Shown piece after piece: positions 1 through 64,000 of a DNA stretch of 64,000 bases. Numbering within the stretch: position 1 is the first letter of the stretch; each line of letters opens with the position of its first letter. The position numbers and the translations under genes are program-made. The notes under the pieces are model-generated. The model was not told where the DNA came from and searched no databases. It saw only the letters and a list, made by a program, of their open reading frames with translations. Location of the stretch: positions 104,656,001 to 104,720,000 of the forward strand of contig NC_092344.1 of NCBI RefSeq assembly GCF_963676685.1. The letters run 5' to 3'. This DNA comes from Mytilus edulis. Lineage: Eukaryota.

Positions 1-1042
1 AACAAAACGGGGTTCCCAACTGAAATATAGTTCTTATTGCACTAACCACACAATGTGGGAAATAAAAAAGGCAATATGCGACGAAATATATGATAAATTT
101 GGTTATATTAACTAGTTTACTCATATTTTCAGGCTTAAAGCAGAATGAAAATAATTCAAACGGAATCTTAAGCCATTTTATTTTAGTTTTCTTGTCTGGT
201 GGTATCCAAGAATCTGCAAGTGTTAATTGTACTAAAACACACAGGAACAGAAACATGCCTGAGGTAATTATATATGGATCTGTAAAACCTATTAGTTGTA
301 TTAAGTACCCGGTACCTATTTGAAAGCTAACAGAGCCAACGGCAGATAAAGCATCGTATACTGTCATCATTAAAGATCTATCTTTTCCCTCTGAGGTTAC
401 ATCTGCAAGAATAGCGAAGTTTGTTATTTGATATGTATAAAACGATCCTGCAAGCCCTAATATTCCACATGCAATGGTATAATAATATAAATTCATGTTT
501 CTATACACGATTACTGTTTTAAGAATAAATGAAACGAGTGTGATAACTAAATTCCACATCAAAACAGGTTTCCGTCCAATTTTATCAGCGATTGGTCCTG
601 CGAAAACTACGATTGGAAATGAAACACCCGCTTCAGCAATTTGCATGTACCATGACCAGTCTGATGCTAATTGTTGTAGTTGGTCGTCTGATGATGTTGA
701 ATTGGCATCACACGTCTTAAAGTTTTCAGTAGAATTATTCTGTGTTTCATCACGGGTGTCATTTAAAGAATAATTATTTTTTATGTATGAATAAGTAAAT
801 TGTGGTTCGATTGTTGTGGTCACAGTAATCGCACAGTTGTAAATTAATGCATACATCATCACTTTCATTCTTGTACTCATACATTGTGTGTATGTTTTCT
901 CCTTAACTAATAGAACTTCCTTTTCATATGTTTTATCCTTGGCCAATAGAACTTCCTTTTCATATGTTTTATCCTTGGCCAATAGAACTTCCTTTTCATA
1001 TGTGTTATCCTTGGCCAATAGACCTTCTTTTTCATCGTCCAT
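1..1042 (-). CDS. SLC46-family MFS transporter paralog A, first coding exon (3' part runs off window)
   Basis: Absent from the ORF track because its stop lies outside the window. Manual translation from ATG at 1042: MDDEKEGLLAKDNTYEKEVLL...IEPQFTYSY...LASDWSWY...GPIADKIGRKP...IRTIFQLGTPFC, in frame to base 1. Same motifs as the other paralogs. Confidence 0.9.
   Translation of the reverse strand, partial: MDDEKEGLLAKDNTYEKEVLLAKDKTYEKEVLLAKDKTYEKEVLLVKEKTYTQCMSTRMKVMMYALIYNCAITVTTTIEPQFTYSYIKNNYSLNDTRDETQNNSTENFKTCDANSTSSDDQLQQLASDWSWYMQIAEAGVSFPIVVFAGPIADKIGRKPVLMWNLVITLVSFILKTVIVYRNMNLYYYTIACGILGLAGSFYTYQITNFAILADVTSEGKDRSLMMTVYDALSAVGSVSFQIGTGYLIQLIGFTDPYIITSGMFLFLCVLVQLTLADSWIPPDKKTKIKWLKIPFELFSFCFKPENMSKLVNITKFIIYFVAYCLFYFPHCVVSAIRTIFQLGTPFC
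890..1033 (-). repeat. Coding 36-bp minisatellite x4 (EKEVLLAKDKTY)
   Basis: Plus-strand unit aatagaacttccttttcatatgttttatccttggcc repeated about four times, in frame at the N-terminus of paralog A. Confidence 0.95.
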
Positions 1043-2027
1043 ATTTGTCTATTTAGAATGAACACTTACAACATACACGTTCGTTTATCAATAAATAAAT
1101 ATTTATATTTATTTGTGTGCATATACACTAACAGAAAATTATGTCCTATCTTTTTGACAATGATAACTACATGTGGAGATAAACATGCATCTATAGAAAT
1201 TTGAGGGAATATGGTTCACTCTACATATTAATTATTTGCTTAGGATTTTTTTTACTGTAGATGAGTCTTATAATCGAATACCGTGAATACTTAATTCAAT
1301 CTAGTTATTTTTTTTCTAAATTGTATGACCCCATTGGTAAATAAGCCTGTAGAAATATTATCATTCATGTACTCCATATGTCACGTAAATCATTGGTAAA
1401 CAGGGGGCTTCTGTTTTGCTGTGCGGGATGTATACATACGCAGTCACGTTCGGTCGAAAAGGGAACTTTAAATTCTAAATTTTAACAAATATTTTTATGA
1501 TTATATATTCAAACAGCTATGAGTAAGTTCTGAAACTATAGAAATAAAAAAAAAAAAACTTTTCTGGCTCTTGTATTCACAAAAATATCTACATTGTGTC
1601 TTGCAAAGTTTACTTTCGTTGCAGAATGTCGTATAATTGTCCTGGTTTCCAGTTGTCTACAGCCGGACAGCAAATTCCTGATTTGTCCGTTAAAACCCTG
1701 GCTCGCTAGTGGGCAATTATGCAACATCTCCTAAATTTTATAGAATCAAGACATATATATACTCATATATACATGGTATTTAAATATAGTTCAATGATTT
1801 CAAGAAATGTATGATAAACATCAATAACTGAAAAATGAGGGACACTCAATTTGTTCAGTTGTTCGAATAGGAAACACAGTATTTGTTTTTAAATAAGAAG
1901 CATGGGCTTTTTCGAGTTTGTCCTTCACCGGAAAAAAATCGTCAATTATGCACGCCTTTATGACGTCATTTACCAGATAGAGGGGATCGCATATATCCCT
2001 GCACTATTAACCTTCATCGAGTGTCTA

Positions 2028-2783
2028 AGACCCTGTTCACACTAGGACATTTTTATCGATTTAAACTAGACCGGTTCACTTTAGATCGGTTTAAGGGCTA
2101 ATGTAAACTAAAACACCAAAAGAGGTGGTTTAGTTTGAATCGATCTAAAGTAAACCGATCTTACTTTAGATGTGAACGTAGAGATCGGTTTTTAAAACTA
2201 GTACGATTGAATCGAAAATAACGAAAATAACGTATCCGCATGTACAGCAGCAAAACTATCTCAGAGGTTCGTTGTTTAACCCATATTTTTCTGTTAAAAG
2301 AACTTTAAAACAAACTGAAAACATGTTGTCTTCGCCGTAGCATAGATTTGCGAAATCTGTGTCTTCTTTTCTTATGTTGATTTTTTTTCTTTGCAGGAAC
2401 CGCAGTATTTCCGGCGTCGTGTTGTAACTTCGTTGCTACAGTTATTTTTTTCAAAATTAAAGAAAACTGCAAGAACACCAGTATCAAAATTTTAACTTGT
2501 GATTCAAGAGAAACACTAAGTTTATCCAATTTTTTTTCCCAAGTGTGTGTATCAGTGTATCAACACATGAATTTGATAAATAATTCTATTCATACACAGT
2601 GTTTACAGTTTTTACGTGCAAAAAGGTTAGATCGATTGCGTTTTTAATTGGAGTGTGAACGCAGTGGCTCAGATAAGACCGATAGAGATCGTTATGATTA
2701 AAGATAATGTGAACGCTAACTGGTTTTATTTAGATCGATTCAAATTAGATCGATAAAAAATAATGCTAGTGTGAACAGGGTCT
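2028..2783. mobile_element. MITE (non-autonomous DNA transposon, Harbinger-like ends)
   Basis: TIR agaccctgttcacactag ... ctagtgtgaacagggtct; TA/TWA flanks; subterminal gatcga/gatcgg motifs; no ORF. Confidence 0.8.
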
Positions 2784-5129
2784 TAGTGATCGTCATTATG
2801 CATGATAAACTGGGTACACTGTTTGTTCTGTAGGTACTTAATCGCAGTTCCCCAATGAAAGCAGTGCTGATTGTCAATTATGAGAAACGTCCTGAATATG
2901 CATAAAATATTTGCCACTGGACGTTAAGCAACCAACAATCAATCTATTGTGAGAATTTGATTTGCTGAATAACTCGAGCAATATCGCATCATAGTTTTCT
3001 TATCACTCGCTAAACATGAGAACGGAAGAGACGATGCCCCTAAACGCACGAATGATGTTCACTAAAACCAAAGTTTTTGGCGGAAATGCATCGAACTCGA
3101 AAGTAGTGTAACTGTTTAATATCAATCGAACAGTTTGAAACCAGAAATTAATGATGCATACTTTATTGAGGTCTTTATTGTTTTGAAGCTTTGAAAATCA
3201 TTTTTATTTCATTTGAAAACCTATGAATGTCACGTGAAATTAAAAGAAATTCCATCTGAGAAGTGCATGATTTGGGAAGTATTTTTGCTGATTGTTGTAG
3301 GTCGTCCAGTGTATTAATGTTGTTTTGATTATTGATATTTGAATCTGATGGATATTTATGTCATTGGCAGTCATACCACTTCTTGAAATAATCCTTTGTA
3401 AATGTATCTGAAATTATGTAAATTGCGGAGGATAATGTTTTTGTGTGGATTGAAAAGATATTTCATTTTTTTTTTGTTTTTCAAACAAAGACGAGTGGGA
3501 CAAAAAGTAAGTGCTATTTTCACAATAAATTTATTACACACTAAACAAAAGTTGTTTGAAAATATCTATTGTCTGTTTTTCTTCGACCCACGGTTTTATG
3601 GTTCCTTAAATGTATTTTGTCATTGAGTTGCTGTGTTTTTCAAATATTATATCCATATCTTCCTTTATTTCTACTGTCACAGACAAATTGATTTTTACAT
3701 CAGAGGCCCCTGAGGGGCCTCGGGTGTATTGCCATCGCCTACTTTTCAAAGATCTTCAAAGATCAAAGAAATGCATATATAATTGATCATAATTAGTGTT
3801 GGGAAAATAACCGACATTATGAACCCGCGGACATTAAAGTGCAGAATAAAATTCCTTGTCGCTTCTTTTAAATTCATGTTTTCAATGGATACTAAGATTT
3901 TTTTGATTTTTTTAAATGCAAATTATTATATGAAAATGTTTTGTCGTTAGAAATATTCGTATATTAATCAAACGATCTTCAATATCAATGATATACCGAA
4001 AAATTGTTGTTGCGGATGAATATCACGAATGCATATTCATCAAGTGAGCAAGAGCGAGAGAGAGAAAATCAATTCACGCAATTACACACAGAAAGGTAAT
4101 TATACTTCAATTATTTGATTTAGAGTAACATCTTTAAACCGGTTGTAGCATAATTGTCTATAATATTAACGTAGCAAAATCAGGAATATTTAATCTGACA
4201 CAATATTAAGATATTTTTCAGGCCGCGTCCCCAGCAGCCGTTCTGTTCTGTTTGAGAAAATCCCTCCTTCAAAGGAGCACTTCGCACAATGACGAATAAT
4301 GTTTATATAAATATCTAACAAGACATACTACGTACGCCTCGTGAGATGAGTGTTGGTTGAAAATACCTACAAGGCCCTTAAAGATAAGTTACTTTCTTCA
4401 TTCTTTAATGCAACTATTTGTTTTTTTTAAAAGATCTCAACATTTTTTTAAGTTAAATTTCTTTTCTTCGTAAGCCTCGGTCACACCTTACCGGATAGCT
4501 CGAACGGACGCCTAACGGATAACTTTTTTTCAATCCGTTGATGTCCGTTAGACGTCCGTTCTTATCCGTTAGGCGTCCGTCCATATCCGTTGCGTGTCCG
4601 TTAAGCGTCCGTTTTATCCGTTGACGTCCGTTCTGTCCGGTGGAAAATTTTGAGCATGTTCAAAACTTTGAACGGACGTCCAACGGATAAAATGTCCGTT
4701 GAACGTCCGTTAGGCGTCCGTTAGACGTCCGTTTTGTACGGTACTCGTCCGTTTTGTATCCGTTACGTGTCCGTTATGCATCCGTTGGAGATCCGGTAGA
4801 CCAATTCACCAACGAACGTCTACAGGACGCCTAACGGACGCCAAACGGACGCCTAACGGATAAAACGGATGTGAAACGGACATTAACGGAAGGATAACGG
4901 ATAAAACGGATGCCTACTGATAGTTTATTCTCATAAAACCATGCAAGTACAAAGGTTACAGAGAAGTTGAAAAATAATATCAATAAAAAACAAAATATGC
5001 ATTAGAAATGCATAAAATTCAAAAATACTAGATGTAAAACGGACAAATGCCAATTGAAATTTCGCGTCAGAAATGCCAATATATGGTATGTTCGATTTTC
5101 TTGAGTGTCATGACTATTTATTATTCGTG

Positions 5130-5571
5130 ATGGATCTTGGAGTAAGAGCACGTCTTCGCTATCAAGCAGCTCTTATTCAGGCCAGACTCAACTTAAATGT
5201 AGCAAATATTAACCTTATAGCTGTCGAAAGGAGAAGAAGGAGAAGACAAAGGAGATGGTGGACACGACCATGGCTTAGTCCTGAAAGACGACGCAGTTTT
5301 GGTCTATATGACCAACTCATGACCGAACTTAGGCGGGAGGATCGGCATTCCTTAGTACACTTCCTTCGAATGCCCACCGAGATGTTCGACGAGATATTGC
5401 AGCGGGTTGGGCCTCGCAAAGCCAAGCAGAATACCTTTTACAGAAATCCGCTGGAACCAGGACTCAAGTAAGCAATTACACTTAGACACCTTGCTTCTGG
5501 AGCAAAATATCGTAGCATGCAGTACGGATGGATAGTTCCGCATAGCACCACATCCGTTTTCATACCAGAGG
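5130..5571 (+). pseudogene. Harbinger (HARBI1-like) transposase N-terminal fragment
   Basis: RRWWTRPWL...YDQLMTELRRED...FLRM...FDEILQRVGP...PLEPGLK*AITLRHLASG is the typical Harbinger N-terminus. In-frame stop at 5469-5471; no DDE core follows. Confidence 0.85.
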
Positions 5572-5615
5572 TACATAATATAAACAAATTCAGAAAATCA
5601 ACTTAAACTCTATAA

Positions 5616-5730
5616 TAGATATAGGAAGATGTGGTGTGAGTGCCAATGAGACAACTCTCCATACAAATAACAATTTAAAAAGTAAACCATTATAGGTTAA
5701 AGTACGGCCTTCAACACGGAGCCGCTATAA
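5616..5730. repeat. Abundant SINE-like interspersed repeat fragment (aagatgtggt...gccaatgagacaac family)
   Basis: Same motif recurs near 28805, 40720-40910 (reverse), 42515-42665 (reverse), 48345, 52770, 54750 and 56640. Confidence 0.7.
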
Positions 5731-8700
5731 GACTGAATTACCACACTGCTTCTACCTTGATTTTTTTTAATCAGAGGAGCACTATATTTGCACACATATC
5801 ATGCTAAACAAGACGCAATACAAAATAAAATCAACTAAACCAGTTAACTCAAAAAGTGACCCTCGTGTGAAGAAACGTAAAAAAAAATCGGATAAATTGT
5901 TCAATTTGTTTGGTACGTGTGACCTTGATAACTGTCCTACTGACCAGACTTTCCCAGAAGCAAATATTATAACATATATACTAGATACCATGTCCATCTG
6001 ACGCGCCTTTAATTTTCAGATGGTTTATTTCTTTTAATTTTCAGATGGTTTATTGCCTTTAATTTTTAGATAGTCTATTGCCTTTAATTTTCAGATTATT
6101 TTGTTCATCCGTTTTATCCGTTACGCTTTCGTTAGGTGTCCGTTTTATCCGGTACTCGTCCGTTGGATGTACGTTCGACGTCCGTTCTGTCCGGTATGTA
6201 TCCGTTTCACGTACGTTCAATGTCCGTTGTGTGTCCGTTAGGCATTCGTTACCTGTCCGTTAGTACACCAACGGACTCCCAACGGATAAAAAATTTGTCA
6301 ACGGATAACTTTTTTTTTATCCGTTAGGCGTCCGTTCGAGCTATCCGGTAAGGTGTGACCGAGGCTTAAATAACAAGTAGATTGATCACTTGGACACACA
6401 CGTGGAACTATTTTCTGTTTTTTAAGGTACTGTTTCGGATTTTCGCTCCTTTTCCGACTTGGTTACTTGCATTTGTATATTTGAATAATTATGTCCCTTG
6501 ACTAGAAAAAAAGCGGATTTTGTGAATGAATTTGTAAGTAATTCTTATATATAATTATTGGTTGAAATAATTGTATTTTATGTAATAATCAGAGATTCTT
6601 CGACTTCTTATTCTTCCAAAAGAATGAAAGAGATGGGTTATTTTTGAGTGTGAATTATGACTCTTGCTCTCTCGTAAAAGCAAAAGTCTTATTTTAGTCT
6701 CAGAATTTGGGTAAATCACATTTACTGAATTACAATTAGGCCTAATGGCGTTGTCCGTACCATTTACTAGCCTCTAGATATATTTAGAGAATCCTTACAG
6801 TTTTAGAGGTATAAATGTAGATTAACTGTCATGTTTTTTAAGTCTTCCTTGTAGTATTGTATAATTATGGACCATAAAATACATGTCACATGTACATGTA
6901 TTGCCAAAATTATTAAGTTGTGTAACCATATCAATGTAAAATTTTAGGTATTTGAATTAGACATTTGTTCACGCATACATGGGTACTTGAGCAAATACAA
7001 TCAGTTAACTGTCACTACGAGCACCCATGAGATCTTAAATTGAGCAAATATGATCACTTACATTTATGAGTAAAATTTGAAATAGATCTACTCAATTGAG
7101 TTAGATATATCAATTTTGAGACTAATCGAAATGGTTATTTGAGCACACATGTGGCTATTTACACTAATGAGAGCGATATTGGGATTCTGCATGAGTAAAC
7201 TTAGCAAATCTTTATAGCAGTTAACTGACATGCCAGCTCCAGACTTCAATAAAACTGACTGAAAGATTATGATTTCATCGTATGAATATCAAGCACAATC
7301 CTTCCTGTTAGGGGTTTAGTATCATACCAATGATACTATCATAACATATATGAGAAGAACATAACCAGTGTCATGCCAACAACTGTTTTTTGAATAAATG
7401 TGTTTAGTTCCAATGCAAAGACCCTATAAGTGAATCAATATGAACGCCAAAATATGCAATCTTTAATGACCTGATAACAGTATCGTTACTATTCAAAGGT
7501 TTTGTTAGTTTCTGAGGTGAATACTGACACCTTTGTGCTATCTATAGATATTTTCATGTATAAATTGATAATTATTTTAACCAATTTATACATTTTTTTA
7601 AATTTGTTTTTGACAATTTTTTGTTCATTTAAAAAAATAGGGACAACAGAGTTGGTGTATGTGGGTTCGATTCCCACCCTAGGCATTCATTTATATTGGC
7701 TGGTGCAAAGCGGGCAGTTTAGCTTAGTGGCCCCACACTGACTCTGTTGTTCATATGTCACTTAAAAAAATCAGGCGGCCTTGTTCGGGTCTTGCCATCT
7801 CTATTTTTCTTTTTGTAAATCATACACAACAATACATGTACTATTGAATAATTGTGAAAATTATACCACAGATAACTATGGTAAAACTTGAATTGTTGTT
7901 GGCATAATTAAACTTGGCAGCAATGGCTGCCATCCAAGATCCAAAAAGTTTTTATATTGATGAATAATATATCAGATTTTGATTCTTTTGGTCACAAAAC
8001 ATTTTGGATGGTACACTGTAGGTGGTGGCCAAATTTTTATTCTTATAGGCTTAAAGCTTTCGGGTCTGAAAATTGCCCAAAATCATCATGTTTTGACAAA
8101 ATTTGGAACATAAAATGTACTCTTATGAAAAGAACTGATTTATTGAGCGTTAAGACTTTAGTAATATACCCATTTGAGAAACCAAATTGTGAACTTTTTG
8201 GAGCTTTATGTTAAAGTTTATATTTTAGGCCATTTTGGACAAGAATTAAGTGAAACTTGTCCTTTGAATCAGTGGTTTCACACTAATAACCATACTATAT
8301 ATAGATAATACTAAGTATGATATCTGTTAGAAGATAGCTCTTTCACAGTACATTGTTAAACTTAAAGATAAATGTATACCAACAATGACCAATATTAATG
8401 ATGGAATGAGATTATACACAGTAACATGTATATTATACTGTCAGTGGCGGATTCAGAGGGGGGCGTACAATGTACATGTATAGCTGCAGATTCTTATTTT
8501 ATTCTTTTAAATATAATGGATAAATGATTGACTGTGTTGCAATAAAACCAAGATAACTCAGTGAAGCTATTTCTGAACATTAAAAAAGTTTTTGTTGACT
8601 GCAACAAAAATCTAGAATAAGGGATAGTAATATTGCTGTGTTAACATCCACTCCATTAGTGATTGATCCAAAAGCTAAATGTTCCAAAAAGTAGAAGACC

Positions 8701-8744
8701 TGGCCATGGATACTACATGAACAAACATTGTTAATAAATGTCAT

Positions 8745-8938
8745 TTGTAGAGCAGGATCTGCTTACCCATCCAGAGCACCTGATATCACCCCCAAGTTTT
8801 TGTGAGGTTCATGTTGCTCAGTCTTTAGTTTTCTATGTTGTTTTTAGTGTACTTTTATTTGTCTGCATATCTTTTTTAGTTTTAGTCATGAAATTGTAAG
8901 TTTTGGTTTATAAGTTTGCTGTTCATCTGGTATCTTTA
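8745..8938 (+). mobile_element. 3'-UTR-only copy of the Penelope-type element at 12577-13795
   Basis: gagcaggatctgcttaccc...gagcacctga.atcacccc...tctggtatcttt matches the 3' end of that element. Another copy lies at 34407-34620. Confidence 0.7.
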
Positions 8939-9558
8939 ATTTAGCTCCAATATTACAATTTGTCTGTTTTAATATAATGATTGTCTTAAACCTCTTTATC
9001 ACATGATCATAGTTCAGTGAGCATTGGTGAGTGACTATATACATGTAGCTACTCCAAGAATTGTTTGCTATGTTGATTCTCTATTATAAGTTATATGCTA
9101 ACTATTTTTGTATGTGTGCAACTATATGGTTATAATGCCAATCTAACAGTTCTCATTTGACCACATAATCATTGATAATTCACAAAGTTAAGTATCCTAG
9201 TTCAAGTCAGTATATCAGATATAATATACAAATATATATATATATATATATATAGCATAGCAAATTATATTATTTGTACTTTATTGTAAGGTGAACATAT
9301 CTGTCCGGCAAGTATAATATAAACACCTGTCATTTATCAATAATTCAACACAACTTGAGGTCCTCTGATGTTCAGTACTTCAGTACTTTGATTATATTTG
9401 GCACAAGGTTTATTATAAATTTTGTAAAAATTGATACATTATAAAATTTCACAACAGTACGAAAAACAACAACAAATAAGACCATAGTCCCTGAGTTTCT
9501 CTCCATCGTTTAGTTTTACGACCATGCTATTATATTGTGCTCTTCTGTTCATCTGTAA

Positions 9559-12500
9559 TTATTGTAGTAACTCTGTTTTCTCTGTGCTCTGTACCGTAGA
9601 CTTTTCTATGATGATTTCATCACGTATATGCTGTGTATTTGTACAGGAAGTGAATCTAAAATACAAAAAAAATATTTAAGAATAGTCATTCGATTCTATG
9701 GACCTAATGTATATCTTAGTTTGCATTGTTTTTATAACTGAAACGTGAAAATAAATATAAGATTGGATAAAAATAGTCGCCTTTTCTCCGATGATGTATC
9801 AATCTGTTCTAATTTACTTTTAAATCAAGTCTTAATGTAGACAACAAATATTACTGACCGAGTGTATTCAATAAACTTTTTAGTGTTTCTATTTTTCTTG
9901 TTTTCTCATGTTTTTTGTTGTTGTTGGGTTTTTTTTGTTGTTTTTTTTGTTTTTTTCGTTTCCTTTTAGGTGGCATATGGACACACTGATATAATGAACG
10001 TGCAGAATTCGACAATAAGTATTGCACTGCCTCATTCCGATAAACAGACTTTTTGACAACACAATTGAACTGAAAAAATACAGTGTTTAAAGAAGTTTGT
10101 TTTTGATCTCATCACAAATTAAATGAATAAAATACTGATTTAAGATTATTGGCGTTTTCCAAAAGTAAGTTAAATGTCCAATTTCAACTGCCGATAATAA
10201 ATAGACAAGTTTCCCAGACTAAATTATTGATACCAAAATATGTATAATTTACTGATTCATATGCAAACCTTTTAAAAAACATCATTCAAAGAAATATTGC
10301 ACACTGACGACGGCTAGTGTTTCTATTTGGATTCGTGCGTTTGACATGATCATCTTTTTGTTGAAGTGAAATCGGTTGAAATGATGTGATTGATTAACAA
10401 TGTAATAGGAACGCTGCATTTACTTTATGGTCCATATCTCGAATTCTGAGTGAAATGTTTGAAGCATTTATTATATAAGTTTGTCGTTTTAAAAAAATTA
10501 CATTAGTAAAAGTACTGCAACTGTTGAGACACCCGCCATAACAAAAAATACTAATCCGTTGTATATGGACAAAGTCTGGTCATAAATGTTGTTAAATAAA
10601 GTAGCAGCTCCAAGTGAACAGACAGCTTCCAGTAGGTACACATTCGAAAATAATACACCTAAAAAAGAATAGAAATGTATTTTATCAATCCTAGTTTTAG
10701 ACCGATCAGTCATAGTAAAGCGTCAGAAAAATACACAAATAACTATAAGGAAGCCTGGTAAAACTACCGTGATCTACATCAGTAAAGGTCCCGGATAACG
10801 TATACGAAGCAATGTTCTGGTAACGATAATAAGGACGATGCCGTCAATTTGCGGTCAGCAATTTCCAGAGCTAATTCAAGGAGAAGGAATTCCAAACCAT
10901 ATGATCGTCCGGTGGAAAATCAACAAATGGTAATGGCCGTCAAGACAACAATGGTACAAAATTCAACACAAAAGAATTATGTCGTGGCTTTAGCCAATTC
11001 AACGTCAATGATGGGAACCGTGGTAAATCAAACAGCAATTTCCAATCAGCAGTGTGCTTTTACTGCAACCAGCCCGGTCAAATTTTTATAGGACTAACAT
11101 TAACAATACCAATTTTACTGAACCAGATGTGTATTTCGATGATAAAAATCTCATCATTGATGCTCGAAGCAAACTACTTGAAAATCCAAACTTATTCAAA
11201 AATTGAAAAGCTGGTAAATCCTAGTACAATGACAAAACAGTATTGCCAATTTGGATATATGAAAACTCTCATCATACAATACATAGCCTTATCGTGGATT
11301 TGATTGCTTATCATTCAACATGTGATATCAATTATCCTTATACTTAGTTACCTTGCTTGTCTTTACTAACTAAACGAGAAAGTACTGCTTTAATCATAGA
11401 AATTGGCAGAAACCTCAGTAAACCAACTGCTGTTCCTGAAAAAAATATTCAAATGTTTGAACTTTATCATTTCTATATTATCTTAGGGCAAATTCCTTAT
11501 AATTCAATCATATACAACTGTACAAAACCATTGCAATGTCAAATAAAAAGTCAATTATGATACACGATGGTCTTGGTGTATACATTCTGTGTACTGATGT
11601 TGTTTGTCATCTTAACAACGTATTATATTGTTCTTTCATTTGTCTTAGTTCTATTATTAATATTACTTTTACTGTTGGCTTGTTTTCTGTGATATCAATT
11701 TGGCGTGGCTCGGTACTTAAACATCCCGTCAATGTGTTTGTATTGTCTTTCATTTTTTTGCTGGTGTGTTTTGTATATGCACCTTTGTATTTCTTTGGTT
11801 CTTATAACGTGACTCTGTACTTTTAAAGATCCCGTCAGTATGATATTGTTCTATTTTATGTCATTATGATATATTTCTATTATGAATTACAAAATTATTC
11901 AATCGCGTAGTGGAATGAACTATTTGTAGATTCTTATAAATTCTATATAACTTTTGGACTATTTTAAATCTTAGTCTATTTCTGAAATCAATTCTTACAT
12001 ACTTTTGATTTTTTAACCCTGTATGCTAACATTGCCTATGTGAAATTTTGAAATTGTTTGTATGTACATTGAACGACAAATATCTGTGACGTTTAAAATT
12101 TCTGATGTCAGACACGCGAATCAATGAATGTATATGTAGATAGATATTTATGTGTTCTGCTAAATTGTTTCTTTTAAAATTGTTACACGATGATGACTGC
12201 TGTACCCATATTTTGGCTATTTTATTTATTATGTCTCTTTAGTTCACGCATCATTGGTAATATACCGAAATTTGATGAGACTATCATAAAAGTGAGAGGT
12301 TTAGCGCTATAAAACCAGGTTTAATCCACCATTTTCTACATTTGAAAATGCCTGTACCAAGTCAGGAATATGACAGTTCTTGTCCATTCGTTTTTGATGT
12401 GTTTTGTTATTTGATTTTGCCATGTGATTATGGACTTTCCGATTAGATTTTCCTCTAAGTTCAGTATTTTTGTGATTTTACTTTTTATGAATAGACTAGA

Positions 12501-15322
12501 GTGACCAGAGTGAAAACGTGTATTGTCTAAACTGACTTTCTGTGCTATACAATGAAACTTGGTTGCATTTTACTGATAAAAGAGGGACGAAAGATACCAA
12601 AGGGACAGTCAAACTCATAAATCTAAAACAAACTGACAACGCCATGGCTAAAAATGAAAAAGACAAACAGAAAAACAATAGTACACATGACACAACATAG
12701 AAAACTAAAGAATAAACAACACGAACCCCACCAAAAACTAGGGGTGATCTCAGGTGCTCCGGAAGGGTAAGCAGATCCTGCTCCACATGTGGCACTCGTC
12801 GTGTTGCTTATGTGATTATAAATCCGGTAAATAGTCTAATTCGGTAGGTCACATTCATGAAAGGGAAGGGGATTGTAGTTACGACGTAAGGAACATATCC
12901 GATATCATTTGTGAAACGGTTATTCCATAACGGTCAACCAACTCGTGATGGCGTCCGTAAAATTTACGAAGGGATGATTTCAACTTCACCATTTGGAACT
13001 CTTGGTTTAATAGCTTCCTTGTGAGCAGTAACCCTCTATCAAGAAAATCATGATAGGAAATGCAAGCACGGGAATATCGTATCAATTGGGAGATATATAC
13101 CCCGTATGCAGGTGCTGCTGGAATGTTGCTACTTAGAAATGGAAAGTTCACAATTGGAAAGCTGAAATCATCTCTTTTGTCGTAATGTTTTGTTTTCAAC
13201 TGACCCTCATTGTCAATTTCTAGATGTAAGTCAAGATATGAAGCCGACTTAACTGTATCTGTAGTATCCTTTATCTCCAATTCGATGGGATAGATGCGTT
13301 CCACATAGTGACCAAATTTTGAATTATGTAGTAAAAGAACGTCATCTATATAGCGGAAAGTAGAGTTAAAGGATATTGCTAACTTCTTATCTTTCTTCCT
13401 AAGAAGTTCCTGCATGAAGTCAGCCTCATAATAATAAAGAAACAAGTCGGCAAGTAGAGGGGCACAGTTTGTTCCCATTGGGATGCCGACAGTCTGTTGA
13501 AAAACACGTCCTCCGAACGTTACAAATATGTTGTCAAACAAGAAATCAAGCATCTTGATAATATCGGTTTCAGAGAATTTTTTGTTTGAATCAGAGTGAT
13601 TCTTTACAAAGTATGATTTATCCCTCCCTAAGACAAGATACTTGTATCTACGTTGGCCATTCTTTTTTATGAAGCAAAGTAATACCAACTCTTTTAAATT
13701 GTCTTTTAGTTTGGAATGTGGAATACTTGTGTACAGAGTAGACAAGTCAAATGTTTTAATACTGTTACAAGATGAAAGAGAGTTAGATTGTATGATAAAA
13801 GTCATGGCTATATATAAGGGCGAAAAATGATGTGGGCTCTTCTGGGATGAATTTGTTATCTAATAATAACATAAGGAATTTGTTATGTATAGAATGTCCT
13901 CACGATTTGTTCTTATTGTGTAATATTCGAAAAGTTTCAGTACTTCAATAATTGTTTGTCAAATCCACTTTATTATTGAAATACTGAAACTATTCTAATA
14001 TTACACAATTAAAGAGAAGATTTAAGGTTCTAACTTCCAGAGTTATCTTTAGATAATTTGTCTACTGTGGTGTCCCATTTGGTAATAATTATCTTCAAGT
14101 ATTCATTCATCCCTTGACTGTAATTGTTTTGGTTTTGAGCGTTCCTGATTAGACTTAATAGACCGCATCAAATGTATAGTTATATTTTCGTTACCTTACC
14201 TATATAAATCATTGAATCATCAGTTGAAAATCCGAACAGAACAAAACATGCTACACCAGATAGCATGCAAAAGATTGAAATCACGTCATCATTTAGACGA
14301 ACACAGCATACGTGTAGAAATTTGATCACGAAACCGCCTAAAATATATACTGTACAATTGGTTATAGTGTTGTACCATCCAATATGTTCCGAAGTCCAAC
14401 AAAAAGGTTCGCCTAAGATATAAATTGTTCTTATCGAGAAAGCACCATTCATGGGCAAGTAATAAAGACAGTACACAACAAAATATAATATAAGAAATCT
14501 GACGTAATGTTTGCTATTTTGTTTTGATGATTTCCATAATGTGAACAACTGTCCTGGAATTTCGCGGAAACGGAGTGTTGATGTAATTTCTTGTGGTTTC
14601 CACGGATCTTTAAGAGTAATGGTGATTAAGATTAACAGAGAGAGCATTAGTCCTGATGATATAAGATAAGGGTAAGAAAAACCAACAAGTTGTATCAAAT
14701 ATCCAGTACCGACTTGAGAGCATGCAGTCCCAAGTCCAAGGAGTGCTTCATAAACAACAAGCACGAAAGATCTTTCTTTTCCTTCTGACGTGCAATCTGC
14801 CAAAATTGCAATATTGGCTAAATGAAAAACGTAAAAATTTCCAGATAAACCCAGAATTCCACAAGCAACAACATAGTAATATAAATGTAAATTCATGTAA
14901 ACAATTGTTGTTTTTAAAGCAAGTGATACACATACTAACAAAACGTTCCAAAGAATAAGAGGTTTTCGTCCAATTTTATCTGCCATTGGACCTACAAACA
15001 TTAAAACCGGAAGTGCAAATCCAGCCTGTGCTAACGAAATATACCACGACCAATTTGAGGTTAAACCTTGGATTTTGTCATCAGAAGCTGATGTTGAATT
15101 GATGATACATGCCTTTTGTGCTTGTAGAGAATCGTTAGCTGCTTTGAAGTCGGTAGAATTTGTAACACTTTTTAAATACGCATATATATACTGTGGTTCA
15201 GCTTGGCCAGATGTTTCAAATGCACAACCATAAATCATCACATAAACCACCACCCGTAATTGAGTACCAAAACTTCCGAATGATTTATCATGTTCTTTTA
15301 AAAGAGGTTTCGTTTCCTCCAT
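9559..15322 (-). CDS. SLC46-family (PCFT/SLC46A3-like) MFS transporter paralog B, 4 exons, ~486 aa
   Basis: Exons 15322-14200, 11435-11352 (84 nt), 10658-10502 (157 nt), 9655-9559; all GT..AG with consistent phases. Motifs GPMADKIGRKP, LGEPFCW..HIGW, IKAVLSRLVSKDKQGVLFS, FNNIY; ends EKTELLQ*. Confidence 0.9.
10770..11100 (+). mobile_element. Degenerate retroelement gag-like fragment (possibly DIRS/Ngaro) in intron 2 of paralog B
   Basis: DNKDDAVNLRSAISRANSRRR followed, after frameshifts, by a G/N/R-rich stretch and CFYCNQPG(Q), a zinc-knuckle remnant. Confidence 0.4.
12577..13795 (-). mobile_element. Penelope-like element reverse transcriptase, 5'-truncated, with 3' UTR
   Basis: ORF 12879-13805: FDLSTLYTSIPH, QQTVGIPMGTNCAPLLADLFL, FRYIDD, YLDL, YDKRDDFSFPIVNFPFLSSNIP..AYGVYISQLIRYSRAC. 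No C-terminal GIY-YIG. Lies in intron 1 of paralog B. Confidence 0.88.
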
Positions 15323-16614
15323 TATTAAAATATATTCCAGTAAGTCTGTTTTGTCCCAATTTTTATAAGGTCACTCAATGTATTCATAATTTAATGTGTC
15401 AAATGTTATCTTAATATTTACATTACACACGTGGTGTCGTTGTATTCAAACATTTACATGTATTAGTAGATAATGCTAAAAATAACATTTAAATTCAAAT
15501 ATAAAGCAACAGTGATTTGTTTAATAATTATAGAAGCAGTGATATCAATACTGCTTAAGATCTTCAACATCGCTAATCTTGTTGACAAACATCTGTTTTT
15601 ACACAATTGAATTGACAATTTTCTTTCAAATGCATAATAACACTTGAATGGTCCTCCATATTTAACCGACTGTCTACCTCAAATAACATCGGCCAATGGA
15701 TACAACCTGAAATAATGATAGATATATATACCTCCTACATGTAGACTACGAATAACTTAAACAAGTCCTTCGTACCTTTTACTGTCAGGATATGGAATAA
15801 TTTAAATCCAAGAAGAAAAACACAATATATCCTACAATATATACGAAAACAATAGGTGAACCATTTAGACCTCTAACATATTATGGGAAAGAGTCCAGAA
15901 AATTTAATTTAAAAAACATGTATACGAGACTTAGAGTAGTTCAGTAAGAGCAGACTTTTAAAGTAAGATAAATATAGTGAATGATTTAAATACTCCTGTG
16001 GTTCTCCTGTTGAAGATGCCATCAGTTACTTCCTAGAATGATACTAATTAATATGTCAATCAAGGAATATCTCTGGCGAATGATCTTATAAATATAAACA
16101 TACGGCATTGACATTGCAATGCAATACATTATATAAGAACAAAAGTAACTCTGAATACTTTGATGTCGTTTCATAAAACGGTCAAAAAGATTTAAGCAGT
16201 CCAAGTCAACAGTTTTGTCTCTTTCTTTTTCTTTTCTCTCTTTTCTATTTGCTTTTTCGAAAATTTTGTTGTTGCCATTCCAATGTGACTTCTTCCTTTA
16301 ATTTCTATTACTGTGAAGCTATGTTGTGTATGTGTTTGCTGTCATCACATGTGTTTATTGTATATGTAAGGAAAGAATATAATATACGTAAAAAACATTT
16401 ATTTACATCATATAAGAATTTCATGATTTTCTTAAATTAGATTTCGAAACCTTTCTGCTTTGGTCAGAACAGAACTAATTTCAGTTTCAAATATTTTATG
16501 TGCTATAACATCGTGGAATGAACAGTCAATGCAATTTGACTGCTCAAATAGCACAGCTACAGTATATATATATTTACAGATCTAACATTGTTGGGTTGAT
16601 GTTTAGACGAGTTG

Positions 16615-16640
<26 letters not shown>

Positions 16641-16647
<7 letters not shown>

Positions 16648-19520
16648 ACTGAATATATATATAAAATGACTGAATAAATAGTCAACGATCAATCTTACAG
16701 GGCGATGGATCATGTAATATGATTCTGTACACTACAAAATATAATATATAACAAGTCAAAAAGGGTACAACATCACCATTAAATAACTATAAAATATACA
16801 AATATTATATATTTCGGATAACAGATATCCTTCTTCAATAATAGCACGATGTCAAATGAATCATGTCAATATATTCAAACTGAGATACTTTTTCTAAATC
16901 TTGAATTTATACAATTTAAGCGAACACCACAGACGCTGATAAAATTTTAAAATTTCCAAACACGGCGCAAAGATTACAAAGATATGCCAAATGGAAATAG
17001 TTATTTTCGTTGTGAACTGGCACAACTCTAGATTTCCAAAGGTTGTGACAGTTGAGATATTATAACTGCATTGAGGGCAGTCCTCAAACAAAAAAATCAA
17101 AAATGTCCTAACCGATCCAGGATGGTATAAATTAGACAACGGTAGGGCAATTACAACAGAAACTACATATTTAAGCCTCCCAAACGAATAGCAGTCTAAT
17201 AATGATTGAAAAAATAAGTTAAATATAATGAAGTAAAATAATTGAACGTGGCAATGTACTTATACATCATCCCGAATCAATGGAAACCTGCAATTTAAAC
17301 TGTTATTTTTAAAAATAATTTCGAACTGTAAAACCAGTACTAAATCCGGCGTTGTTTGAAACAGGTGGTCACAGGAAAATGAGGGACTCGTTCTATGTTT
17401 TTTCATTTATGCCCTCTGGTGAAACTGTCCGTAACTTTCTGATCCAAAATCTTTCCCGAGCGACTCTGTCGACCTTCGATCAACCCTCGTTGTGGTCTAT
17501 GATTGTGATGGTAAGGTTTTTAAGATCAGCTTGTGTGTGTCCAGGTGATCTCAAATGACGACTTACTGGTAGGTCGGGCTTGCAAGTGTAGTCACTTCGA
17601 TGACCATTCATGCGTTTGTTGAATGGCTGCTCTGTCTCGCCAACATACTGCATGCCACATCGACACTGAAGGATGTATACAACATTCTGGGTTTTGCAAG
17701 TTACATTGCAATATATAGTGTACACAGACCCAGTCGAGTGGCAAGTGAATGTTTGAGTATTCAGTATTTGTATCAGACCCAGTCGAGTGGCAAGTGAATG
17801 TTTGAGTATTCAGTATTTGTATCAACAAATACTGAATACTCAAACATTCACTTGCCACTACAAATACTGAATACTCAAACATTCACTTGCCACTCGACTG
17901 GGTCTGTGTACATCTGTGTACACTATATATTGCAATGTAACTTGCAAAACCCAGAATGTTGTATACATCCTTCAGTGTCGATGTGGCATGCAGTATGTTG
18001 GCGAGACAGAGCAGCCATTCAACAAACGCATGAATGGTCATCGAAGTGACTACACTTGCAAGCCCGACCTACCAGTAAGTCGTCATTTGAGATCACCTGG
18101 ACACACACAAGCTGATCTTAAAAACTTTACCATCACAATCATAGACCACAACGAGGGTTGGTCGAAGGTCGACAGAGTCGCTCGAGAAAGATTTTGGATC
18201 AGAAAGTTACGGACAGTTTCACCAGAGGGCATAAATGAAAAAACATAGAACGAGTCCCTCATTTTCCTGTGACCACCTGTTTCAAACAACGCCGGATTTA
18301 GTACTGGTTTTACAGTTCGAAATTATTTTTAAAAATAACAGTTTAAATTGCAGGTTTCCATTGATTCGGGATGATGTATAAGTACGTTGCCACGTTCAAT
18401 TATTTTACTTCATTATATTTAACTTATTTTTTCAATCATTATTAGACTGCTATTCGTTTGGGAGGCTTAAATATGTAGTTTCTGTTGTAATTGCCCTACC
18501 GTTGTCTAATTTATACCATCCTGGATCGGTTAGGACATTTTTGATTTTTTTGTTTGAGGACTGCCCTCAATGCAGTTATAATATCTCAACTGTCACAACC
18601 TTTGGAAATCTAGAGTTGTGCCAGTTCACAACGAAAATAACTATTTTCATTTGGCATATCTTTGTAATCTTTGCGCCGTGTTTGGAAATTTTAAAATTTT
18701 ATCAGCGTCTGTGGTGTTCGCTTAAATTGTATAAATTCAAGATTTAGAAAAAAGTATCTCAGTTTGAATATATTGACATGATTCATTTGACATCGTGCTA
18801 TTATTGAAGAAGGATATCTGTTATCCGAAATATCTAATATTTGTATATTTTATAGTTATTTAATGGTGATGTTGTACCCTTTTTGACTTGTTATATATAT
18901 ATATATATATGGATGTATAAGTACGTAGCCACGTTCAATTATTTTACCTCATTAGATAAAACTATCATTATTAGACTGCTATTCGTTTGGGAGGCTTAAA
19001 TGTGTAGTTTCTGTGCAATTGCACTACCGTTGTCAAATTTGAAATATTATACCAACTTGGATCGGTTAGGACATTTTTGATTTTTTGTTTGAGGACTGCC
19101 CTCGATGCAGTTATAACATCTAAACTGTCACAACCTTTTGAAATTTAGAGTTGTGCCAGTTCACATCGAAAATAACTTTTTTCATTTGGCATATCTTTGT
19201 AATCTTTGCGCCGTGTTTGGAAATTTTAAAATTGTATCAGCGTCTGTGTTCGCTTAAATTGTATAAATTTCAAGATTTAGAAAAAGTTTCTCAGTTTGAA
19301 TATATTTACATGATTCATTTGACATCGTGCTATTATTGAAGAAGGATATCTGTTATCCGAAATATCTAATATTTGTTCATTTTATAGTTATTTAATGGTG
19401 ATGTTGTACCCTTTTTGACTTGTTATATATTATATTTTGTAGTGTACAGAATCATATTACATGATCCATCGCCCTGTAAGATTGATCGTTGACTATTTAT
19501 TCAGTCATTTTATATATATA
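16641..19520. mobile_element. Penelope-like (Neptune-type) insertion: inverted 5'-truncated copies plus tandem pseudo-LTR, in (TA)n
   Basis: About 16745-17730 is the reverse complement of about 17913-18898. A second, more diverged pLTR copy spans 18911-19512. (TA)n at both ends and at 18893-18910. Confidence 0.9.
17916..18248 (+). pseudogene. GIY-YIG endonuclease domain of Penelope-like element (mirror copy on minus strand, ~17393-17725, with TGG>TGA stop)
   Basis: TCKTQNVVYILQCRCGMQYVGETEQPFNKRMNGHRS...VSRHL...H...RERFWIRKLRTVSPEGINE. RT absent. Confidence 0.88.
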
Positions 19521-19739
19521 TACATATATACATGGATTCATCAGTATTTATTATCTAAGAAATAGAATACAAAGCCAAAATACAACAATATCATTTGCTG
19601 TGAACAATATAGAAAAGACTGACCCATTTGGTCGATAGTATACTGCTTGTAAAGAATTTGAACCCAATGGTATCAACAACCCAGTATTCACATGTTTTGA
19701 CATGATGATGATGATTGTTTATAAAATATTGAATTATTA

Positions 19740-19930
19740 GCAAGGACTTTCTACCCCAGGCAAACTAGCCTAGACATATTTGGTACAACTTTTGAGAAGA
19801 TTTCGGTTTTGATACTTTTCAAATTCGTTTTGATTATATACGTTTTTGATTCGAGCGGCATTCATAAGTCGTACTAGTATATAGAAACGCGACTCTGGCG
19901 TACCAAATTACAAGCCTGTGTCTCAAATGA
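19740..19930 (+). repeat. Degenerate copy of the retrozyme-like repeat
   Basis: gagcggca...gaaacgcgactctggcgtac resembles the reverse complement of 21804-22170; hammerhead core decayed. Confidence 0.55.
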
Positions 19931-20872
19931 GTTTTTACCAACAATGCGCCTCTGCCAATGCTGTATGTACAGAGGGTTATAACCAGCTCATTGTTAAGCC
20001 TTCTTATTTGGTTTTGGCATTCTCACTGTGAATTCGAGTGGCAGCGGCGAGTCCCATGCAGTCAAAAGCGCAGTCTGTCGTTCAACCTATATACCTTGTA
20101 GTTTTATTTGGTGACATTTATAAGTGTATTTAACTAAATATCTTTTCTATATGATTTTGGTTTTATGAATAGTATTTTTTTATTCAAGATAACTTTGTTA
20201 AGAGGAGATGTAGGAAATGATAAGCCAACAAGGCATCATTCCCAGGCTAACGATAGTGTTAAAAAAAGTGGTGAATCCAAGAAAGTAATATTCGCATTAA
20301 ATCCGATAGATCGGGCAAATGTGAGCTGTAAACATGTATTCGACGCAAAAACGTATGCACAAATGTCATTCTTAATTCTCTTTCGAATAGATTTGTTGAA
20401 TAGGTACAAAAATGTATAATGATATCCAAATATCTATTGTTTCTTACTTACTTTCGTCCAGATTTAAAAACGTGGTTATCATTTTAACTGATGAAATCTA
20501 TCTATACATGCATATTGTAGTGTTGTTTTCCATTTGTACCAGAAATTAAAGTCCAAGTCTAACCAAGAATATTATTTTAATTTATTAGTTTATAGCCTGA
20601 TTCCAATAAACAGAGAAAGGAATGCTTTGCAAAACATACAAAAAGCTCTAAAATTTATGTGAACAAATATTCCAAGGAAAAGATGAGTGATTTTTTTTTA
20701 TCCAATCGTCCACTTGTCTCGACAGTCCTCTGTGATTTATGTCAACTTTAGTTGTATTGTGACGCATTCAACAATATATTTTACAGAACCTTTTGTCAAG
20801 AAAGTCAATAGTGCATGTATGTTTTTCATTGACAACTGAATATTTGGAGATTATTCAACTATAGTATGGACG

Positions 20873-23800
20873 TTATTTTTCAATTCTTTCTATCTGAACA
20901 TCAGGATTGTGAACCACCAAGTCAGTGTGGCTTGTTGAAGACTTTCTCAAAATGGCGAACCTTAAGAAATAAAAAATTGGTAAATAAATCAATAATATTT
21001 CTTGGTTGAAACTGAATGTACATGATAATCAAATCAGTATGGCTTGTTTAAGATTTTCTGATAAAAGAATAATTATATAATGATTTGTTTTCGATTGAAA
21101 AAAGAGTTTATACATGACAATCAACGCAGTGTGGCTTGTTGAATATTTTCTATAAATAGAAAGCCTTTAAATTATAAAAAAAAACACAAATCTTCACGAA
21201 ATGAACATACATGTATGACAATAACCGCATTTGATTTGTGGGTATAATGAAAGAAACACTTAATTAATTTTCCTCCGTCTGCAGCGTTTATCTGGTGAAC
21301 ATCGATTCACGTTTTTCCTCTGCGGTTCCCCACGATGGCGATGACAAAAAAAAGAATTATTTAACACTCAACAATAGTTTTCTGTAATATTCCCTTCTTT
21401 TCAAATGAACTGTTGAATTTTGAATGATTAGTTGTTTAATCCTGAAGTGTGGTTTGTCAATGATTCCGTACTTGAAAAGGGAAAATGAACTTACATAATC
21501 AAAATTGTGCCCAATATCTGGAATCCAGCCATTACGAAAAATACCAAACCTTTGTATAAAGGTCTTGTTTCATAGTAAATATTGTTGAACACTGATGAAC
21601 CTCCCACTGCACAAGCGGCTGCTACAAGACAGATATTGGAAAACAAAACACCTAAGAAGAAAATGAAAAATAAATAACAACAGTATTAAATCAAGTAGCA
21701 TTGAAAATAAAGTGTTGATCAGTTAATTTTATCATGCAGTTGTATGGAACAAAAACACAAATAAACGGTCAGATAACAGTTTAAAAATGCCTTCTTAATA
21801 CATATAGTTGTCAAAGGTACCAGGATTATAATTAAATACGCAAAACGCGCGTTTCGTCTACATAAGACTCATCAGTGACGCTTAGATCAAAATGGTTATA
21901 AAGCTACACTAGTACAAAGTTGAAGAGCATTGAGGACCCAAAATTCCAAAAAGTTGTACCTAATACGGCTAAGATAATCTATGTCTGGGATAAGAAAATC
22001 CTTAGTTTTTCGAAAAATTTTAAGTTTTGTAAACAGGAAATTTATAAAAATGACCAAATGATTGATATTGATATCACCACTGGGCTGGTGATAACCTCGG
22101 GGACGAAACGTCGACCCGCAGTGGCATCTACCCAGTGGTGTAAATAGTTATCAAAGGTACCAGGATAATATTCATCTAAATTATTATAGTATCAAACTTT
22201 TCCATGTATAAGTGCAAAGATGGCACTATTCCTTCCGTATCTTGCATAAATCATATCGTTCTGGACAGTATATCAGACTATAATACCCTAAATATCTTTA
22301 CATTCTCATATATCTTTTAATCAAATATCAAGTCGCTATATATTTGTATAAGTTTACCTTGTTTTTCAGGAATAACTAATCTAGACATGATCGCTTTCAG
22401 TAAAGGTATACAAAGAATCCTAAACAAACCAACTGCTGTAGCTGAAAAATATCTTTTTTAAATATTACATATAGTTTAATGAGTTGTGAAAGTATTGGTA
22501 GCTCATCATATTCATCATCTACTTGGTGTGTTTTGAAATTTTGTTTAGTGTTTAGAATTCTTATTACCACCTATTTATCCCGAAGTTGGTTTATTCCTTT
22601 TGTCTAGCAATTAATAAGACTGGTCTTAGTTAATAAATATCACCGTCATAATAGTGCTTTATCGTTTGAAATCTCTGGTTGATTTATTTTATAATCTTGA
22701 TTAATTTACAACGCTGCTCTGTTAACTATTTGCTGGCGGCATACGTTTGTAGCTCATGTACATGTGCAATGCAGTGTCAATCTATAGGGTCAATTACGTA
22801 ACCAGTTTCTTTAGAATTGTAAAAAAAGTATAAATATACGCAAAAAAAAACTAGATAAATTTTGAAGAAGTGCTTGCGTATCATGCAGATTAAAAATCAT
22901 TTTAATGATATTTTAGTGCAAGGGAAGTTGCAGTTAATGAAAATCAATCTATAAACTTAGAAGCATATATACCTCCATAAAGCATCCAGTCAGTGTTGGA
23001 CAGACCATAAAATACAAAACAACCAACTGAAGAAACGAATCCTAATACGGCAATCGTTTCATCTACGACAACATACTGTAGAATTTTCATAATGAAGGTT
23101 GCGACTATGAATAATTCTATATCTTCACCTGCACCAAACCATCCTACATGAACTGGATTCCAACAAAATGGTGGACCAAGTTGGTATAGCGTTCTAATCG
23201 TCACAAAAGAATTAAATGGAAAATAATACAAAATATACACAATGAAAAACAAAATAAAATGGAAAATAGATACAGTCACTACAGATTTTTGACGGAATAA
23301 GGTAAATATCTGCATCAGAAAAGACGATATCGAAAGCTTAGGCCCTGTTTCCAGTTGTCTACATGTATCTTTCAATGTCACATAAACCAACAAAATATAC
23401 AACAAAAGAACAACTGATGTTATTAAGAATGGATAAGTATATCCTGTTAATTCTATTAGATATCCAGTGAGTAATTGTGCACAGGTAACTGAAATTCCAA
23501 GAAAAGAATCGAAAATTACCATAAGAAACGATCTTTCTTTGTTATCTGTAATATCTGCCATTATGGCGTGGTTTGCTAAATCAAACGTGTAGAAAGTTCC
23601 AGATATACCACTCACTACATGAGCAATAATCAACCAATAAAGATCCATTGACATATATACAATTACCGTCCGAAATGCAAACGATAGAAATGTAAATACT
23701 GCATTCCACAATAAAATGGGCTTTCGACCAACTCGATCAGCCATCGGACCAACCAAAATCACAATAGGTATGGCCACTCCATACTCTGAAACTGTGAAAT

Positions 23801-24056
23801 ACCAAGTCCAACTAGAAGCTTGTTCCTGGATGTTATCCTCATTGTTCTGGCCACATTCCTTCGGTTTTGATGTTGTCACATTATTTGTTTCATTCAAATC
23901 AGTATGTTCTTTTAAATATGCGTAGATAAACTGAGGTTCGGCTCGACCAGTAATATTTAAAGCAAATCCATACAGTAATGCGTAAGATAAAACGAATTCA
24001 CGGGTCCAACGGCTTGATCTATTCTGTTTTTGCACCAGTGGTGATTTTTCATCCAT
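20873..24056 (-). CDS. SLC46-family MFS transporter paralog C, 4 exons, ~470 aa
   Basis: Exons 24056-22973, 22441-22358 (84 nt), 21651-21495 (157 nt), 20960-20873 (last exon least certain). Motifs GPMADRVGRKP, LGPPFCWNPVHVGW, LKAIMSRLV. Confidence 0.87.
21804..22172 (-). mobile_element. Retrozyme-like non-autonomous unit (340-nt period) in intron 2 of paralog C
   Basis: Terminal direct repeat atagtt(g/a)tcaaaggtaccaggat at 21804 and 22144; hammerhead core near one end; no credible ORF. Confidence 0.75.
21838..21881 (-). ncRNA. Minimal type I hammerhead ribozyme
   Basis: Minus strand reads GCGUCA-CUGAUGA-GUCU uaugu AGAC-GAAA-CGCGCG-UU^-UUGCGU: intact core, 4-bp stem II, palindromic minimal stem III, stem I with one mismatch. 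Confidence 0.78.
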
Positions 24057-24619
24057 GATTTTATATCATTATTTTGTATATCATGTATACTAAAATGTTA
24101 TGTTTATCATGTTTTCTGATATATAGGTTATCTACTTACTAGTCGTGAGCTGTGGTGTATGATAGACTATAGATATATATAGCGAGGACAAATATATGAC
24201 TAAAGAATGTAACGAAAATGCATACAAGACCATATAAATTTGATACGTTCAAAAATGATGAAAAATAAAGGCAACAGTAGTATACTGCTGTCCGAAAGTC
24301 ATAAATCAATTGAGAGATAACAAATAAAGGTTACAAATTAAATCCGCGGGAAACACAAACTATAAGAAGAAAACAATGACATATCACATGTTGTACATAA
24401 AAGGATTTTGATGCGTAAATAAGTCATTTCATTTTCAAAAATTCAGCCGTATTAGTTTTTGATTAGTATTGTAAAACAATTTTGATCTTGACGAAATTTT
24501 TACTTTTAGAATGAGTGTTGTTAATTTCAAGCTTTCTTGAAACAAAGTGACTGCACAGAGAATTTTGAAATAACTTAATCGCTACAACTCATCATTATCA
24601 AAGTGCAGTCCAAATATGA

Positions 24620-25380
24620 AACCATTCCTTTTAAAAGAAGCCAAGAAAAGAAACAAATTGCCAAAAGTTTTCTTCTAAGGTGTTTCGGACGACCGGACTG
24701 AAAATTTTAAGTTTTAAGATAATATGACTTTATCTTAGCTTCAGTCTACAAATTATCGACAATTACGATGCAAGAATCATATGAAATTTACATCTTGCAT
24801 GTAATTATTGTTATTTGAAAACGTTGATTCATACATATTTAAGTTTACTTTGTATAGAAGCATATTGAATTTCACAACAAATACACCGAAGAGGATATTA
24901 TCAAAATGCTGGACATTTTCATCGATATGTCGTATTAGTTCAGTGGAATAATTGTTCAACAGACAGTAGGTATTCCGTAATATGGGTACTAATTGTTCAC
25001 CCCTTATTTGCTTTTTTTTTTACTCAAATGGAGCATATTTCATACAAAACATTTTCAATGATAAAAAGCATTTTTGCAAATTTCACATTTTCTGTTCAGA
25101 TATATGGATGATGTTCTGTCACTCCATAACCCATATTGTAATGCGTGATTACATCTCATATGCTAGTAATCTTTAGATTAAGGATACCAACAAGAGGAGA
25201 AGACCTGTTTCTTATTTTAATCTTTTCCTCGATATTGACATTGTTGGACGACTCCAAACTAGAATCTATGATAAACGTTATGATTTCAAATTTTAAATTA
25301 TAAACTTCCCATTTCTCAGCAGGAACCTCCCAACCACTTCATCGTATGGTGTTAACATACATCGTTGTAACGGGCACCAT
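24620..25380 (+). pseudogene. Degraded Penelope-type RT (same family as 12577-13795)
   Basis: Frameshifted remnants NKYTEEDIIKML, QQTVGIP, MGTNCSPL, FRYMDDVL, IYDKRYDF, INFPFLS. Confidence 0.75.
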
Positions 25381-26667
25381 GACGAGTCAAAAAAGCGATG
25401 TTTAAACGAATATATTATGTAAATAAAATCACCATATATACCAGGATTAAATTTTATACACTAGAAAAAAAAGATCAAGTAAAGTACAAATGTTGGGGGC
25501 AAAGTCATTATTACGTAATATGATGAAAAACAGTCTTGTTTATTTTGTTCACACATTGTCAATAAAATGGAATTGTATGCGACTGTCACACAACTCAAAG
25601 GTTCAATCCACAATTTTCTACATAATGAAATGCCTGTACCAAGTCAGGAATATGGAAGTTGTTTTCCATTAGTTTGATGTGTTTGAGCTTTTGATGAGGC
25701 CGTTTGATAAGGGACTTTCCGATTTGAAATTCCCTTAGAATTCGGTATAATGGTAATTATTGGTATTTTATAAAAAAAAAATACTTTCAGTTTGCCACAA
25801 AATAAACACTGAACAGTTGTTGCAAAGACACTCTACATTGACCTAAGGTATGGGGAGGGTTAAGATCTCAATAAACATGTTTAACCCCGCCGCATTTTTT
25901 CGCGTCCGCAGTCAGGAGACTCTGGCCTTTGTTAGTCTTGTATATATTTTTTTTAATTTTGGTTCATTTATAGGTTTCGGAGTTTAGTATTACGTTCATT
26001 TTCACTGAACTAGTAAACATATTGTTTAGGGGCTAACTGAAGCCCACCTCTGGATGCAGGATTGTTCTCGCTGTGCTGTAGACCCATTGTTGATCTGTCC
26101 TCTTAAAACATTTAGTTGTTTAATTGACACATTCCCGGCTTCCATTTTTAAATTTAATTTTTATATACAGAGCATAGCACCCTTACCCAAAGCGCCATTC
26201 CGATAGGACATGATTGTGTATTGATACTGTAACGGTCCAAAAAACTGTTGAACTGTCCTGAGAATATTTATTCTCTATGCTCTTTTCTTGAGTATGTTAA
26301 AATACAAACATCAACATCAATCGAAACAAAACTGTTATTACAGGTATTTTCATTTATATGATAGCTGAAACATTTTGACACTTTCAAAGTCATATCTTGA
26401 AAGTCTGCTTTGCAATAAAAGTAAAGTGAAACCTGTTTAAAGAGACCACTTTAGGAGAGAAAAAAAGGTTGTTTCATAGGACTGGTGGACAGATTCAATC
26501 GATGCATCGCACTACAGTGGGACCTACAAATAATAGTCTTATAACACAGCTTTTTGCTCAATACAGGTGGTATCTAAAGACTGTATATTTAACGCAAGTA
26601 ACGCTTGACTGTTTTTATTAATTACAAATATATCGCAATGCCATTAGTCCTTTTGCGTTGCTTTATA

Positions 26668-27109
26668 GAATGAAATCAAAACAGTGTGGCTGTGGCCATT
26701 GATTGACACATTAAGTTCATCCATTGACTGGGACAATTTAGGTGAACGTTTGTATGTAACGACCACTGCTCACTATGTACTTTTTAAAGACACTTAAAAT
26801 ATGGGGTCACCAAAGGTTCTCAACACCTTAATAAAGTAATTCGAAAAACTAATCAGAAATAACATGATGTTTTGATTTATATCAATTATATAAATCAAAA
26901 CATAAAGGTTATTCCTGATTAATTTTTTGAATTATTTTATAATTAAAGGCGTTAAGAAACCTTTGGTGACCCCACAGTTTAAATGTCTATCGTAGGTACG
27001 TCGTGAACAGTGGTCGTTACAGACAAACGTTCATGTAAATTGTCCCAGTCAATGGATGAATTTAATGTGTCAATCAATGGCCACAGCCACACTGTTTTGA
27101 ATTTCATTC
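26668..27109. mobile_element. Foldback MITE (~440-bp near-palindrome) with TA target duplication
   Basis: gaatgaaatcaaaacagtgtggctgtggccattgattgacacatta ... taatgtgtcaatcaatggccacagccacactgttttgaatttcattc; TA at 26666-26667 and 27110-27111; half-copy at ~29220-29410. Confidence 0.9.
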
Positions 27110-30100
27110 TATTCATTGTTTTGGGCTTCGTTGACATCTTTTTGGCTTTGTACTGTTGGTTCATCAACTGCAATTTCCTGTTGTTCTGTCTGAGTTCTGG
27201 TACGTTGTGTGCATCTGAAAGTGAATTAGATTTTCTTTTAAGACATCTTGTATACGGTTTAAGCCTTACCTTTTCCATATCTCTAATCTTATCCTAGGTT
27301 ATTTAATACAATAGTTTTGACCATTATTACACCTGGGCCTACCAATTTGAAAATGCTTGTTTGACATAGTTAGACATTGAGCAATAATTTAATTAATCTG
27401 AAAATTTGACACTTTCAATCCGAAATATTTAAATGATTAGATTATTGGTGGCAAATATTTGTTGCAAATTTATAACATAATTGTATTTCCGTTTTCTTAA
27501 AGAATGTTTAAATGAAAATCAAGACAATAATGTTAAAACAAAACACGGAATAACCGAATCTTTTTTTTTAAACTCACATGAAAAGAACTACAGCACACAT
27601 ACTAAAACTGGCCATAACAATGAAGACCATTCCTTTGAATATTGGTCGTGTTTGATGGTATATGTTGTTAAATACTGTTACACCACCAAGCCTGCATGTT
27701 GCTTCTATGAGGTATATGTTAGAGAAAAGTGTTCCTATGAATAAAACAAAAACTATTTTTATTTTTGTGTACGTATTTTATTAATCTTTTATTATGTATT
27801 TCCTATTTACATCACGACAGACGGATCATCCGGGATTATTTTAAATACTAGCAATTTAGTAGAATATTTGAAGTTTTAGAAAACGATTTTAATCTTTACA
27901 CTATAAAGATACTTGCTTACTGTTTCAATTCTGTATGCCGTTACTGATTTTCTAGTTTTACTTTGATTACTAACTCAATTACATATACTCAATGAACCTA
28001 AAGAGTCAAAGTAAAATGAAACTGTTTTAGTAAATTTCAATAGTGACGTTCAGTGTTAAATGTTTAAAATTCAACTTAATATTGTCCGTGTCATTGATTT
28101 GAATTCGAAGAAAACTTAAACTTTGTTCTTAAAATGAATTTGTTGACCATGTTTCTTCTTTTACAAATACGGGAAGGTTATTTTATTTAGAATTAATTTC
28201 ATAACAGTGTGGTCGACAGTAAAACGTTTGTAGGTTGTAACTTGTTTGTCAACGGCTATGATTTTATGCTCACCCAGTCTGTTAGAGGCCTTCCAGTGGG
28301 GATTGAAATATTCACTTGTTACACATTCCGATACATAAAATGAAACTTTCTTTTTACAAAGCTTGAAAGGAATTTGTTTTAAATATTTATTATAATCATC
28401 ACATACAACCGTGTCATTTATAAGAATAATAATGTTCAGAGATGATATTATTTAATAATAATAAAAAAATAGGTTTATCCATTGTAAAAAAAAACTATTA
28501 AGTTGATGGGGTTAATTCACAAAATATCTCATTGATTAAGAGCACAACTACTTCTACGGTGTGATCATTTTAGAATGGCCTACTATTTATTCAATGCGTA
28601 TACATGTGGGTTTTGTTTGTGAAGAGTTCTGGATAATTAAAAAATCATTTGATTTCTTTGTTTAATACCATAAAACGATTCATTCTTTCAGATATATGTC
28701 ACTTTGCCTTATCTTCAAGTCCAACACAATTTCTCACGTTTCTTACAAAACTTATATTCTTGAGATGTATTCTTTTGTTGAAAAAAAATGTATAGATATA
28801 GATAGATATAGGAAGATGTGGTATGAGTGCCAATGAGACAACTCTCCTCCCAAGTAATAATTCATAAAAGTAAACCATGATAGGTCAAGGTACGACCTGC
28901 AACACGGAGCCTTGGCTCACACCTAACAGCAAGTTATAGAGGGCCCCAAAACTACTAGTGTAAAACCATTCAAACGGGAAAACCAACGAGAAACGAAAAA
29001 CACATATGAACTACATAAACAGACGACATCATGCATTGTAACTTTTAAAGCCAATTAAGTAAAAAAAATAATCTGAAAGAACGTGCGATATCATATTAGG
29101 AAAATTGATGGTCAAACCATAACAAAAAATCAAGTAAAGAATTTTAAGTATTCAACCTTTATAGCTTGCTGTTCATGTGTGAGCCAAGACTCCGTGTTGA
29201 AGGCCATTTTTATTTATTTTCAAATCACAAAGGTTATTCCTGATTAGTATTTTTAATTATTTTATTTAGGCGTTTGGAACCTTTGGTGACCTCACAGTTT
29301 AAATTTCTATGATAAGTACGTCGTGAGCAGTGGGCATTACAGACGAACGTTCACCTAATTTTCCCCAGTCAATGAATGGCCATAGCTACACTGTTATGAA
29401 TTTCATTCTATGTATTCTTTGAATTCTTTTGCCCTGTGAGTTTATTTTTATAGGTTCTAACCTACTGTATTACTTCATACAAATATACTTTTGATATTAC
29501 CTTGTTTGTCTGGTAAGACCATTCTGGACAGAAATGATTTCAATAGAGGATTTGGTAAAATTCTAATTACTCCAATAGCTGTGGCTAAAAAAAGAAAAAC
29601 ACAATACTCAAAACTAAAACAAAATATCAAATTAATATACCAGTAATGCAGAATTCAAAACGATTAAGGAAAATGAGATCAAAGATATAGATGTTGTTTA
29701 GATTTTAACATGATTCCATCGGTTCATATATTTTCTCTTTTTTTTTGTATAAAGTAAAATATAAATAAGAATACACAGGAAAGCACGACCAATCGTATAA
29801 TGACGATTTAACTAGGTCTGTTTGATTTCGTGTCATAGATTTAAAATATATGAAAATCATCGCTTTTTCTATCTGGTTGATGTTTTATGTGTTCAGAATC
29901 TGATTACGAAAGTGATCTTCCCTGTTGCAGCCTTGTTTCACTTTTAATGTTACATTCTTTTCATTTTAAATACAAAGCATGCTGAATCAATGCGTAAACC
30001 CATCCAAGTTAAGGGTAAAGTTGAGGCATGGATACGGATTTAATTGAGTTCAATTATTGACCTGCAATCCAATAATACATCATCGACTTATTTTGACAGA

Positions 30101-32321
30101 ATGGAACGAAAACTGGCCGGCTGTAGCGAAATATCATTTCATAATTCCGCTTTTCTTAATGTTTAAAACAAAAAATAATATTTTGAGTCTGTCAAATTCG
30201 TAGCTGCACCTTTAAATCATAGATTGATTGGTGATTAACTCCGCTTTCATCGCTACTGTGCTATTTGTTGTGGTCAGTTTTTATTGACGGTGGAGGAATT
30301 GCTCGAGAGAACCACCAACCTTTGGTAGGATCTATGAATAAATAAAGCCTCGGTCACACCTTACCGGATAGCACGAACGGACGCCTAACGGGTGAAAATA
30401 AAAGTTGTCTGTTGACAAAATTGTTATCCGTTAGGGGTCCGTTGATGTACTGACTGAATAAAACGCGTACCGAATACATCACGGACACACACCGGATATA
30501 CAACTAATGAGAAACTGAAACGTACCGAACCGAACGGATGTCGAACGTACATCCAACGGGCGAGTACCGCATAAAATGGACACCTAACGGAAGCGTACCG
30601 GATAAAACGGATGAACAAGATATGCGGAAAAATTAAAAGCGACAATAATAATACATGTAAATCGTATAAATATTCAAGATGTATCTGTGTAACTGGTTTT
30701 GGTTTGTTCTTCAAAATGCCACCAAAGGGCAGTGTCTGGCCTGAATAATAGCTGCTTGATTGTGAAGACGTGCCTTACTCTACGATCGATTATGAGTAAT
30801 AAGAGTCCATGAACCTTATAAGGAATCTAATTGGCATTTCTGACGTAAAATTTTCAGTTGGCATTTATCCGCTCTGTCCGGTACGTTTCCGTTTCTCGTA
30901 CGTTGCATATCATTTGCATGTCCGTTATGCATTCGTTAAGCGTCCGTATTATTTGGCCAGTACATCAACAGACCCCCAACGGATAACAATTTTGTCAACG
31001 GCCAACTTTTATTTTCATCGTAAGGCGTCCGTTCGTCTTATCCGGTAAGGTGTGACCGAGGCTTTAGGCATCCGTTCGAGCTATCCGTTAAGGTTTGACC
31101 GAGGCTTAGATACAAACAAACACAAACACTGGTTGATAAGTCTTTTCACTTATAAATAGTTAGACCTGAGAATATTTTATGAGACAATATAAGCTTCTTA
31201 CCTGTATATATAAACCAATCAGCTGCTAACATTCCGAACATTACCAAAAAAGCAATGTTAGAAACAAAACCCAAAATTGTTATCGTCTCGTCTTTGATGA
31301 CCATCAGAAGACATCTCAGAATCAAAACACTAAACACGTATTGAATGACATCAACTCCAGCAGCATACCATCCTATATGTACTGACGACCAACAGAAAGG
31401 TAGTCCTAATGTATATAATGTCCGAATAGAGCCGAACGAAGAAACAGGAAAATGGTAAATGAAAAAAATTAAGATGGTTATTGAAAAAATCTTCCAACTA
31501 ACGCTTCTTGACAGGGATTCCCTTTTAATACAGAAAGTATACACTTCTTTTGTTTTTGCAGAAAATGTATGTGTTTTCTCTATCTCGATGTTTTCCTCTT
31601 GAAAAGTACAAAACGATATGAAAACAATAATATTTAAACCAGTAGATATTAGATATGGATATGTGAAACCTAGAAGTTTGATTAGATATCCTGTTCCTAT
31701 TTCAGAAATACATAGTCCTAATCCCAGCATAGATTCATATAGTGCAAATGCAAACGGTCGCTGTTTACCGGCTTTCGTACAGTTCGCCAATGTTGAGCAA
31801 CATGCAAAATGATATGCATAGTGACTTCCAGCGAAACCTTCAATGCAGCACGTCAGTAAATACCAATATAAATTCAGATCTGCATAAACTATATAAGTAC
31901 GGATGGAAAATGAAATAGTAGTTAGTCCTAAATTATACAATATAATTGGTTTCCGTCCCAGTTTATCGGAAAGTGGTCCAATAAAGGCAAGAACCGGAAG
32001 TCCAATGCCGTATATAACAAGTGTAATATACCACGTCCAATCTGTTGCCAATCCCTGTATATAATTATCACCAGTATTGGTTGTATTGTCCAGGCATTTT
32101 TCATCATCTTTTGACTTATTGACTCCCGTTTCATAAACAGTGTCATTAATTTCAGTGCGATTTTTCAAATACGCGTACACAAACTGTGTTTCAGTTATAC
32201 TTCGCATTTCAATGGCACATCCATATATTAATCCAAAGAGACTGATTTTAAATTGGTTATTGTACCAACCAGAAGAACTTACCGATTGCTGTGTTTTCAA
32301 GAGCGGTCTATTTTCGTTCAT
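27109..32321 (-). CDS. SLC46-family MFS transporter paralog D, 4 exons, ~488 aa
   Basis: Exons 32321-31202, 29584-29501 (84 nt), 27734-27578 (157 nt), 27214-27109. Motifs GPLSDKLGRKP, LGLPFCWSSVHIGW, LKSFLSRMV. Confidence 0.9.
30346..31106 (-). mobile_element. Shorter Harbinger derivative of the 4473-6366 family, opposite orientation, doubled right TIR
   Basis: Same TIR agcctcggtcacaccttaccggatag. 30728-30811 is the reverse complement of the transposase start. The right end occurs twice (31063 and 31106). Confidence 0.85.
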
Positions 32322-33512
32322 TTTGTTACTTATGACTCTGAATCTAGATCAGTTATCTTATCAAATTGATTATATTTCCCTTGTTGATTCAGATAAAATA
32401 GATAAACCCGTTAACATTTGACACAATAACATTTATTTTTTGATACATTTCATACCTCGTGAATGCTTTGTGAAATGATTTATGGCAAATTATATGTAAT
32501 TGAGCGGTATTTCAGATTTGCATGCAGTTGATAATAGCGGTTTGTTACAGTAACAAAAAATCTTTAATTGTCATTTTGTTATAAACTTCATAAAGATTGA
32601 ATATATAGATCAAAAACTTACTCAGAAGACTACAAAAGAAGCAAAAAGAACTTTCGTTCGTTTTCTTAGATTTCTTGTATTTTTTTTTCATATTATAGTA
32701 TGTATACTGAGGATATTCTACACTCAGTAATAGGGTGTATTTGTCAATTTCGGAATGTTTGGTCTTTGACGCTTCTTTGCTTTGTACTATATTTGGATTT
32801 TTGTTTGGCTTTTTTGTTCGAGCGTTACTAATGGGTAAAACTATATCGTTTTAAAATGTCTTTTCGTCAGTATTGATTTTCATTTCAGAAGAAATTAATA
32901 CATTTTGAGAACCTTTTTTATATTCCTTTGTATAATATATTATTTAGAACTCATATCCATACAATGTCATATTGATACCATTTTGACTATAGAACTTCAT
33001 AAAAAAAGACTGCAATACTTAAAGTAATTGGAGATAATGATAATTTTGATTTGTCAAGATACATTTTATTATAACTCATATATACCGGTATTATAGCTTT
33101 AAAAAATATTGATAGTTCGGTCCAAAAAAAAAAGAATCCCAACGAATGCACTGTTCGAAGCGGAAATCTCGTCTGGGTCTGTATCAGTATGTTATAACAC
33201 CTTCAAAATTTGATACACACAGTGCTAATTAAAAGGTAGTGCACTGATCGAAGCGGAAATCTCGTCAGGGTCTGTATCAGTATGTTATAATACCTTCAGA
33301 ATTTGTTACACACAGTGCTAATTCAAAGGTAGGGATGATGGATCTGTAATTCGGACCATCTAGACATTGACATGTAGTATAGACACATTTCTCTTGTTAA
33401 TATTGTATGTCTACATCTTCTTTCATTCATTTTACATAAATGCTTTTTTTTTATAAAATGATTAGAATATTTTTATCTGGTATATTTTTGTACAGATTAT
33501 AGCCCCTTTTGC

Positions 33513-36500
33513 TTAGTTTTTTGCGATAACAAGTGTATCTTCCTTCTGTGATTTCTCAAGATTTTCGTCACAATCGCAATTTTCTTTCCGGTTCTGAACT
33601 GTTGGTTCTTCAACTTTAATCTCGATTTTATCTGATTGAGTGTTTCTGCATGTCACGCACCTGAAATGTAAATGAATATATCGTGATACGTCAAGGGATA
33701 TTATAAGTATAACCCTTTTATATTATAAACAAATTTGCAGCTATTAGATAATTTTACCTGTACCTTTGAAAACTATTTACCTACTACTCCATATACAATT
33801 CAAGCAGTCGGTAATATATTCAAGACAAAGAACCTATGAATATCTTTTTTTTTCGTTTTTTTTTGTAAATACTGCAAGCAGGCAAGTAAGAATGTAAATA
33901 TATTCAAAGCGAAATAACTAAATTGTTATTAATTAGAAAATATAGATAGTTAACAAAAAAAACAGAAATTTACATCCTATACCCATCTTTCAACTGACTG
34001 TAAAATCTTAATAATATATCTCAAAATTGACAAATTAATGAACTCAAATTAGGTCACAAATAGACAATATCAATATCTCCGATTGTTGAAGACTTCTTAC
34101 GATTAATTGAAATAATTTTCATATTTATATAATTCGTATATGATTTGCATATCTGCAATTTGTCCAACTGATTTTTCCTTGGTTTACTCTTCAGTAAATC
34201 ATGCTGTCGAAACCACTTCTTAACCTATATTAACACTGTACCACAGCCATGCCCAATACACAAGATCAAATCCTGGGGTTTACACACCAGGAACTTCCCC
34301 AAAATAATGGGTTTATCTAACAGTTACTTCACACAGCTGTTTGACGTTTTACAATAAATGAATTGACTGTTCGGCGTGCCTGCATAAATTTAAATATTCA
34401 TATTTCATATGTGGAGCAGGATCTGCCTATCCTTTCGGAGTACCTGAGATCACTCCTGGTTTTTTGTGGGGTTCGTGTTGCTTATTCTTTAGTTTTCTAT
34501 GTTGTGTCGTGTGTACTATTGTTTATCTGTTTGTATATTTCATTTTTAGATATAGCGTTGTCAGCTTTTTTTTCGATTTATGAGTTTGACTATCCCTCTG
34601 GTATCTTTTGTCCCTTTTTTGTATCCTAGTAGTTTATATTTTATTGATAGTAATTGGTAAAATAAGGTTTGAGCTTTTTTGTTCTCACGGCAAAATCATA
34701 CTAACAAATGTTCTTTAACGCAAAATAAGGCATTCTCTTTTAAATGTCTTACTGAAGTATGCATTCAACAGGAAATAATCTGCACGAAAATTGAAATACA
34801 TCTCTAGTTAATATTTACTCACATTAAGAGAATACCAGCACACAATGGAAATAAAGCCATAACAAAGAATACCATGCCTTTAAATATCGGACGAGTGTGG
34901 TGGTATATATTGTTAAATAATGTGGAACCACCCAGTCGGCACACAGCTTCTAGTAAGTATATATTAGCAAAAAGTGCTCCTGTAATGAAAAATATGGTAG
35001 TAAAAAAGGCAAATAGATCTGTCTTCTTAAAATCAAAAGATAGTAACTGACCATTAATCTTTTATAGAGAGGAAATGGTTTTTAAGTGAATTGTTTGATT
35101 TTGGTGTTTTTAAACAAATATGATTTGTTTCAGAAGGAAATTGAAAAATAATATATTGATTTCATTTTAAAATTCTAACAAAAATATCGAACTCCAAGGC
35201 CAATTCATATTATAAATCAACGGAAAGAGGAAAAGAAAACTGCCATATTCCTAACTTGGCACAGGCATTTTACGAAGAAATGCTTCAATTGTATATATGC
35301 TTCATTGAAATATTTTGAAAAGTGTTTACCTTGTTTGTCTGAATGGACCATTCGAGAAAGGATTGACTTTATTATCGGTATTGGTAATATTCTGATGACA
35401 CCAATGGCAGTAGCTGAAATGGAAATCATTGATTTAATTTATCTACAAACACAATATAAGAATGGGTATTATATATCTTACTCTTTTCGTGTTCACGCAA
35501 ACAAATTAAACAATGCAAACCCACGAGCATTGCTATATATTATAAATCCATTTCGTGTAAGTATTTTGAAGGCATAACATGAGTCTTCACAATATCAACA
35601 TGATAAGCCTGGTATCTGCCATGAGTTCAGTTTGTTGATTTCTTCTCTATCGACAAAAAGTATCTTTACAAACAGATTTTTTTTATAAACACTACCATAT
35701 AGTACTGATTTTCTAATGACACTGAGATGTTAGTATTTGGCAAACACTTATTTATAGCAATACATTTGTAAAATGTCCAAAAGGAAAACATGATTTGGAA
35801 TGGACAAGAGTCAGATCTATCGATAGCCATACTAAAACTATTTAAACCATGAAGAAAATAAACAAACGTGAAATTAAATTCTTCTATATTGTATAATATA
35901 CAAATCAGAATTCTTAGCAACACATTCTTAAAAGACACAACTCAAGAATTTACCAAGGTAAATCATCCAATCGGTTGACGAGAATCCAAACACAATGTAA
36001 CACGTTACTGAAGAAGTGAATCCCAAAAAGGCTATTGTATGGTCCTTCATACAAAGAAGAAAAGATTTAAGAATCAAGATTCCAATGACAAATTCACAAA
36101 AATATGCTGCAGCTGTATACCATCCTACTTTGACAGAAGTCCAGCAAAGAGGAGCTCCAAGCTCATATAATGTTCTTATACCTCCGTTTGCCAAATAAGG
36201 AAATTCATTTGTAAAGTATACAAGTATATACATCAGAAATAATTGTCTAGTAGAATTCATTAATATGTTTGTCTTTCTACACAGTGAACATACGTCAATA
36301 AATGAAGACGATATGTTTACAGGATTCTTCTTGATTGGTAATTTAGAGTTTTCCTTCAGTGTGATGATAATTAAAATAAGAATTAAAACTAATAACGCAG
36401 TTCCTGTAAGGAATGGGTATGTGTATCCAGTCAGCTTGATAAGGTAACCAGTCGCTATATCAGAAACACAAATGCCAATTACCATCATGGTATCAAATAG

Positions 36501-37073
36501 TGCTATATTGAATGGTTTAGATTCATCTTGGTTTGTACATGTGTTAAGTATTGAAAGACAAATAACATCATATGTATAATGGCAACCAGCTAAACCCTCC
36601 ACAACGCAAAATAGAAGGTACCAGTATAGATTCAGTTTTGCATACACAGCATATGTCCGCAATGCGAATGTTATAGCAAAGAGAGAGACAGTGTACATAA
36701 GAACTGGTTTCCGACCCACTTTATCCGACAAAGGTCCTAAAACAGACATAACAAGCAATCCAATACTGTAAATCACAAGTTGCATATACCAAGTCCAGTC
36801 CGATGCTAATCCCTGAATGTAATCGTCTGTTATAGATGTCAAATTGTTACTGCAACTCATCTCTTTTATCGAATTATTATATTGTTCTACCGATGTGTGA
36901 TTAGTTGATGCATAGTAAGCCTTAAGGTACGAATATATGTATTGCGTTTCTGATATGTTCAGCATTTCAAGAGAACATCCCCAGATGATGGTATAAATAC
37001 ATATTTTAATACGAGCGTCAAACCAGGATAACTTCTTGTCTATTTTCGCGATCAGTATTTGTTGCTCATCCAT
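33513..37073 (-). CDS. SLC46-family MFS transporter paralog E, 4 exons, ~502 aa
   Basis: Exons 37073-35954, 35413-35330 (84 nt), 34979-34823 (157 nt), 33660-33513. Motifs GPLSDKVGRKP, LGAPLCWTSVKVGW, IKSILSRMV. Confidence 0.9.
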
Positions 37074-38111
37074 ATTTACTATAATTATGATCGTTGTTGA
37101 AATCCAGAGGCAAATATATCAAGCATCTTCGAAATCAGCACGACGTTTTTATTTTGTATGTTTATATTTTGTAATCCGTATATTCAATTTACTCAGAATG
37201 TATTTGTGTAGAAAAGATAAAAATTAAAGTGTGTAGTGTAGATTATTTTCTGTATATCATTGTGAATTGTAATAATTATATTTTGATAAATAAGCACATG
37301 TTTATATCTGTAATCAACTACTGTAACACATGATGTTGTAGTCCTTTCCTTTATGTACATGCATACCTACTGATATAAATGTTTAGAACTACATGTATCG
37401 CCAAAACGATACCTTTTGATTTCAGTCTATTAATTTTTTATTACTTTGTAAACAACTAGGGCCCAAATTTGTCACAAAGACGTGCTCTCAATAATTTTAA
37501 GTGAAACAAATACAAAAAATAAACGTTACAAGTCCATTATATTTTAGGTTGAGTATCAAAAGAGTATTCAAATCTAGTTTAATAATTATATTAATATGTC
37601 TGTACCAGGTCAGAAAACTTGTCAATGGTTGTATTTGTTTATTTCTTTGTTTTTTTTCGTCTTTAGTATTGGGCATATCTTCAGTAGTCTTTAAGATTAA
37701 TTTATTCAAAGCCTTGCTAGTCATAATTTTTAATGCTTAATTAAGTTTTGATTATTTTTTTTTATTTTTCACATTTTTTGCATTTTATATAACAGCGGTG
37801 GCCATTTCAGAAATTTCGTACCATTCCAACCTATTTTTCTAGATATACTCATTTTGATAAATCTTTTTCCTGGATTCATGTTTCATTGTTTTGTGTCATC
37901 ATTGGCATATACCGTGAATCTTTTTTATTTATAATATTAGAAATGCTAGTAACCAATGAATATCTGAATATAAAGGTTAATCACTTTCGATTAATTCTTA
38001 TTTGATAAAACTGAAACATATGCCGCACTTAATAATCGACTTGACCAAACTTATGTACTTATGTAACGTTACAATAAGTAAATTGTTTTGAAATGTGTAA
38101 AGACAACTCAC

Positions 38112-39213
38112 CACCATATATCATCCAGTCAGCTGAACAAAATCCGTACAGCACAAAACTTGCCAATGTAGACGTGTATCCAAGCATTGCAATTGCATAT
38201 CCTTTAACACAAGATAGCAGACCTTTTAGAATAACTGTCCCAATTACTAGTTCACCAGTGGCAAGTGCTGCACTAAACCATCCTATATGAACAGAAGACC
38301 AACAAAATGGTGGTCCTAAGATAAACAACAGTCGAATTGTAGAGTTTGCTGAAAGTGGCAAAAGATGAAAAAGGTATATGGTATAATACACACATAAATA
38401 CTTAATGTTGTTACTCACTAATGCATTTTTATTGGAAAAAATAACGCAAAGATTTTTTGGGAGTGATAATACGTCGACTGTTTTCTTATTGGTATTGTCT
38501 TCAAGTGTTAATATAATAAGTATAAGTACAAGACACAGACATCCAATTGATACAAGATAGGGATATGTATATCCTGAAAATTTGATAACATATCCTACTC
38601 CAATCTGTGAGATACTCATTCCTATCCCCATCATGGCGTCATAAACAGCTAGTACAAATGGTCGTTCTTTGTTTGGTTTGGTAGAGTTTGTAAGAACCGC
38701 ACTACAAGTTAGATGATATACATAGTGACATCCAGATATACCTTCCACTGCACTGAATCCAACGTACCAGTAAAGATTTAAATCTTCATATATTGCATAG
38801 GCTCTAGCAGCGTATGATAAAATTGTAATCATTAAATTATACATTAACACAATTTTTGCTCCTTTAATGTCGGACATTGGACCTGCTATTACCAGTACCG
38901 GTAAACATATGCCATATGTCACAAGTTGAATGTACCACGTCCAGTCGGATGCTAAACTTTGTATATAGTCATCATTCTCTCCAGTCATATTTCCTGGACA
39001 GTTCTGTTCGGTTAAATTGTTTGACGTGGATTCGTAGGTAGTGTTTTTATTTGTGTGGTGTTTCTTTAAATATGAATACACATATTGTGTTTCAGTAACA
39101 CTTTGGATTTCCAATGCACATCCATGAATCATTACAAATATACACAATTTAGTACGAACATCAAACCAGCTACTTCTTGCATCTTTTGTTAACAATTTTT
39201 GACGCTCATCCAT
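38112..39213 (-). CDS. SLC46-family first exon F (367 codons, ~TM1-9) with no dedicated downstream exons
   Basis: Uninterrupted ORF from MDERQKLL to DWMIYG; phase-1 donor G|GTGAG at 38112/38111. No 84-nt or 157-nt exon homologue seen between 38111 and 37074. Confidence 0.85.
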
Positions 39214-39419
39214 GTTACCTTTTTAATATTCAGTCCATGGATTTATTATTTTCATATCAATGATTACGTGAAAATCGTTTATTTGGGCAGTAGATTAAAA
39301 TTAATTTCAGTTTTGCAATATTTATATCACACTATCATGTATGTTTGTATACGTATAAATAGAATGAAGATAACGTTAACCATGAAGACCTTCATAAACT
39401 TTACACGTGCTGTTGTTAA

Positions 39420-40385
39420 TGCTAAAGAAAACTGTGCACTTACTGTTGTTTGTGCTACAGAACTGTGGACTTATGGTTGTTTGTTCCAAAGAATTGTACG
39501 CTTACTGTTGTTTGCGCTGAAGAACTGCACGCTTATTGTTGTTTGTTCTAAAGAACTGTACGCTTACTGTTGTTTGTGCTGAAGAACTGTACGTTTACTG
39601 TTTGTGCTAAAGAACTTTACGCTAACTGTTGTTTGTGCTAAAGAACTGTACACTTATGGCTGTTTGTGCTAAAGAACTGTACACTTATAGTTGTGTGTGC
39701 TAAAGAACTGTACGATTACTGTTGTTTATGCTAAAGAACTGTACGCTTACGGTTGTTTGTGCTAAGGAACTCTATGATTACTGTTTTGTGCACAAAAAAA
39801 CTGTAAACCTATTGGTGTATGTACTATATGCTTAAGAACTGTACGCTTACTGTTGTGTTTACTAGTACTAAACGACTGTATGCTTACTGTAGTTTGTGCT
39901 AAAGATCTGTACGCTAACTGTTGTTTATGCTAAAAACTGTACGCTTTCATTTGTTTGTGCTAACTGAACACTTATGGTTGTTTGTGCCAACGAATTGTAC
40001 GCTTACTGTTGTTTATGCTGAAGAACTGTACGCTTACTGTTGTTTGTGCTAAAGAACTGTACCCTACTGTTGTTTGTGCTAAAGAACTGTACACTTACTG
40101 TTATGTGTGCTTAAGAACTGTACGCTGACTGTTGTTTGTGCTAAGAACTGTACGCTTACTGTTGTTTATGCTAAAGAACTGTACTCTTACGGTTGTTTGT
40201 GCTAAAGATCTGTATGATTACTGTTTTGCGCAACAAAAAAAACGATACGCTTAATGTTGTATGTACTGGTACTAAAACACTGTATGCTTACTGGTGTACA
40301 AAAAAATATGTATATGCGTAAGAACTGTACGTTAACTGTTGTTTGAGCTAAAGAACTGTACACTTACTGTTGTTTATGCTAAACG
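39420..40385. repeat. ~31-bp minisatellite (aaagaactgtacgcttactgttgtttgtgct)n
   Basis: About 30 diverged tandem units starting ~200 bp upstream of the exon F ATG. Confidence 0.93.
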
Positions 40386-42716
40386 ACCACTTAACCAAGT
40401 TGATACAGTGTAGATGAAATCGGGTTGCTGGCTTTCTCTTTTAAATCTTTTCACACATCTATATTATCCTGGGACGTGCAATAACTCTCTATATAGTAGT
40501 GGTTTTGCTCATTGTTCAAGGTCGCATAGTGAATTGAATCTGTTTACATCTTTGTCATTCGTTCTTTGTTGATGGTTAACTCATTGAAAATCGTGCCATT
40601 TCTAATTTTCATAGTTGTTGATAATGAACGATCGTTGGTTTTCCAATTGATAGACCAGTTTGTTCGATATGACATGACCAATACCGCACTACCTTTTTTT
40701 TCAAAATGAACATGTACAATTAGACCGTTGGTTTCCCCGTTTGAATGGTTTTACACTTGTAATTTTGGGGCCCTTTATAGCTTGTTGTTCGGTGTGAGCC
40801 AAGGCTCCGTGGTGAAGGCCGTACATTGACTTATAATGGTTTACTTTATAAATTATTATTTGGATGGAGAGTTGTCTCATTGGCACTCACACCACATCTT
40901 CCTATATCTATGTACAATTATTTTTGATAAAACAAATCGGTTCTTGCTAAATAAAATATACATGCTATCAGTTGAACGATTACAATTCCAAATTGTCTTT
41001 TCCATTATTGCTTACCGTTGAAAAAGTTATTGATAAACATTTTGCATTGGCAAGTAACTTTTTTGCAAAAAAACTACCCATTTTTATTTTTGGATAATGT
41101 CAGTCCTGAAGCTTGTTTTTGAATTTCGGATTTGAATTAGAGTTTGTATATTTAGTTGAACAATGTTGAGTATGTAAGTGTCTTGGTAATGATTTGGTAT
41201 AAAACCATAATTTCGTTAATATCTAAGACTTTGATCCAGAAGATCATAACTCTGATTAATATGAACATTCCTTTTACTTTTACGACATTTTTTTATTAAA
41301 AGGAAAGATATAGCAACAGGATAAATATGTTTATCTTATTTTCAATCATAAAGACATATCCGTTTGCATGTACACATGTATACAAAATTGTGTTTAATTA
41401 TTTTCTCTTTAATATAAACTTCAAACAAAGATTTATATCATTGCAAAGGTTATTTTGTTAAATTACTTCAGGTAAACTTGATGAAAGTATTAATGTATTC
41501 CCCAAGTATCATACCTATTGAAAATCTACATAAATAGCTACGGGCATATTTGTTGTTTGTTTTCATTAAATTTCCAATATCTTATGTATCAGTGTTGCTT
41601 TCTTTGGTATCGTATCAATCTTTTTCTTAAACAAAAACCATAGCATAAGAACTACGACATTAATCACTCCATAGTACTTACACATGAATATAGGATTACA
41701 TAATAATGGTTTGGTATTAAATTTCATCTTGCTAGCTAACAATTCAAACCGATTTTTTTCTGGTCTGATAATATTGTTGAAGGGTCGCATATCTAATAGT
41801 GACGAGTTCTTGTTAATGCAGTTTGACAGAATGTTCCCTATCAAAACAAGAAGAGTTTGCTCAATTTGAAAAAATCAAGATCGCTAACATTTAAAAAAAA
41901 GAAAGAAGAAACACACTACATTTTGGCAAAGTGTATAGCATCTTTAAAATATTCTGAAATATTATTTATTCATTAATGTATTTGTATATGTCATAAAAAT
42001 GTACATGTACACTCTAAGTGTATATGATCTTACATTTTTAGTATGTAACCTTTGAGTACTTAAACAGCTTGTAAACATGTTGACAAATTTGGACAATTTG
42101 GTGGTGTCTTTTGTACCATGTCTGAATATAGTAGCCAATCGACATTATTTACCAAAGATATTAGCCACCGTAAAGCCTTTAACAATAGACAGGTGACAAG
42201 GAAACAATTCGCTATCGATATTCCTGACAAGGGGCTGCAGTATAGATCTTCATATCACCGTGGATTATATATAATTTGCACTTTGAAGATTTTTTTCCAC
42301 ATGAACTTTGAGAACGTTTCAACACTTAGGCCATATACATGGTATATGGTTATATTAGTTGTGTTTTACTAATAAAGCAATACGTAGAAACCAATATGAA
42401 AATAAGGTGATGTGGTCTTTTCACAAGTCATTGTTTTACTGCGAACTAATTTATTTCACTTTTTGCTGAAATTGATAAAAAAAACAATATTGCGCTAAAA
42501 TGGACATTGATATTTTTGGGGCCCTTTTAGCTTGCTGTTCGGTGTGAGCCAAGGCTCCGTGTTGACGAACGTCCTTTTATCTATAATGGTTTAATTTTAC
42601 AAATTGTGACTTGAATGGAGATTGTCTCATTGGCACTCATACCACATGCATCTTCTCATATCTATTGATAATTGCACTTTTCGCTAAAGTGGGTTAAATA
42701 TTTTGCGTTAAGATTG

Positions 42717-42940
42717 GAGGGCCCTCATGGGGTTTTTGATTATGTGATTACTTGGCCGTTTTTTTAATGATTATTTGATTATTAAGCCAAATATTTCATG
42801 ATTATTTGATTACCTAGGACTGTATTTTTAGTTTATGATTATTTGATTACTAAAGATAAGCAAATATTTAATGATTATGTGATTATATTGGCAAAAAAAT
42901 GGTGATTATGTGATTACTAGGACCCCCCATGAGGGGCCTC
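42717..42940. mobile_element. 224-bp MITE with 6-bp TSD
   Basis: TIR gagggccctcatgggg ... ccccatgaggggcctc; TSD agattg on both sides; interior built of tgattat(t/g)tgatta repeats. Confidence 0.85.
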
Positions 42941-45900
42941 AGATTGGTTATACTATGGCACTAAAACGTCCGATATATTCAAGCCAAAAAGTCCTTTTAA
43001 TGCGCTATACAGTCCTTCATCGGTATTCTTAATTACAAATTATTTTTTTATTTTTTTTATTTAGAAAAATATGATTTAAACTTAAAATTGTCTTATGCAC
43101 ATTATCTGAACTGTCAGTTGCCAACGTTTATTTGTGATTTGTACAGACATTGTGGAAATGAAAAAAGATAAATATAAATTGTCTATTGTTTTCTTTACTC
43201 TTTTAAAAAAAACAATCTTGAGCCAGTTTCCAATTACTCCATCGATAGCTCAGCTGTCAACTCCATCATAACAACCACGAAACATTAATTCAGGTAAAGA
43301 ATTTCAAATAACATATCAATTACAATAATTTTAAGAATTCATATAAACTGAAACATGAGCATTGCATAGTTTAAATTCACATTTTACACATGAATGAAAT
43401 CATCGTTTATTGTGGTTTACCTTAAGGCTTCTGTCTTATTTATATGTTGTCAGTAAAAGTAATGTTTACAACATTTTCATGTTGAAATTCAGTTGAGTAT
43501 ATTATTAATCTAACATGAACGCATCAGTACGATCAAATACGTGTTAAAGATCAAGGATGTAAATTTATCAACGATCTGTGCATGTGTGTTTTGTCCCAAA
43601 TTGGTGATTCAAACATGCACTACAGAAAGAATAGGGTAACCGACTACGTTTTTATGGTATACACCATTTAAAGTGTTCAGTGGCGGATTTAATGTAAGGG
43701 GCATGGAGCCGCATAGACTTTTAAAAATCTCTTGACTGCCTATTCCCCTTTTAAAGACATGGATCCGTATATTAAGTTGATACTGCGAAGTACTTCGTAC
43801 CTTTTAAGAAAGATAACATGTGTTTGCTTTAATATCCGCTCGTGAATTTTAGAGTTCCACTGTACGTCCCTTTTTTGTTTTTTTTGTTTTTTGTTTCATC
43901 ATTCGAGGTAATATCAATGATAGTAAATTTTGATGAGGGAAGATTTTTTTTTAAATATATTGGCCTTGGGACTCGAGCATTATGAATACTACCATCCATT
44001 GTGAGAATTCGATATATTGGGAGCCATTTCATAAGTAATTCAGTATGATGAGATATTTTGTAATGTGATCTCCGTGCAATGGTAACTTACTTTCTTTGAT
44101 AGAAATTTGATTAAAATTCAGACCTATCTCTTATATATATCATATGAGAATAACGAAATCAGAGAACATTATTTTAGTTATATTTCTTTAATGATAAAGT
44201 GTCTCGAGTAAGCAATATTAGTTAGTATGTGCGAAACGTCGAAATAAGATCGAAGGAGAAAAACGCATATGTGATTTTGGCACTTTTTGATCAAATTTAC
44301 TATTCGCATCACTATCTCTAATATGGAGGGACCAAAAGGACTGACAACTAAGGGAAGGTGCCAATTTCATTGTGACTGTCACCAGCGACACATAGGGACC
44401 ATTACTTTTCTTTATGCTTTAACCACAAGTCCTCCCAAACGACTGAACAGAATGTATCTACACTTGCACAGATTCTTCTAATGAACATGAAGTTGGGAAC
44501 CTGCTAATTTAATTTTTAATATAAGCGATTTGGGGAATTCCAAAACCAAAACAAACTCCTTGAATACAGCTTTATTCTTTGGACCATTTTTTTCTACTGG
44601 ACAACGGAGTTTTTCTGCATGAAGCATCATAACATATTAACCGTTTATGGTAAGTTAATTGAACCAGTATTTTCCAGGAGCGTTTTAGAGAAAATAAGAC
44701 AGTAAGACGATGAATGCAAGGGGTCAGACAAACTAGAGAACTCATGAGATTCCTTTTCTTTGGTTTTCTTACTTTTGGTCTCAATTCGTCTCATTTTAAA
44801 AGAATATTCTATAAAATAGCTTCGAACACAATAAAACATAATTTTCGGTGAAGTCAATATAAATTTATTGGACTAGAAGAAAAACCTACGCTGTTAGAGT
44901 AGATCTGATTCTTTGAGTCCTCCCAAAACGGTTCCACAACCGACTAAAGCACTGCACAACTGCCTTATACCCACATCGAACTTCAGTGGTTACAATATAC
45001 TCAATATGCCGATGACAGTGAATTCAAATTTGTTTGGCTAAACAAAGGATCTACGTAGAATTTAGCTTAAATAAGATTAAATCAGAGAGATTTTAAATGC
45101 CGTATTAAGGTCAATAAAATGGATTCACAGGTTGATAAATGGTCATATCACTATACAAAGTATTAATTGGTAGCCATCCGTGAATTTAATTATTATCTGC
45201 CAGGGTCCCTGACATTCGTTTATTTTATAAATTGCGAACCGTGTATTCTTGCTTGGGTGATTCTTTTAATTAAATAAATTTCATAGCGATTATACGGAGG
45301 ATTTTACTTTTATTATTAGTGTATGAGGTGAAAAAAAATAATTACATAGGTGTCGTTTCAAGTTACCTAAATGTGCTAATTCTGTGTGGGAATTGACAAA
45401 TTCAGAATGCATAGTCCGATAACATTTTTTTGTGGCAGAAATATAACTCTATATGTATTGAGATAAATTTAAGTATCACTTTAGTTTTTTACTTGAAAAC
45501 GATAGACTACATTTTGGCAGTTTTATTAAATTGCATACAATTAAATATGTAATAATATAGAAAATTTACTCAGTGACAACACCCCTGTCCCGGATATTCT
45601 GCATTTTTGTTCTATGAACAAACATTCATGCGAAAACATTTATTTGTAGAAGCTACGGTAACTTTATGTAGTAAAAATTTCTGACATGGGTGATTTGAAG
45701 TTTTGCACATTTTTACCTAGTTGAAGTCAAGCCTAGATTGTTAATGAATGAACTAATGAAAAACCATTACATTTTGAGGTTTCATAAAAAAAATCATATA
45801 TTATATAGTGTGTATTTCCACTTATGATAATTGTTAATGCTGATAACTTTTAGAAGGTAGAATTCAGACTATTGGTTTCAAAAAAACGAAATGATACAAA

Positions 45901-46043
45901 TAGAACAGCTAATGAATAATCAAGGATTCTTGCCGTTTAAACAAATCCTTGGAATAATCTACTATCTTTACACAATGCGAATACAAAATTATTGACTCCC
46001 GTTCCCTTTAGTTTTAGCACTGTAACACTAATCTGTAAGTGAC

Positions 46044-46247
46044 TACTGTGGATTCATCTAGTTTCGTGGATATCAATTTTCGTGGATTGAAAAAAAAGTT
46101 TCACTTTTTTTTAGGATATTTGATTTGGTGGATTTTCCCATCTCTGTATAAAAAGCCTATATAAAATTTGTAATTCGTTGAACATTAAAACTTGTGGTTT
46201 CCCTGAACCCAAGAAACCCACGAAAATTGGTATCCAACGAATAATAA
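46044..46247. mobile_element. Tc1/mariner-type MITE remnant
   Basis: ta-ctgtggattc...ttcgtggatatcaattttcgtgg and inverted ccacgaaaattggtatccaacgaa; right end truncated. Confidence 0.6.
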
Positions 46248-49200
46248 GCTTAGAATTTAGAAATTATTTGTTCATTTTCATCGTTCAGTATCGCATTTTT
46301 TGCAAAAGGAATTAAATTTTGATTTCAATATCACACTTTGTAAGGACTTGAAAGTTCGAATTGAGAATGTATTCCCGGAAACGTGATTATTGAAACTTTG
46401 TAACAAGTTCACGCTTTATAAGGACTTGAGTATGGACTTTTCTCATCCTAAATTTATTGATTTTCTTTAAGAGTTAATATTGCAATTTGGCAAGAGAAAC
46501 CAATTCTTTTTTGTCGATTCAAAAATTGTTCAAAATTGAATAAAGAAGTAAAGCGATATTGTCGTAGAACAGACCTCGATTTGCCAATTTTCATATTTGT
46601 TTGTCGTTTACTGGGTTTTTTTTTTAAATAAATCAGGCTGTTAGTTTTTCTCGTTTGATTTGTTTAACATTTGTTATTTCGGGCCTTTTTATAGATTGCT
46701 ATGTGGTATGGATTTAGTTCATTGTTTCAATGCCGTACGGTGACCTATAGTGGCTAACATTTTGGCATTCGGCATTGCCATGCGTTTCGCGTCTTTATAC
46801 TAAATACGTTCGAATTGTTGCGTTGTGATTTTTGTTTGTTTAGTTTTTTTGTGTGCATCGTACAAATCTTTGAGTTGAGCCATTTACAACTGATGTTTAC
46901 AGTTTGTATTCTGTTGTGCTGTTGAACTACTGTTTCGTGATAAGGGAAGGTTGCACGCTCACTAACATGTTTAACCCCGCCACATTCAGCTTTTTATGTC
47001 TGTTTTTCGTAAATTGAATTGTTATAAATTAGGCCGTTAGTTGTCTTGTTCGAAATTTTTCAAGTCGGGACCTTTTGTCGCTGTTACTTGTTTACATTCT
47101 CGTCATTTGAACTCTAGCTGATATTTGTTATAAATTAAAAACAGAACATGGAACACAGCTTTTTTATATGTATTCTGGGTGTGTATCATTTTGTATGTCT
47201 ATATATATGTCATGTAATATGATATAAAGCTTACAGTAAATTGTTTTCGATGATATATCCCTATAGACTTTACATATACCCATGGGCTACTTTCAGCTTC
47301 AAAGTAAATATATCTTGTTCATGTCAAGCTAAATCTCTCCTTAGTTTCTGATGTGTATATTAATTTCATGACCTCAAAATTACAAATATGATCAACATTG
47401 TCAGAATTGAATATTTTTCAAATGATGAATTTGTAGGATGTCCTAAGGAAAAAGGCAATTTGTTTCTTCATCAATTGGACAATTTTTATTGTTTAAGCTC
47501 TCGGTCATTTCTCACTTATCTATTTTTATCTTCATTTTATTTCTAACTATCAAAGTCCTTATTTTAGATTTGAATGCTTCTTTTTTGTAATTTTATTTAT
47601 GTGTGGAAGCTTTGACCAAGGCATATTTTGTATGAAGCGCCTCCACTAAAAATTTGCACAAGATCACCTCCTTTACAACCCTATGAAATTACAGAAAGAA
47701 GCTCTCAATTCTTAATATTGATACATTTATTTGGCTATAACCATGAATTTATGAGATTTAGCTCATTTTCATTTGTTGGGAAGTTTTCACGAGAAGTATG
47801 TGTTGTCATGAATGCTGAATTTGATTGAGAAATAAAATTTGGTATTGGAATTGCTTTAAATAAATCAAAAGTACGGATTCTTATAAAACTATATATTTAT
47901 ATGTTCATATTAAGATGATGGAAACCTACTTTTTCGATAATACATTTTCATTACTTCCAAGATATTTCTCGTCTCAGTGGCAATTTAACTGCAATATTAT
48001 AAGTACTAACTTGAGTGTTTGATTGCTTGAAGATATTAGTGTTCTTATGATAGGAGGCATACATGTCGCAAAGAAGTTTTGATGTCTGCAACTTCATTTT
48101 CGTTTTTTGTGTTTTCTGTTTTGATGTAACAAATAGTGCTGATTTTTCAAAAAAACAAATTTAGAAGAGCGCAAATGAGAAAAAAAACTCTCTATACCAG
48201 AGAAAAAACTCTCTACCAGGGAAAACTAATGGGATATGAAGAGAGCTCTCTCACAAGCAAAATACCCTAAGCATACAATCACGAGCAACAATTCTGCGGT
48301 ACATATCAAAATAAGAAGATCAGTACTAAGAAGATCAGTGATAAGAAGATGTGGTATGATGGCAAATGAAACAAGTTGGTGGCTAAAGATCTATTAAAGG
48401 AAAAAGGCATGGACCGATTTGACTTCTGGGCAAGCGAGTTAACAATAAATTTTTCGTTGGGTTCGTGTTGCTTAATTTCAAGTTTTGCTCGTGTACTGTT
48501 GCTCGTCTTTTTTTATTTATTTTTTGGTCATGATATTATCTCGTTTCTTTCGACAAAGACTATGTTCTGACTGACATTGTACCATGTTATATGTAAAATG
48601 TAATAAATGATATTAAAAGCCCTAGTAATTTACTTCTGATGATATTAAGCAAATCAAAAATAGTACAAATGCACGAGGTAATTCAGTAATTTTGTTGAAA
48701 TCGAACTATATATATAAATTTCTCAGAACTACGTCTTCTTGTATCATTAGTCATGCGTCGCAGTTTCTCAACACTGTATTTCTTTTTAACCAATACAACA
48801 ATAATATTATTGGTAAAACAATCCTATGTATATCAAATATTTAAATAGAACATAATATAAAATATTTAAATATTTGTCCTATATGAAATTGGCTGACCTT
48901 ACATGTAGTAAAGGGATTAAGACCACAAAAAATTAGGAGGAATGCTATTGGCAGGTTTTCAACAAGTGATGAAGATCCGTAGCTAAGGACAATAATATAC
49001 TATAAAAACACAACGCATCTTTTTGAATATGTAGTTGTAATGTATACCATACAATTTACATACAGTTAAAGAAACTTGCATCTGATATAATTATGATGTC
49101 AACCGGTCACGATGTAACTGATAAAAACATGGTGTAATCAATTGTATGTTTCATCATGGTATAGAATGATGGAGGTCGCCAGTTTGTAAATATAAATGTG

Positions 49201-49382
49201 TCAGTATAAAATAAACCTTATAGTAGCATAAATTTAAATATTTTATATTTCGATACATATTATATGACACTGGAAAAAAGTTATTTTATCGCACACATAT
49301 ATAAGCACTTATAATGCTGATTAAATGCACCCGTTTTCGGTAATATTTTGATTCTACAGAAATGTCTAATTTAATAGTTTCG

Positions 49383-50837
49383 TTATAATCTATCATAATC
49401 TGGATTGTTTTCTACCTGAAGTCGTTTTAAACTTTCCATATCATATTCCGGTACTGTGTCACTGTATCTAACCACATTCGTTGGTGGAACCGATTCAGAT
49501 TTCCGTTCGTTGCGTTTCCAGGCTTGCTGTTTGATTTTGTTACCTGTTTGTAGGTCGGTTGCAGGTACATTTCTAGCATGAGCGATTTCCAAAGACTGCA
49601 TGTCTAGATGATATCGACTTCCGGTATCGCGCGTCTTGGTTTGATCGTCTTTTTTCGAAGCCGATAGTGCAGACCGAATATTCACTGAATTGGCATCCAA
49701 TTTTCCTCCTTTGTGCGTTTCTTCACTTCCACGAATTTGTTCATTAACTTTGTCTAATTTTGGTGCCAATAATGCACCTTTTATTAAAACAGAATTGGCA
49801 TCGATATGAATTGGCTGTGAAGAACCCTGGTCACAGTGTGATTTGCAGTATACGTGTATATCCAAATCGTAAATTTTATTATGACAAAAATTCTTCAAAT
49901 TTAGTTTTGTCCCACATGTTTTGCACGTAAAGCACCCCTTATGGTATACAACATCTTTAACTGGTCCTATCTTTTCCATCGGGTATACCTTTTTCATACA
50001 ACGATAGCACTTATCTTGAGGATATTTAGTTTCGATTTTCAACGATGAAGCCCTTGTTGGAACTTTTTGAACATTTGTGGTTTGTGGTTCACTAAAATGT
50101 CGAACAAGAATTGGCGATTTTGGCGAGTTGGGTCCTGGGCTGTTATCTGAGAACGATAAGTTCTGCATTCCTATTCCACTCGACGACGGCGAAGCAGGTC
50201 CAGATGATGTCGTACTGCTGGTTTCAGACAACATTATCTGTCGTCTTGTGGTAGTGTTTGGTGTATTGGGGGATGATAAATTCACTGGTGTTGATACGAA
50301 TTGTGGACTTCTTGGAGAATACTGTGGTTCTTCATAGTTTTGATAGCCCTCAATATCTCTTCGAACAGTTTTTCTCAAGTCTACAGCAGATGGTATATTG
50401 TTCTGAAGTTGTAACATAAGAGTAAGTTGTTGTTTCGATTCATTACTAGAAGGATCAAAAGACTGACCTGACAACATTGACTGTTGGAAAACTCCTGGGT
50501 TTGAACTGTCCATTGTCGACTGTGGGAATGGCATGTAAGACGTCGGATATGTCGGTGAAATTGGTAATACTCCCGCCATAAGTCCAGAAGATGTTGGCAC
50601 AAAGTTTGGCATTGATTGAAAAATATTGGGTGATGTCACATTCTGGCTCTGATATAAATCAGGCTGAAGTCCATTTGTTAGTGTTAAATTTCCCATTTGA
50701 GCGTTTAATTGCATTTGTTGAAAAGCTAGTAATTGTTCAGGTGTAAAAGTCGTACCAGTCACATTCTGTTGTTGAGGCAAAGCATTAAAATGTCCAGAAC
50801 TGCTCAAACTTTGGTTTAAATTATAATTCACATCCAT
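49383..50837 (-). CDS. Intronless Hillarin-like single-LIM-domain protein (~484 aa)
   Basis: Q/S/P-rich N-half; LIM CYRC..KVYPMEKIGP...YHKGCFTCKTCGTKL...VYCKSH followed by ...APKLDKVNEQIRG, recalled as the Hillarin N-terminal LIM region. First ATG at 50837; the ORF-track start at 50843 is TTG. Confidence 0.8.
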   Translation of the reverse strand: MDVNYNLNQSLSSSGHFNALPQQQNVTGTTFTPEQLLAFQQMQLNAQMGNLTLTNGLQPDLYQSQNVTSPNIFQSMPNFVPTSSGLMAGVLPISPTYPTSYMPFPQSTMDSSNPGVFQQSMLSGQSFDPSSNESKQQLTLMLQLQNNIPSAVDLRKTVRRDIEGYQNYEEPQYSPRSPQFVSTPVNLSSPNTPNTTTRRQIMLSETSSTTSSGPASPSSSGIGMQNLSFSDNSPGPNSPKSPILVRHFSEPQTTNVQKVPTRASSLKIETKYPQDKCYRCMKKVYPMEKIGPVKDVVYHKGCFTCKTCGTKLNLKNFCHNKIYDLDIHVYCKSHCDQGSSQPIHIDANSVLIKGALLAPKLDKVNEQIRGSEETHKGGKLDANSVNIRSALSASKKDDQTKTRDTGSRYHLDMQSLEIAHARNVPATDLQTGNKIKQQAWKRNERKSESVPPTNVVRYSDTVPEYDMESLKRLQVENNPDYDRL

Positions 50838-51840
50838 TTTCAAAACAGGTGGAATTTATATAAAAGTCAAATAAATGGCAAGAATTTAAACAGGTGTTGT
50901 GCGGTAGACCTGAGTATTTCTTTTAAACGAATTACTGTCCTCGTTTTATTGTGCCGTATATACACTTGTAAGAAATGACATACGGTGGGTAAGATTTCAG
51001 TGTCATGCTTGGCAGATTCACACCAATCATAAACAACTTATTACCTGATTATTTTTCATTGTTCGGGGGAGATTTTTAAACCGTATATTCTTATTATTGC
51101 ATTGTGTATTTAAAGAAAACAATCAACATCTTAAAGAAAGGCGATTTTAAGGATTGATATTAAAAGGAATTTCACTACTTTGATTTTAAATCTGTTCATA
51201 ATATCAACTTATCCATCTAGCTGATTATATATCTGCCTATCGATAGAATAATAACTATCTAATAATTTATTAAACTATATGCCTAATTTGTCTTTCCAAG
51301 CCATTAATTTCTTTTATCATATACTTAGACTAAATAACATATGATTTTTACCGTATGATAATAGCATTAAATTAAAGTATTTTCCATAATCTTCGAATTT
51401 ATGCTTAGCGGGCTGATATGAAAAGTTTATCACATGCTTCGATTGTTATCACATGCCTTTCCGTAACGTTATCACATGGCATTCCGGTGGTACTCGGCAA
51501 TTTCCGGAATTTTTTTTTTAAATATTAAATGAATGCATTTTTTAAAGTTTTTCTGAAACATGACTTAAAAAGTTACTTTAAAAAAGTTGACTTTTCCAAA
51601 CAATGTTCATTATGTATATTGTTGAATTATTTTTCTGTCGATTGGCCCTTATAAAAAATAAATGTTTTTTTTTCTCTATTGAGGCATATGATAGAAAGAT
51701 TTCATATTGAATGTATCAAATTTTGGGTCCGACGTCCGTGAACTTTTTACTCTTTCAACTTCTTTTCGGGAACCACCTAGAAGGATCAATATATGAATCT
51801 GTTGTTTTTCTTTACTGTTGAAGCATATGATAAAAAGATC

Positions 51841-51975
51841 ATTAACATGTCATTTTTCATATCGCATGTATTATCAGCCCTCGGTCAATATCAGCCCTCG
51901 AGCCATGCGGCTCTTGGGCTGATATTGAACCTTAGGCTGATAATACATGCGATATGAAAAATGCCATGTAATAAT
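51841..51975. repeat. ~135-bp imperfect hairpin, probably the end of a non-autonomous element starting near 51340
   Basis: catttttcatatcgcatgtattatcagcc...gagccatgcggctc...ggctgataatacatgcgatatgaaaaatg; a related gggctgatatgaaa motif at 51410. Confidence 0.75.
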
Positions 51976-54317
51976 CTGATATTATTCACTTATTTCTTTA
52001 ACCTTGTAAACAAATATGTCACATAGCTATAATTCACTATGAATGTCAAGTTTTGATAGCTAAAATTTACAATTGAAGGTGTGCATATATGGTATTTCTT
52101 AATATGCTTTATCATTCAGGTTTATAATTGTGTAATGCTCGGTGTATATAAATCTGCATGCGTGACAGTAATTACTACAAATAATGTATAGCTTATTAAA
52201 TTCATTGAAGTGTTTGAGTGTTTGATTTTTCATTCGTCAAAGCACTCTCCGTTTTAAATTTTCCTTTGAGTAAGGTATTTTTGTTGTTTTCCTTTTTATA
52301 ATATCAAAAACATATGAATGTGTACTGAGTCTCCTCTCGTAACATATGAGCTTGCAAACGTTGTTGTGCCCAGTAGTAACGAATTGTTTCGAATAAAAAA
52401 TGGCAGAAAATATAAAAATGGCAAATGTTTCTTTACTGGTAACCTTAAGGAATCTGATGTATAGAAAACTAAATAAACGCAACAGCTAAATGATCCAAAA
52501 CCTGACTTGCTGCACATAAGGGAGATGCGGTTTTATTAATGTATTTGAAGGATGAAGAAACCCTCAAGTATTGATACCAATCAGTGGAATAGTACTTAGG
52601 ATTCTTAGTTGAATAGTCTTATTCAGCAAGCTTTTTGACCAATCTATTGTTGCCATTGAGCAATTTCCAGTAATAATATTATGAAGTGCATAAAGCTTTT
52701 ACAATAGTATCTCCCCGTTTTGGGAGTTGTTAGATAAATGAAAATAAGATTTGAAATAACTAAAAATAAGGAGATGTGGTATAAATGCCAATGAGAGAAA
52801 TGTTCACAGAATCTAACTGACGTTAAAATAGGCAACTATAGGTCACAATGTGGACTTCAACAATGAGCAAAAGGCACACTGTATAGTCATCTATAAAATA
52901 CATGACAAAATATTAAACAATCCACCCGATTGAAAGAACAACGTTTCGTTCCACTGGGACTGAGCTCTTGCAAATGAGACCAAATACAGATGTAAATACT
53001 TTATTAAATATTCTACATAAATTTATAGATGAATGATGAAGCCAAAACATTAATTTAGTTAAGTAAATTAAGTTCACAGTCAATGAGTGTGGAGCTATTT
53101 CAGCTCAGTATTGCTATTTCAGCTCCTCTTGGTCTAATTTAGACCCAGTGCAAAATATTTCTTTCATAAGTCTATTATTTTCAAAAATGGCTTATATAAA
53201 ACAGAAAAATACAAAGTCAAAAGAGAGAGACAAGCTTAGTTCTTTGTATATATCTGTCAATAAAAAAAAAACATTTATCAAAAGACAGTCGAAAAAGGTT
53301 TGGTATATAGGTTAATGATAACATTGCTGATCTTGAAAGTAAGGAGATATTTGTTATTTGATTTGACCTATTTTTGCATAAGTAGTCAAGTATTGCGATC
53401 TGATCGTTAAAGATCTGGTATCGGATCGTAAATGCAGATAAATCATAAATGCAGATAAATCATAAATGCAGATAAATCATAAATGCTAAATATAAAAACA
53501 TCAAAATCTACAAAGTCCGTTGTTAAATCAACAGATAGAACAATATCAAAATTATTTATATTCTTCAATAATACTACACATTAACGTATTAGCATATATA
53601 TACATTCTGTACTTTCGAAGGAAATACTAATCGCGCCACATAATCCTATGCGAATCATTAAAGATAAAGAATCCATTAGCATGGTCAAATTTCAATATAT
53701 CATTGTATATATATGAAAGTTGATCGTTTGTGTGTCAAATAGTACAATACAGTGTACATTTCTAGTCTTGTAAAAGGTTCAGATTATTTTTAAAAAGTAG
53801 AATTTTGTTAATATTTTAAACTATAACTGATTGCGAAAGATCAGGTAACACATTCTTATGAGCGTGATGGGTGAACCAGTTTAATAAGTAAAAATGTTAA
53901 ATGAAGTATACATTTATAAAAATAGGTTGATGTGGAATGATTTTTATGAGACTATCCCAGCGGATTACAGAAACAGATTTTCTTTAATTATCGGGCTTGC
54001 AAATATCCTAACTAGAATAAAGGATAGTATAACATGTCTTTAACAAAAAATAATATGAGACAGTATTTCTCAAGGGTGAGTGCCCCTAATCAGAAGGTCT
54101 TTTAAAAAGAAAACAATCTCCAATTATAGGATAGTCATAAGTGTTTTCCTGACCTAACCTTTTATTGGGCTTTAATAATGCGGAGATCCTTAAAATTGTT
54201 TTTGACATGCAGTTAAAGATATAGATATGTATGAACTGAATCTAATCGACAGGTTGATCATAACTAAAAATAGATTGATGGACCATTTTGGGGCTACAAA
54301 ATTCTTCCTTCATATCA

Positions 54318-56345
54318 GTGTTTACCGGTTACGTCAATTATAGCATTCTGTGTTAGGAATAAGGATGATATGTCGAGGCTCGCTGTTTACCGGTTACGTC
54401 TATTGTACCATTCGGTGGTAGGGATTAATGATGATATGTTGAGGTTCGTTGTTTATCGGTTATGTTTATAATAGCATTCTGTGGTAGGGCTAATGATGAG
54501 ATGTCGAGACTTGCTGTTTACCGGTTACGTCTATTATAGCATTCTGTGGTAGGGATTAATGATGATATGTTGAGGCTCGTTGTTTACCGGTTACGTCTAT
54601 TATAACATTCTGTGATAGGAATAAGGATGATATGTCGAGGCTCGTTGTTTACCGGTTACGTCTATTATAGCATTCTGTGATAGGAATAAGGTTGATATGT
54701 CGAGGCTCGCTGTTTACCGGTTTCTATAAAAAAAAAAAAAGAAAAAAAAAAAGATGTGGTATGATTGCCAATGAGACAACTGTGCACAAAAGACCAAAAT
54801 GACACAGACATTAACACTTATAGGTCACCGTACGGCCTTCAACAATGAGCAAAGCCCATACCGCATAATCAGCTATAATAGGCCCCGATAAGATAATGTA
54901 AAACAATTCAAACGAGAAAACTAACGGCCTTATTTATGTAAAAAAATGAACGAAAAACAAATATGTAACACATAAACAAACGACAACCACTGAATAACAG
55001 GCTCCGTCTATTATAGCATTCTGTGGTAGGGATTAATGATGATATGTTGAGACTCGCTGTTTACCGGTTACGTCTTTTACAGCATTCTGTGGTAGGGGTT
55101 AATGATGATATGTTGAGGGTCGTTATTTACAGGTTAAGTTTATTACATCATTCTGTGGTAGGAATGAGGATGATATGTTGAGACTCGCTGTTTACCGGTT
55201 ACGTCTTTTACAGCATTTTGTGGTAGGGGTTAATGATGATATGTTGAGGGTCGTTATTTACAGGTTAAGTTTATTACATCATTCTGTGGTAGGAATGAGG
55301 ATGATATGACGAGGCTTGTTGTTTACCGATTATGTCTAATTTAGCATTTTTTGCTAGGGATAATGATGATATGTCGAAGATCGCTGTTTACCGGTTATGT
55401 CTATTATAGCATTCTGTGGTAGGGATAAGGATGATATGACGAGGCTTGTTGTTTACCGGTTAAGTCTATTATAGCATTCTGTGGTAGGGATAAGGATGAT
55501 AGGTTGAGGATCGTTGTTTACCGGTTATATCTATTATATCATCCTGTGCTAGGGATAATGATGATATGTCGAGGCTCGCTGTTTACCGGTTATGTTCATT
55601 ATAGCATTCTGTGGTAGGGATAAGGATGATATGGCGAGGCTTGTTGTTTACCGGTTAAGTCTATTATAGCATTCTGTGGTAGGGATAATGATGATATGTC
55701 GAGGATCGCTGTTTACCGGTTATGTCTATTATAGCATTCTGTGGTAGGGATCAGGATGATATGACGAGGCTTGTTGTTTACCGGTTAAGTCTATTATAGC
55801 ATTATGTGGTAGGGATTTATGATGATATGTCGAGGATTGCTGTTTATCGGTTATGTCTATTATAGCATTCTGTGGTAGGGATAAGGATGATATGACGAGG
55901 CTTGTTGTTTACCGGTTAAGTCTTTTATAGCATTCTGTGGTAGGGATTAATGATGATATGTCGAGGATCGCTGTTTACCGGTTATGTCCATTATAGCATT
56001 CTGTGGTAGGGATAAGGATGATATGACGAGGCTTGTTGTTTACCGGTTAAGTCTATTATAGCATTCTGTGGTAGGGATTAATGATGATATGTCGAGGGTC
56101 GCTGTTTACCGGTTATGTTTATTATAGCATTCTGTGGTAGGGATAATGATGATATGTCGAGGCTTGCTGTTTACCTTTTACGTCTATTGTAGCATTCTGT
56201 ACTAGGGTTAATGATGATAGTCATGATATGATGAGGGTCGTTATTTACCTGTTACGTCTGTTATAGCATTCTGTGACAGGGCTTAATAATGAATTGTTGA
56301 GGTTCGTTGTTTATCGGTTACGTCTATTACAGCATTATGTGGTAG
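54318..56345. repeat. 64-66-bp tandem satellite with dimeric higher-order structure
   Basis: Unit tgtttaccggttatgtctattatagcattctgtggtagggataaggatgatatgacgaggcttgt; interrupted at ~54722-55005. Confidence 0.95.
54725..55005. mobile_element. SINE-like repeat inserted in the satellite
   Basis: A-run then aagatgtggtatgattgccaatgagacaac...acaggctcc; satellite phase resumes on the other side. Confidence 0.75.
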
Positions 56346-57657
56346 GAGTTAATTACAACCTTTCCAATCTATGCAATTTTGACTTATCATAGCGTAACAT
56401 CCACATTTATTATGATACATCATTACCTCTTTACTGTATCAAACAGTTGCCATCACTTTGCTGTTCTCGTTGTATTTACCAAAACTAAATGTTACCTCAT
56501 CAAAGTCATGAAAGGTGCCGCTCTTAGATTAATTCATGAGTTCATATAGCAATCATTATTAGTATTTGTTCCTCTCTTTGTCACTTTCCGTCTCTAAGAC
56601 CTTCAATTTTGAGTTATTTTTTTCTTTCTGTATTAACAGGAGATGTGGTATGATTGCAGAGGACACAATTATCCACCAAAGTTCAAATGAATTGGATGTA
56701 AGGAATTATTGTCAACCATGCGGCCTTAATTCATTGTGTACGCCAAAAACCAACAAGTTTTCTTAATGTTAAAACGTATGTAACGCTTGAGAGCAAACAT
56801 TAAACCCAAAATAATTAAACAAATCATACTAACTTATATATATTACAAAAGACATAATGAAACAACAATATGTCTCTGCCTTATTACCATCCATACCTAT
56901 ATTTTATCATCGGATCACACCAAAAAAGAGTAACCAAGAAATGATAATTATGGAGACAGTTTAAAAAAAATGAAGTATCCGCATCACCTATTAACTTAAG
57001 AAGCTCATCTGTCTCACATAACTTGTATTTTAATTTCATTTTAACGGTTATAGGTGGCCAGTGAGGAAAAATATATTTTTGTAAAAGTTGATGAGCGTTT
57101 CTATTATGAAATTCATCAGTATTTCCTTTAACTCATTATTTGTTTGTATTTATGTCTCAGCAAAATCATGCTATTTACGGCCACACTATTATTTGTGAAT
57201 CTTCAAACCTATTCTCCTTAGTACAAATGTCCTTGGTTCGAGTCCGGATTTGTCAAACGGGTTTTTATCTCTTATACAAAGGGAGCTAACAACCACAACA
57301 AATATGGCGGAAGATTTGAAAAGGTTTATTTTCGAAGAAAAGGATAATCTTCGACGTTACAGGTCCAACATAGATGCAATAATTCGAAAGGTTGTTCAAC
57401 ATGTTTGCATATCCATGTATATAGTATCCTGCACTACAACTTTTACTCATGCATGGCAGAAACTAGTCAAAATTTGATGAACTTTGGAACACGTTCAAAA
57501 CCAACATCCAAAACTCTATTACCAATTTAAGAATATTCCAACAAAAAGCAATTGGTAACAAAACGAAACTACCTTGGGTAAATTACCAACTTAAAAAGCT
57601 CATCAACAAGAAAAACAAATTAATTAATTATACAAAAAGAAAAATCCCAAGTATAAT

Positions 57658-57923
57658 AATAAATTCTTTCTCTGTTAGAATTGCTAAAACCTGGAACAAA
57701 CTACCAGATAAAATAACAAAGTCACCATCGATAAATTCATTCAAAAATCGACTAGACAAATATTGGGCAGACGAAGAATTATACTATAATGACTATAGAG
57801 CAGAAATATCCGGAAGTCACGGTCAAAATAGTATAAGAAATACATTAAATTACGAGTCTGGTGAAGAGGAACCTTGAGGGATCCTGTACTGGAAATCAAC
57901 TATAAGTAACTATAAGTAAGTAA
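57658..57923 (+). mobile_element. 3'-end fragment of a second CR1-type LINE
   Basis: NSFSVRIAKTWNKLPDKITKSPSINSFKNRLDKYW, a short UTR and a tandem tail (ctataagtaa)2gtaa. Confidence 0.75.
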
Positions 57924-57976
57924 ATAAACAATACCAAGAAATAAAAACCAAGCTCCAGAAAGAAATGAAAAACTCG

Positions 57977-59119
57977 CAGGGGCGTAGCTATGAAGAAAAG
58001 GTGTGCAAGCAACCCCTGCTGAGTGGAGCGAGGCGAAAATATTTTGGGACCGTTTTATGCAGAATTTTTTGTTTTTCGGTCATAGACATAGGACAGTTGA
58101 AAGAGGAGCTATGTGTAGGAGTCTAAGGACTTATAAACAATTTATGAATGGAATACTATTAACAAAGCTTCTGAATAGAGTAAATCATGGTTAATTGAAA
58201 ACATAAACTACACATTTTTCTGATACAGAATTTACTCAAAGATGTCCGAAATCTGCTCTTTGCGTCTAGGCAGAAACGAACTTCTCTATAACTTTGCCGA
58301 TGAATATGCAGTAATGCTAGCGATGATAACCTGTCGTTGTTCATTGTTGATCGTACATTTGATTTCAACAGACGTAGTACACTGATAGATCTCCATGGTC
58401 AGCAGCACTCGCGAGATGTTATAAAGCAGTGTACGTGTTCGCCATCGAGCGACCTCCCAATTGAATTCATCAAAAATTACATACCAGGTCAGTTTAGTAT
58501 GTCTCAGACAATGTTGAGATTTGTTCGTTTGGTATATTTTCTACAACACGAGGAAGCAGATACGGCACAAAGAAGCGATTTTCTGATAATACCAGACGTG
58601 ACTCCACTCTGCAGTTCCATTATCATATGGTCTATAACGCAACATCTAATGAAACTTTCCAATACTGTTTTGGCGTGTTTGCAGGGTGGTTGGCTCTGGA
58701 AGTCTGTCGAAAACATCGCATTGGCATATTTTCAACGATATCGAACGGTTCTAATAAATCTAATGCCGATTGGTACACTGTACATCTCATTCCAAACATA
58801 TAAACCGTACTCTGTAAAATGTGCTCCGAAACTACATGTACATGTCTTAGACTGAGTATAAAAAAATCAAATCTTCAAAGATTCTTCAAATTCAAAGATA
58901 CAAGTTACTGTCCGATTTTGTCATGATCTCGAATAAAACTTCTATTTTGAAACCAAATGCCGTTATTTAATGACATTTCATCAATCAAAAAAATGACAAC
59001 ATAAATGTATCTGTTTCCTTTAAACATTTAATTTATAAATTTTTAATTTGCACTTTTTTTTGCATGCCGAATCGATGTGCACGCAACTGCATGTTAGCGT
59101 ATAGGGAGCTACGCGCCTG
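57977..59119 (-). mobile_element. hAT transposon remnant (THAP12/ZMYM1-type transposase), apparent 5-bp TSD
   Basis: TIR caggggcgtagct / agctacgcgcctg; flanks actcg / actca; minus-strand RQTSRANHPANTPKQYW and KSNVRSTMNNDRLSSLALLHIH (hAT dimerisation domain). Confidence 0.82.
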
Positions 59120-59740
59120 ACTCATACTGGCAATACATAGAAAATATGATTTTCGATATTGAAATAAAGGAGCCAGATCAACCATGCTTCAATAATACAC
59201 CTAAAAAACTGTACACCTACATTAAAAGCCAGAAAAACGAAAACACCGGCATAGCTCCTCTGCAAAGTGAAGGTACACTGCACTCAAGTCCATCTGAGAA
59301 AGCAAATATACTTAACAAACAATTTCAGTCTGCTTTTACATCTGAAGCAAACACTAACATTCCAGACAAAGGTCCTAGTAAACACCCTATAATGGAACCC
59401 ATTAGAATATCTAGGGATGGTGTTTACAAACTAATCAAAAACATAAACCCGAATAAAGAAACTGGTCCTGACACCATCGCAGGCAAAGTACTAAAACAAA
59501 ACATCGAAATATGTACAGATATCCTCACTTTAATATTTACAAGATCACTACAAACAGGCAAAGTACCTTCTGACTGGAACCACGCAAATGTCACACCTGT
59601 ATTTAAAAAAGGGGATAAACACAACCCAGGCAACTATAGGCCTATAATCCTTAACATGCATTGCTTGCAAACTACTCGAACATATCTTTGCAAGCAGCAT
59701 GATGAATCACTTAGAAACAAACAACACTCTATATGAATTA

Positions 59741-60250
59741 CCGTATTTATTCTAATAAACGCCCTGGGGGCGAAGACAATTTCCAAAAGGGGCGTCAATT
59801 AGAGAAACAAATTTCGTACCTTTACCTGAATTTTGTTGAAACAGACTATAGTAATATACACGTGTTTCTTATTGTCTCCATAATCTATAAATAGCGTTTA
59901 TTGGTAATGTGACCTCATCAAATAATTTGTTAAAATTTTCGAATGAACAAGTGCACATCAATGGAACATAATTTCAACAGCGTACTGTGTAACTGACAGA
60001 TCTATTTTGGAACTTGTACACACTGTGTTGGATTATCGGAGTGGATTAAAACATGGGCATTATTGATTTTTCGTTTCATGTTTCTGAGTGACCGGGTCGA
60101 TGTCTTTGCAATATTGTAATGGTTAAGTTTCAATTTTATTTTTTTTAACTACAAAATGAGGGCGTTTATTAGAAGTCAAAAGTTCTGAACGCACGATTTT
60201 CGGTAGGGGGGCGTTAATTAGAAGGGGGGCTTTAAATAGAATAAATACGG
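59741..60250. mobile_element. Tc1/mariner-pogo-type MITE, TA TSD
   Basis: TIR ccgtatttattcta / tagaataaatacgg; removing it restores LINE codons E-L-Q-H-G-F-R. Confidence 0.9.
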
Positions 60251-61688
60251 TACAACATGGATTTAGGCAAAACGATCATGTGAATCCCAAGTCATCTCAC
60301 TGATACATGAATTATTCCAAAACAACAACAAGAACATACAAACAGATCTTATAATCATGGATTTTGCTAAAGCTTTCGACAAGGTACCATACAAAAGATT
60401 ACTATACAAAATGAAATACTTTGGCATATCAGATCAAATCATTAACTGTGAAGAATCCTTTCTTTCAAACAGAACGCAAACAGTACTTTTAGAAAACATG
60501 TCCTCTTCAAAAATACCAGTCTCATCAGGAGTCCCACAGGGTACAGTGCTAGGACCAATACTATTCTTAATTTACATAAATGACCTCCCAGATTACATCC
60601 AACATAGCAAAATCAGACTCTTTGCAGATGACAGTATAATCTAACAACAAATTAAACTCAAAACGACTGCCTCAAGCTTCAAGAAGACCTAGAAGCTGCC
60701 ATACAATGGGAAAAAGATTGGCTTATGTCTTTCCATCCAGACAAGTGTAACATCATGAATATAACAACAAAAAGAAATCCCATCCACTTTTATTATAACA
60801 TGTATGGACACATCTTAGAATCTGTAAAACATGCAAAATACTTAGGTATCACCATCTCAGCAGACCTAAAATGGAACACCCACATCCAACAAACCGCTGC
60901 AAAAGCAAATAAATCCTTAGGTTTCATAAGAAGAAACCTTAAAGTCCAATCGCAAACAATTAAAGAAAGAGTGTACCAAACACTCATAAGACCAAAGTTG
61001 GAATACTGTTGTACTGTATGGGACCCATTTACAAATGAAAATATAAAATCACTGGAAAAAGTACAAAGACGGGCAGCAAGGTATGTGTGCAATAAACATC
61101 ACAACACCAGCAGTTTGTCTGAGATGCTAGACACCATGAAATGGCAAACCTTACAAGAACTCAGATTACGAACAAGGCTTATAATGTTCCACAAAATTGT
61201 AAATGAAAATATAGCCATTCTATCGCAAAATGTATTACAAAAGAGTCGGTCTACTACAAGATACACCAATAAAGAATCCTACAGATAAATTCATTTGCAA
61301 TAAAGACAGCTATAAATTTTCTTTTTTCTGTCAAACCATCAACATGATCAAAGACTGTTTATTTATATTTTGACAAAAATTATTCACATAAATTTATTAA
61401 AAAACATTTACCAGGGATGCGCTGGAAAGTAAACATCAGTACGTTGATGGTTTTCTGTGACAAAAGAAGAAGAAGAAGAAGAAGAAAGGTGTAAAAGCAA
61501 AAAAATAAAAATATATAGTCTTAGTACTCTTACTAACAATAACATGAGCATTTACTATACAAATCATTGACCTAGAAAAAGAAAAACTTGACTGAATGTT
61601 TATATAATTTTGTTCGAAAATTGAAAATGGAAATGAGGAATGAGTCAAAAACAAAAAGACAGCAACCTGAAATTTGATGTGCATGATG

Positions 61689-62394
61689 GGTATCAGATCC
61701 GTTCGCCCTAATAACATGTTCGCCCTGAGTTCGTTCGCCCATAGAGTCTGTTTGTCCTACTAAAAAAATACTAATATTCAGAGCATTTAAGTTGAATAAA
61801 CTTATTCAGATATTTCTATGGTATATACTACTATATATTCTTGAAATTTATGGAAACAGGGAAATATTTAAAAGTTTATGGCTTGTTTAGGATCATTAAT
61901 TGTTCAATGACAAAATAATTCAGATCACTGATTATTGTGATACTTGTATTTTGATTGATTAATAATGAAAACAAACGTTTTGTTTTGATAAAATATTCAG
62001 CTTGAAATTAATAAAAACAATGATGTACGAACTGTAAATCATGAAACGTATTTACAAGTTCATTTATTATTATACTCTGGTCTCAGTTATACTGATTACA
62101 TTCGTGATTGAATGAATACAATTATTTTGTTAAGAAATATCAATAAAGATAAATACATTGTTTTTCAGTATTCTACTCTGCAAATCAAACGGAAAATGAT
62201 AAATTGATTGCGACAATATGAAAATTCTGTCAATTTTTCAACAAACTTTATCATATTTTGTTCAAATACTTAAAATTATGTGACTAGACAACAATTGGAA
62301 AAAAATTAAATCAGGGCAAATGAACCCTGGGCGAACAGGTACATTTTTTTTTGTACTAGGGCGAACGTGAATCAGGGCAAATGGACCCGGATTC
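61689..62394. mobile_element. Mutator-like MITE
   Basis: Subterminal gttcgccc / gggcgaac repeats, imperfect TIRs, and 10-bp flanks gtgcatgatg / gtgcataatg. Confidence 0.7.
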
Positions 62395-62649
62395 GTGCAT
62401 AATGTGTGACAGTTTACAAAACATGCATAATTAAAGGAGAAGAGCTGTTTTGATAACAATGATGATGTTTGCAAACTATTTATAAATACCGGTATGTTTA
62501 ATTTTTCAGTATGACAGACACTTTCCAGATGATGCTGAAATAGATTTAACAACTCTGACCAGCAGTAGTTTTAGAGATGAAAGTAAGTAGATAATATTTT
62601 CATTTCAAATTACATGAACATCATAAAAAATAAAGTAATGTATGTTATT

Positions 62650-64000
62650 TGTCCTTTATCAGTTGGTATACTATCTGACACCATATGATATAAGGCCATC
62701 AGTTGGTATACTATCTGACACCATATGATACATGTATAAGGCCATTGGATACATACATTAGATGTCCTTTATCAGTTGGTATTATACTATCTGACACCAT
62801 ATGATATAAGGCCATTGGATACATACATTAGATGTCAGTTGGTATACTATCTGACACCATATGATATAAGGTCATTGGATACATATATTAGATGTCCTTT
62901 ATCAGTTGGTATTATACTATCTGACACCATATGATATAAGGCCATTGGATACATACATTAGATGTCCTTTATCAGTTGGTATTATACTATCTGACACCAT
63001 ATGATATAAGGCCATTGGATACATACATTAGATGTCAGTTGGTATACTATCTGACACCATATGATATAAGGCCATTGGATACATACATTAGATGTCAGTT
63101 GGTATACTATCTGACACCATATGATATAAGGCCATTGGATACATACATTAGATGTCAGTAGGTATACTATCTGACACCATATGATATAAGGCCATTGGAT
63201 ACATACATTAGATGTCAGTTGGTATACTATCTGACACCATATGATATAAGGCCATTGGATACATATATTAGATGTCCTTTATCAGTTGGTATTATACTAT
63301 CTGACACCATATGATATAAGGCCATTGGATACATACATTAGATGTCCTTTATCAGTTGGTATTATACTATCTGATACCATATGATATAAGGCCATTGGAT
63401 ACATACATTAGATGTCCTTTATCAGTTGGTATACTATCTGACACCATATGATATAAGGCCATTGGATACATACATTAGATGTCCTTTATCAGTTGGTATA
63501 CTATCTGACACCATATGATATAAGGCCATTGGATACATACATTAGATGTCCTTTATCAGTTGGTATACTATCTGACACCATATGATATAAGGCCATTGGA
63601 TACATACATTAGATTTCCTTTATCAGTTGGTATACTATCTGACACCATATGATATAAGGTCATTGGATACATACATTAGATGTCCTTTATCAGTTGGTAT
63701 TATACTATCTGACACCATATGATATAAGGCCATTGGATACATACATTAGATGTCCTTTATCAGTTGGTATACTATCTGACACCATATGATATAAGGTCAT
63801 TGGATACATATATTAGATGTCCTTTATCAGTTGGTATACTATCTGACACCATATGATATAAGGCCATTGGATACATACATTAGATGTCCTTTATCAGTTG
63901 GTATTATACTATCTGACACCATATGATATAAGGCCATTGGATACATACATTAGATGTCCTTTATCAGTTGGTATTATACTATCTGACACCATATGATATA
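62650..64000. repeat. Highly homogeneous 60/67/70-bp tandem satellite (continues past window)
   Basis: tcagttggtat(tat)actatctgacaccatatgatataaggccattggatacatacattagatg(tccttta), about 20 units. Confidence 0.96.

What the first reader, a model, noticed from the sequence alone, without database searches (positions are those of the whole stretch)
1..39213. Tandem expansion of at least six highly diverged SLC46 transporters, possibly an endolysosomal ligand-import repertoire
Seen: six co-oriented paralogs, all with open frames and strongly diverged; the array may continue to the left. The 84-nt exon matches the in-frame 28-codon exon 3 of human SLC46A1 (established from hereditary folate malabsorption). 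Established: vertebrates have three SLC46 genes; SLC46A2/A3 and a Drosophila homologue import muropeptides, and SLC46A2 imports cGAMP. Inference: in a filter-feeder this cluster may be a diversified set of importers for microbial ligands or nutrients rather than redundant folate carriers.
Basis: partly seen in the sequence, partly recalled or inferred. Interest (0 to 1): 0.7.

Follow-up and report, generated by a model that had tools for sequence, protein, structure and literature searches.

The report
Mussel transporter cluster with swappable exon
This is a row of old, diverged SLC46 transporter genes in a mussel, probably working in lysosomes and probably not ordinary folate carriers; one gene has two alternative front halves that share one back end, a layout best known from drug-metabolising enzymes.

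Summary
The SLC46 cluster is real, but it holds five genes, not six. Six open large exons (33–46% identical) lie on the minus strand, yet the 84-nt and 157-nt exons occur only four times. The rightmost large exon (g1) has no 3′ exons of its own, and three Mytilus protein models, one named 'isoform X2', join it to g2's. g1 and g2 are therefore alternative front ends (TM1–9 and the start of TM10) on a shared back end, as in UGT1 or protocadherin loci.

All six proteins begin with an acidic dileucine motif, which suggests lysosomal sorting. All lack the PCFT Arg156–Asp164 pair used for folate binding and proton coupling. The five with a 3′ module in the window keep the TM5–TM10 gate pair. They are most likely lysosomal proton-coupled exporters of varied organic anions (inferred). 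Nothing here points specifically to muropeptides or cGAMP.

g1 may be decaying: it lacks a motif-A arginine essential in human PCFT and diverges faster than g3. SLC46 expansion in molluscs is already reported; I did not find the shared-exon layout described.

The parts
38112..39213 (-). g1: variable large coding exon (367 codons, TM1-9 and start of TM10); intact phase-1 GT donor; no 3' exons of its own; motif-A Arg replaced by Ala
   Evidence: joined to g2's 3' exons in models P0007, P0008 and P0031
35954..37073 (-). g2: second variable large coding exon (373 codons) of the same gene
   Evidence: joined to the same tail in P0012, M. coruscus
35330..35413 (-). shared 84-nt exon of g1/g2 (rest of TM10, Lys at the PCFT Arg384 position)
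34823..34979 (-). shared 157-nt exon of g1/g2 (TM11-12, Glu at the PCFT Glu407 position)
33513..33660 (-). shared terminal coding exon of g1/g2 (cytosolic tail, to stop)
   Evidence: matches the tails of P0007, P0008, P0012, P0031
31202..32321 (-). g3 large coding exon
   Evidence: 99.6% to M. edulis P0020 over 263 aa
29501..29584 (-). g3 84-nt exon
27578..27734 (-). g3 157-nt exon
27109..27214 (-). g3 terminal coding exon, ending early at a stop made by a MITE insertion
   Evidence: longer tail in P0017 and P0020
26668..27108 (.). about 440-bp palindromic MITE-like element inserted at a TA in g3's last exon; the last 7 codons are stranded at 26667-26644
   Evidence: inverted arms 26673-26818 / 26958-27103; sequence
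22973..24056 (-). g4 large coding exon
22358..22441 (-). g4 84-nt exon
21495..21651 (-). g4 157-nt exon (Ala at the PCFT Glu407 position)
20873..20960 (-). g4 candidate terminal coding exon (tentative)
   Evidence: top-scoring acceptor candidate, E 0.07 only; length
14200..15322 (-). g5 large coding exon
11352..11435 (-). g5 84-nt exon
10502..10658 (-). g5 157-nt exon
9559..9655 (-). g5 terminal coding exon
   Evidence: start matches P0032
1..1042 (-). g6 large coding exon, cut by the window edge; its 3' exons are not visible
891..1035 (-). 36-nt x4 coding tandem repeat in g6 that gives four copies of the acidic dileucine motif

Best explanation
This is an old tandem cluster of SLC46-family MFS transporter genes in a Mytilus mussel: four genes with their own 3' exons, plus one cut by the window edge.

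Shown: every gene has one large exon (TM1-9 and the start of TM10) followed by 84-nt, 157-nt and terminal exons. The rightmost gene has two large exons in tandem (g1, g2) and one set of 3' exons.

Inferred with good support: either large exon is spliced to the shared 3' exons, giving two 12-helix isoforms that are only 46% identical over the variable part. This is a minimal variable/constant layout.

Inferred: an N-terminal acidic dileucine signal sends the proteins to late endosomes or lysosomes. The acidic lumen drives export of small organic anions released by intracellular digestion (sterol or bile-acid-like conjugates, vitamins, xenobiotic conjugates, possibly microbial fragments) into the cytosol. 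Gating would use the retained TM5 acid-TM10 Lys pair. Loss of the TM4 Arg-Asp pair and paralog-specific charges in TM1, TM4, TM7 and TM8 point to substrates other than folate that differ between copies. The substrates themselves are not shown.
For: Layout: only 4 copies each of the 84- and 157-nt exons, none between g1 and g2, with 8 of 8 leave-one-out recoveries. The g1 donor is intact, at the homologous position and in the same phase as the other four. P0007 ('SLC46A3-like isoform X2', Mytilus) is the g1 exon plus g2's tail, 94.6% to the window's g1+g2-tail model. P0008 (M. trossulus) and P0031 also join g1 sequence to that tail; P0012 (M. coruscus) joins g2 to it.

Fold: the g1 isoform (P0007) folds as a complete 12-helix MFS protein with the broken TM4 of PCFT (pLDDT 80.6); top fold match 7bc6, E 5e-17. 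The gate pair spans the exon boundary (D191 in the variable exon, K382 in the constant part).

Sorting: dileucine motif at residue 3-4 in 6 of 6 window proteins and within the first 30 residues of 24 of 27 relatives, including a scallop protein. Loop 1 carries multiple N-glycosylation sequons. Human SLC46A3 and the nematode homologue are lysosomal.

Pocket: the Arg156 position is S/C/C/H/C/C and the Asp164 position C/C/S/T/N/S; the Glu193 position is D or E in 6 of 6; the Arg384 position is K in 4 of 4 and the Glu407 position E in 3 of 4 3' modules.
Against: No transcript was seen. The splice rests on gene models, and predictors join neighbouring exons readily: P0008 and P0031 use odd internal donors, as do models of g3 (P0020) and g5 (P0032). 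g1 shows signs of decay (see rival). AlphaFold would fold almost any SLC46 chimera, so the model is weak evidence for the splice. The dileucine motif is a pattern match only, and the six copies are not independent. No substrate, location or expression was measured. Whether human SLC46A2 or A3 also lack the TM4 pair was not tested, because no such sequence was available.
Confidence: 0.55

Rival explanations
1. g1 is a dying paralog. It lost its own 3' exons by deletion, and its transcripts splice into g2's exons only by default; the product is weak or transport-dead and is being lost. The locus is then an ordinary birth-and-death cluster. This concerns g1 only.
For: The motif-A Arg (human R113, which cannot be replaced in PCFT) is Ala in g1 but Arg in the other 31 of 33 aligned rows, and Ala in all three Mytilus g1 alleles seen. 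g1 differs from the database allele at 25 of 366 residues, against 8 of 335 for g3 (Fisher p = 0.007). The M. trossulus model uses only 241 aa of g1, and P0031 only 31 aa. The best tree puts g1 outside g2+g3, which fits a once-complete gene.
Against: The full 366-367-codon frame is open in two genomes. The donor, dileucine motif, both disulphide cysteines, motif-A Asp/Gly/Lys and the TM5 acid are all kept. The Ala is shared by three alleles, so it is old. The codon-position identity pattern (2nd > 1st > 3rd) equals that of the other paralog pairs. A g1+g2 clade is not rejected (p-AU 0.17).
Confidence: 0.35
2. The cluster is an innate-immune repertoire that moves muropeptides or cyclic dinucleotides from phagolysosomes to cytosolic sensors.
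For: Drosophila CG8046 and mammalian SLC46A2/A3 deliver muropeptides, and all three human SLC46 proteins import cGAMP to some degree. Lysosomal sorting fits. SLC46 is reported as expanded in a symbiotic vent snail.
Against: No diagnostic residue for these ligands was found in the passages read. There is no immune-expression or positive-selection evidence. The copies are old (35-46% identical, with orthologue-like partners elsewhere), not a fast-turnover array. The one mussel paper found mentions an SLC46A3 only as a developmentally dynamic qPCR target.
Confidence: 0.17
3. The copies are redundant proton-coupled folate carriers (a dosage expansion), as some database names suggest.
For: The closest solved structure is PCFT. 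The Glu193 and Glu407 positions, which bind the pterin end, are largely kept. Some Mytilus models are named 'proton-coupled folate transporter-like'.
Against: Arg156 (binds the glutamate tail) and Asp164 (protonation site) are absent in 6 of 6, and Asp294 in 6 of 6; His289 is kept in 1 of 6 by my anchor mapping. Pocket charges differ among copies.
Confidence: 0.1
4. The proteins serve lysosomal copper or metal handling in a metal-accumulating filter feeder.
For: Mouse Slc46a3 and C. elegans slcr-46.1 affect lysosomal copper. Several paralogs carry Cys/His at the TM4 pocket positions.
Against: The nematode paper itself says other cargo is possible. A single metal would not need six diverged pockets (inference).
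Confidence: 0.08
5. g1's own 3' exons are missing only from this assembly (collapse or mis-join).
For: The window is repeat-rich, with a 31-bp satellite just upstream of g1.
Against: The window has no N bases, and models from other Mytilus assemblies also join g1 to g2's tail.
Confidence: 0.03

Closest known systems
Vertebrate SLC46A1/PCFT (chicken structure 7bc6/7bc7)
   Same: 12-helix MFS fold with broken TM4, long glycosylated loop 1 with a Cys pair to the TM7-8 loop, motif A, TM5 acid-TM10 base gate pair; the 84-nt exon sits at the place of human exon 3
   Different: Arg156, Asp164 and Asp294 absent in all six; Arg384 is Lys; N-terminal dileucine motif; the first two coding exons of the human gene (recalled) are one exon here; 21% identity in the fold alignment
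Vertebrate SLC46A3 (lysosomal H+-coupled steroid-conjugate/bile-acid transporter) and C. elegans SLCR-46.1
   Same: Same family; predicted lysosomal sorting; probably non-folate organic-anion cargo. This is what the cluster most likely works like.
   Different: Human SLC46A3 uses a C-terminal tyrosine motif, the mussel proteins an N-terminal dileucine motif. Orthology was not tested.
SLC46A2 and Drosophila CG8046 (muropeptide/cGAMP import)
   Same: Same family; endolysosomal location reported for SLC46A2; from recall, human SLC46A2 has the same four-exon plan (large, 84, 157, terminal)
   Different: No evidence here for these ligands or for orthology
UGT1, GCNT2, UGT2A and clustered protocadherin variable/constant loci (PMC1885805)
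   Same: Tandem paralogous large coding exons, each carrying most of the specificity-determining part, spliced to shared 3' exons
   Different: Only two variable exons; a multi-pass transporter in an invertebrate, split inside the C-terminal helical bundle; embedded among whole-gene duplicates; separate promoters not shown
Lineage-specific SLC46 expansions (Alviniconcha snails; family-size variation among arthropod groups)
   Same: Multiplication of SLC46 genes in an invertebrate lineage
   Different: Those passages give family counts only, with no tandem anatomy, pocket residues or shared exons

Membership tests
SLC46 family (MFS) | 12-helix MFS fold / MFS_1 domain | tested here: met
   Pfam MFS_1 above cut-off in 6 of 6; 12 membrane helices in the model of the g1 isoform P0007
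SLC46 family (MFS) | Closest characterised relative is an SLC46 protein, clearly ahead of other MFS families | tested here: met
   7bc6 E 5.7e-71 against 1.6e-07 for the next family; fold search E 5e-17 against 6e-09
SLC46 family (MFS) | Loop-1 Cys and TM7-8 loop Cys (disulphide), glycosylated loop 1, broken TM4 | tested here: met
   Both Cys invariant in 9 of 9 rows; sequons; helix break at 158-161; PCFT description
SLC46 family (MFS) | Motif A GxxxDxxGR(R/K) intact | tested here: inconclusive
   Intact in g2-g6 (5 of 6); g1 has Ala for the first Arg
PCFT / SLC46A1 (folate carrier) | TM4 Arg156-Asp164 pair | tested here: not met
   Absent in 6 of 6 window proteins and in 33 of 33 aligned rows
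PCFT / SLC46A1 (folate carrier) | TM5 Glu193-TM10 Arg384 gate pair | tested here: met
   Conservatively: D/E in 6 of 6; Lys in 4 of 4 84-nt exons
PCFT / SLC46A1 (folate carrier) | Glu407, His289, Asp294, Tyr323 pocket residues | tested here: inconclusive
   Glu407 in 3 of 4; His289 in 1 of 6; Asp294 in 0 of 6; the Tyr323 mapping shifts by one residue between alignments
PCFT / SLC46A1 (folate carrier) | Acid-pH folate transport | not testable with these tools
   needs uptake assays
SLC46A2 or SLC46A3 subfamily | Orthology in a tree with vertebrate SLC46A1/2/3 | not tested
   No named vertebrate sequences were held; the trees contain only the window proteins and their closest database relatives
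SLC46A2 or SLC46A3 subfamily | Lysosomal sorting signal | tested here: met
   As a motif only: [DE]xxxL[LIV] at residue 3-4 in 6 of 6; a different signal type from human SLC46A3
SLC46A2 or SLC46A3 subfamily | Transport of muropeptides, cyclic dinucleotides, steroid conjugates or bile acids | not testable with these tools
   needs assays
Variable/constant exon loci (UGT1, protocadherin type) | Tandem paralogous coding exons in one phase, with a single downstream set of exons | tested here: met
Variable/constant exon loci (UGT1, protocadherin type) | Each variable exon is spliced to the constant exons in mRNA | tested here: inconclusive
   Supported by database gene models; no transcript was seen
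Variable/constant exon loci (UGT1, protocadherin type) | Each variable exon has its own promoter | not testable with these tools
   No strong acceptor within 160 nt upstream of the g1 or g2 ATG and no convincing docking-selector pairing, which fits first exons but does not show it

The most novel reading that the evidence does not exclude
The g1/g2 gene is a working UGT1/protocadherin-style cassette in a multi-pass transporter. Promoter or exon choice swaps nine of twelve helices, and with them most of the binding pocket, onto a fixed back end. The g1 form, with its old motif-A Arg-to-Ala change, is a functionally distinct carrier or a non-transporting lysosomal sensor or regulator, within a cluster that samples dietary and microbial small molecules.
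Probability: 0.3. Interest if true: 0.65.

Novelty: new variant of a known kind. Interest (0 to 1): 0.4.

Why it matters
Tandem transporter clusters are common in bivalve genomes, and SLC46 expansion in molluscs has been reported, so the cluster alone is ordinary. Two things add value. First, the g1/g2 gene gives a natural helix-swap experiment: two pockets 46% identical on one shared TM10b-12, which lets one test directly which helices set SLC46 specificity. SLC46A2 and A3 are credited with very different cargoes, and only PCFT was found among solved structures. Second, all copies lack the TM4 pair thought central to PCFT proton coupling, so they test whether the TM5-TM10 pair alone can couple transport. 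If the variable/constant layout is functional, it extends a design known mainly from vertebrate enzymes and adhesion proteins to an invertebrate transporter.

Tried and rejected
- Looked for g1's own 3' exons, or remnants, by tblastn, AG..GT scans, and nucleotide and protein profiles: none.
- Looked for further large exons in the window, including between g5 and g6 and right of g1: no hits beyond the six in the part of the tblastn output seen (printed output cut) or among the long open frames.
- Looked for Dscam-like docking/selector pairing around g1/g2: only short chance-level inverted repeats.
- Rfam: 0 matches.
- Could not list the sibling isoforms and accessions of P0007: the database was switched off. 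The identity of 'isoform X1' stays unchecked.
- Origin of the cassette (exon-only duplication, or whole-gene duplication then loss of 3' exons): undecided, p-AU 0.17.
- Codon-model tests not run: no orthologous DNA was available, and third positions between paralogs are near saturation (0.34-0.43 identity).
- The shuffle probability for the dileucine motif (0.001-0.04 per protein) was not multiplied across paralogs, because they share ancestry.
- No tree with vertebrate SLC46: of the 150 rows listed, 14 new ones (P0030-P0043) were used and the lower-scoring unnamed rows were left out.
- No complex prediction; no scan of bacterial genomes (not relevant to an animal gene).
- No supplementary files were read. 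The bioRxiv supplements (Alviniconcha family counts; the Mytilus developmental SLC46A3 gene) were closed and could bear on novelty and expression.

Full report
VERDICT. The cluster is real and is SLC46, but it has five genes in view rather than six. The immune-ligand reading remains possible but has no direct support.

THE OBSERVATION. The window is 33% GC animal DNA without N. Its proteins match Mytilus models closely (g3 99.6% to M. edulis over 263 aa), so it is a Mytilus mussel (inference). Six long minus-strand open frames each encode most of an MFS transporter. They are 32.5-46.4% identical to one another. Chicken PCFT is the best solved relative by sequence (E 8e-25 to 4e-38 for single proteins; E 5.7e-71 for a 33-row profile) and by fold. 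The five complete large exons are 1,084-1,123 nt and all end in phase 1 at a GT donor in the same position. g6 is cut by the window edge.

THE CORRECTION. Each complete gene needs three more exons: 84 nt, 157 nt and a terminal exon. An AG..GT scan and profile searches of the whole window find the 84- and 157-nt exons four times each, behind g2, g3, g4 and g5. Leave-one-out profiles recovered 8 of 8 held-out exons at E <= 1e-13, so a similarly diverged copy behind g1 would have been seen. The gap from the g1 donor to the g2 ATG is only 1,038 bp, against 2.4-4.6 kb from donor to stop in g2, g3 and g5. If its intron were retained, g1 would stop at 384 residues without TM11-12.

Database models resolve this. 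P0007, named 'SLC46A3-like isoform X2' from Mytilus, is the g1 exon followed by g2's three 3' exons (94.6% to the window model). Its species name is cut off in the listing; its contig length equals that of the M. galloprovincialis hit P0017. P0008 (M. trossulus) joins 241 aa of g1 to the same tail. The unnamed P0031 joins 31 aa of g1 (97% identical) to a tail most like that of M. coruscus. P0012 (M. coruscus) joins g2 to it. That RefSeq reports isoforms mainly with RNA-seq support is my recollection; I saw no reads, and the sibling isoform could not be listed.

ANATOMY OF THE TWO ISOFORMS. An AlphaFold model of P0007 (33-row alignment, pLDDT 80.6) has 12 membrane helices with a break in TM4. 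The exon junction at residue 367 falls in the first half of TM10. The variable exon therefore supplies TM1-9, and the constant exons the rest of TM10, TM11, TM12 and the tail. In PCFT the cytosolic gate is closed by Glu193 (TM5) and Arg384 (TM10). In the g1 isoform these positions are D191 in the variable exon and K382 in the constant part, so g1 keeps its half of a contact that needs the shared exons. The model itself is weak evidence for the splice, since related chimeras would also fold.

WHAT THE PROTEINS PROBABLY DO. All six start with [DE]xxxL[LIV] at residue 3 or 4, and g6 has it four times through a 36-nt coding repeat. The motif lies in the first 30 residues of 24 of 27 relatives checked, including a scallop protein; the three misses have one extra residue in the spacer. 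This is the standard endosome/lysosome sorting signal (established knowledge; named as such). Human SLC46A3 is lysosomal through a different, C-terminal tyrosine signal and carries steroid conjugates and bile acids, with minimal inhibition by folates. The nematode homologue is lysosomal and affects copper.

PCFT binds the folate glutamate with Arg156 and takes a proton on Asp164. Neither residue is present in any of the six proteins or in any of the 33 aligned rows; Asp294 is absent in 6 of 6 and His289 present in 1 of 6. Glu407 is kept in 3 of 4 3' modules and is Ala in g4. Charged residues inside hydrophobic stretches differ between copies. I infer lysosomal, proton-driven export of different organic anions. 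Mussels digest food intracellularly in digestive-gland lysosomes (own knowledge), which makes dietary products and conjugates the simplest cargo. Muropeptide and cGAMP import by SLC46A2/A3 and Drosophila CG8046 is documented, but I found no feature that assigns it to these genes.

EVIDENCE AGAINST MY READING. g1 may be decaying. Its motif A has Ala where 31 of 33 aligned rows have Arg (the two exceptions are g1 alleles), and the human equivalent R113 cannot be substituted in PCFT. It differs from the database allele at 25 of 366 residues against 8 of 335 for g3 (p = 0.007), which could be relaxed constraint, positive selection or deep allelic divergence. Two of the three models that join g1 to the tail use only part of the exon, and similar internal-donor models exist for g3 and g5, so such joins can be predictor output. 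Against decay: the whole frame is open in two genomes; the donor, sorting motif, both cysteines and the gate acid are kept; the Ala is shared by three alleles; and the codon-position pattern is that of coding DNA. Trees put g1 outside g2+g3 but do not reject g1+g2 (p-AU 0.17), so the route to the shared layout is open.

AGE AND EXTENT. g1, g2, g3 and g4 each have sister sequences at about 45-60% identity from unnamed sources, and g5 a close one. All six fall in one clade apart from the scallop protein (SH-aLRT 100, quick tree, long branches present). The expansion is therefore old and probably mussel-lineage-specific (inference; only one named non-mussel mollusc was in the tree).

COMPARISON WITH WHAT IS KNOWN. 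It is a member of SLC46; it fails the PCFT pocket test; it works most like SLC46A3; orthology is untested. The 84-nt exon matches human SLC46A1 exon 3 in position (R376 is in exon 3). The 84-nt length in human, and the same exon pair in SLC46A2/A3, are recalled and come from no call. SLC46 expansion is reported in Alviniconcha snails, and family size varies strongly among arthropod groups. Variable/constant layouts are described for UGT1, GCNT2, UGT2A and protocadherins; that paper calls the Ugt1, Gcnt2 and Ugt2a layouts vertebrate-specific and does not contain the word 'transporter'. My searches showed no paper on this mussel locus or on such a layout in an MFS transporter. The library lacks most subscription journals, and the join is already implicit in database annotation.

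PAPERS SEEN. One 10,000-character part plus keyword passages: PMC7612623. Keyword passages only: 10.1101/2023.07.27.550798, PMC11929075, PMC8978580, PMC9896951, PMC11509177, PMC13603547, 10.1101/2025.05.21.655246, PMC7487162, PMC1885805, PMC13216265, 10.1101/2022.09.29.509906, PMC8228594, PMC12743330, PMC6836662. All others were seen as search listings only. No supplements were read.

SCORES. Novelty: new variant of a known kind. Interest 0.4: an ordinary family expansion with one unusual and testable gene layout. Best explanation 0.55 as a whole; by part, SLC46 membership about 0.98, g1 spliced to g2's exons about 0.85, lysosomal about 0.75, not classical folate carriers about 0.75, g1 isoform functional about 0.5.

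Noticed in passing
window 50834-49386 (-): Intronless 482-aa open frame with a Gln/Ser/Pro-rich front, one LIM domain (Pfam) and short repeats behind it. It resembles a LASP/nebulin-type protein (label recalled); possibly a retrogene. It is the nearest gene upstream of the cluster.
   Followed up: partly
window 16613-19540: Large nested palindrome between g4 and g5: 840-bp arms 99% complementary (16889-17728 / 17913-18752) plus outer arms. It carries short ORFs that look like GIY-YIG endonuclease (recalled; no Pfam hit); Penelope-like.
   Followed up: partly
window 13859-12882 (-): 326-aa reverse-transcriptase remnant in the first intron of g5 (RVT_1).
   Followed up: partly
window 4471-6368 and 30330-31112: DNA transposon with perfect 52-bp terminal inverted repeats and 11-bp subterminal repeats, with a broken ORF at 5058-5468 (Harbinger-like, recalled; no Pfam hit); a shorter related copy lies in the first intron of g3.
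   Followed up: partly
window 26668-27108: MITE inserted at a TA in the last exon of g3, cutting 7 residues present in the M. edulis and M. galloprovincialis models; a related partial copy lies near 29233-29378. Probably a polymorphic insertion.
   Followed up: yes
window 9655-9559 (-): The g5 tail differs in frame near its end from the related model P0032, which has a longer tail; looks like a small indel between species.
   Followed up: no
window 34823, 27578, 21495, 10502 (-): At all four 157-nt exon donors, read-through into the intron gives Met then an immediate stop, so intron retention would yield a 12-helix protein without a tail.
   Followed up: no
window 39410-40225; 54319-56347; 62698-64000: Satellite arrays with 31-bp, 65-bp and about 70-bp units; the 31-bp array starts about 200 bp upstream of the g1 ATG.
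   Followed up: no
window 57467-61285 (+): Broken LINE-type retrotransposon fragments (RVT_1 at 60267-60641).
   Followed up: no

What the first reader, a model, noticed from the sequence alone, without database searches (positions are those of the whole stretch)
33513..39213. Orphan but intact SLC46 first exon: candidate UGT1A/protocadherin-style variable-first-exon transporter locus
Seen: exon F (39213-38112) is a stop-free 367-codon ORF with its own ATG, sorting motif and canonical phase-1 GTGAG donor. It lies only ~1 kb upstream of the paralog E ATG, and no exon 2, 3 or 4 homologue is visible in between, whereas paralogs B-E each have their own set. Inference: F splices over E's first exon to the shared exons 35413-35330, 34979-34823 and 33660-33513, giving a ~496-aa transporter with variable TM1-9 on a constant TM10-12 and tail. 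All five visible first-exon donors are phase 1 at the same position, so cross-paralog chimeras are frame-compatible across the array. Established: UGT1A and clustered protocadherins use this logic; I do not know of it for SLC46. Alternatives: a recent partial duplication (unlikely given strong F/E divergence with an open frame), a 384-aa read-through product, or splicing to the weak AG at 37080-37079, which would fuse F in frame to all of E.
Basis: partly seen in the sequence, partly recalled or inferred. Interest (0 to 1): 0.88.

Follow-up and report, generated by a model that had tools for sequence, protein, structure and literature searches.

The report
Mussel transporter gene with two first exons

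Summary
The window is Mytilus edulis chromosome 1. Exon F (39213-38112, minus strand) is an intact 367-codon first exon with a phase-1 GTGAG donor and no exons 2-4 of its own.

- **Splicing:** an RNA contig from a public run joins 38112 directly to 35413 and runs on into exon 3, so E's first exon is skipped.
- **Existing annotation:** RefSeq already holds exactly this 496-aa product, XP_071143713.1. It also holds the E1 form, XP_071143702.1 (isoform X1), and the same pair in M. galloprovincialis.
- **Constraint:** F1 is as conserved across four Mytilus species as E1 (91-94% against 89.5-95% aa). Allelic pN/pS is about 0.19, and the one indel seen is in frame. The F lineage is old.
- **Scale:** the whole array has 10 first exons and 9 sets of later exons, so F is the only orphan. 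This is a two-member variable-first-exon unit like UGT2A1/2, not a UGT1A-sized locus.

No cross-paralog chimera, F+E fusion or read-through was seen. Cross-paralog joints could not be tested with reads. Separate promoters are inferred, not shown. Interest is modest.

The parts
38112..39213 (-). Variable first exon F: ATG at 39213, 367 codons plus 1 base, roughly TM1-9 of an SLC46-like MFS transporter
   Evidence: ORF and translation; Pfam MFS_1 at 1.4e-10; 100% identical to the first 367 residues of RefSeq XP_071143713.1; covered by RNA contigs in runs X1, X2 and X3
38107..38111 (-). F1 splice donor GTGAG, phase 1
   Evidence: Sequence; used in the X2 contig that joins 38112 to exon 2
37074..38106 (-). 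About 1 kb spacer between F1 and E1. It is intronic in the F isoform and is the inferred site of E's own promoter
   Evidence: No SLC46-like coding remnant on the minus strand; zero read depth in the RNA contig runs. The promoter role is inferred, not shown
35954..37073 (-). Variable first exon E: ATG at 37073, 373 codons plus 1 base, phase-1 donor GTAAA
   Evidence: ORF; 45% aa identity to F1; equals the first 373 residues of RefSeq XP_071143702.1 isoform X1; skipped in the F transcript
35330..35413 (-). Shared exon 2 (84 nt, start of TM10), behind a TTTCAG acceptor
   Evidence: Joined to 38112 in X2 record 13, with one synonymous SNP at 35412; joined to exon 3 in X1, X2 and X3
34823..34979 (-). 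Shared exon 3 (157 nt)
   Evidence: Joint 34978-35329 in three runs and joint 33657-34820 in X1, with GT..AG ends on the minus strand
33513..33660 (-). Shared exon 4: coding part with the cytoplasmic tail and TAA stop
   Evidence: Sequence; identical C-terminus in both RefSeq isoforms; X1 contigs cover it

Best explanation
F1 (39213-38112) and E1 (37073-35954) are two alternative first coding exons of one Mytilus edulis SLC46-like major-facilitator transporter gene.

**How the two forms arise.** Each exon has its own ATG and an N-terminal acidic dileucine-type motif, and each encodes about three quarters of the protein (roughly TM1-9). Each ends in a phase-1 donor at the same codon position. 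A transcript that starts upstream of F1 uses the F1 donor and splices to the first real acceptor downstream, exon 2 at 35413. E1 is removed as part of a 2698-base intron. A transcript that starts in the 1 kb spacer gives E1 plus exons 2-4. The products are 496 aa (F form) and 502 aa (E form) and share TM10-12 and the tail.

**Shown:** the F1-to-exon-2 junction in RNA; the absence of F-specific later exons; purifying selection on F1; the same arrangement in other Mytilus assemblies.

**Inferred:** separate promoters; that both products are working transporters with different substrate or kinetic properties.

**A difference in F.** The motif-A arginine that corresponds to human PCFT R113 is alanine in F.
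For: **Junction.**: X2 contig record 13 (376 nt) lies on 38357-38112, then 35413-35329, then continues into exon 3. The skipped part ends in GT..AG on the minus strand. The two 'between' letters are exon 2's own first two bases, carrying a synonymous T>C change.

**Expression.**: F1 and exons 2-4 are covered in three probable RNA runs from three studies. E1 and the spacer have no depth in those runs.

**Database models.**: RefSeq XP_071143713.1 (M. edulis, 496 aa) matches F1 100% over its first 367 residues and shares its last 129 residues with the E isoform, as the E exon translations show. XP_076080694.1 (M. galloprovincialis, isoform X2) has the same architecture. The E1 forms XP_071143702.1 and XP_076080687.1 are labelled isoform X1.

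**Only one orphan.**: 10 first exons and 9 exon 2-3 sets in the array; only F lacks its own set.

**Constraint.**: F1 is 91-94% identical across M. galloprovincialis, M. trossulus and M. coruscus, against 89.5-95% for E1 and 88-99% for the constant part; 11 synonymous and 8 nonsynonymous allelic differences plus an in-frame 3-nt indel give pN/pS of about 0.19, with binomial p = 0.0004 against neutrality.

**Age.**: F, E and D form a clade with 99/97 support, and each has a more distant relative, so F is an old lineage.

**Family.**: the only solved relative is the proton-coupled folate transporter 7BC6 (E = 2.8e-26).
Against: - The junction rests on one low-depth contig (depth 3.9) in one run whose RNA nature is a guess by the tool, although intron-skipping joints show that it holds spliced RNA.
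- The runs were chosen because they hold F, so the absence of E1 reads says nothing about relative use of the two exons.
- No transcription start site data exist here. Both ATGs are preceded by an AG 5 nt upstream, so a shared upstream non-coding exon with mutually exclusive choice cannot be excluded.
- The E1-to-exon-2 joint was not seen in reads. It rests on RefSeq models, which are automatic.
- F carries Ala where motif A has a functionally important Arg (PMC4794783), so normal transport activity is not assured.
- The AlphaFold model was unusable (pLDDT 34).
- The raw-read RNA run X24 showed no reads on either isoform.
Confidence: 0.8

Rival explanations
1. There is one promoter and the choice is mutually exclusive. 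F1 and E1 are not true first exons: both are spliced to a shared upstream non-coding exon, and one of the two is chosen by splicing rather than by promoter use.
For: Both ATGs sit 5 nt after an AG: AAAAAG|GTAAC-ATG in F and TTATAG|TAAAT-ATG in E. No start-site data are available.
Against: Paralogs C and B have no AG close to the ATG, and in D it lies 7 nt upstream, so this is not a conserved acceptor. The pyrimidine tract before F's AG is poor. The X1 contig runs 6 nt past that AG without a loose end. If E1 had a working acceptor, F1 would splice into it in frame, yet E1 has zero depth where F1 is expressed.
Confidence: 0.12
2. Array-wide variable-exon usage in the UGT1A or protocadherin style. 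First exons across the ten-gene array also splice to constant exons of downstream paralogs and give a combinatorial set of chimeric transporters.
For: All paralogs share orientation, donor position and phase 1, so chimeras would be in frame.
Against: Nine of the ten first exons have their own exons 2-3 immediately downstream. No protein in the searched databases combines one paralog's first exon with another paralog's later exons. The one F1 junction observed goes to the nearest exon 2. Cross-paralog joints lie outside the stretch that could be laid, so they were not tested with reads.
Confidence: 0.05
3. F1 is a functionless relic of a partial duplication or of a gene that lost its 3' exons, and its splicing to exon 2 is transcriptional noise.
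For: F lacks its own later exons. It has lost the conserved motif-A arginine. Expression evidence is low-depth.
Against: The frame is open over 366-367 codons in four species. Protein conservation equals that of E1. pN/pS is about 0.19 and the indel is in frame. The F branch lengths in the tree resemble those of E and D. Two alleles about 4.5% apart in DNA over the 596-nt X1 contig are both found in RNA contigs from three studies.
Confidence: 0.04
4. Assembly collapse or an F+E fusion. Either F's own exons 2-4 were lost by misassembly at 37074-38111, or F1 joins the AG at 37080-37079 to make an 871-aa tandem transporter.
For: An older M. galloprovincialis annotation fused F and E into a 787-aa model, VDI58022.1.
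Against: F lies next to E without F-specific later exons in the models of at least three other assemblies: M. galloprovincialis RefSeq, the older M. galloprovincialis assembly, and M. coruscus with consecutive accessions. No protein of 433-1377 aa other than that old model was found. There is no read depth on E1 or the spacer in runs that express F1.
Confidence: 0.02

Closest known systems
Small multiple-variable-first-exon clusters of vertebrates (UGT2A1/UGT2A2, GCNT2), as reviewed in PMC1885805
   Same: Two or three tandem, homologous, large first exons each encode the specificity-determining front of the protein. Each is spliced to one shared set of downstream constant exons, skipping the intervening variable exon. 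They evolve by birth-and-death duplication of the first exon.
   Different: Here the protein is a 12-helix membrane transporter, and the swap point lies inside the C-terminal six-helix bundle (at about TM9/TM10) rather than between two folded domains. The organism is a bivalve. Separate promoters are not shown.
UGT1A and clustered protocadherin loci
   Same: Same splicing logic: the 5'-most transcribed variable exon's donor joins the first constant acceptor, and downstream variable exons are removed as intron.
   Different: Those loci have roughly 9-13 (UGT1A) or 14-22 (each Pcdh cluster) variable exons per constant set (my own knowledge), with promoter choice shown experimentally. This locus has two. 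The other eight paralogs in the array are complete genes.
SLC46 family (SLC46A1/PCFT, SLC46A2, SLC46A3)
   Same: MFS fold family. The only solved relative found is PCFT 7BC6 (E = 2.8e-26). NCBI names the proteins SLC46A3-like or PCFT-like. The N-terminal acidic dileucine-type motif fits a lysosomal/endosomal SLC46A3-like location.
   Different: I found no paper that describes variable first exons in any SLC46 gene. The F form replaces the motif-A arginine (human PCFT R113 equivalent) by alanine.

Membership tests
SLC46 / major facilitator superfamily | Significant match to the MFS_1 profile | tested here: met
   F1 at 41.1 bits and E1 at 46 bits, against a cut-off of 33.4.
SLC46 / major facilitator superfamily | Closest characterised relatives are SLC46 members | tested here: met
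   the only PDB hit is the proton-coupled folate transporter 7BC6/7BC7, E = 2.8e-26, over residues 74-446. RefSeq names are SLC46A3-like and PCFT-like.
SLC46 / major facilitator superfamily | Motif A between TM2 and TM3 (G-x-x-x-D-x-x-G-R-[RK]) with the charge-relay arginine | tested here: not met
   E and D have ...SDK-x-GRKP.... F has ...SDIKGAKI..., so Asp is kept and Arg is replaced by Ala. The three other Mytilus F orthologues show the same change. The motif is met for the E isoform and not for the F isoform. The importance of R113 is taken from PMC4794783.
SLC46 / major facilitator superfamily | Twelve transmembrane helices in two six-helix bundles | tested here: inconclusive
   The AlphaFold2 model had pLDDT 34. 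The crude hydropathy scan and the PCFT alignment place the exon 1/2 boundary at the start of a hydrophobic helix (residues 364-386), taken to be TM10.
Multiple-variable-first-exon gene (UGT1A / Pcdh / UGT2A / GCNT2 type) | Two or more tandem homologous first exons, each with its own ATG, upstream of a single set of constant exons | tested here: met
   F1 and E1 are 45% identical, each has its own ATG, and there is one set of exons 2-4.
Multiple-variable-first-exon gene (UGT1A / Pcdh / UGT2A / GCNT2 type) | The upstream variable exon splices directly to the first constant exon, skipping the downstream variable exon | tested here: met
   the X2 contig joins 38112 to 35413 and continues into exon 3. 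RefSeq isoforms agree.
Multiple-variable-first-exon gene (UGT1A / Pcdh / UGT2A / GCNT2 type) | Each variable exon has its own promoter | not testable with these tools
   No CAGE or 5'-end data. The only raw-read run laid (X24) had no reads on the gene.
Multiple-variable-first-exon gene (UGT1A / Pcdh / UGT2A / GCNT2 type) | Large repertoire of variable exons on one constant set (UGT1A/Pcdh scale) | tested here: not met
   10 first exons and 9 constant sets, so only the F/E pair shares one.

The most novel reading that the evidence does not exclude
The F/E pair is a conserved, promoter-driven, two-member variable-first-exon unit in an invertebrate solute carrier. It swaps TM1-9 on a constant TM10-12 and tail. 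That swap includes the substrate cavity residues of the N-bundle and a broken motif-A charge relay in the F form. The two products would have different transport or sensing properties in the lysosome/endosome. Low-level splicing into downstream paralogs might extend the repertoire.
Probability: 0.35. Interest if true: 0.45.

Novelty: new member of a known kind. Interest (0 to 1): 0.3.

Why it matters
The variable-first-exon design is usually discussed for vertebrate UGT and protocadherin genes. This case shows it in a mollusc membrane transporter, with the swap point inside the C-terminal helix bundle. TM1-9 of either of two versions only 45% identical must therefore pack against the same TM10-12. 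That makes a natural experiment on MFS modularity, and a simple test case for promoter choice against splice choice in bivalves. In practical terms it confirms an automatic RefSeq isoform with independent transcript evidence. It also warns annotators that old models either fused F with E or cut F short as a read-through ORF.

Tried and rejected
Orthologous DNA from M. galloprovincialis, M. coruscus and M. trossulus could not be fetched, so no codon-based dN/dS was run. I used protein identities and allelic SNPs from laid contigs instead.
- **AlphaFold2** on the RefSeq F isoform with a 15-row alignment gave pLDDT 34. I discarded it and ran no fold search.
- **Raw-read RNA run X24** gave no reads on F or E exons, only on intronic repeats. 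It is uninformative.
- **Read-through product (384 aa):** no depth at 38059-38111 in the runs laid.
- **F1 to the AG at 37080-37079 (fusion to E):** no depth on E1 and no long fusion protein apart from one old model.
- **Cross-paralog chimeras:** none among database proteins that carry E-like or D-like C-termini.
- **Rfam scan of the window:** nothing.
- **Literature:** no paper links SLC46 with alternative or variable first exons.
- **Earlier scan notes:** only one unrelated note, on this same window.
- **Joined models:** Exons were searched one by one by reference, and the full-length sequences used are database entries.
Full report
**What is there.** The window is AT-rich animal DNA. A protein search with exon F returned RefSeq proteins of Mytilus. 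XP_071143713.1 of M. edulis is 100% identical to the window's F1 over its first 367 residues. Its last 129 residues are identical to those of the E isoform and match my translations of E exons 2-4. It lies on a 126,317,657-base record. The genome search places the window at C1:104656001-104720000 of that assembly.

On the minus strand lies a tandem array of SLC46-like major-facilitator genes.
- F has its ATG at 39213 and 367 codons plus one base to 38112, then GTGAG.
- E1 is 37073-35954 (phase 1, GTAAA).
- Exon 2 is 35413-35330, behind TTTCAG.
- Exon 3 is 34979-34823.
- Exon 4 is 33660-33513, ending in TAA.

tblastn with each E exon separately finds exon 2 and 3 homologues behind E1, D1, C1 and B1. 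It finds nothing between F1 and E1 and nothing upstream of F. The donors of F, E, D, C and B fall at the same codon position and phase.

**Is the junction real?** I had one reads call. It went on 33400-39350 with three Logan-contig runs that hold exon F (three studies) and one raw RNA run.
- Run X2 contains a 376-nt contig lying on 38357-38112, then on 35411-35329, then on into exon 3.
- The two letters the aligner left 'between' are exon 2's own first two bases with one synonymous change (GCT to GCC, Ala). The true joint is therefore 38112|35413, and the removed 2698 bases run from GT to AG.
- Joints exon 2-exon 3 (three runs) and exon 3-exon 4 (one run) show that these runs hold spliced RNA.
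- In all three, F1 and exons 2-4 are covered. E1, the F-E spacer and the read-through stretch 38059-38111 have no depth.
- Because the runs were picked for holding F, this says that F transcripts skip E1. It does not say that E1 is silent.
- The raw-read run had no reads on either isoform.

**Independent models.** NCBI's pipeline already models both forms:
- E1 plus exons 2-4 is isoform X1: XP_071143702.1 in M. edulis and XP_076080687.1 in M. galloprovincialis, both 502 aa.
- F1 plus exons 2-4 is XP_071143713.1 (496 aa) and XP_076080694.1 (isoform X2, 495 aa).

In M. coruscus the F and E models carry consecutive accessions on one scaffold. An older M. galloprovincialis annotation fused F with E (787 aa). 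M. trossulus has an F-part plus exons 2-4 model. F therefore sits directly upstream of E in several independent assemblies, which argues against an assembly collapse. Exons were searched singly by reference, and the full-length sequences used are database entries.

**Is F1 under constraint?**
- F1 is 93.2%, 93.7% and 91.0% identical to its M. galloprovincialis, M. trossulus and M. coruscus counterparts. E1 gives 95.4%, 94.9% and 89.5%. The constant part gives 99%, 98% and 88%.
- The X1 contig carries the M. galloprovincialis-type allele. Of its 19 listed differences in F1, 11 are synonymous and 8 are not, and the one indel is 3 nt. That gives pN/pS of about 0.19. The chance of so few nonsynonymous changes under neutrality is 0.0004, or 0.03 with a conservative site ratio.
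- In a maximum-likelihood tree of first exons, D, E and F form a clade (99/97). Each has a more distant relative of unknown source, and the F branches are no longer than those of E or D.

F is therefore an old, constrained lineage, not a recent partial duplicate.

**How big is the system?** A six-frame search of the whole genome and a reconstruction of 120 kb around the window show 10 first exons and 9 sets of exons 2-3 in one orientation on C1:104.626-104.695 Mb. F is the only first exon without its own set, and it is the 5'-most member. Searches for proteins carrying E-type or D-type C-termini, and for long fusions, found no cross-paralog chimera and no 871-aa F+E product. The design is thus a two-member variable-first-exon unit, comparable to UGT2A1/2 or GCNT2, which PMC1885805 lists beside UGT1 and protocadherins. 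It is not a UGT1A-scale locus.

**Mechanism.**
- *Shown:* the F1 donor joins the exon 2 acceptor and E1 is removed as intron.
- *Inferred:* F and E have separate promoters, with E's in the 1 kb spacer, and E1 is skipped because it lacks a used acceptor.
- *Rival:* a shared upstream non-coding exon with mutually exclusive choice cannot be excluded, since an AG lies 5 nt before each ATG. That AG is not conserved in C or B and lies 7 nt upstream in D, and it is not used by F transcripts in the runs laid.

**Family.** Pfam gives MFS_1. The only solved relative is chicken PCFT 7BC6 (E = 2.8e-26). The exon 1/2 boundary falls at the start of a hydrophobic helix taken to be TM10. The AlphaFold model was too poor to use.

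One difference stands out. In motif A, F has Ala where E, D and PCFT have the arginine equivalent to human PCFT R113. PMC4794783 describes that residue as part of a D109-R113-D170 charge relay important for function. The three other Mytilus F orthologues share the change, while the more distant F-like relatives keep Arg.

**Novelty and verdict.** No paper in the library links SLC46 with variable or alternative first exons. One preprint only uses a Mytilus SLC46A3 gene as a qPCR marker. The gene model itself is already in RefSeq. I file it as a new member of a known kind.

Noticed in passing
window 38857-38871 (F residues 115-119): In all four Mytilus F orthologues the motif-A arginine (human PCFT R113 equivalent) is alanine, and the following proline is replaced (Ile in three, Asn in M. 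coruscus). E, D, chicken PCFT and the more distant F-like proteins P0003-P0005 keep Arg-Lys-Pro or Arg-Arg-Pro.
   Followed up: partly
window 38627-39225: Two F1 alleles about 4.5% apart in DNA over the 596-nt X1 contig (7% in protein across all of F1) both occur in RNA contigs. The window-type allele also appears in an older M. galloprovincialis assembly (VDI58022.1, 99.5%), while RefSeq M. galloprovincialis carries the other. This suggests shared polymorphism or introgression within the M. edulis complex.
   Followed up: partly
window 34395-34792 and about 35191-35389: Intronic repeats inside gene E have very high summed depth in RNA contigs (hundreds to thousands) and many loose ends. This points to a dispersed, transcribed repeat family, not to expression of this locus. 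Rfam gives no match.
   Followed up: no
window 890-1042 (N-terminus of paralog A, ATG at window 1042): Paralog A's first exon begins with a thrice-repeated unit of about 12 residues, each containing an E-x-x-L-L-type dileucine motif.
   Followed up: partly
window 12879-13805 (-): A 308-aa ORF in intron 1 of paralog B has a reverse-transcriptase match just under the Pfam cut-off (29.2 against 29.6 bits). It is probably a retroelement remnant.
   Followed up: no
window 49383-50843 (-): A 486-aa uninterrupted ORF with a LIM domain (E = 5e-6) lies about 10 kb upstream of F on the same strand. It is unrelated to the array.
   Followed up: no
G000:C1:104626000-104633400 (L001, L004): The two 3'-most array members have first exons split into two frames, one with an in-frame TGA. 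They are probable pseudogenes or intron-containing variants.
   Followed up: no
G000:C9:71923001-71931000 (L009): An SLC46-like copy on another chromosome has several in-frame stops in its first exon and two exon-3-like pieces. It is probably a pseudogene.
   Followed up: no
P0002 (XP_063419634.1, M. trossulus): This RefSeq model joins F residues 1 to about 241 directly to exon 2, omitting TM7-9. It could be an internal donor, an assembly gap or a model artefact. A second M. trossulus model (P0024) is the read-through ORF.
   Followed up: no
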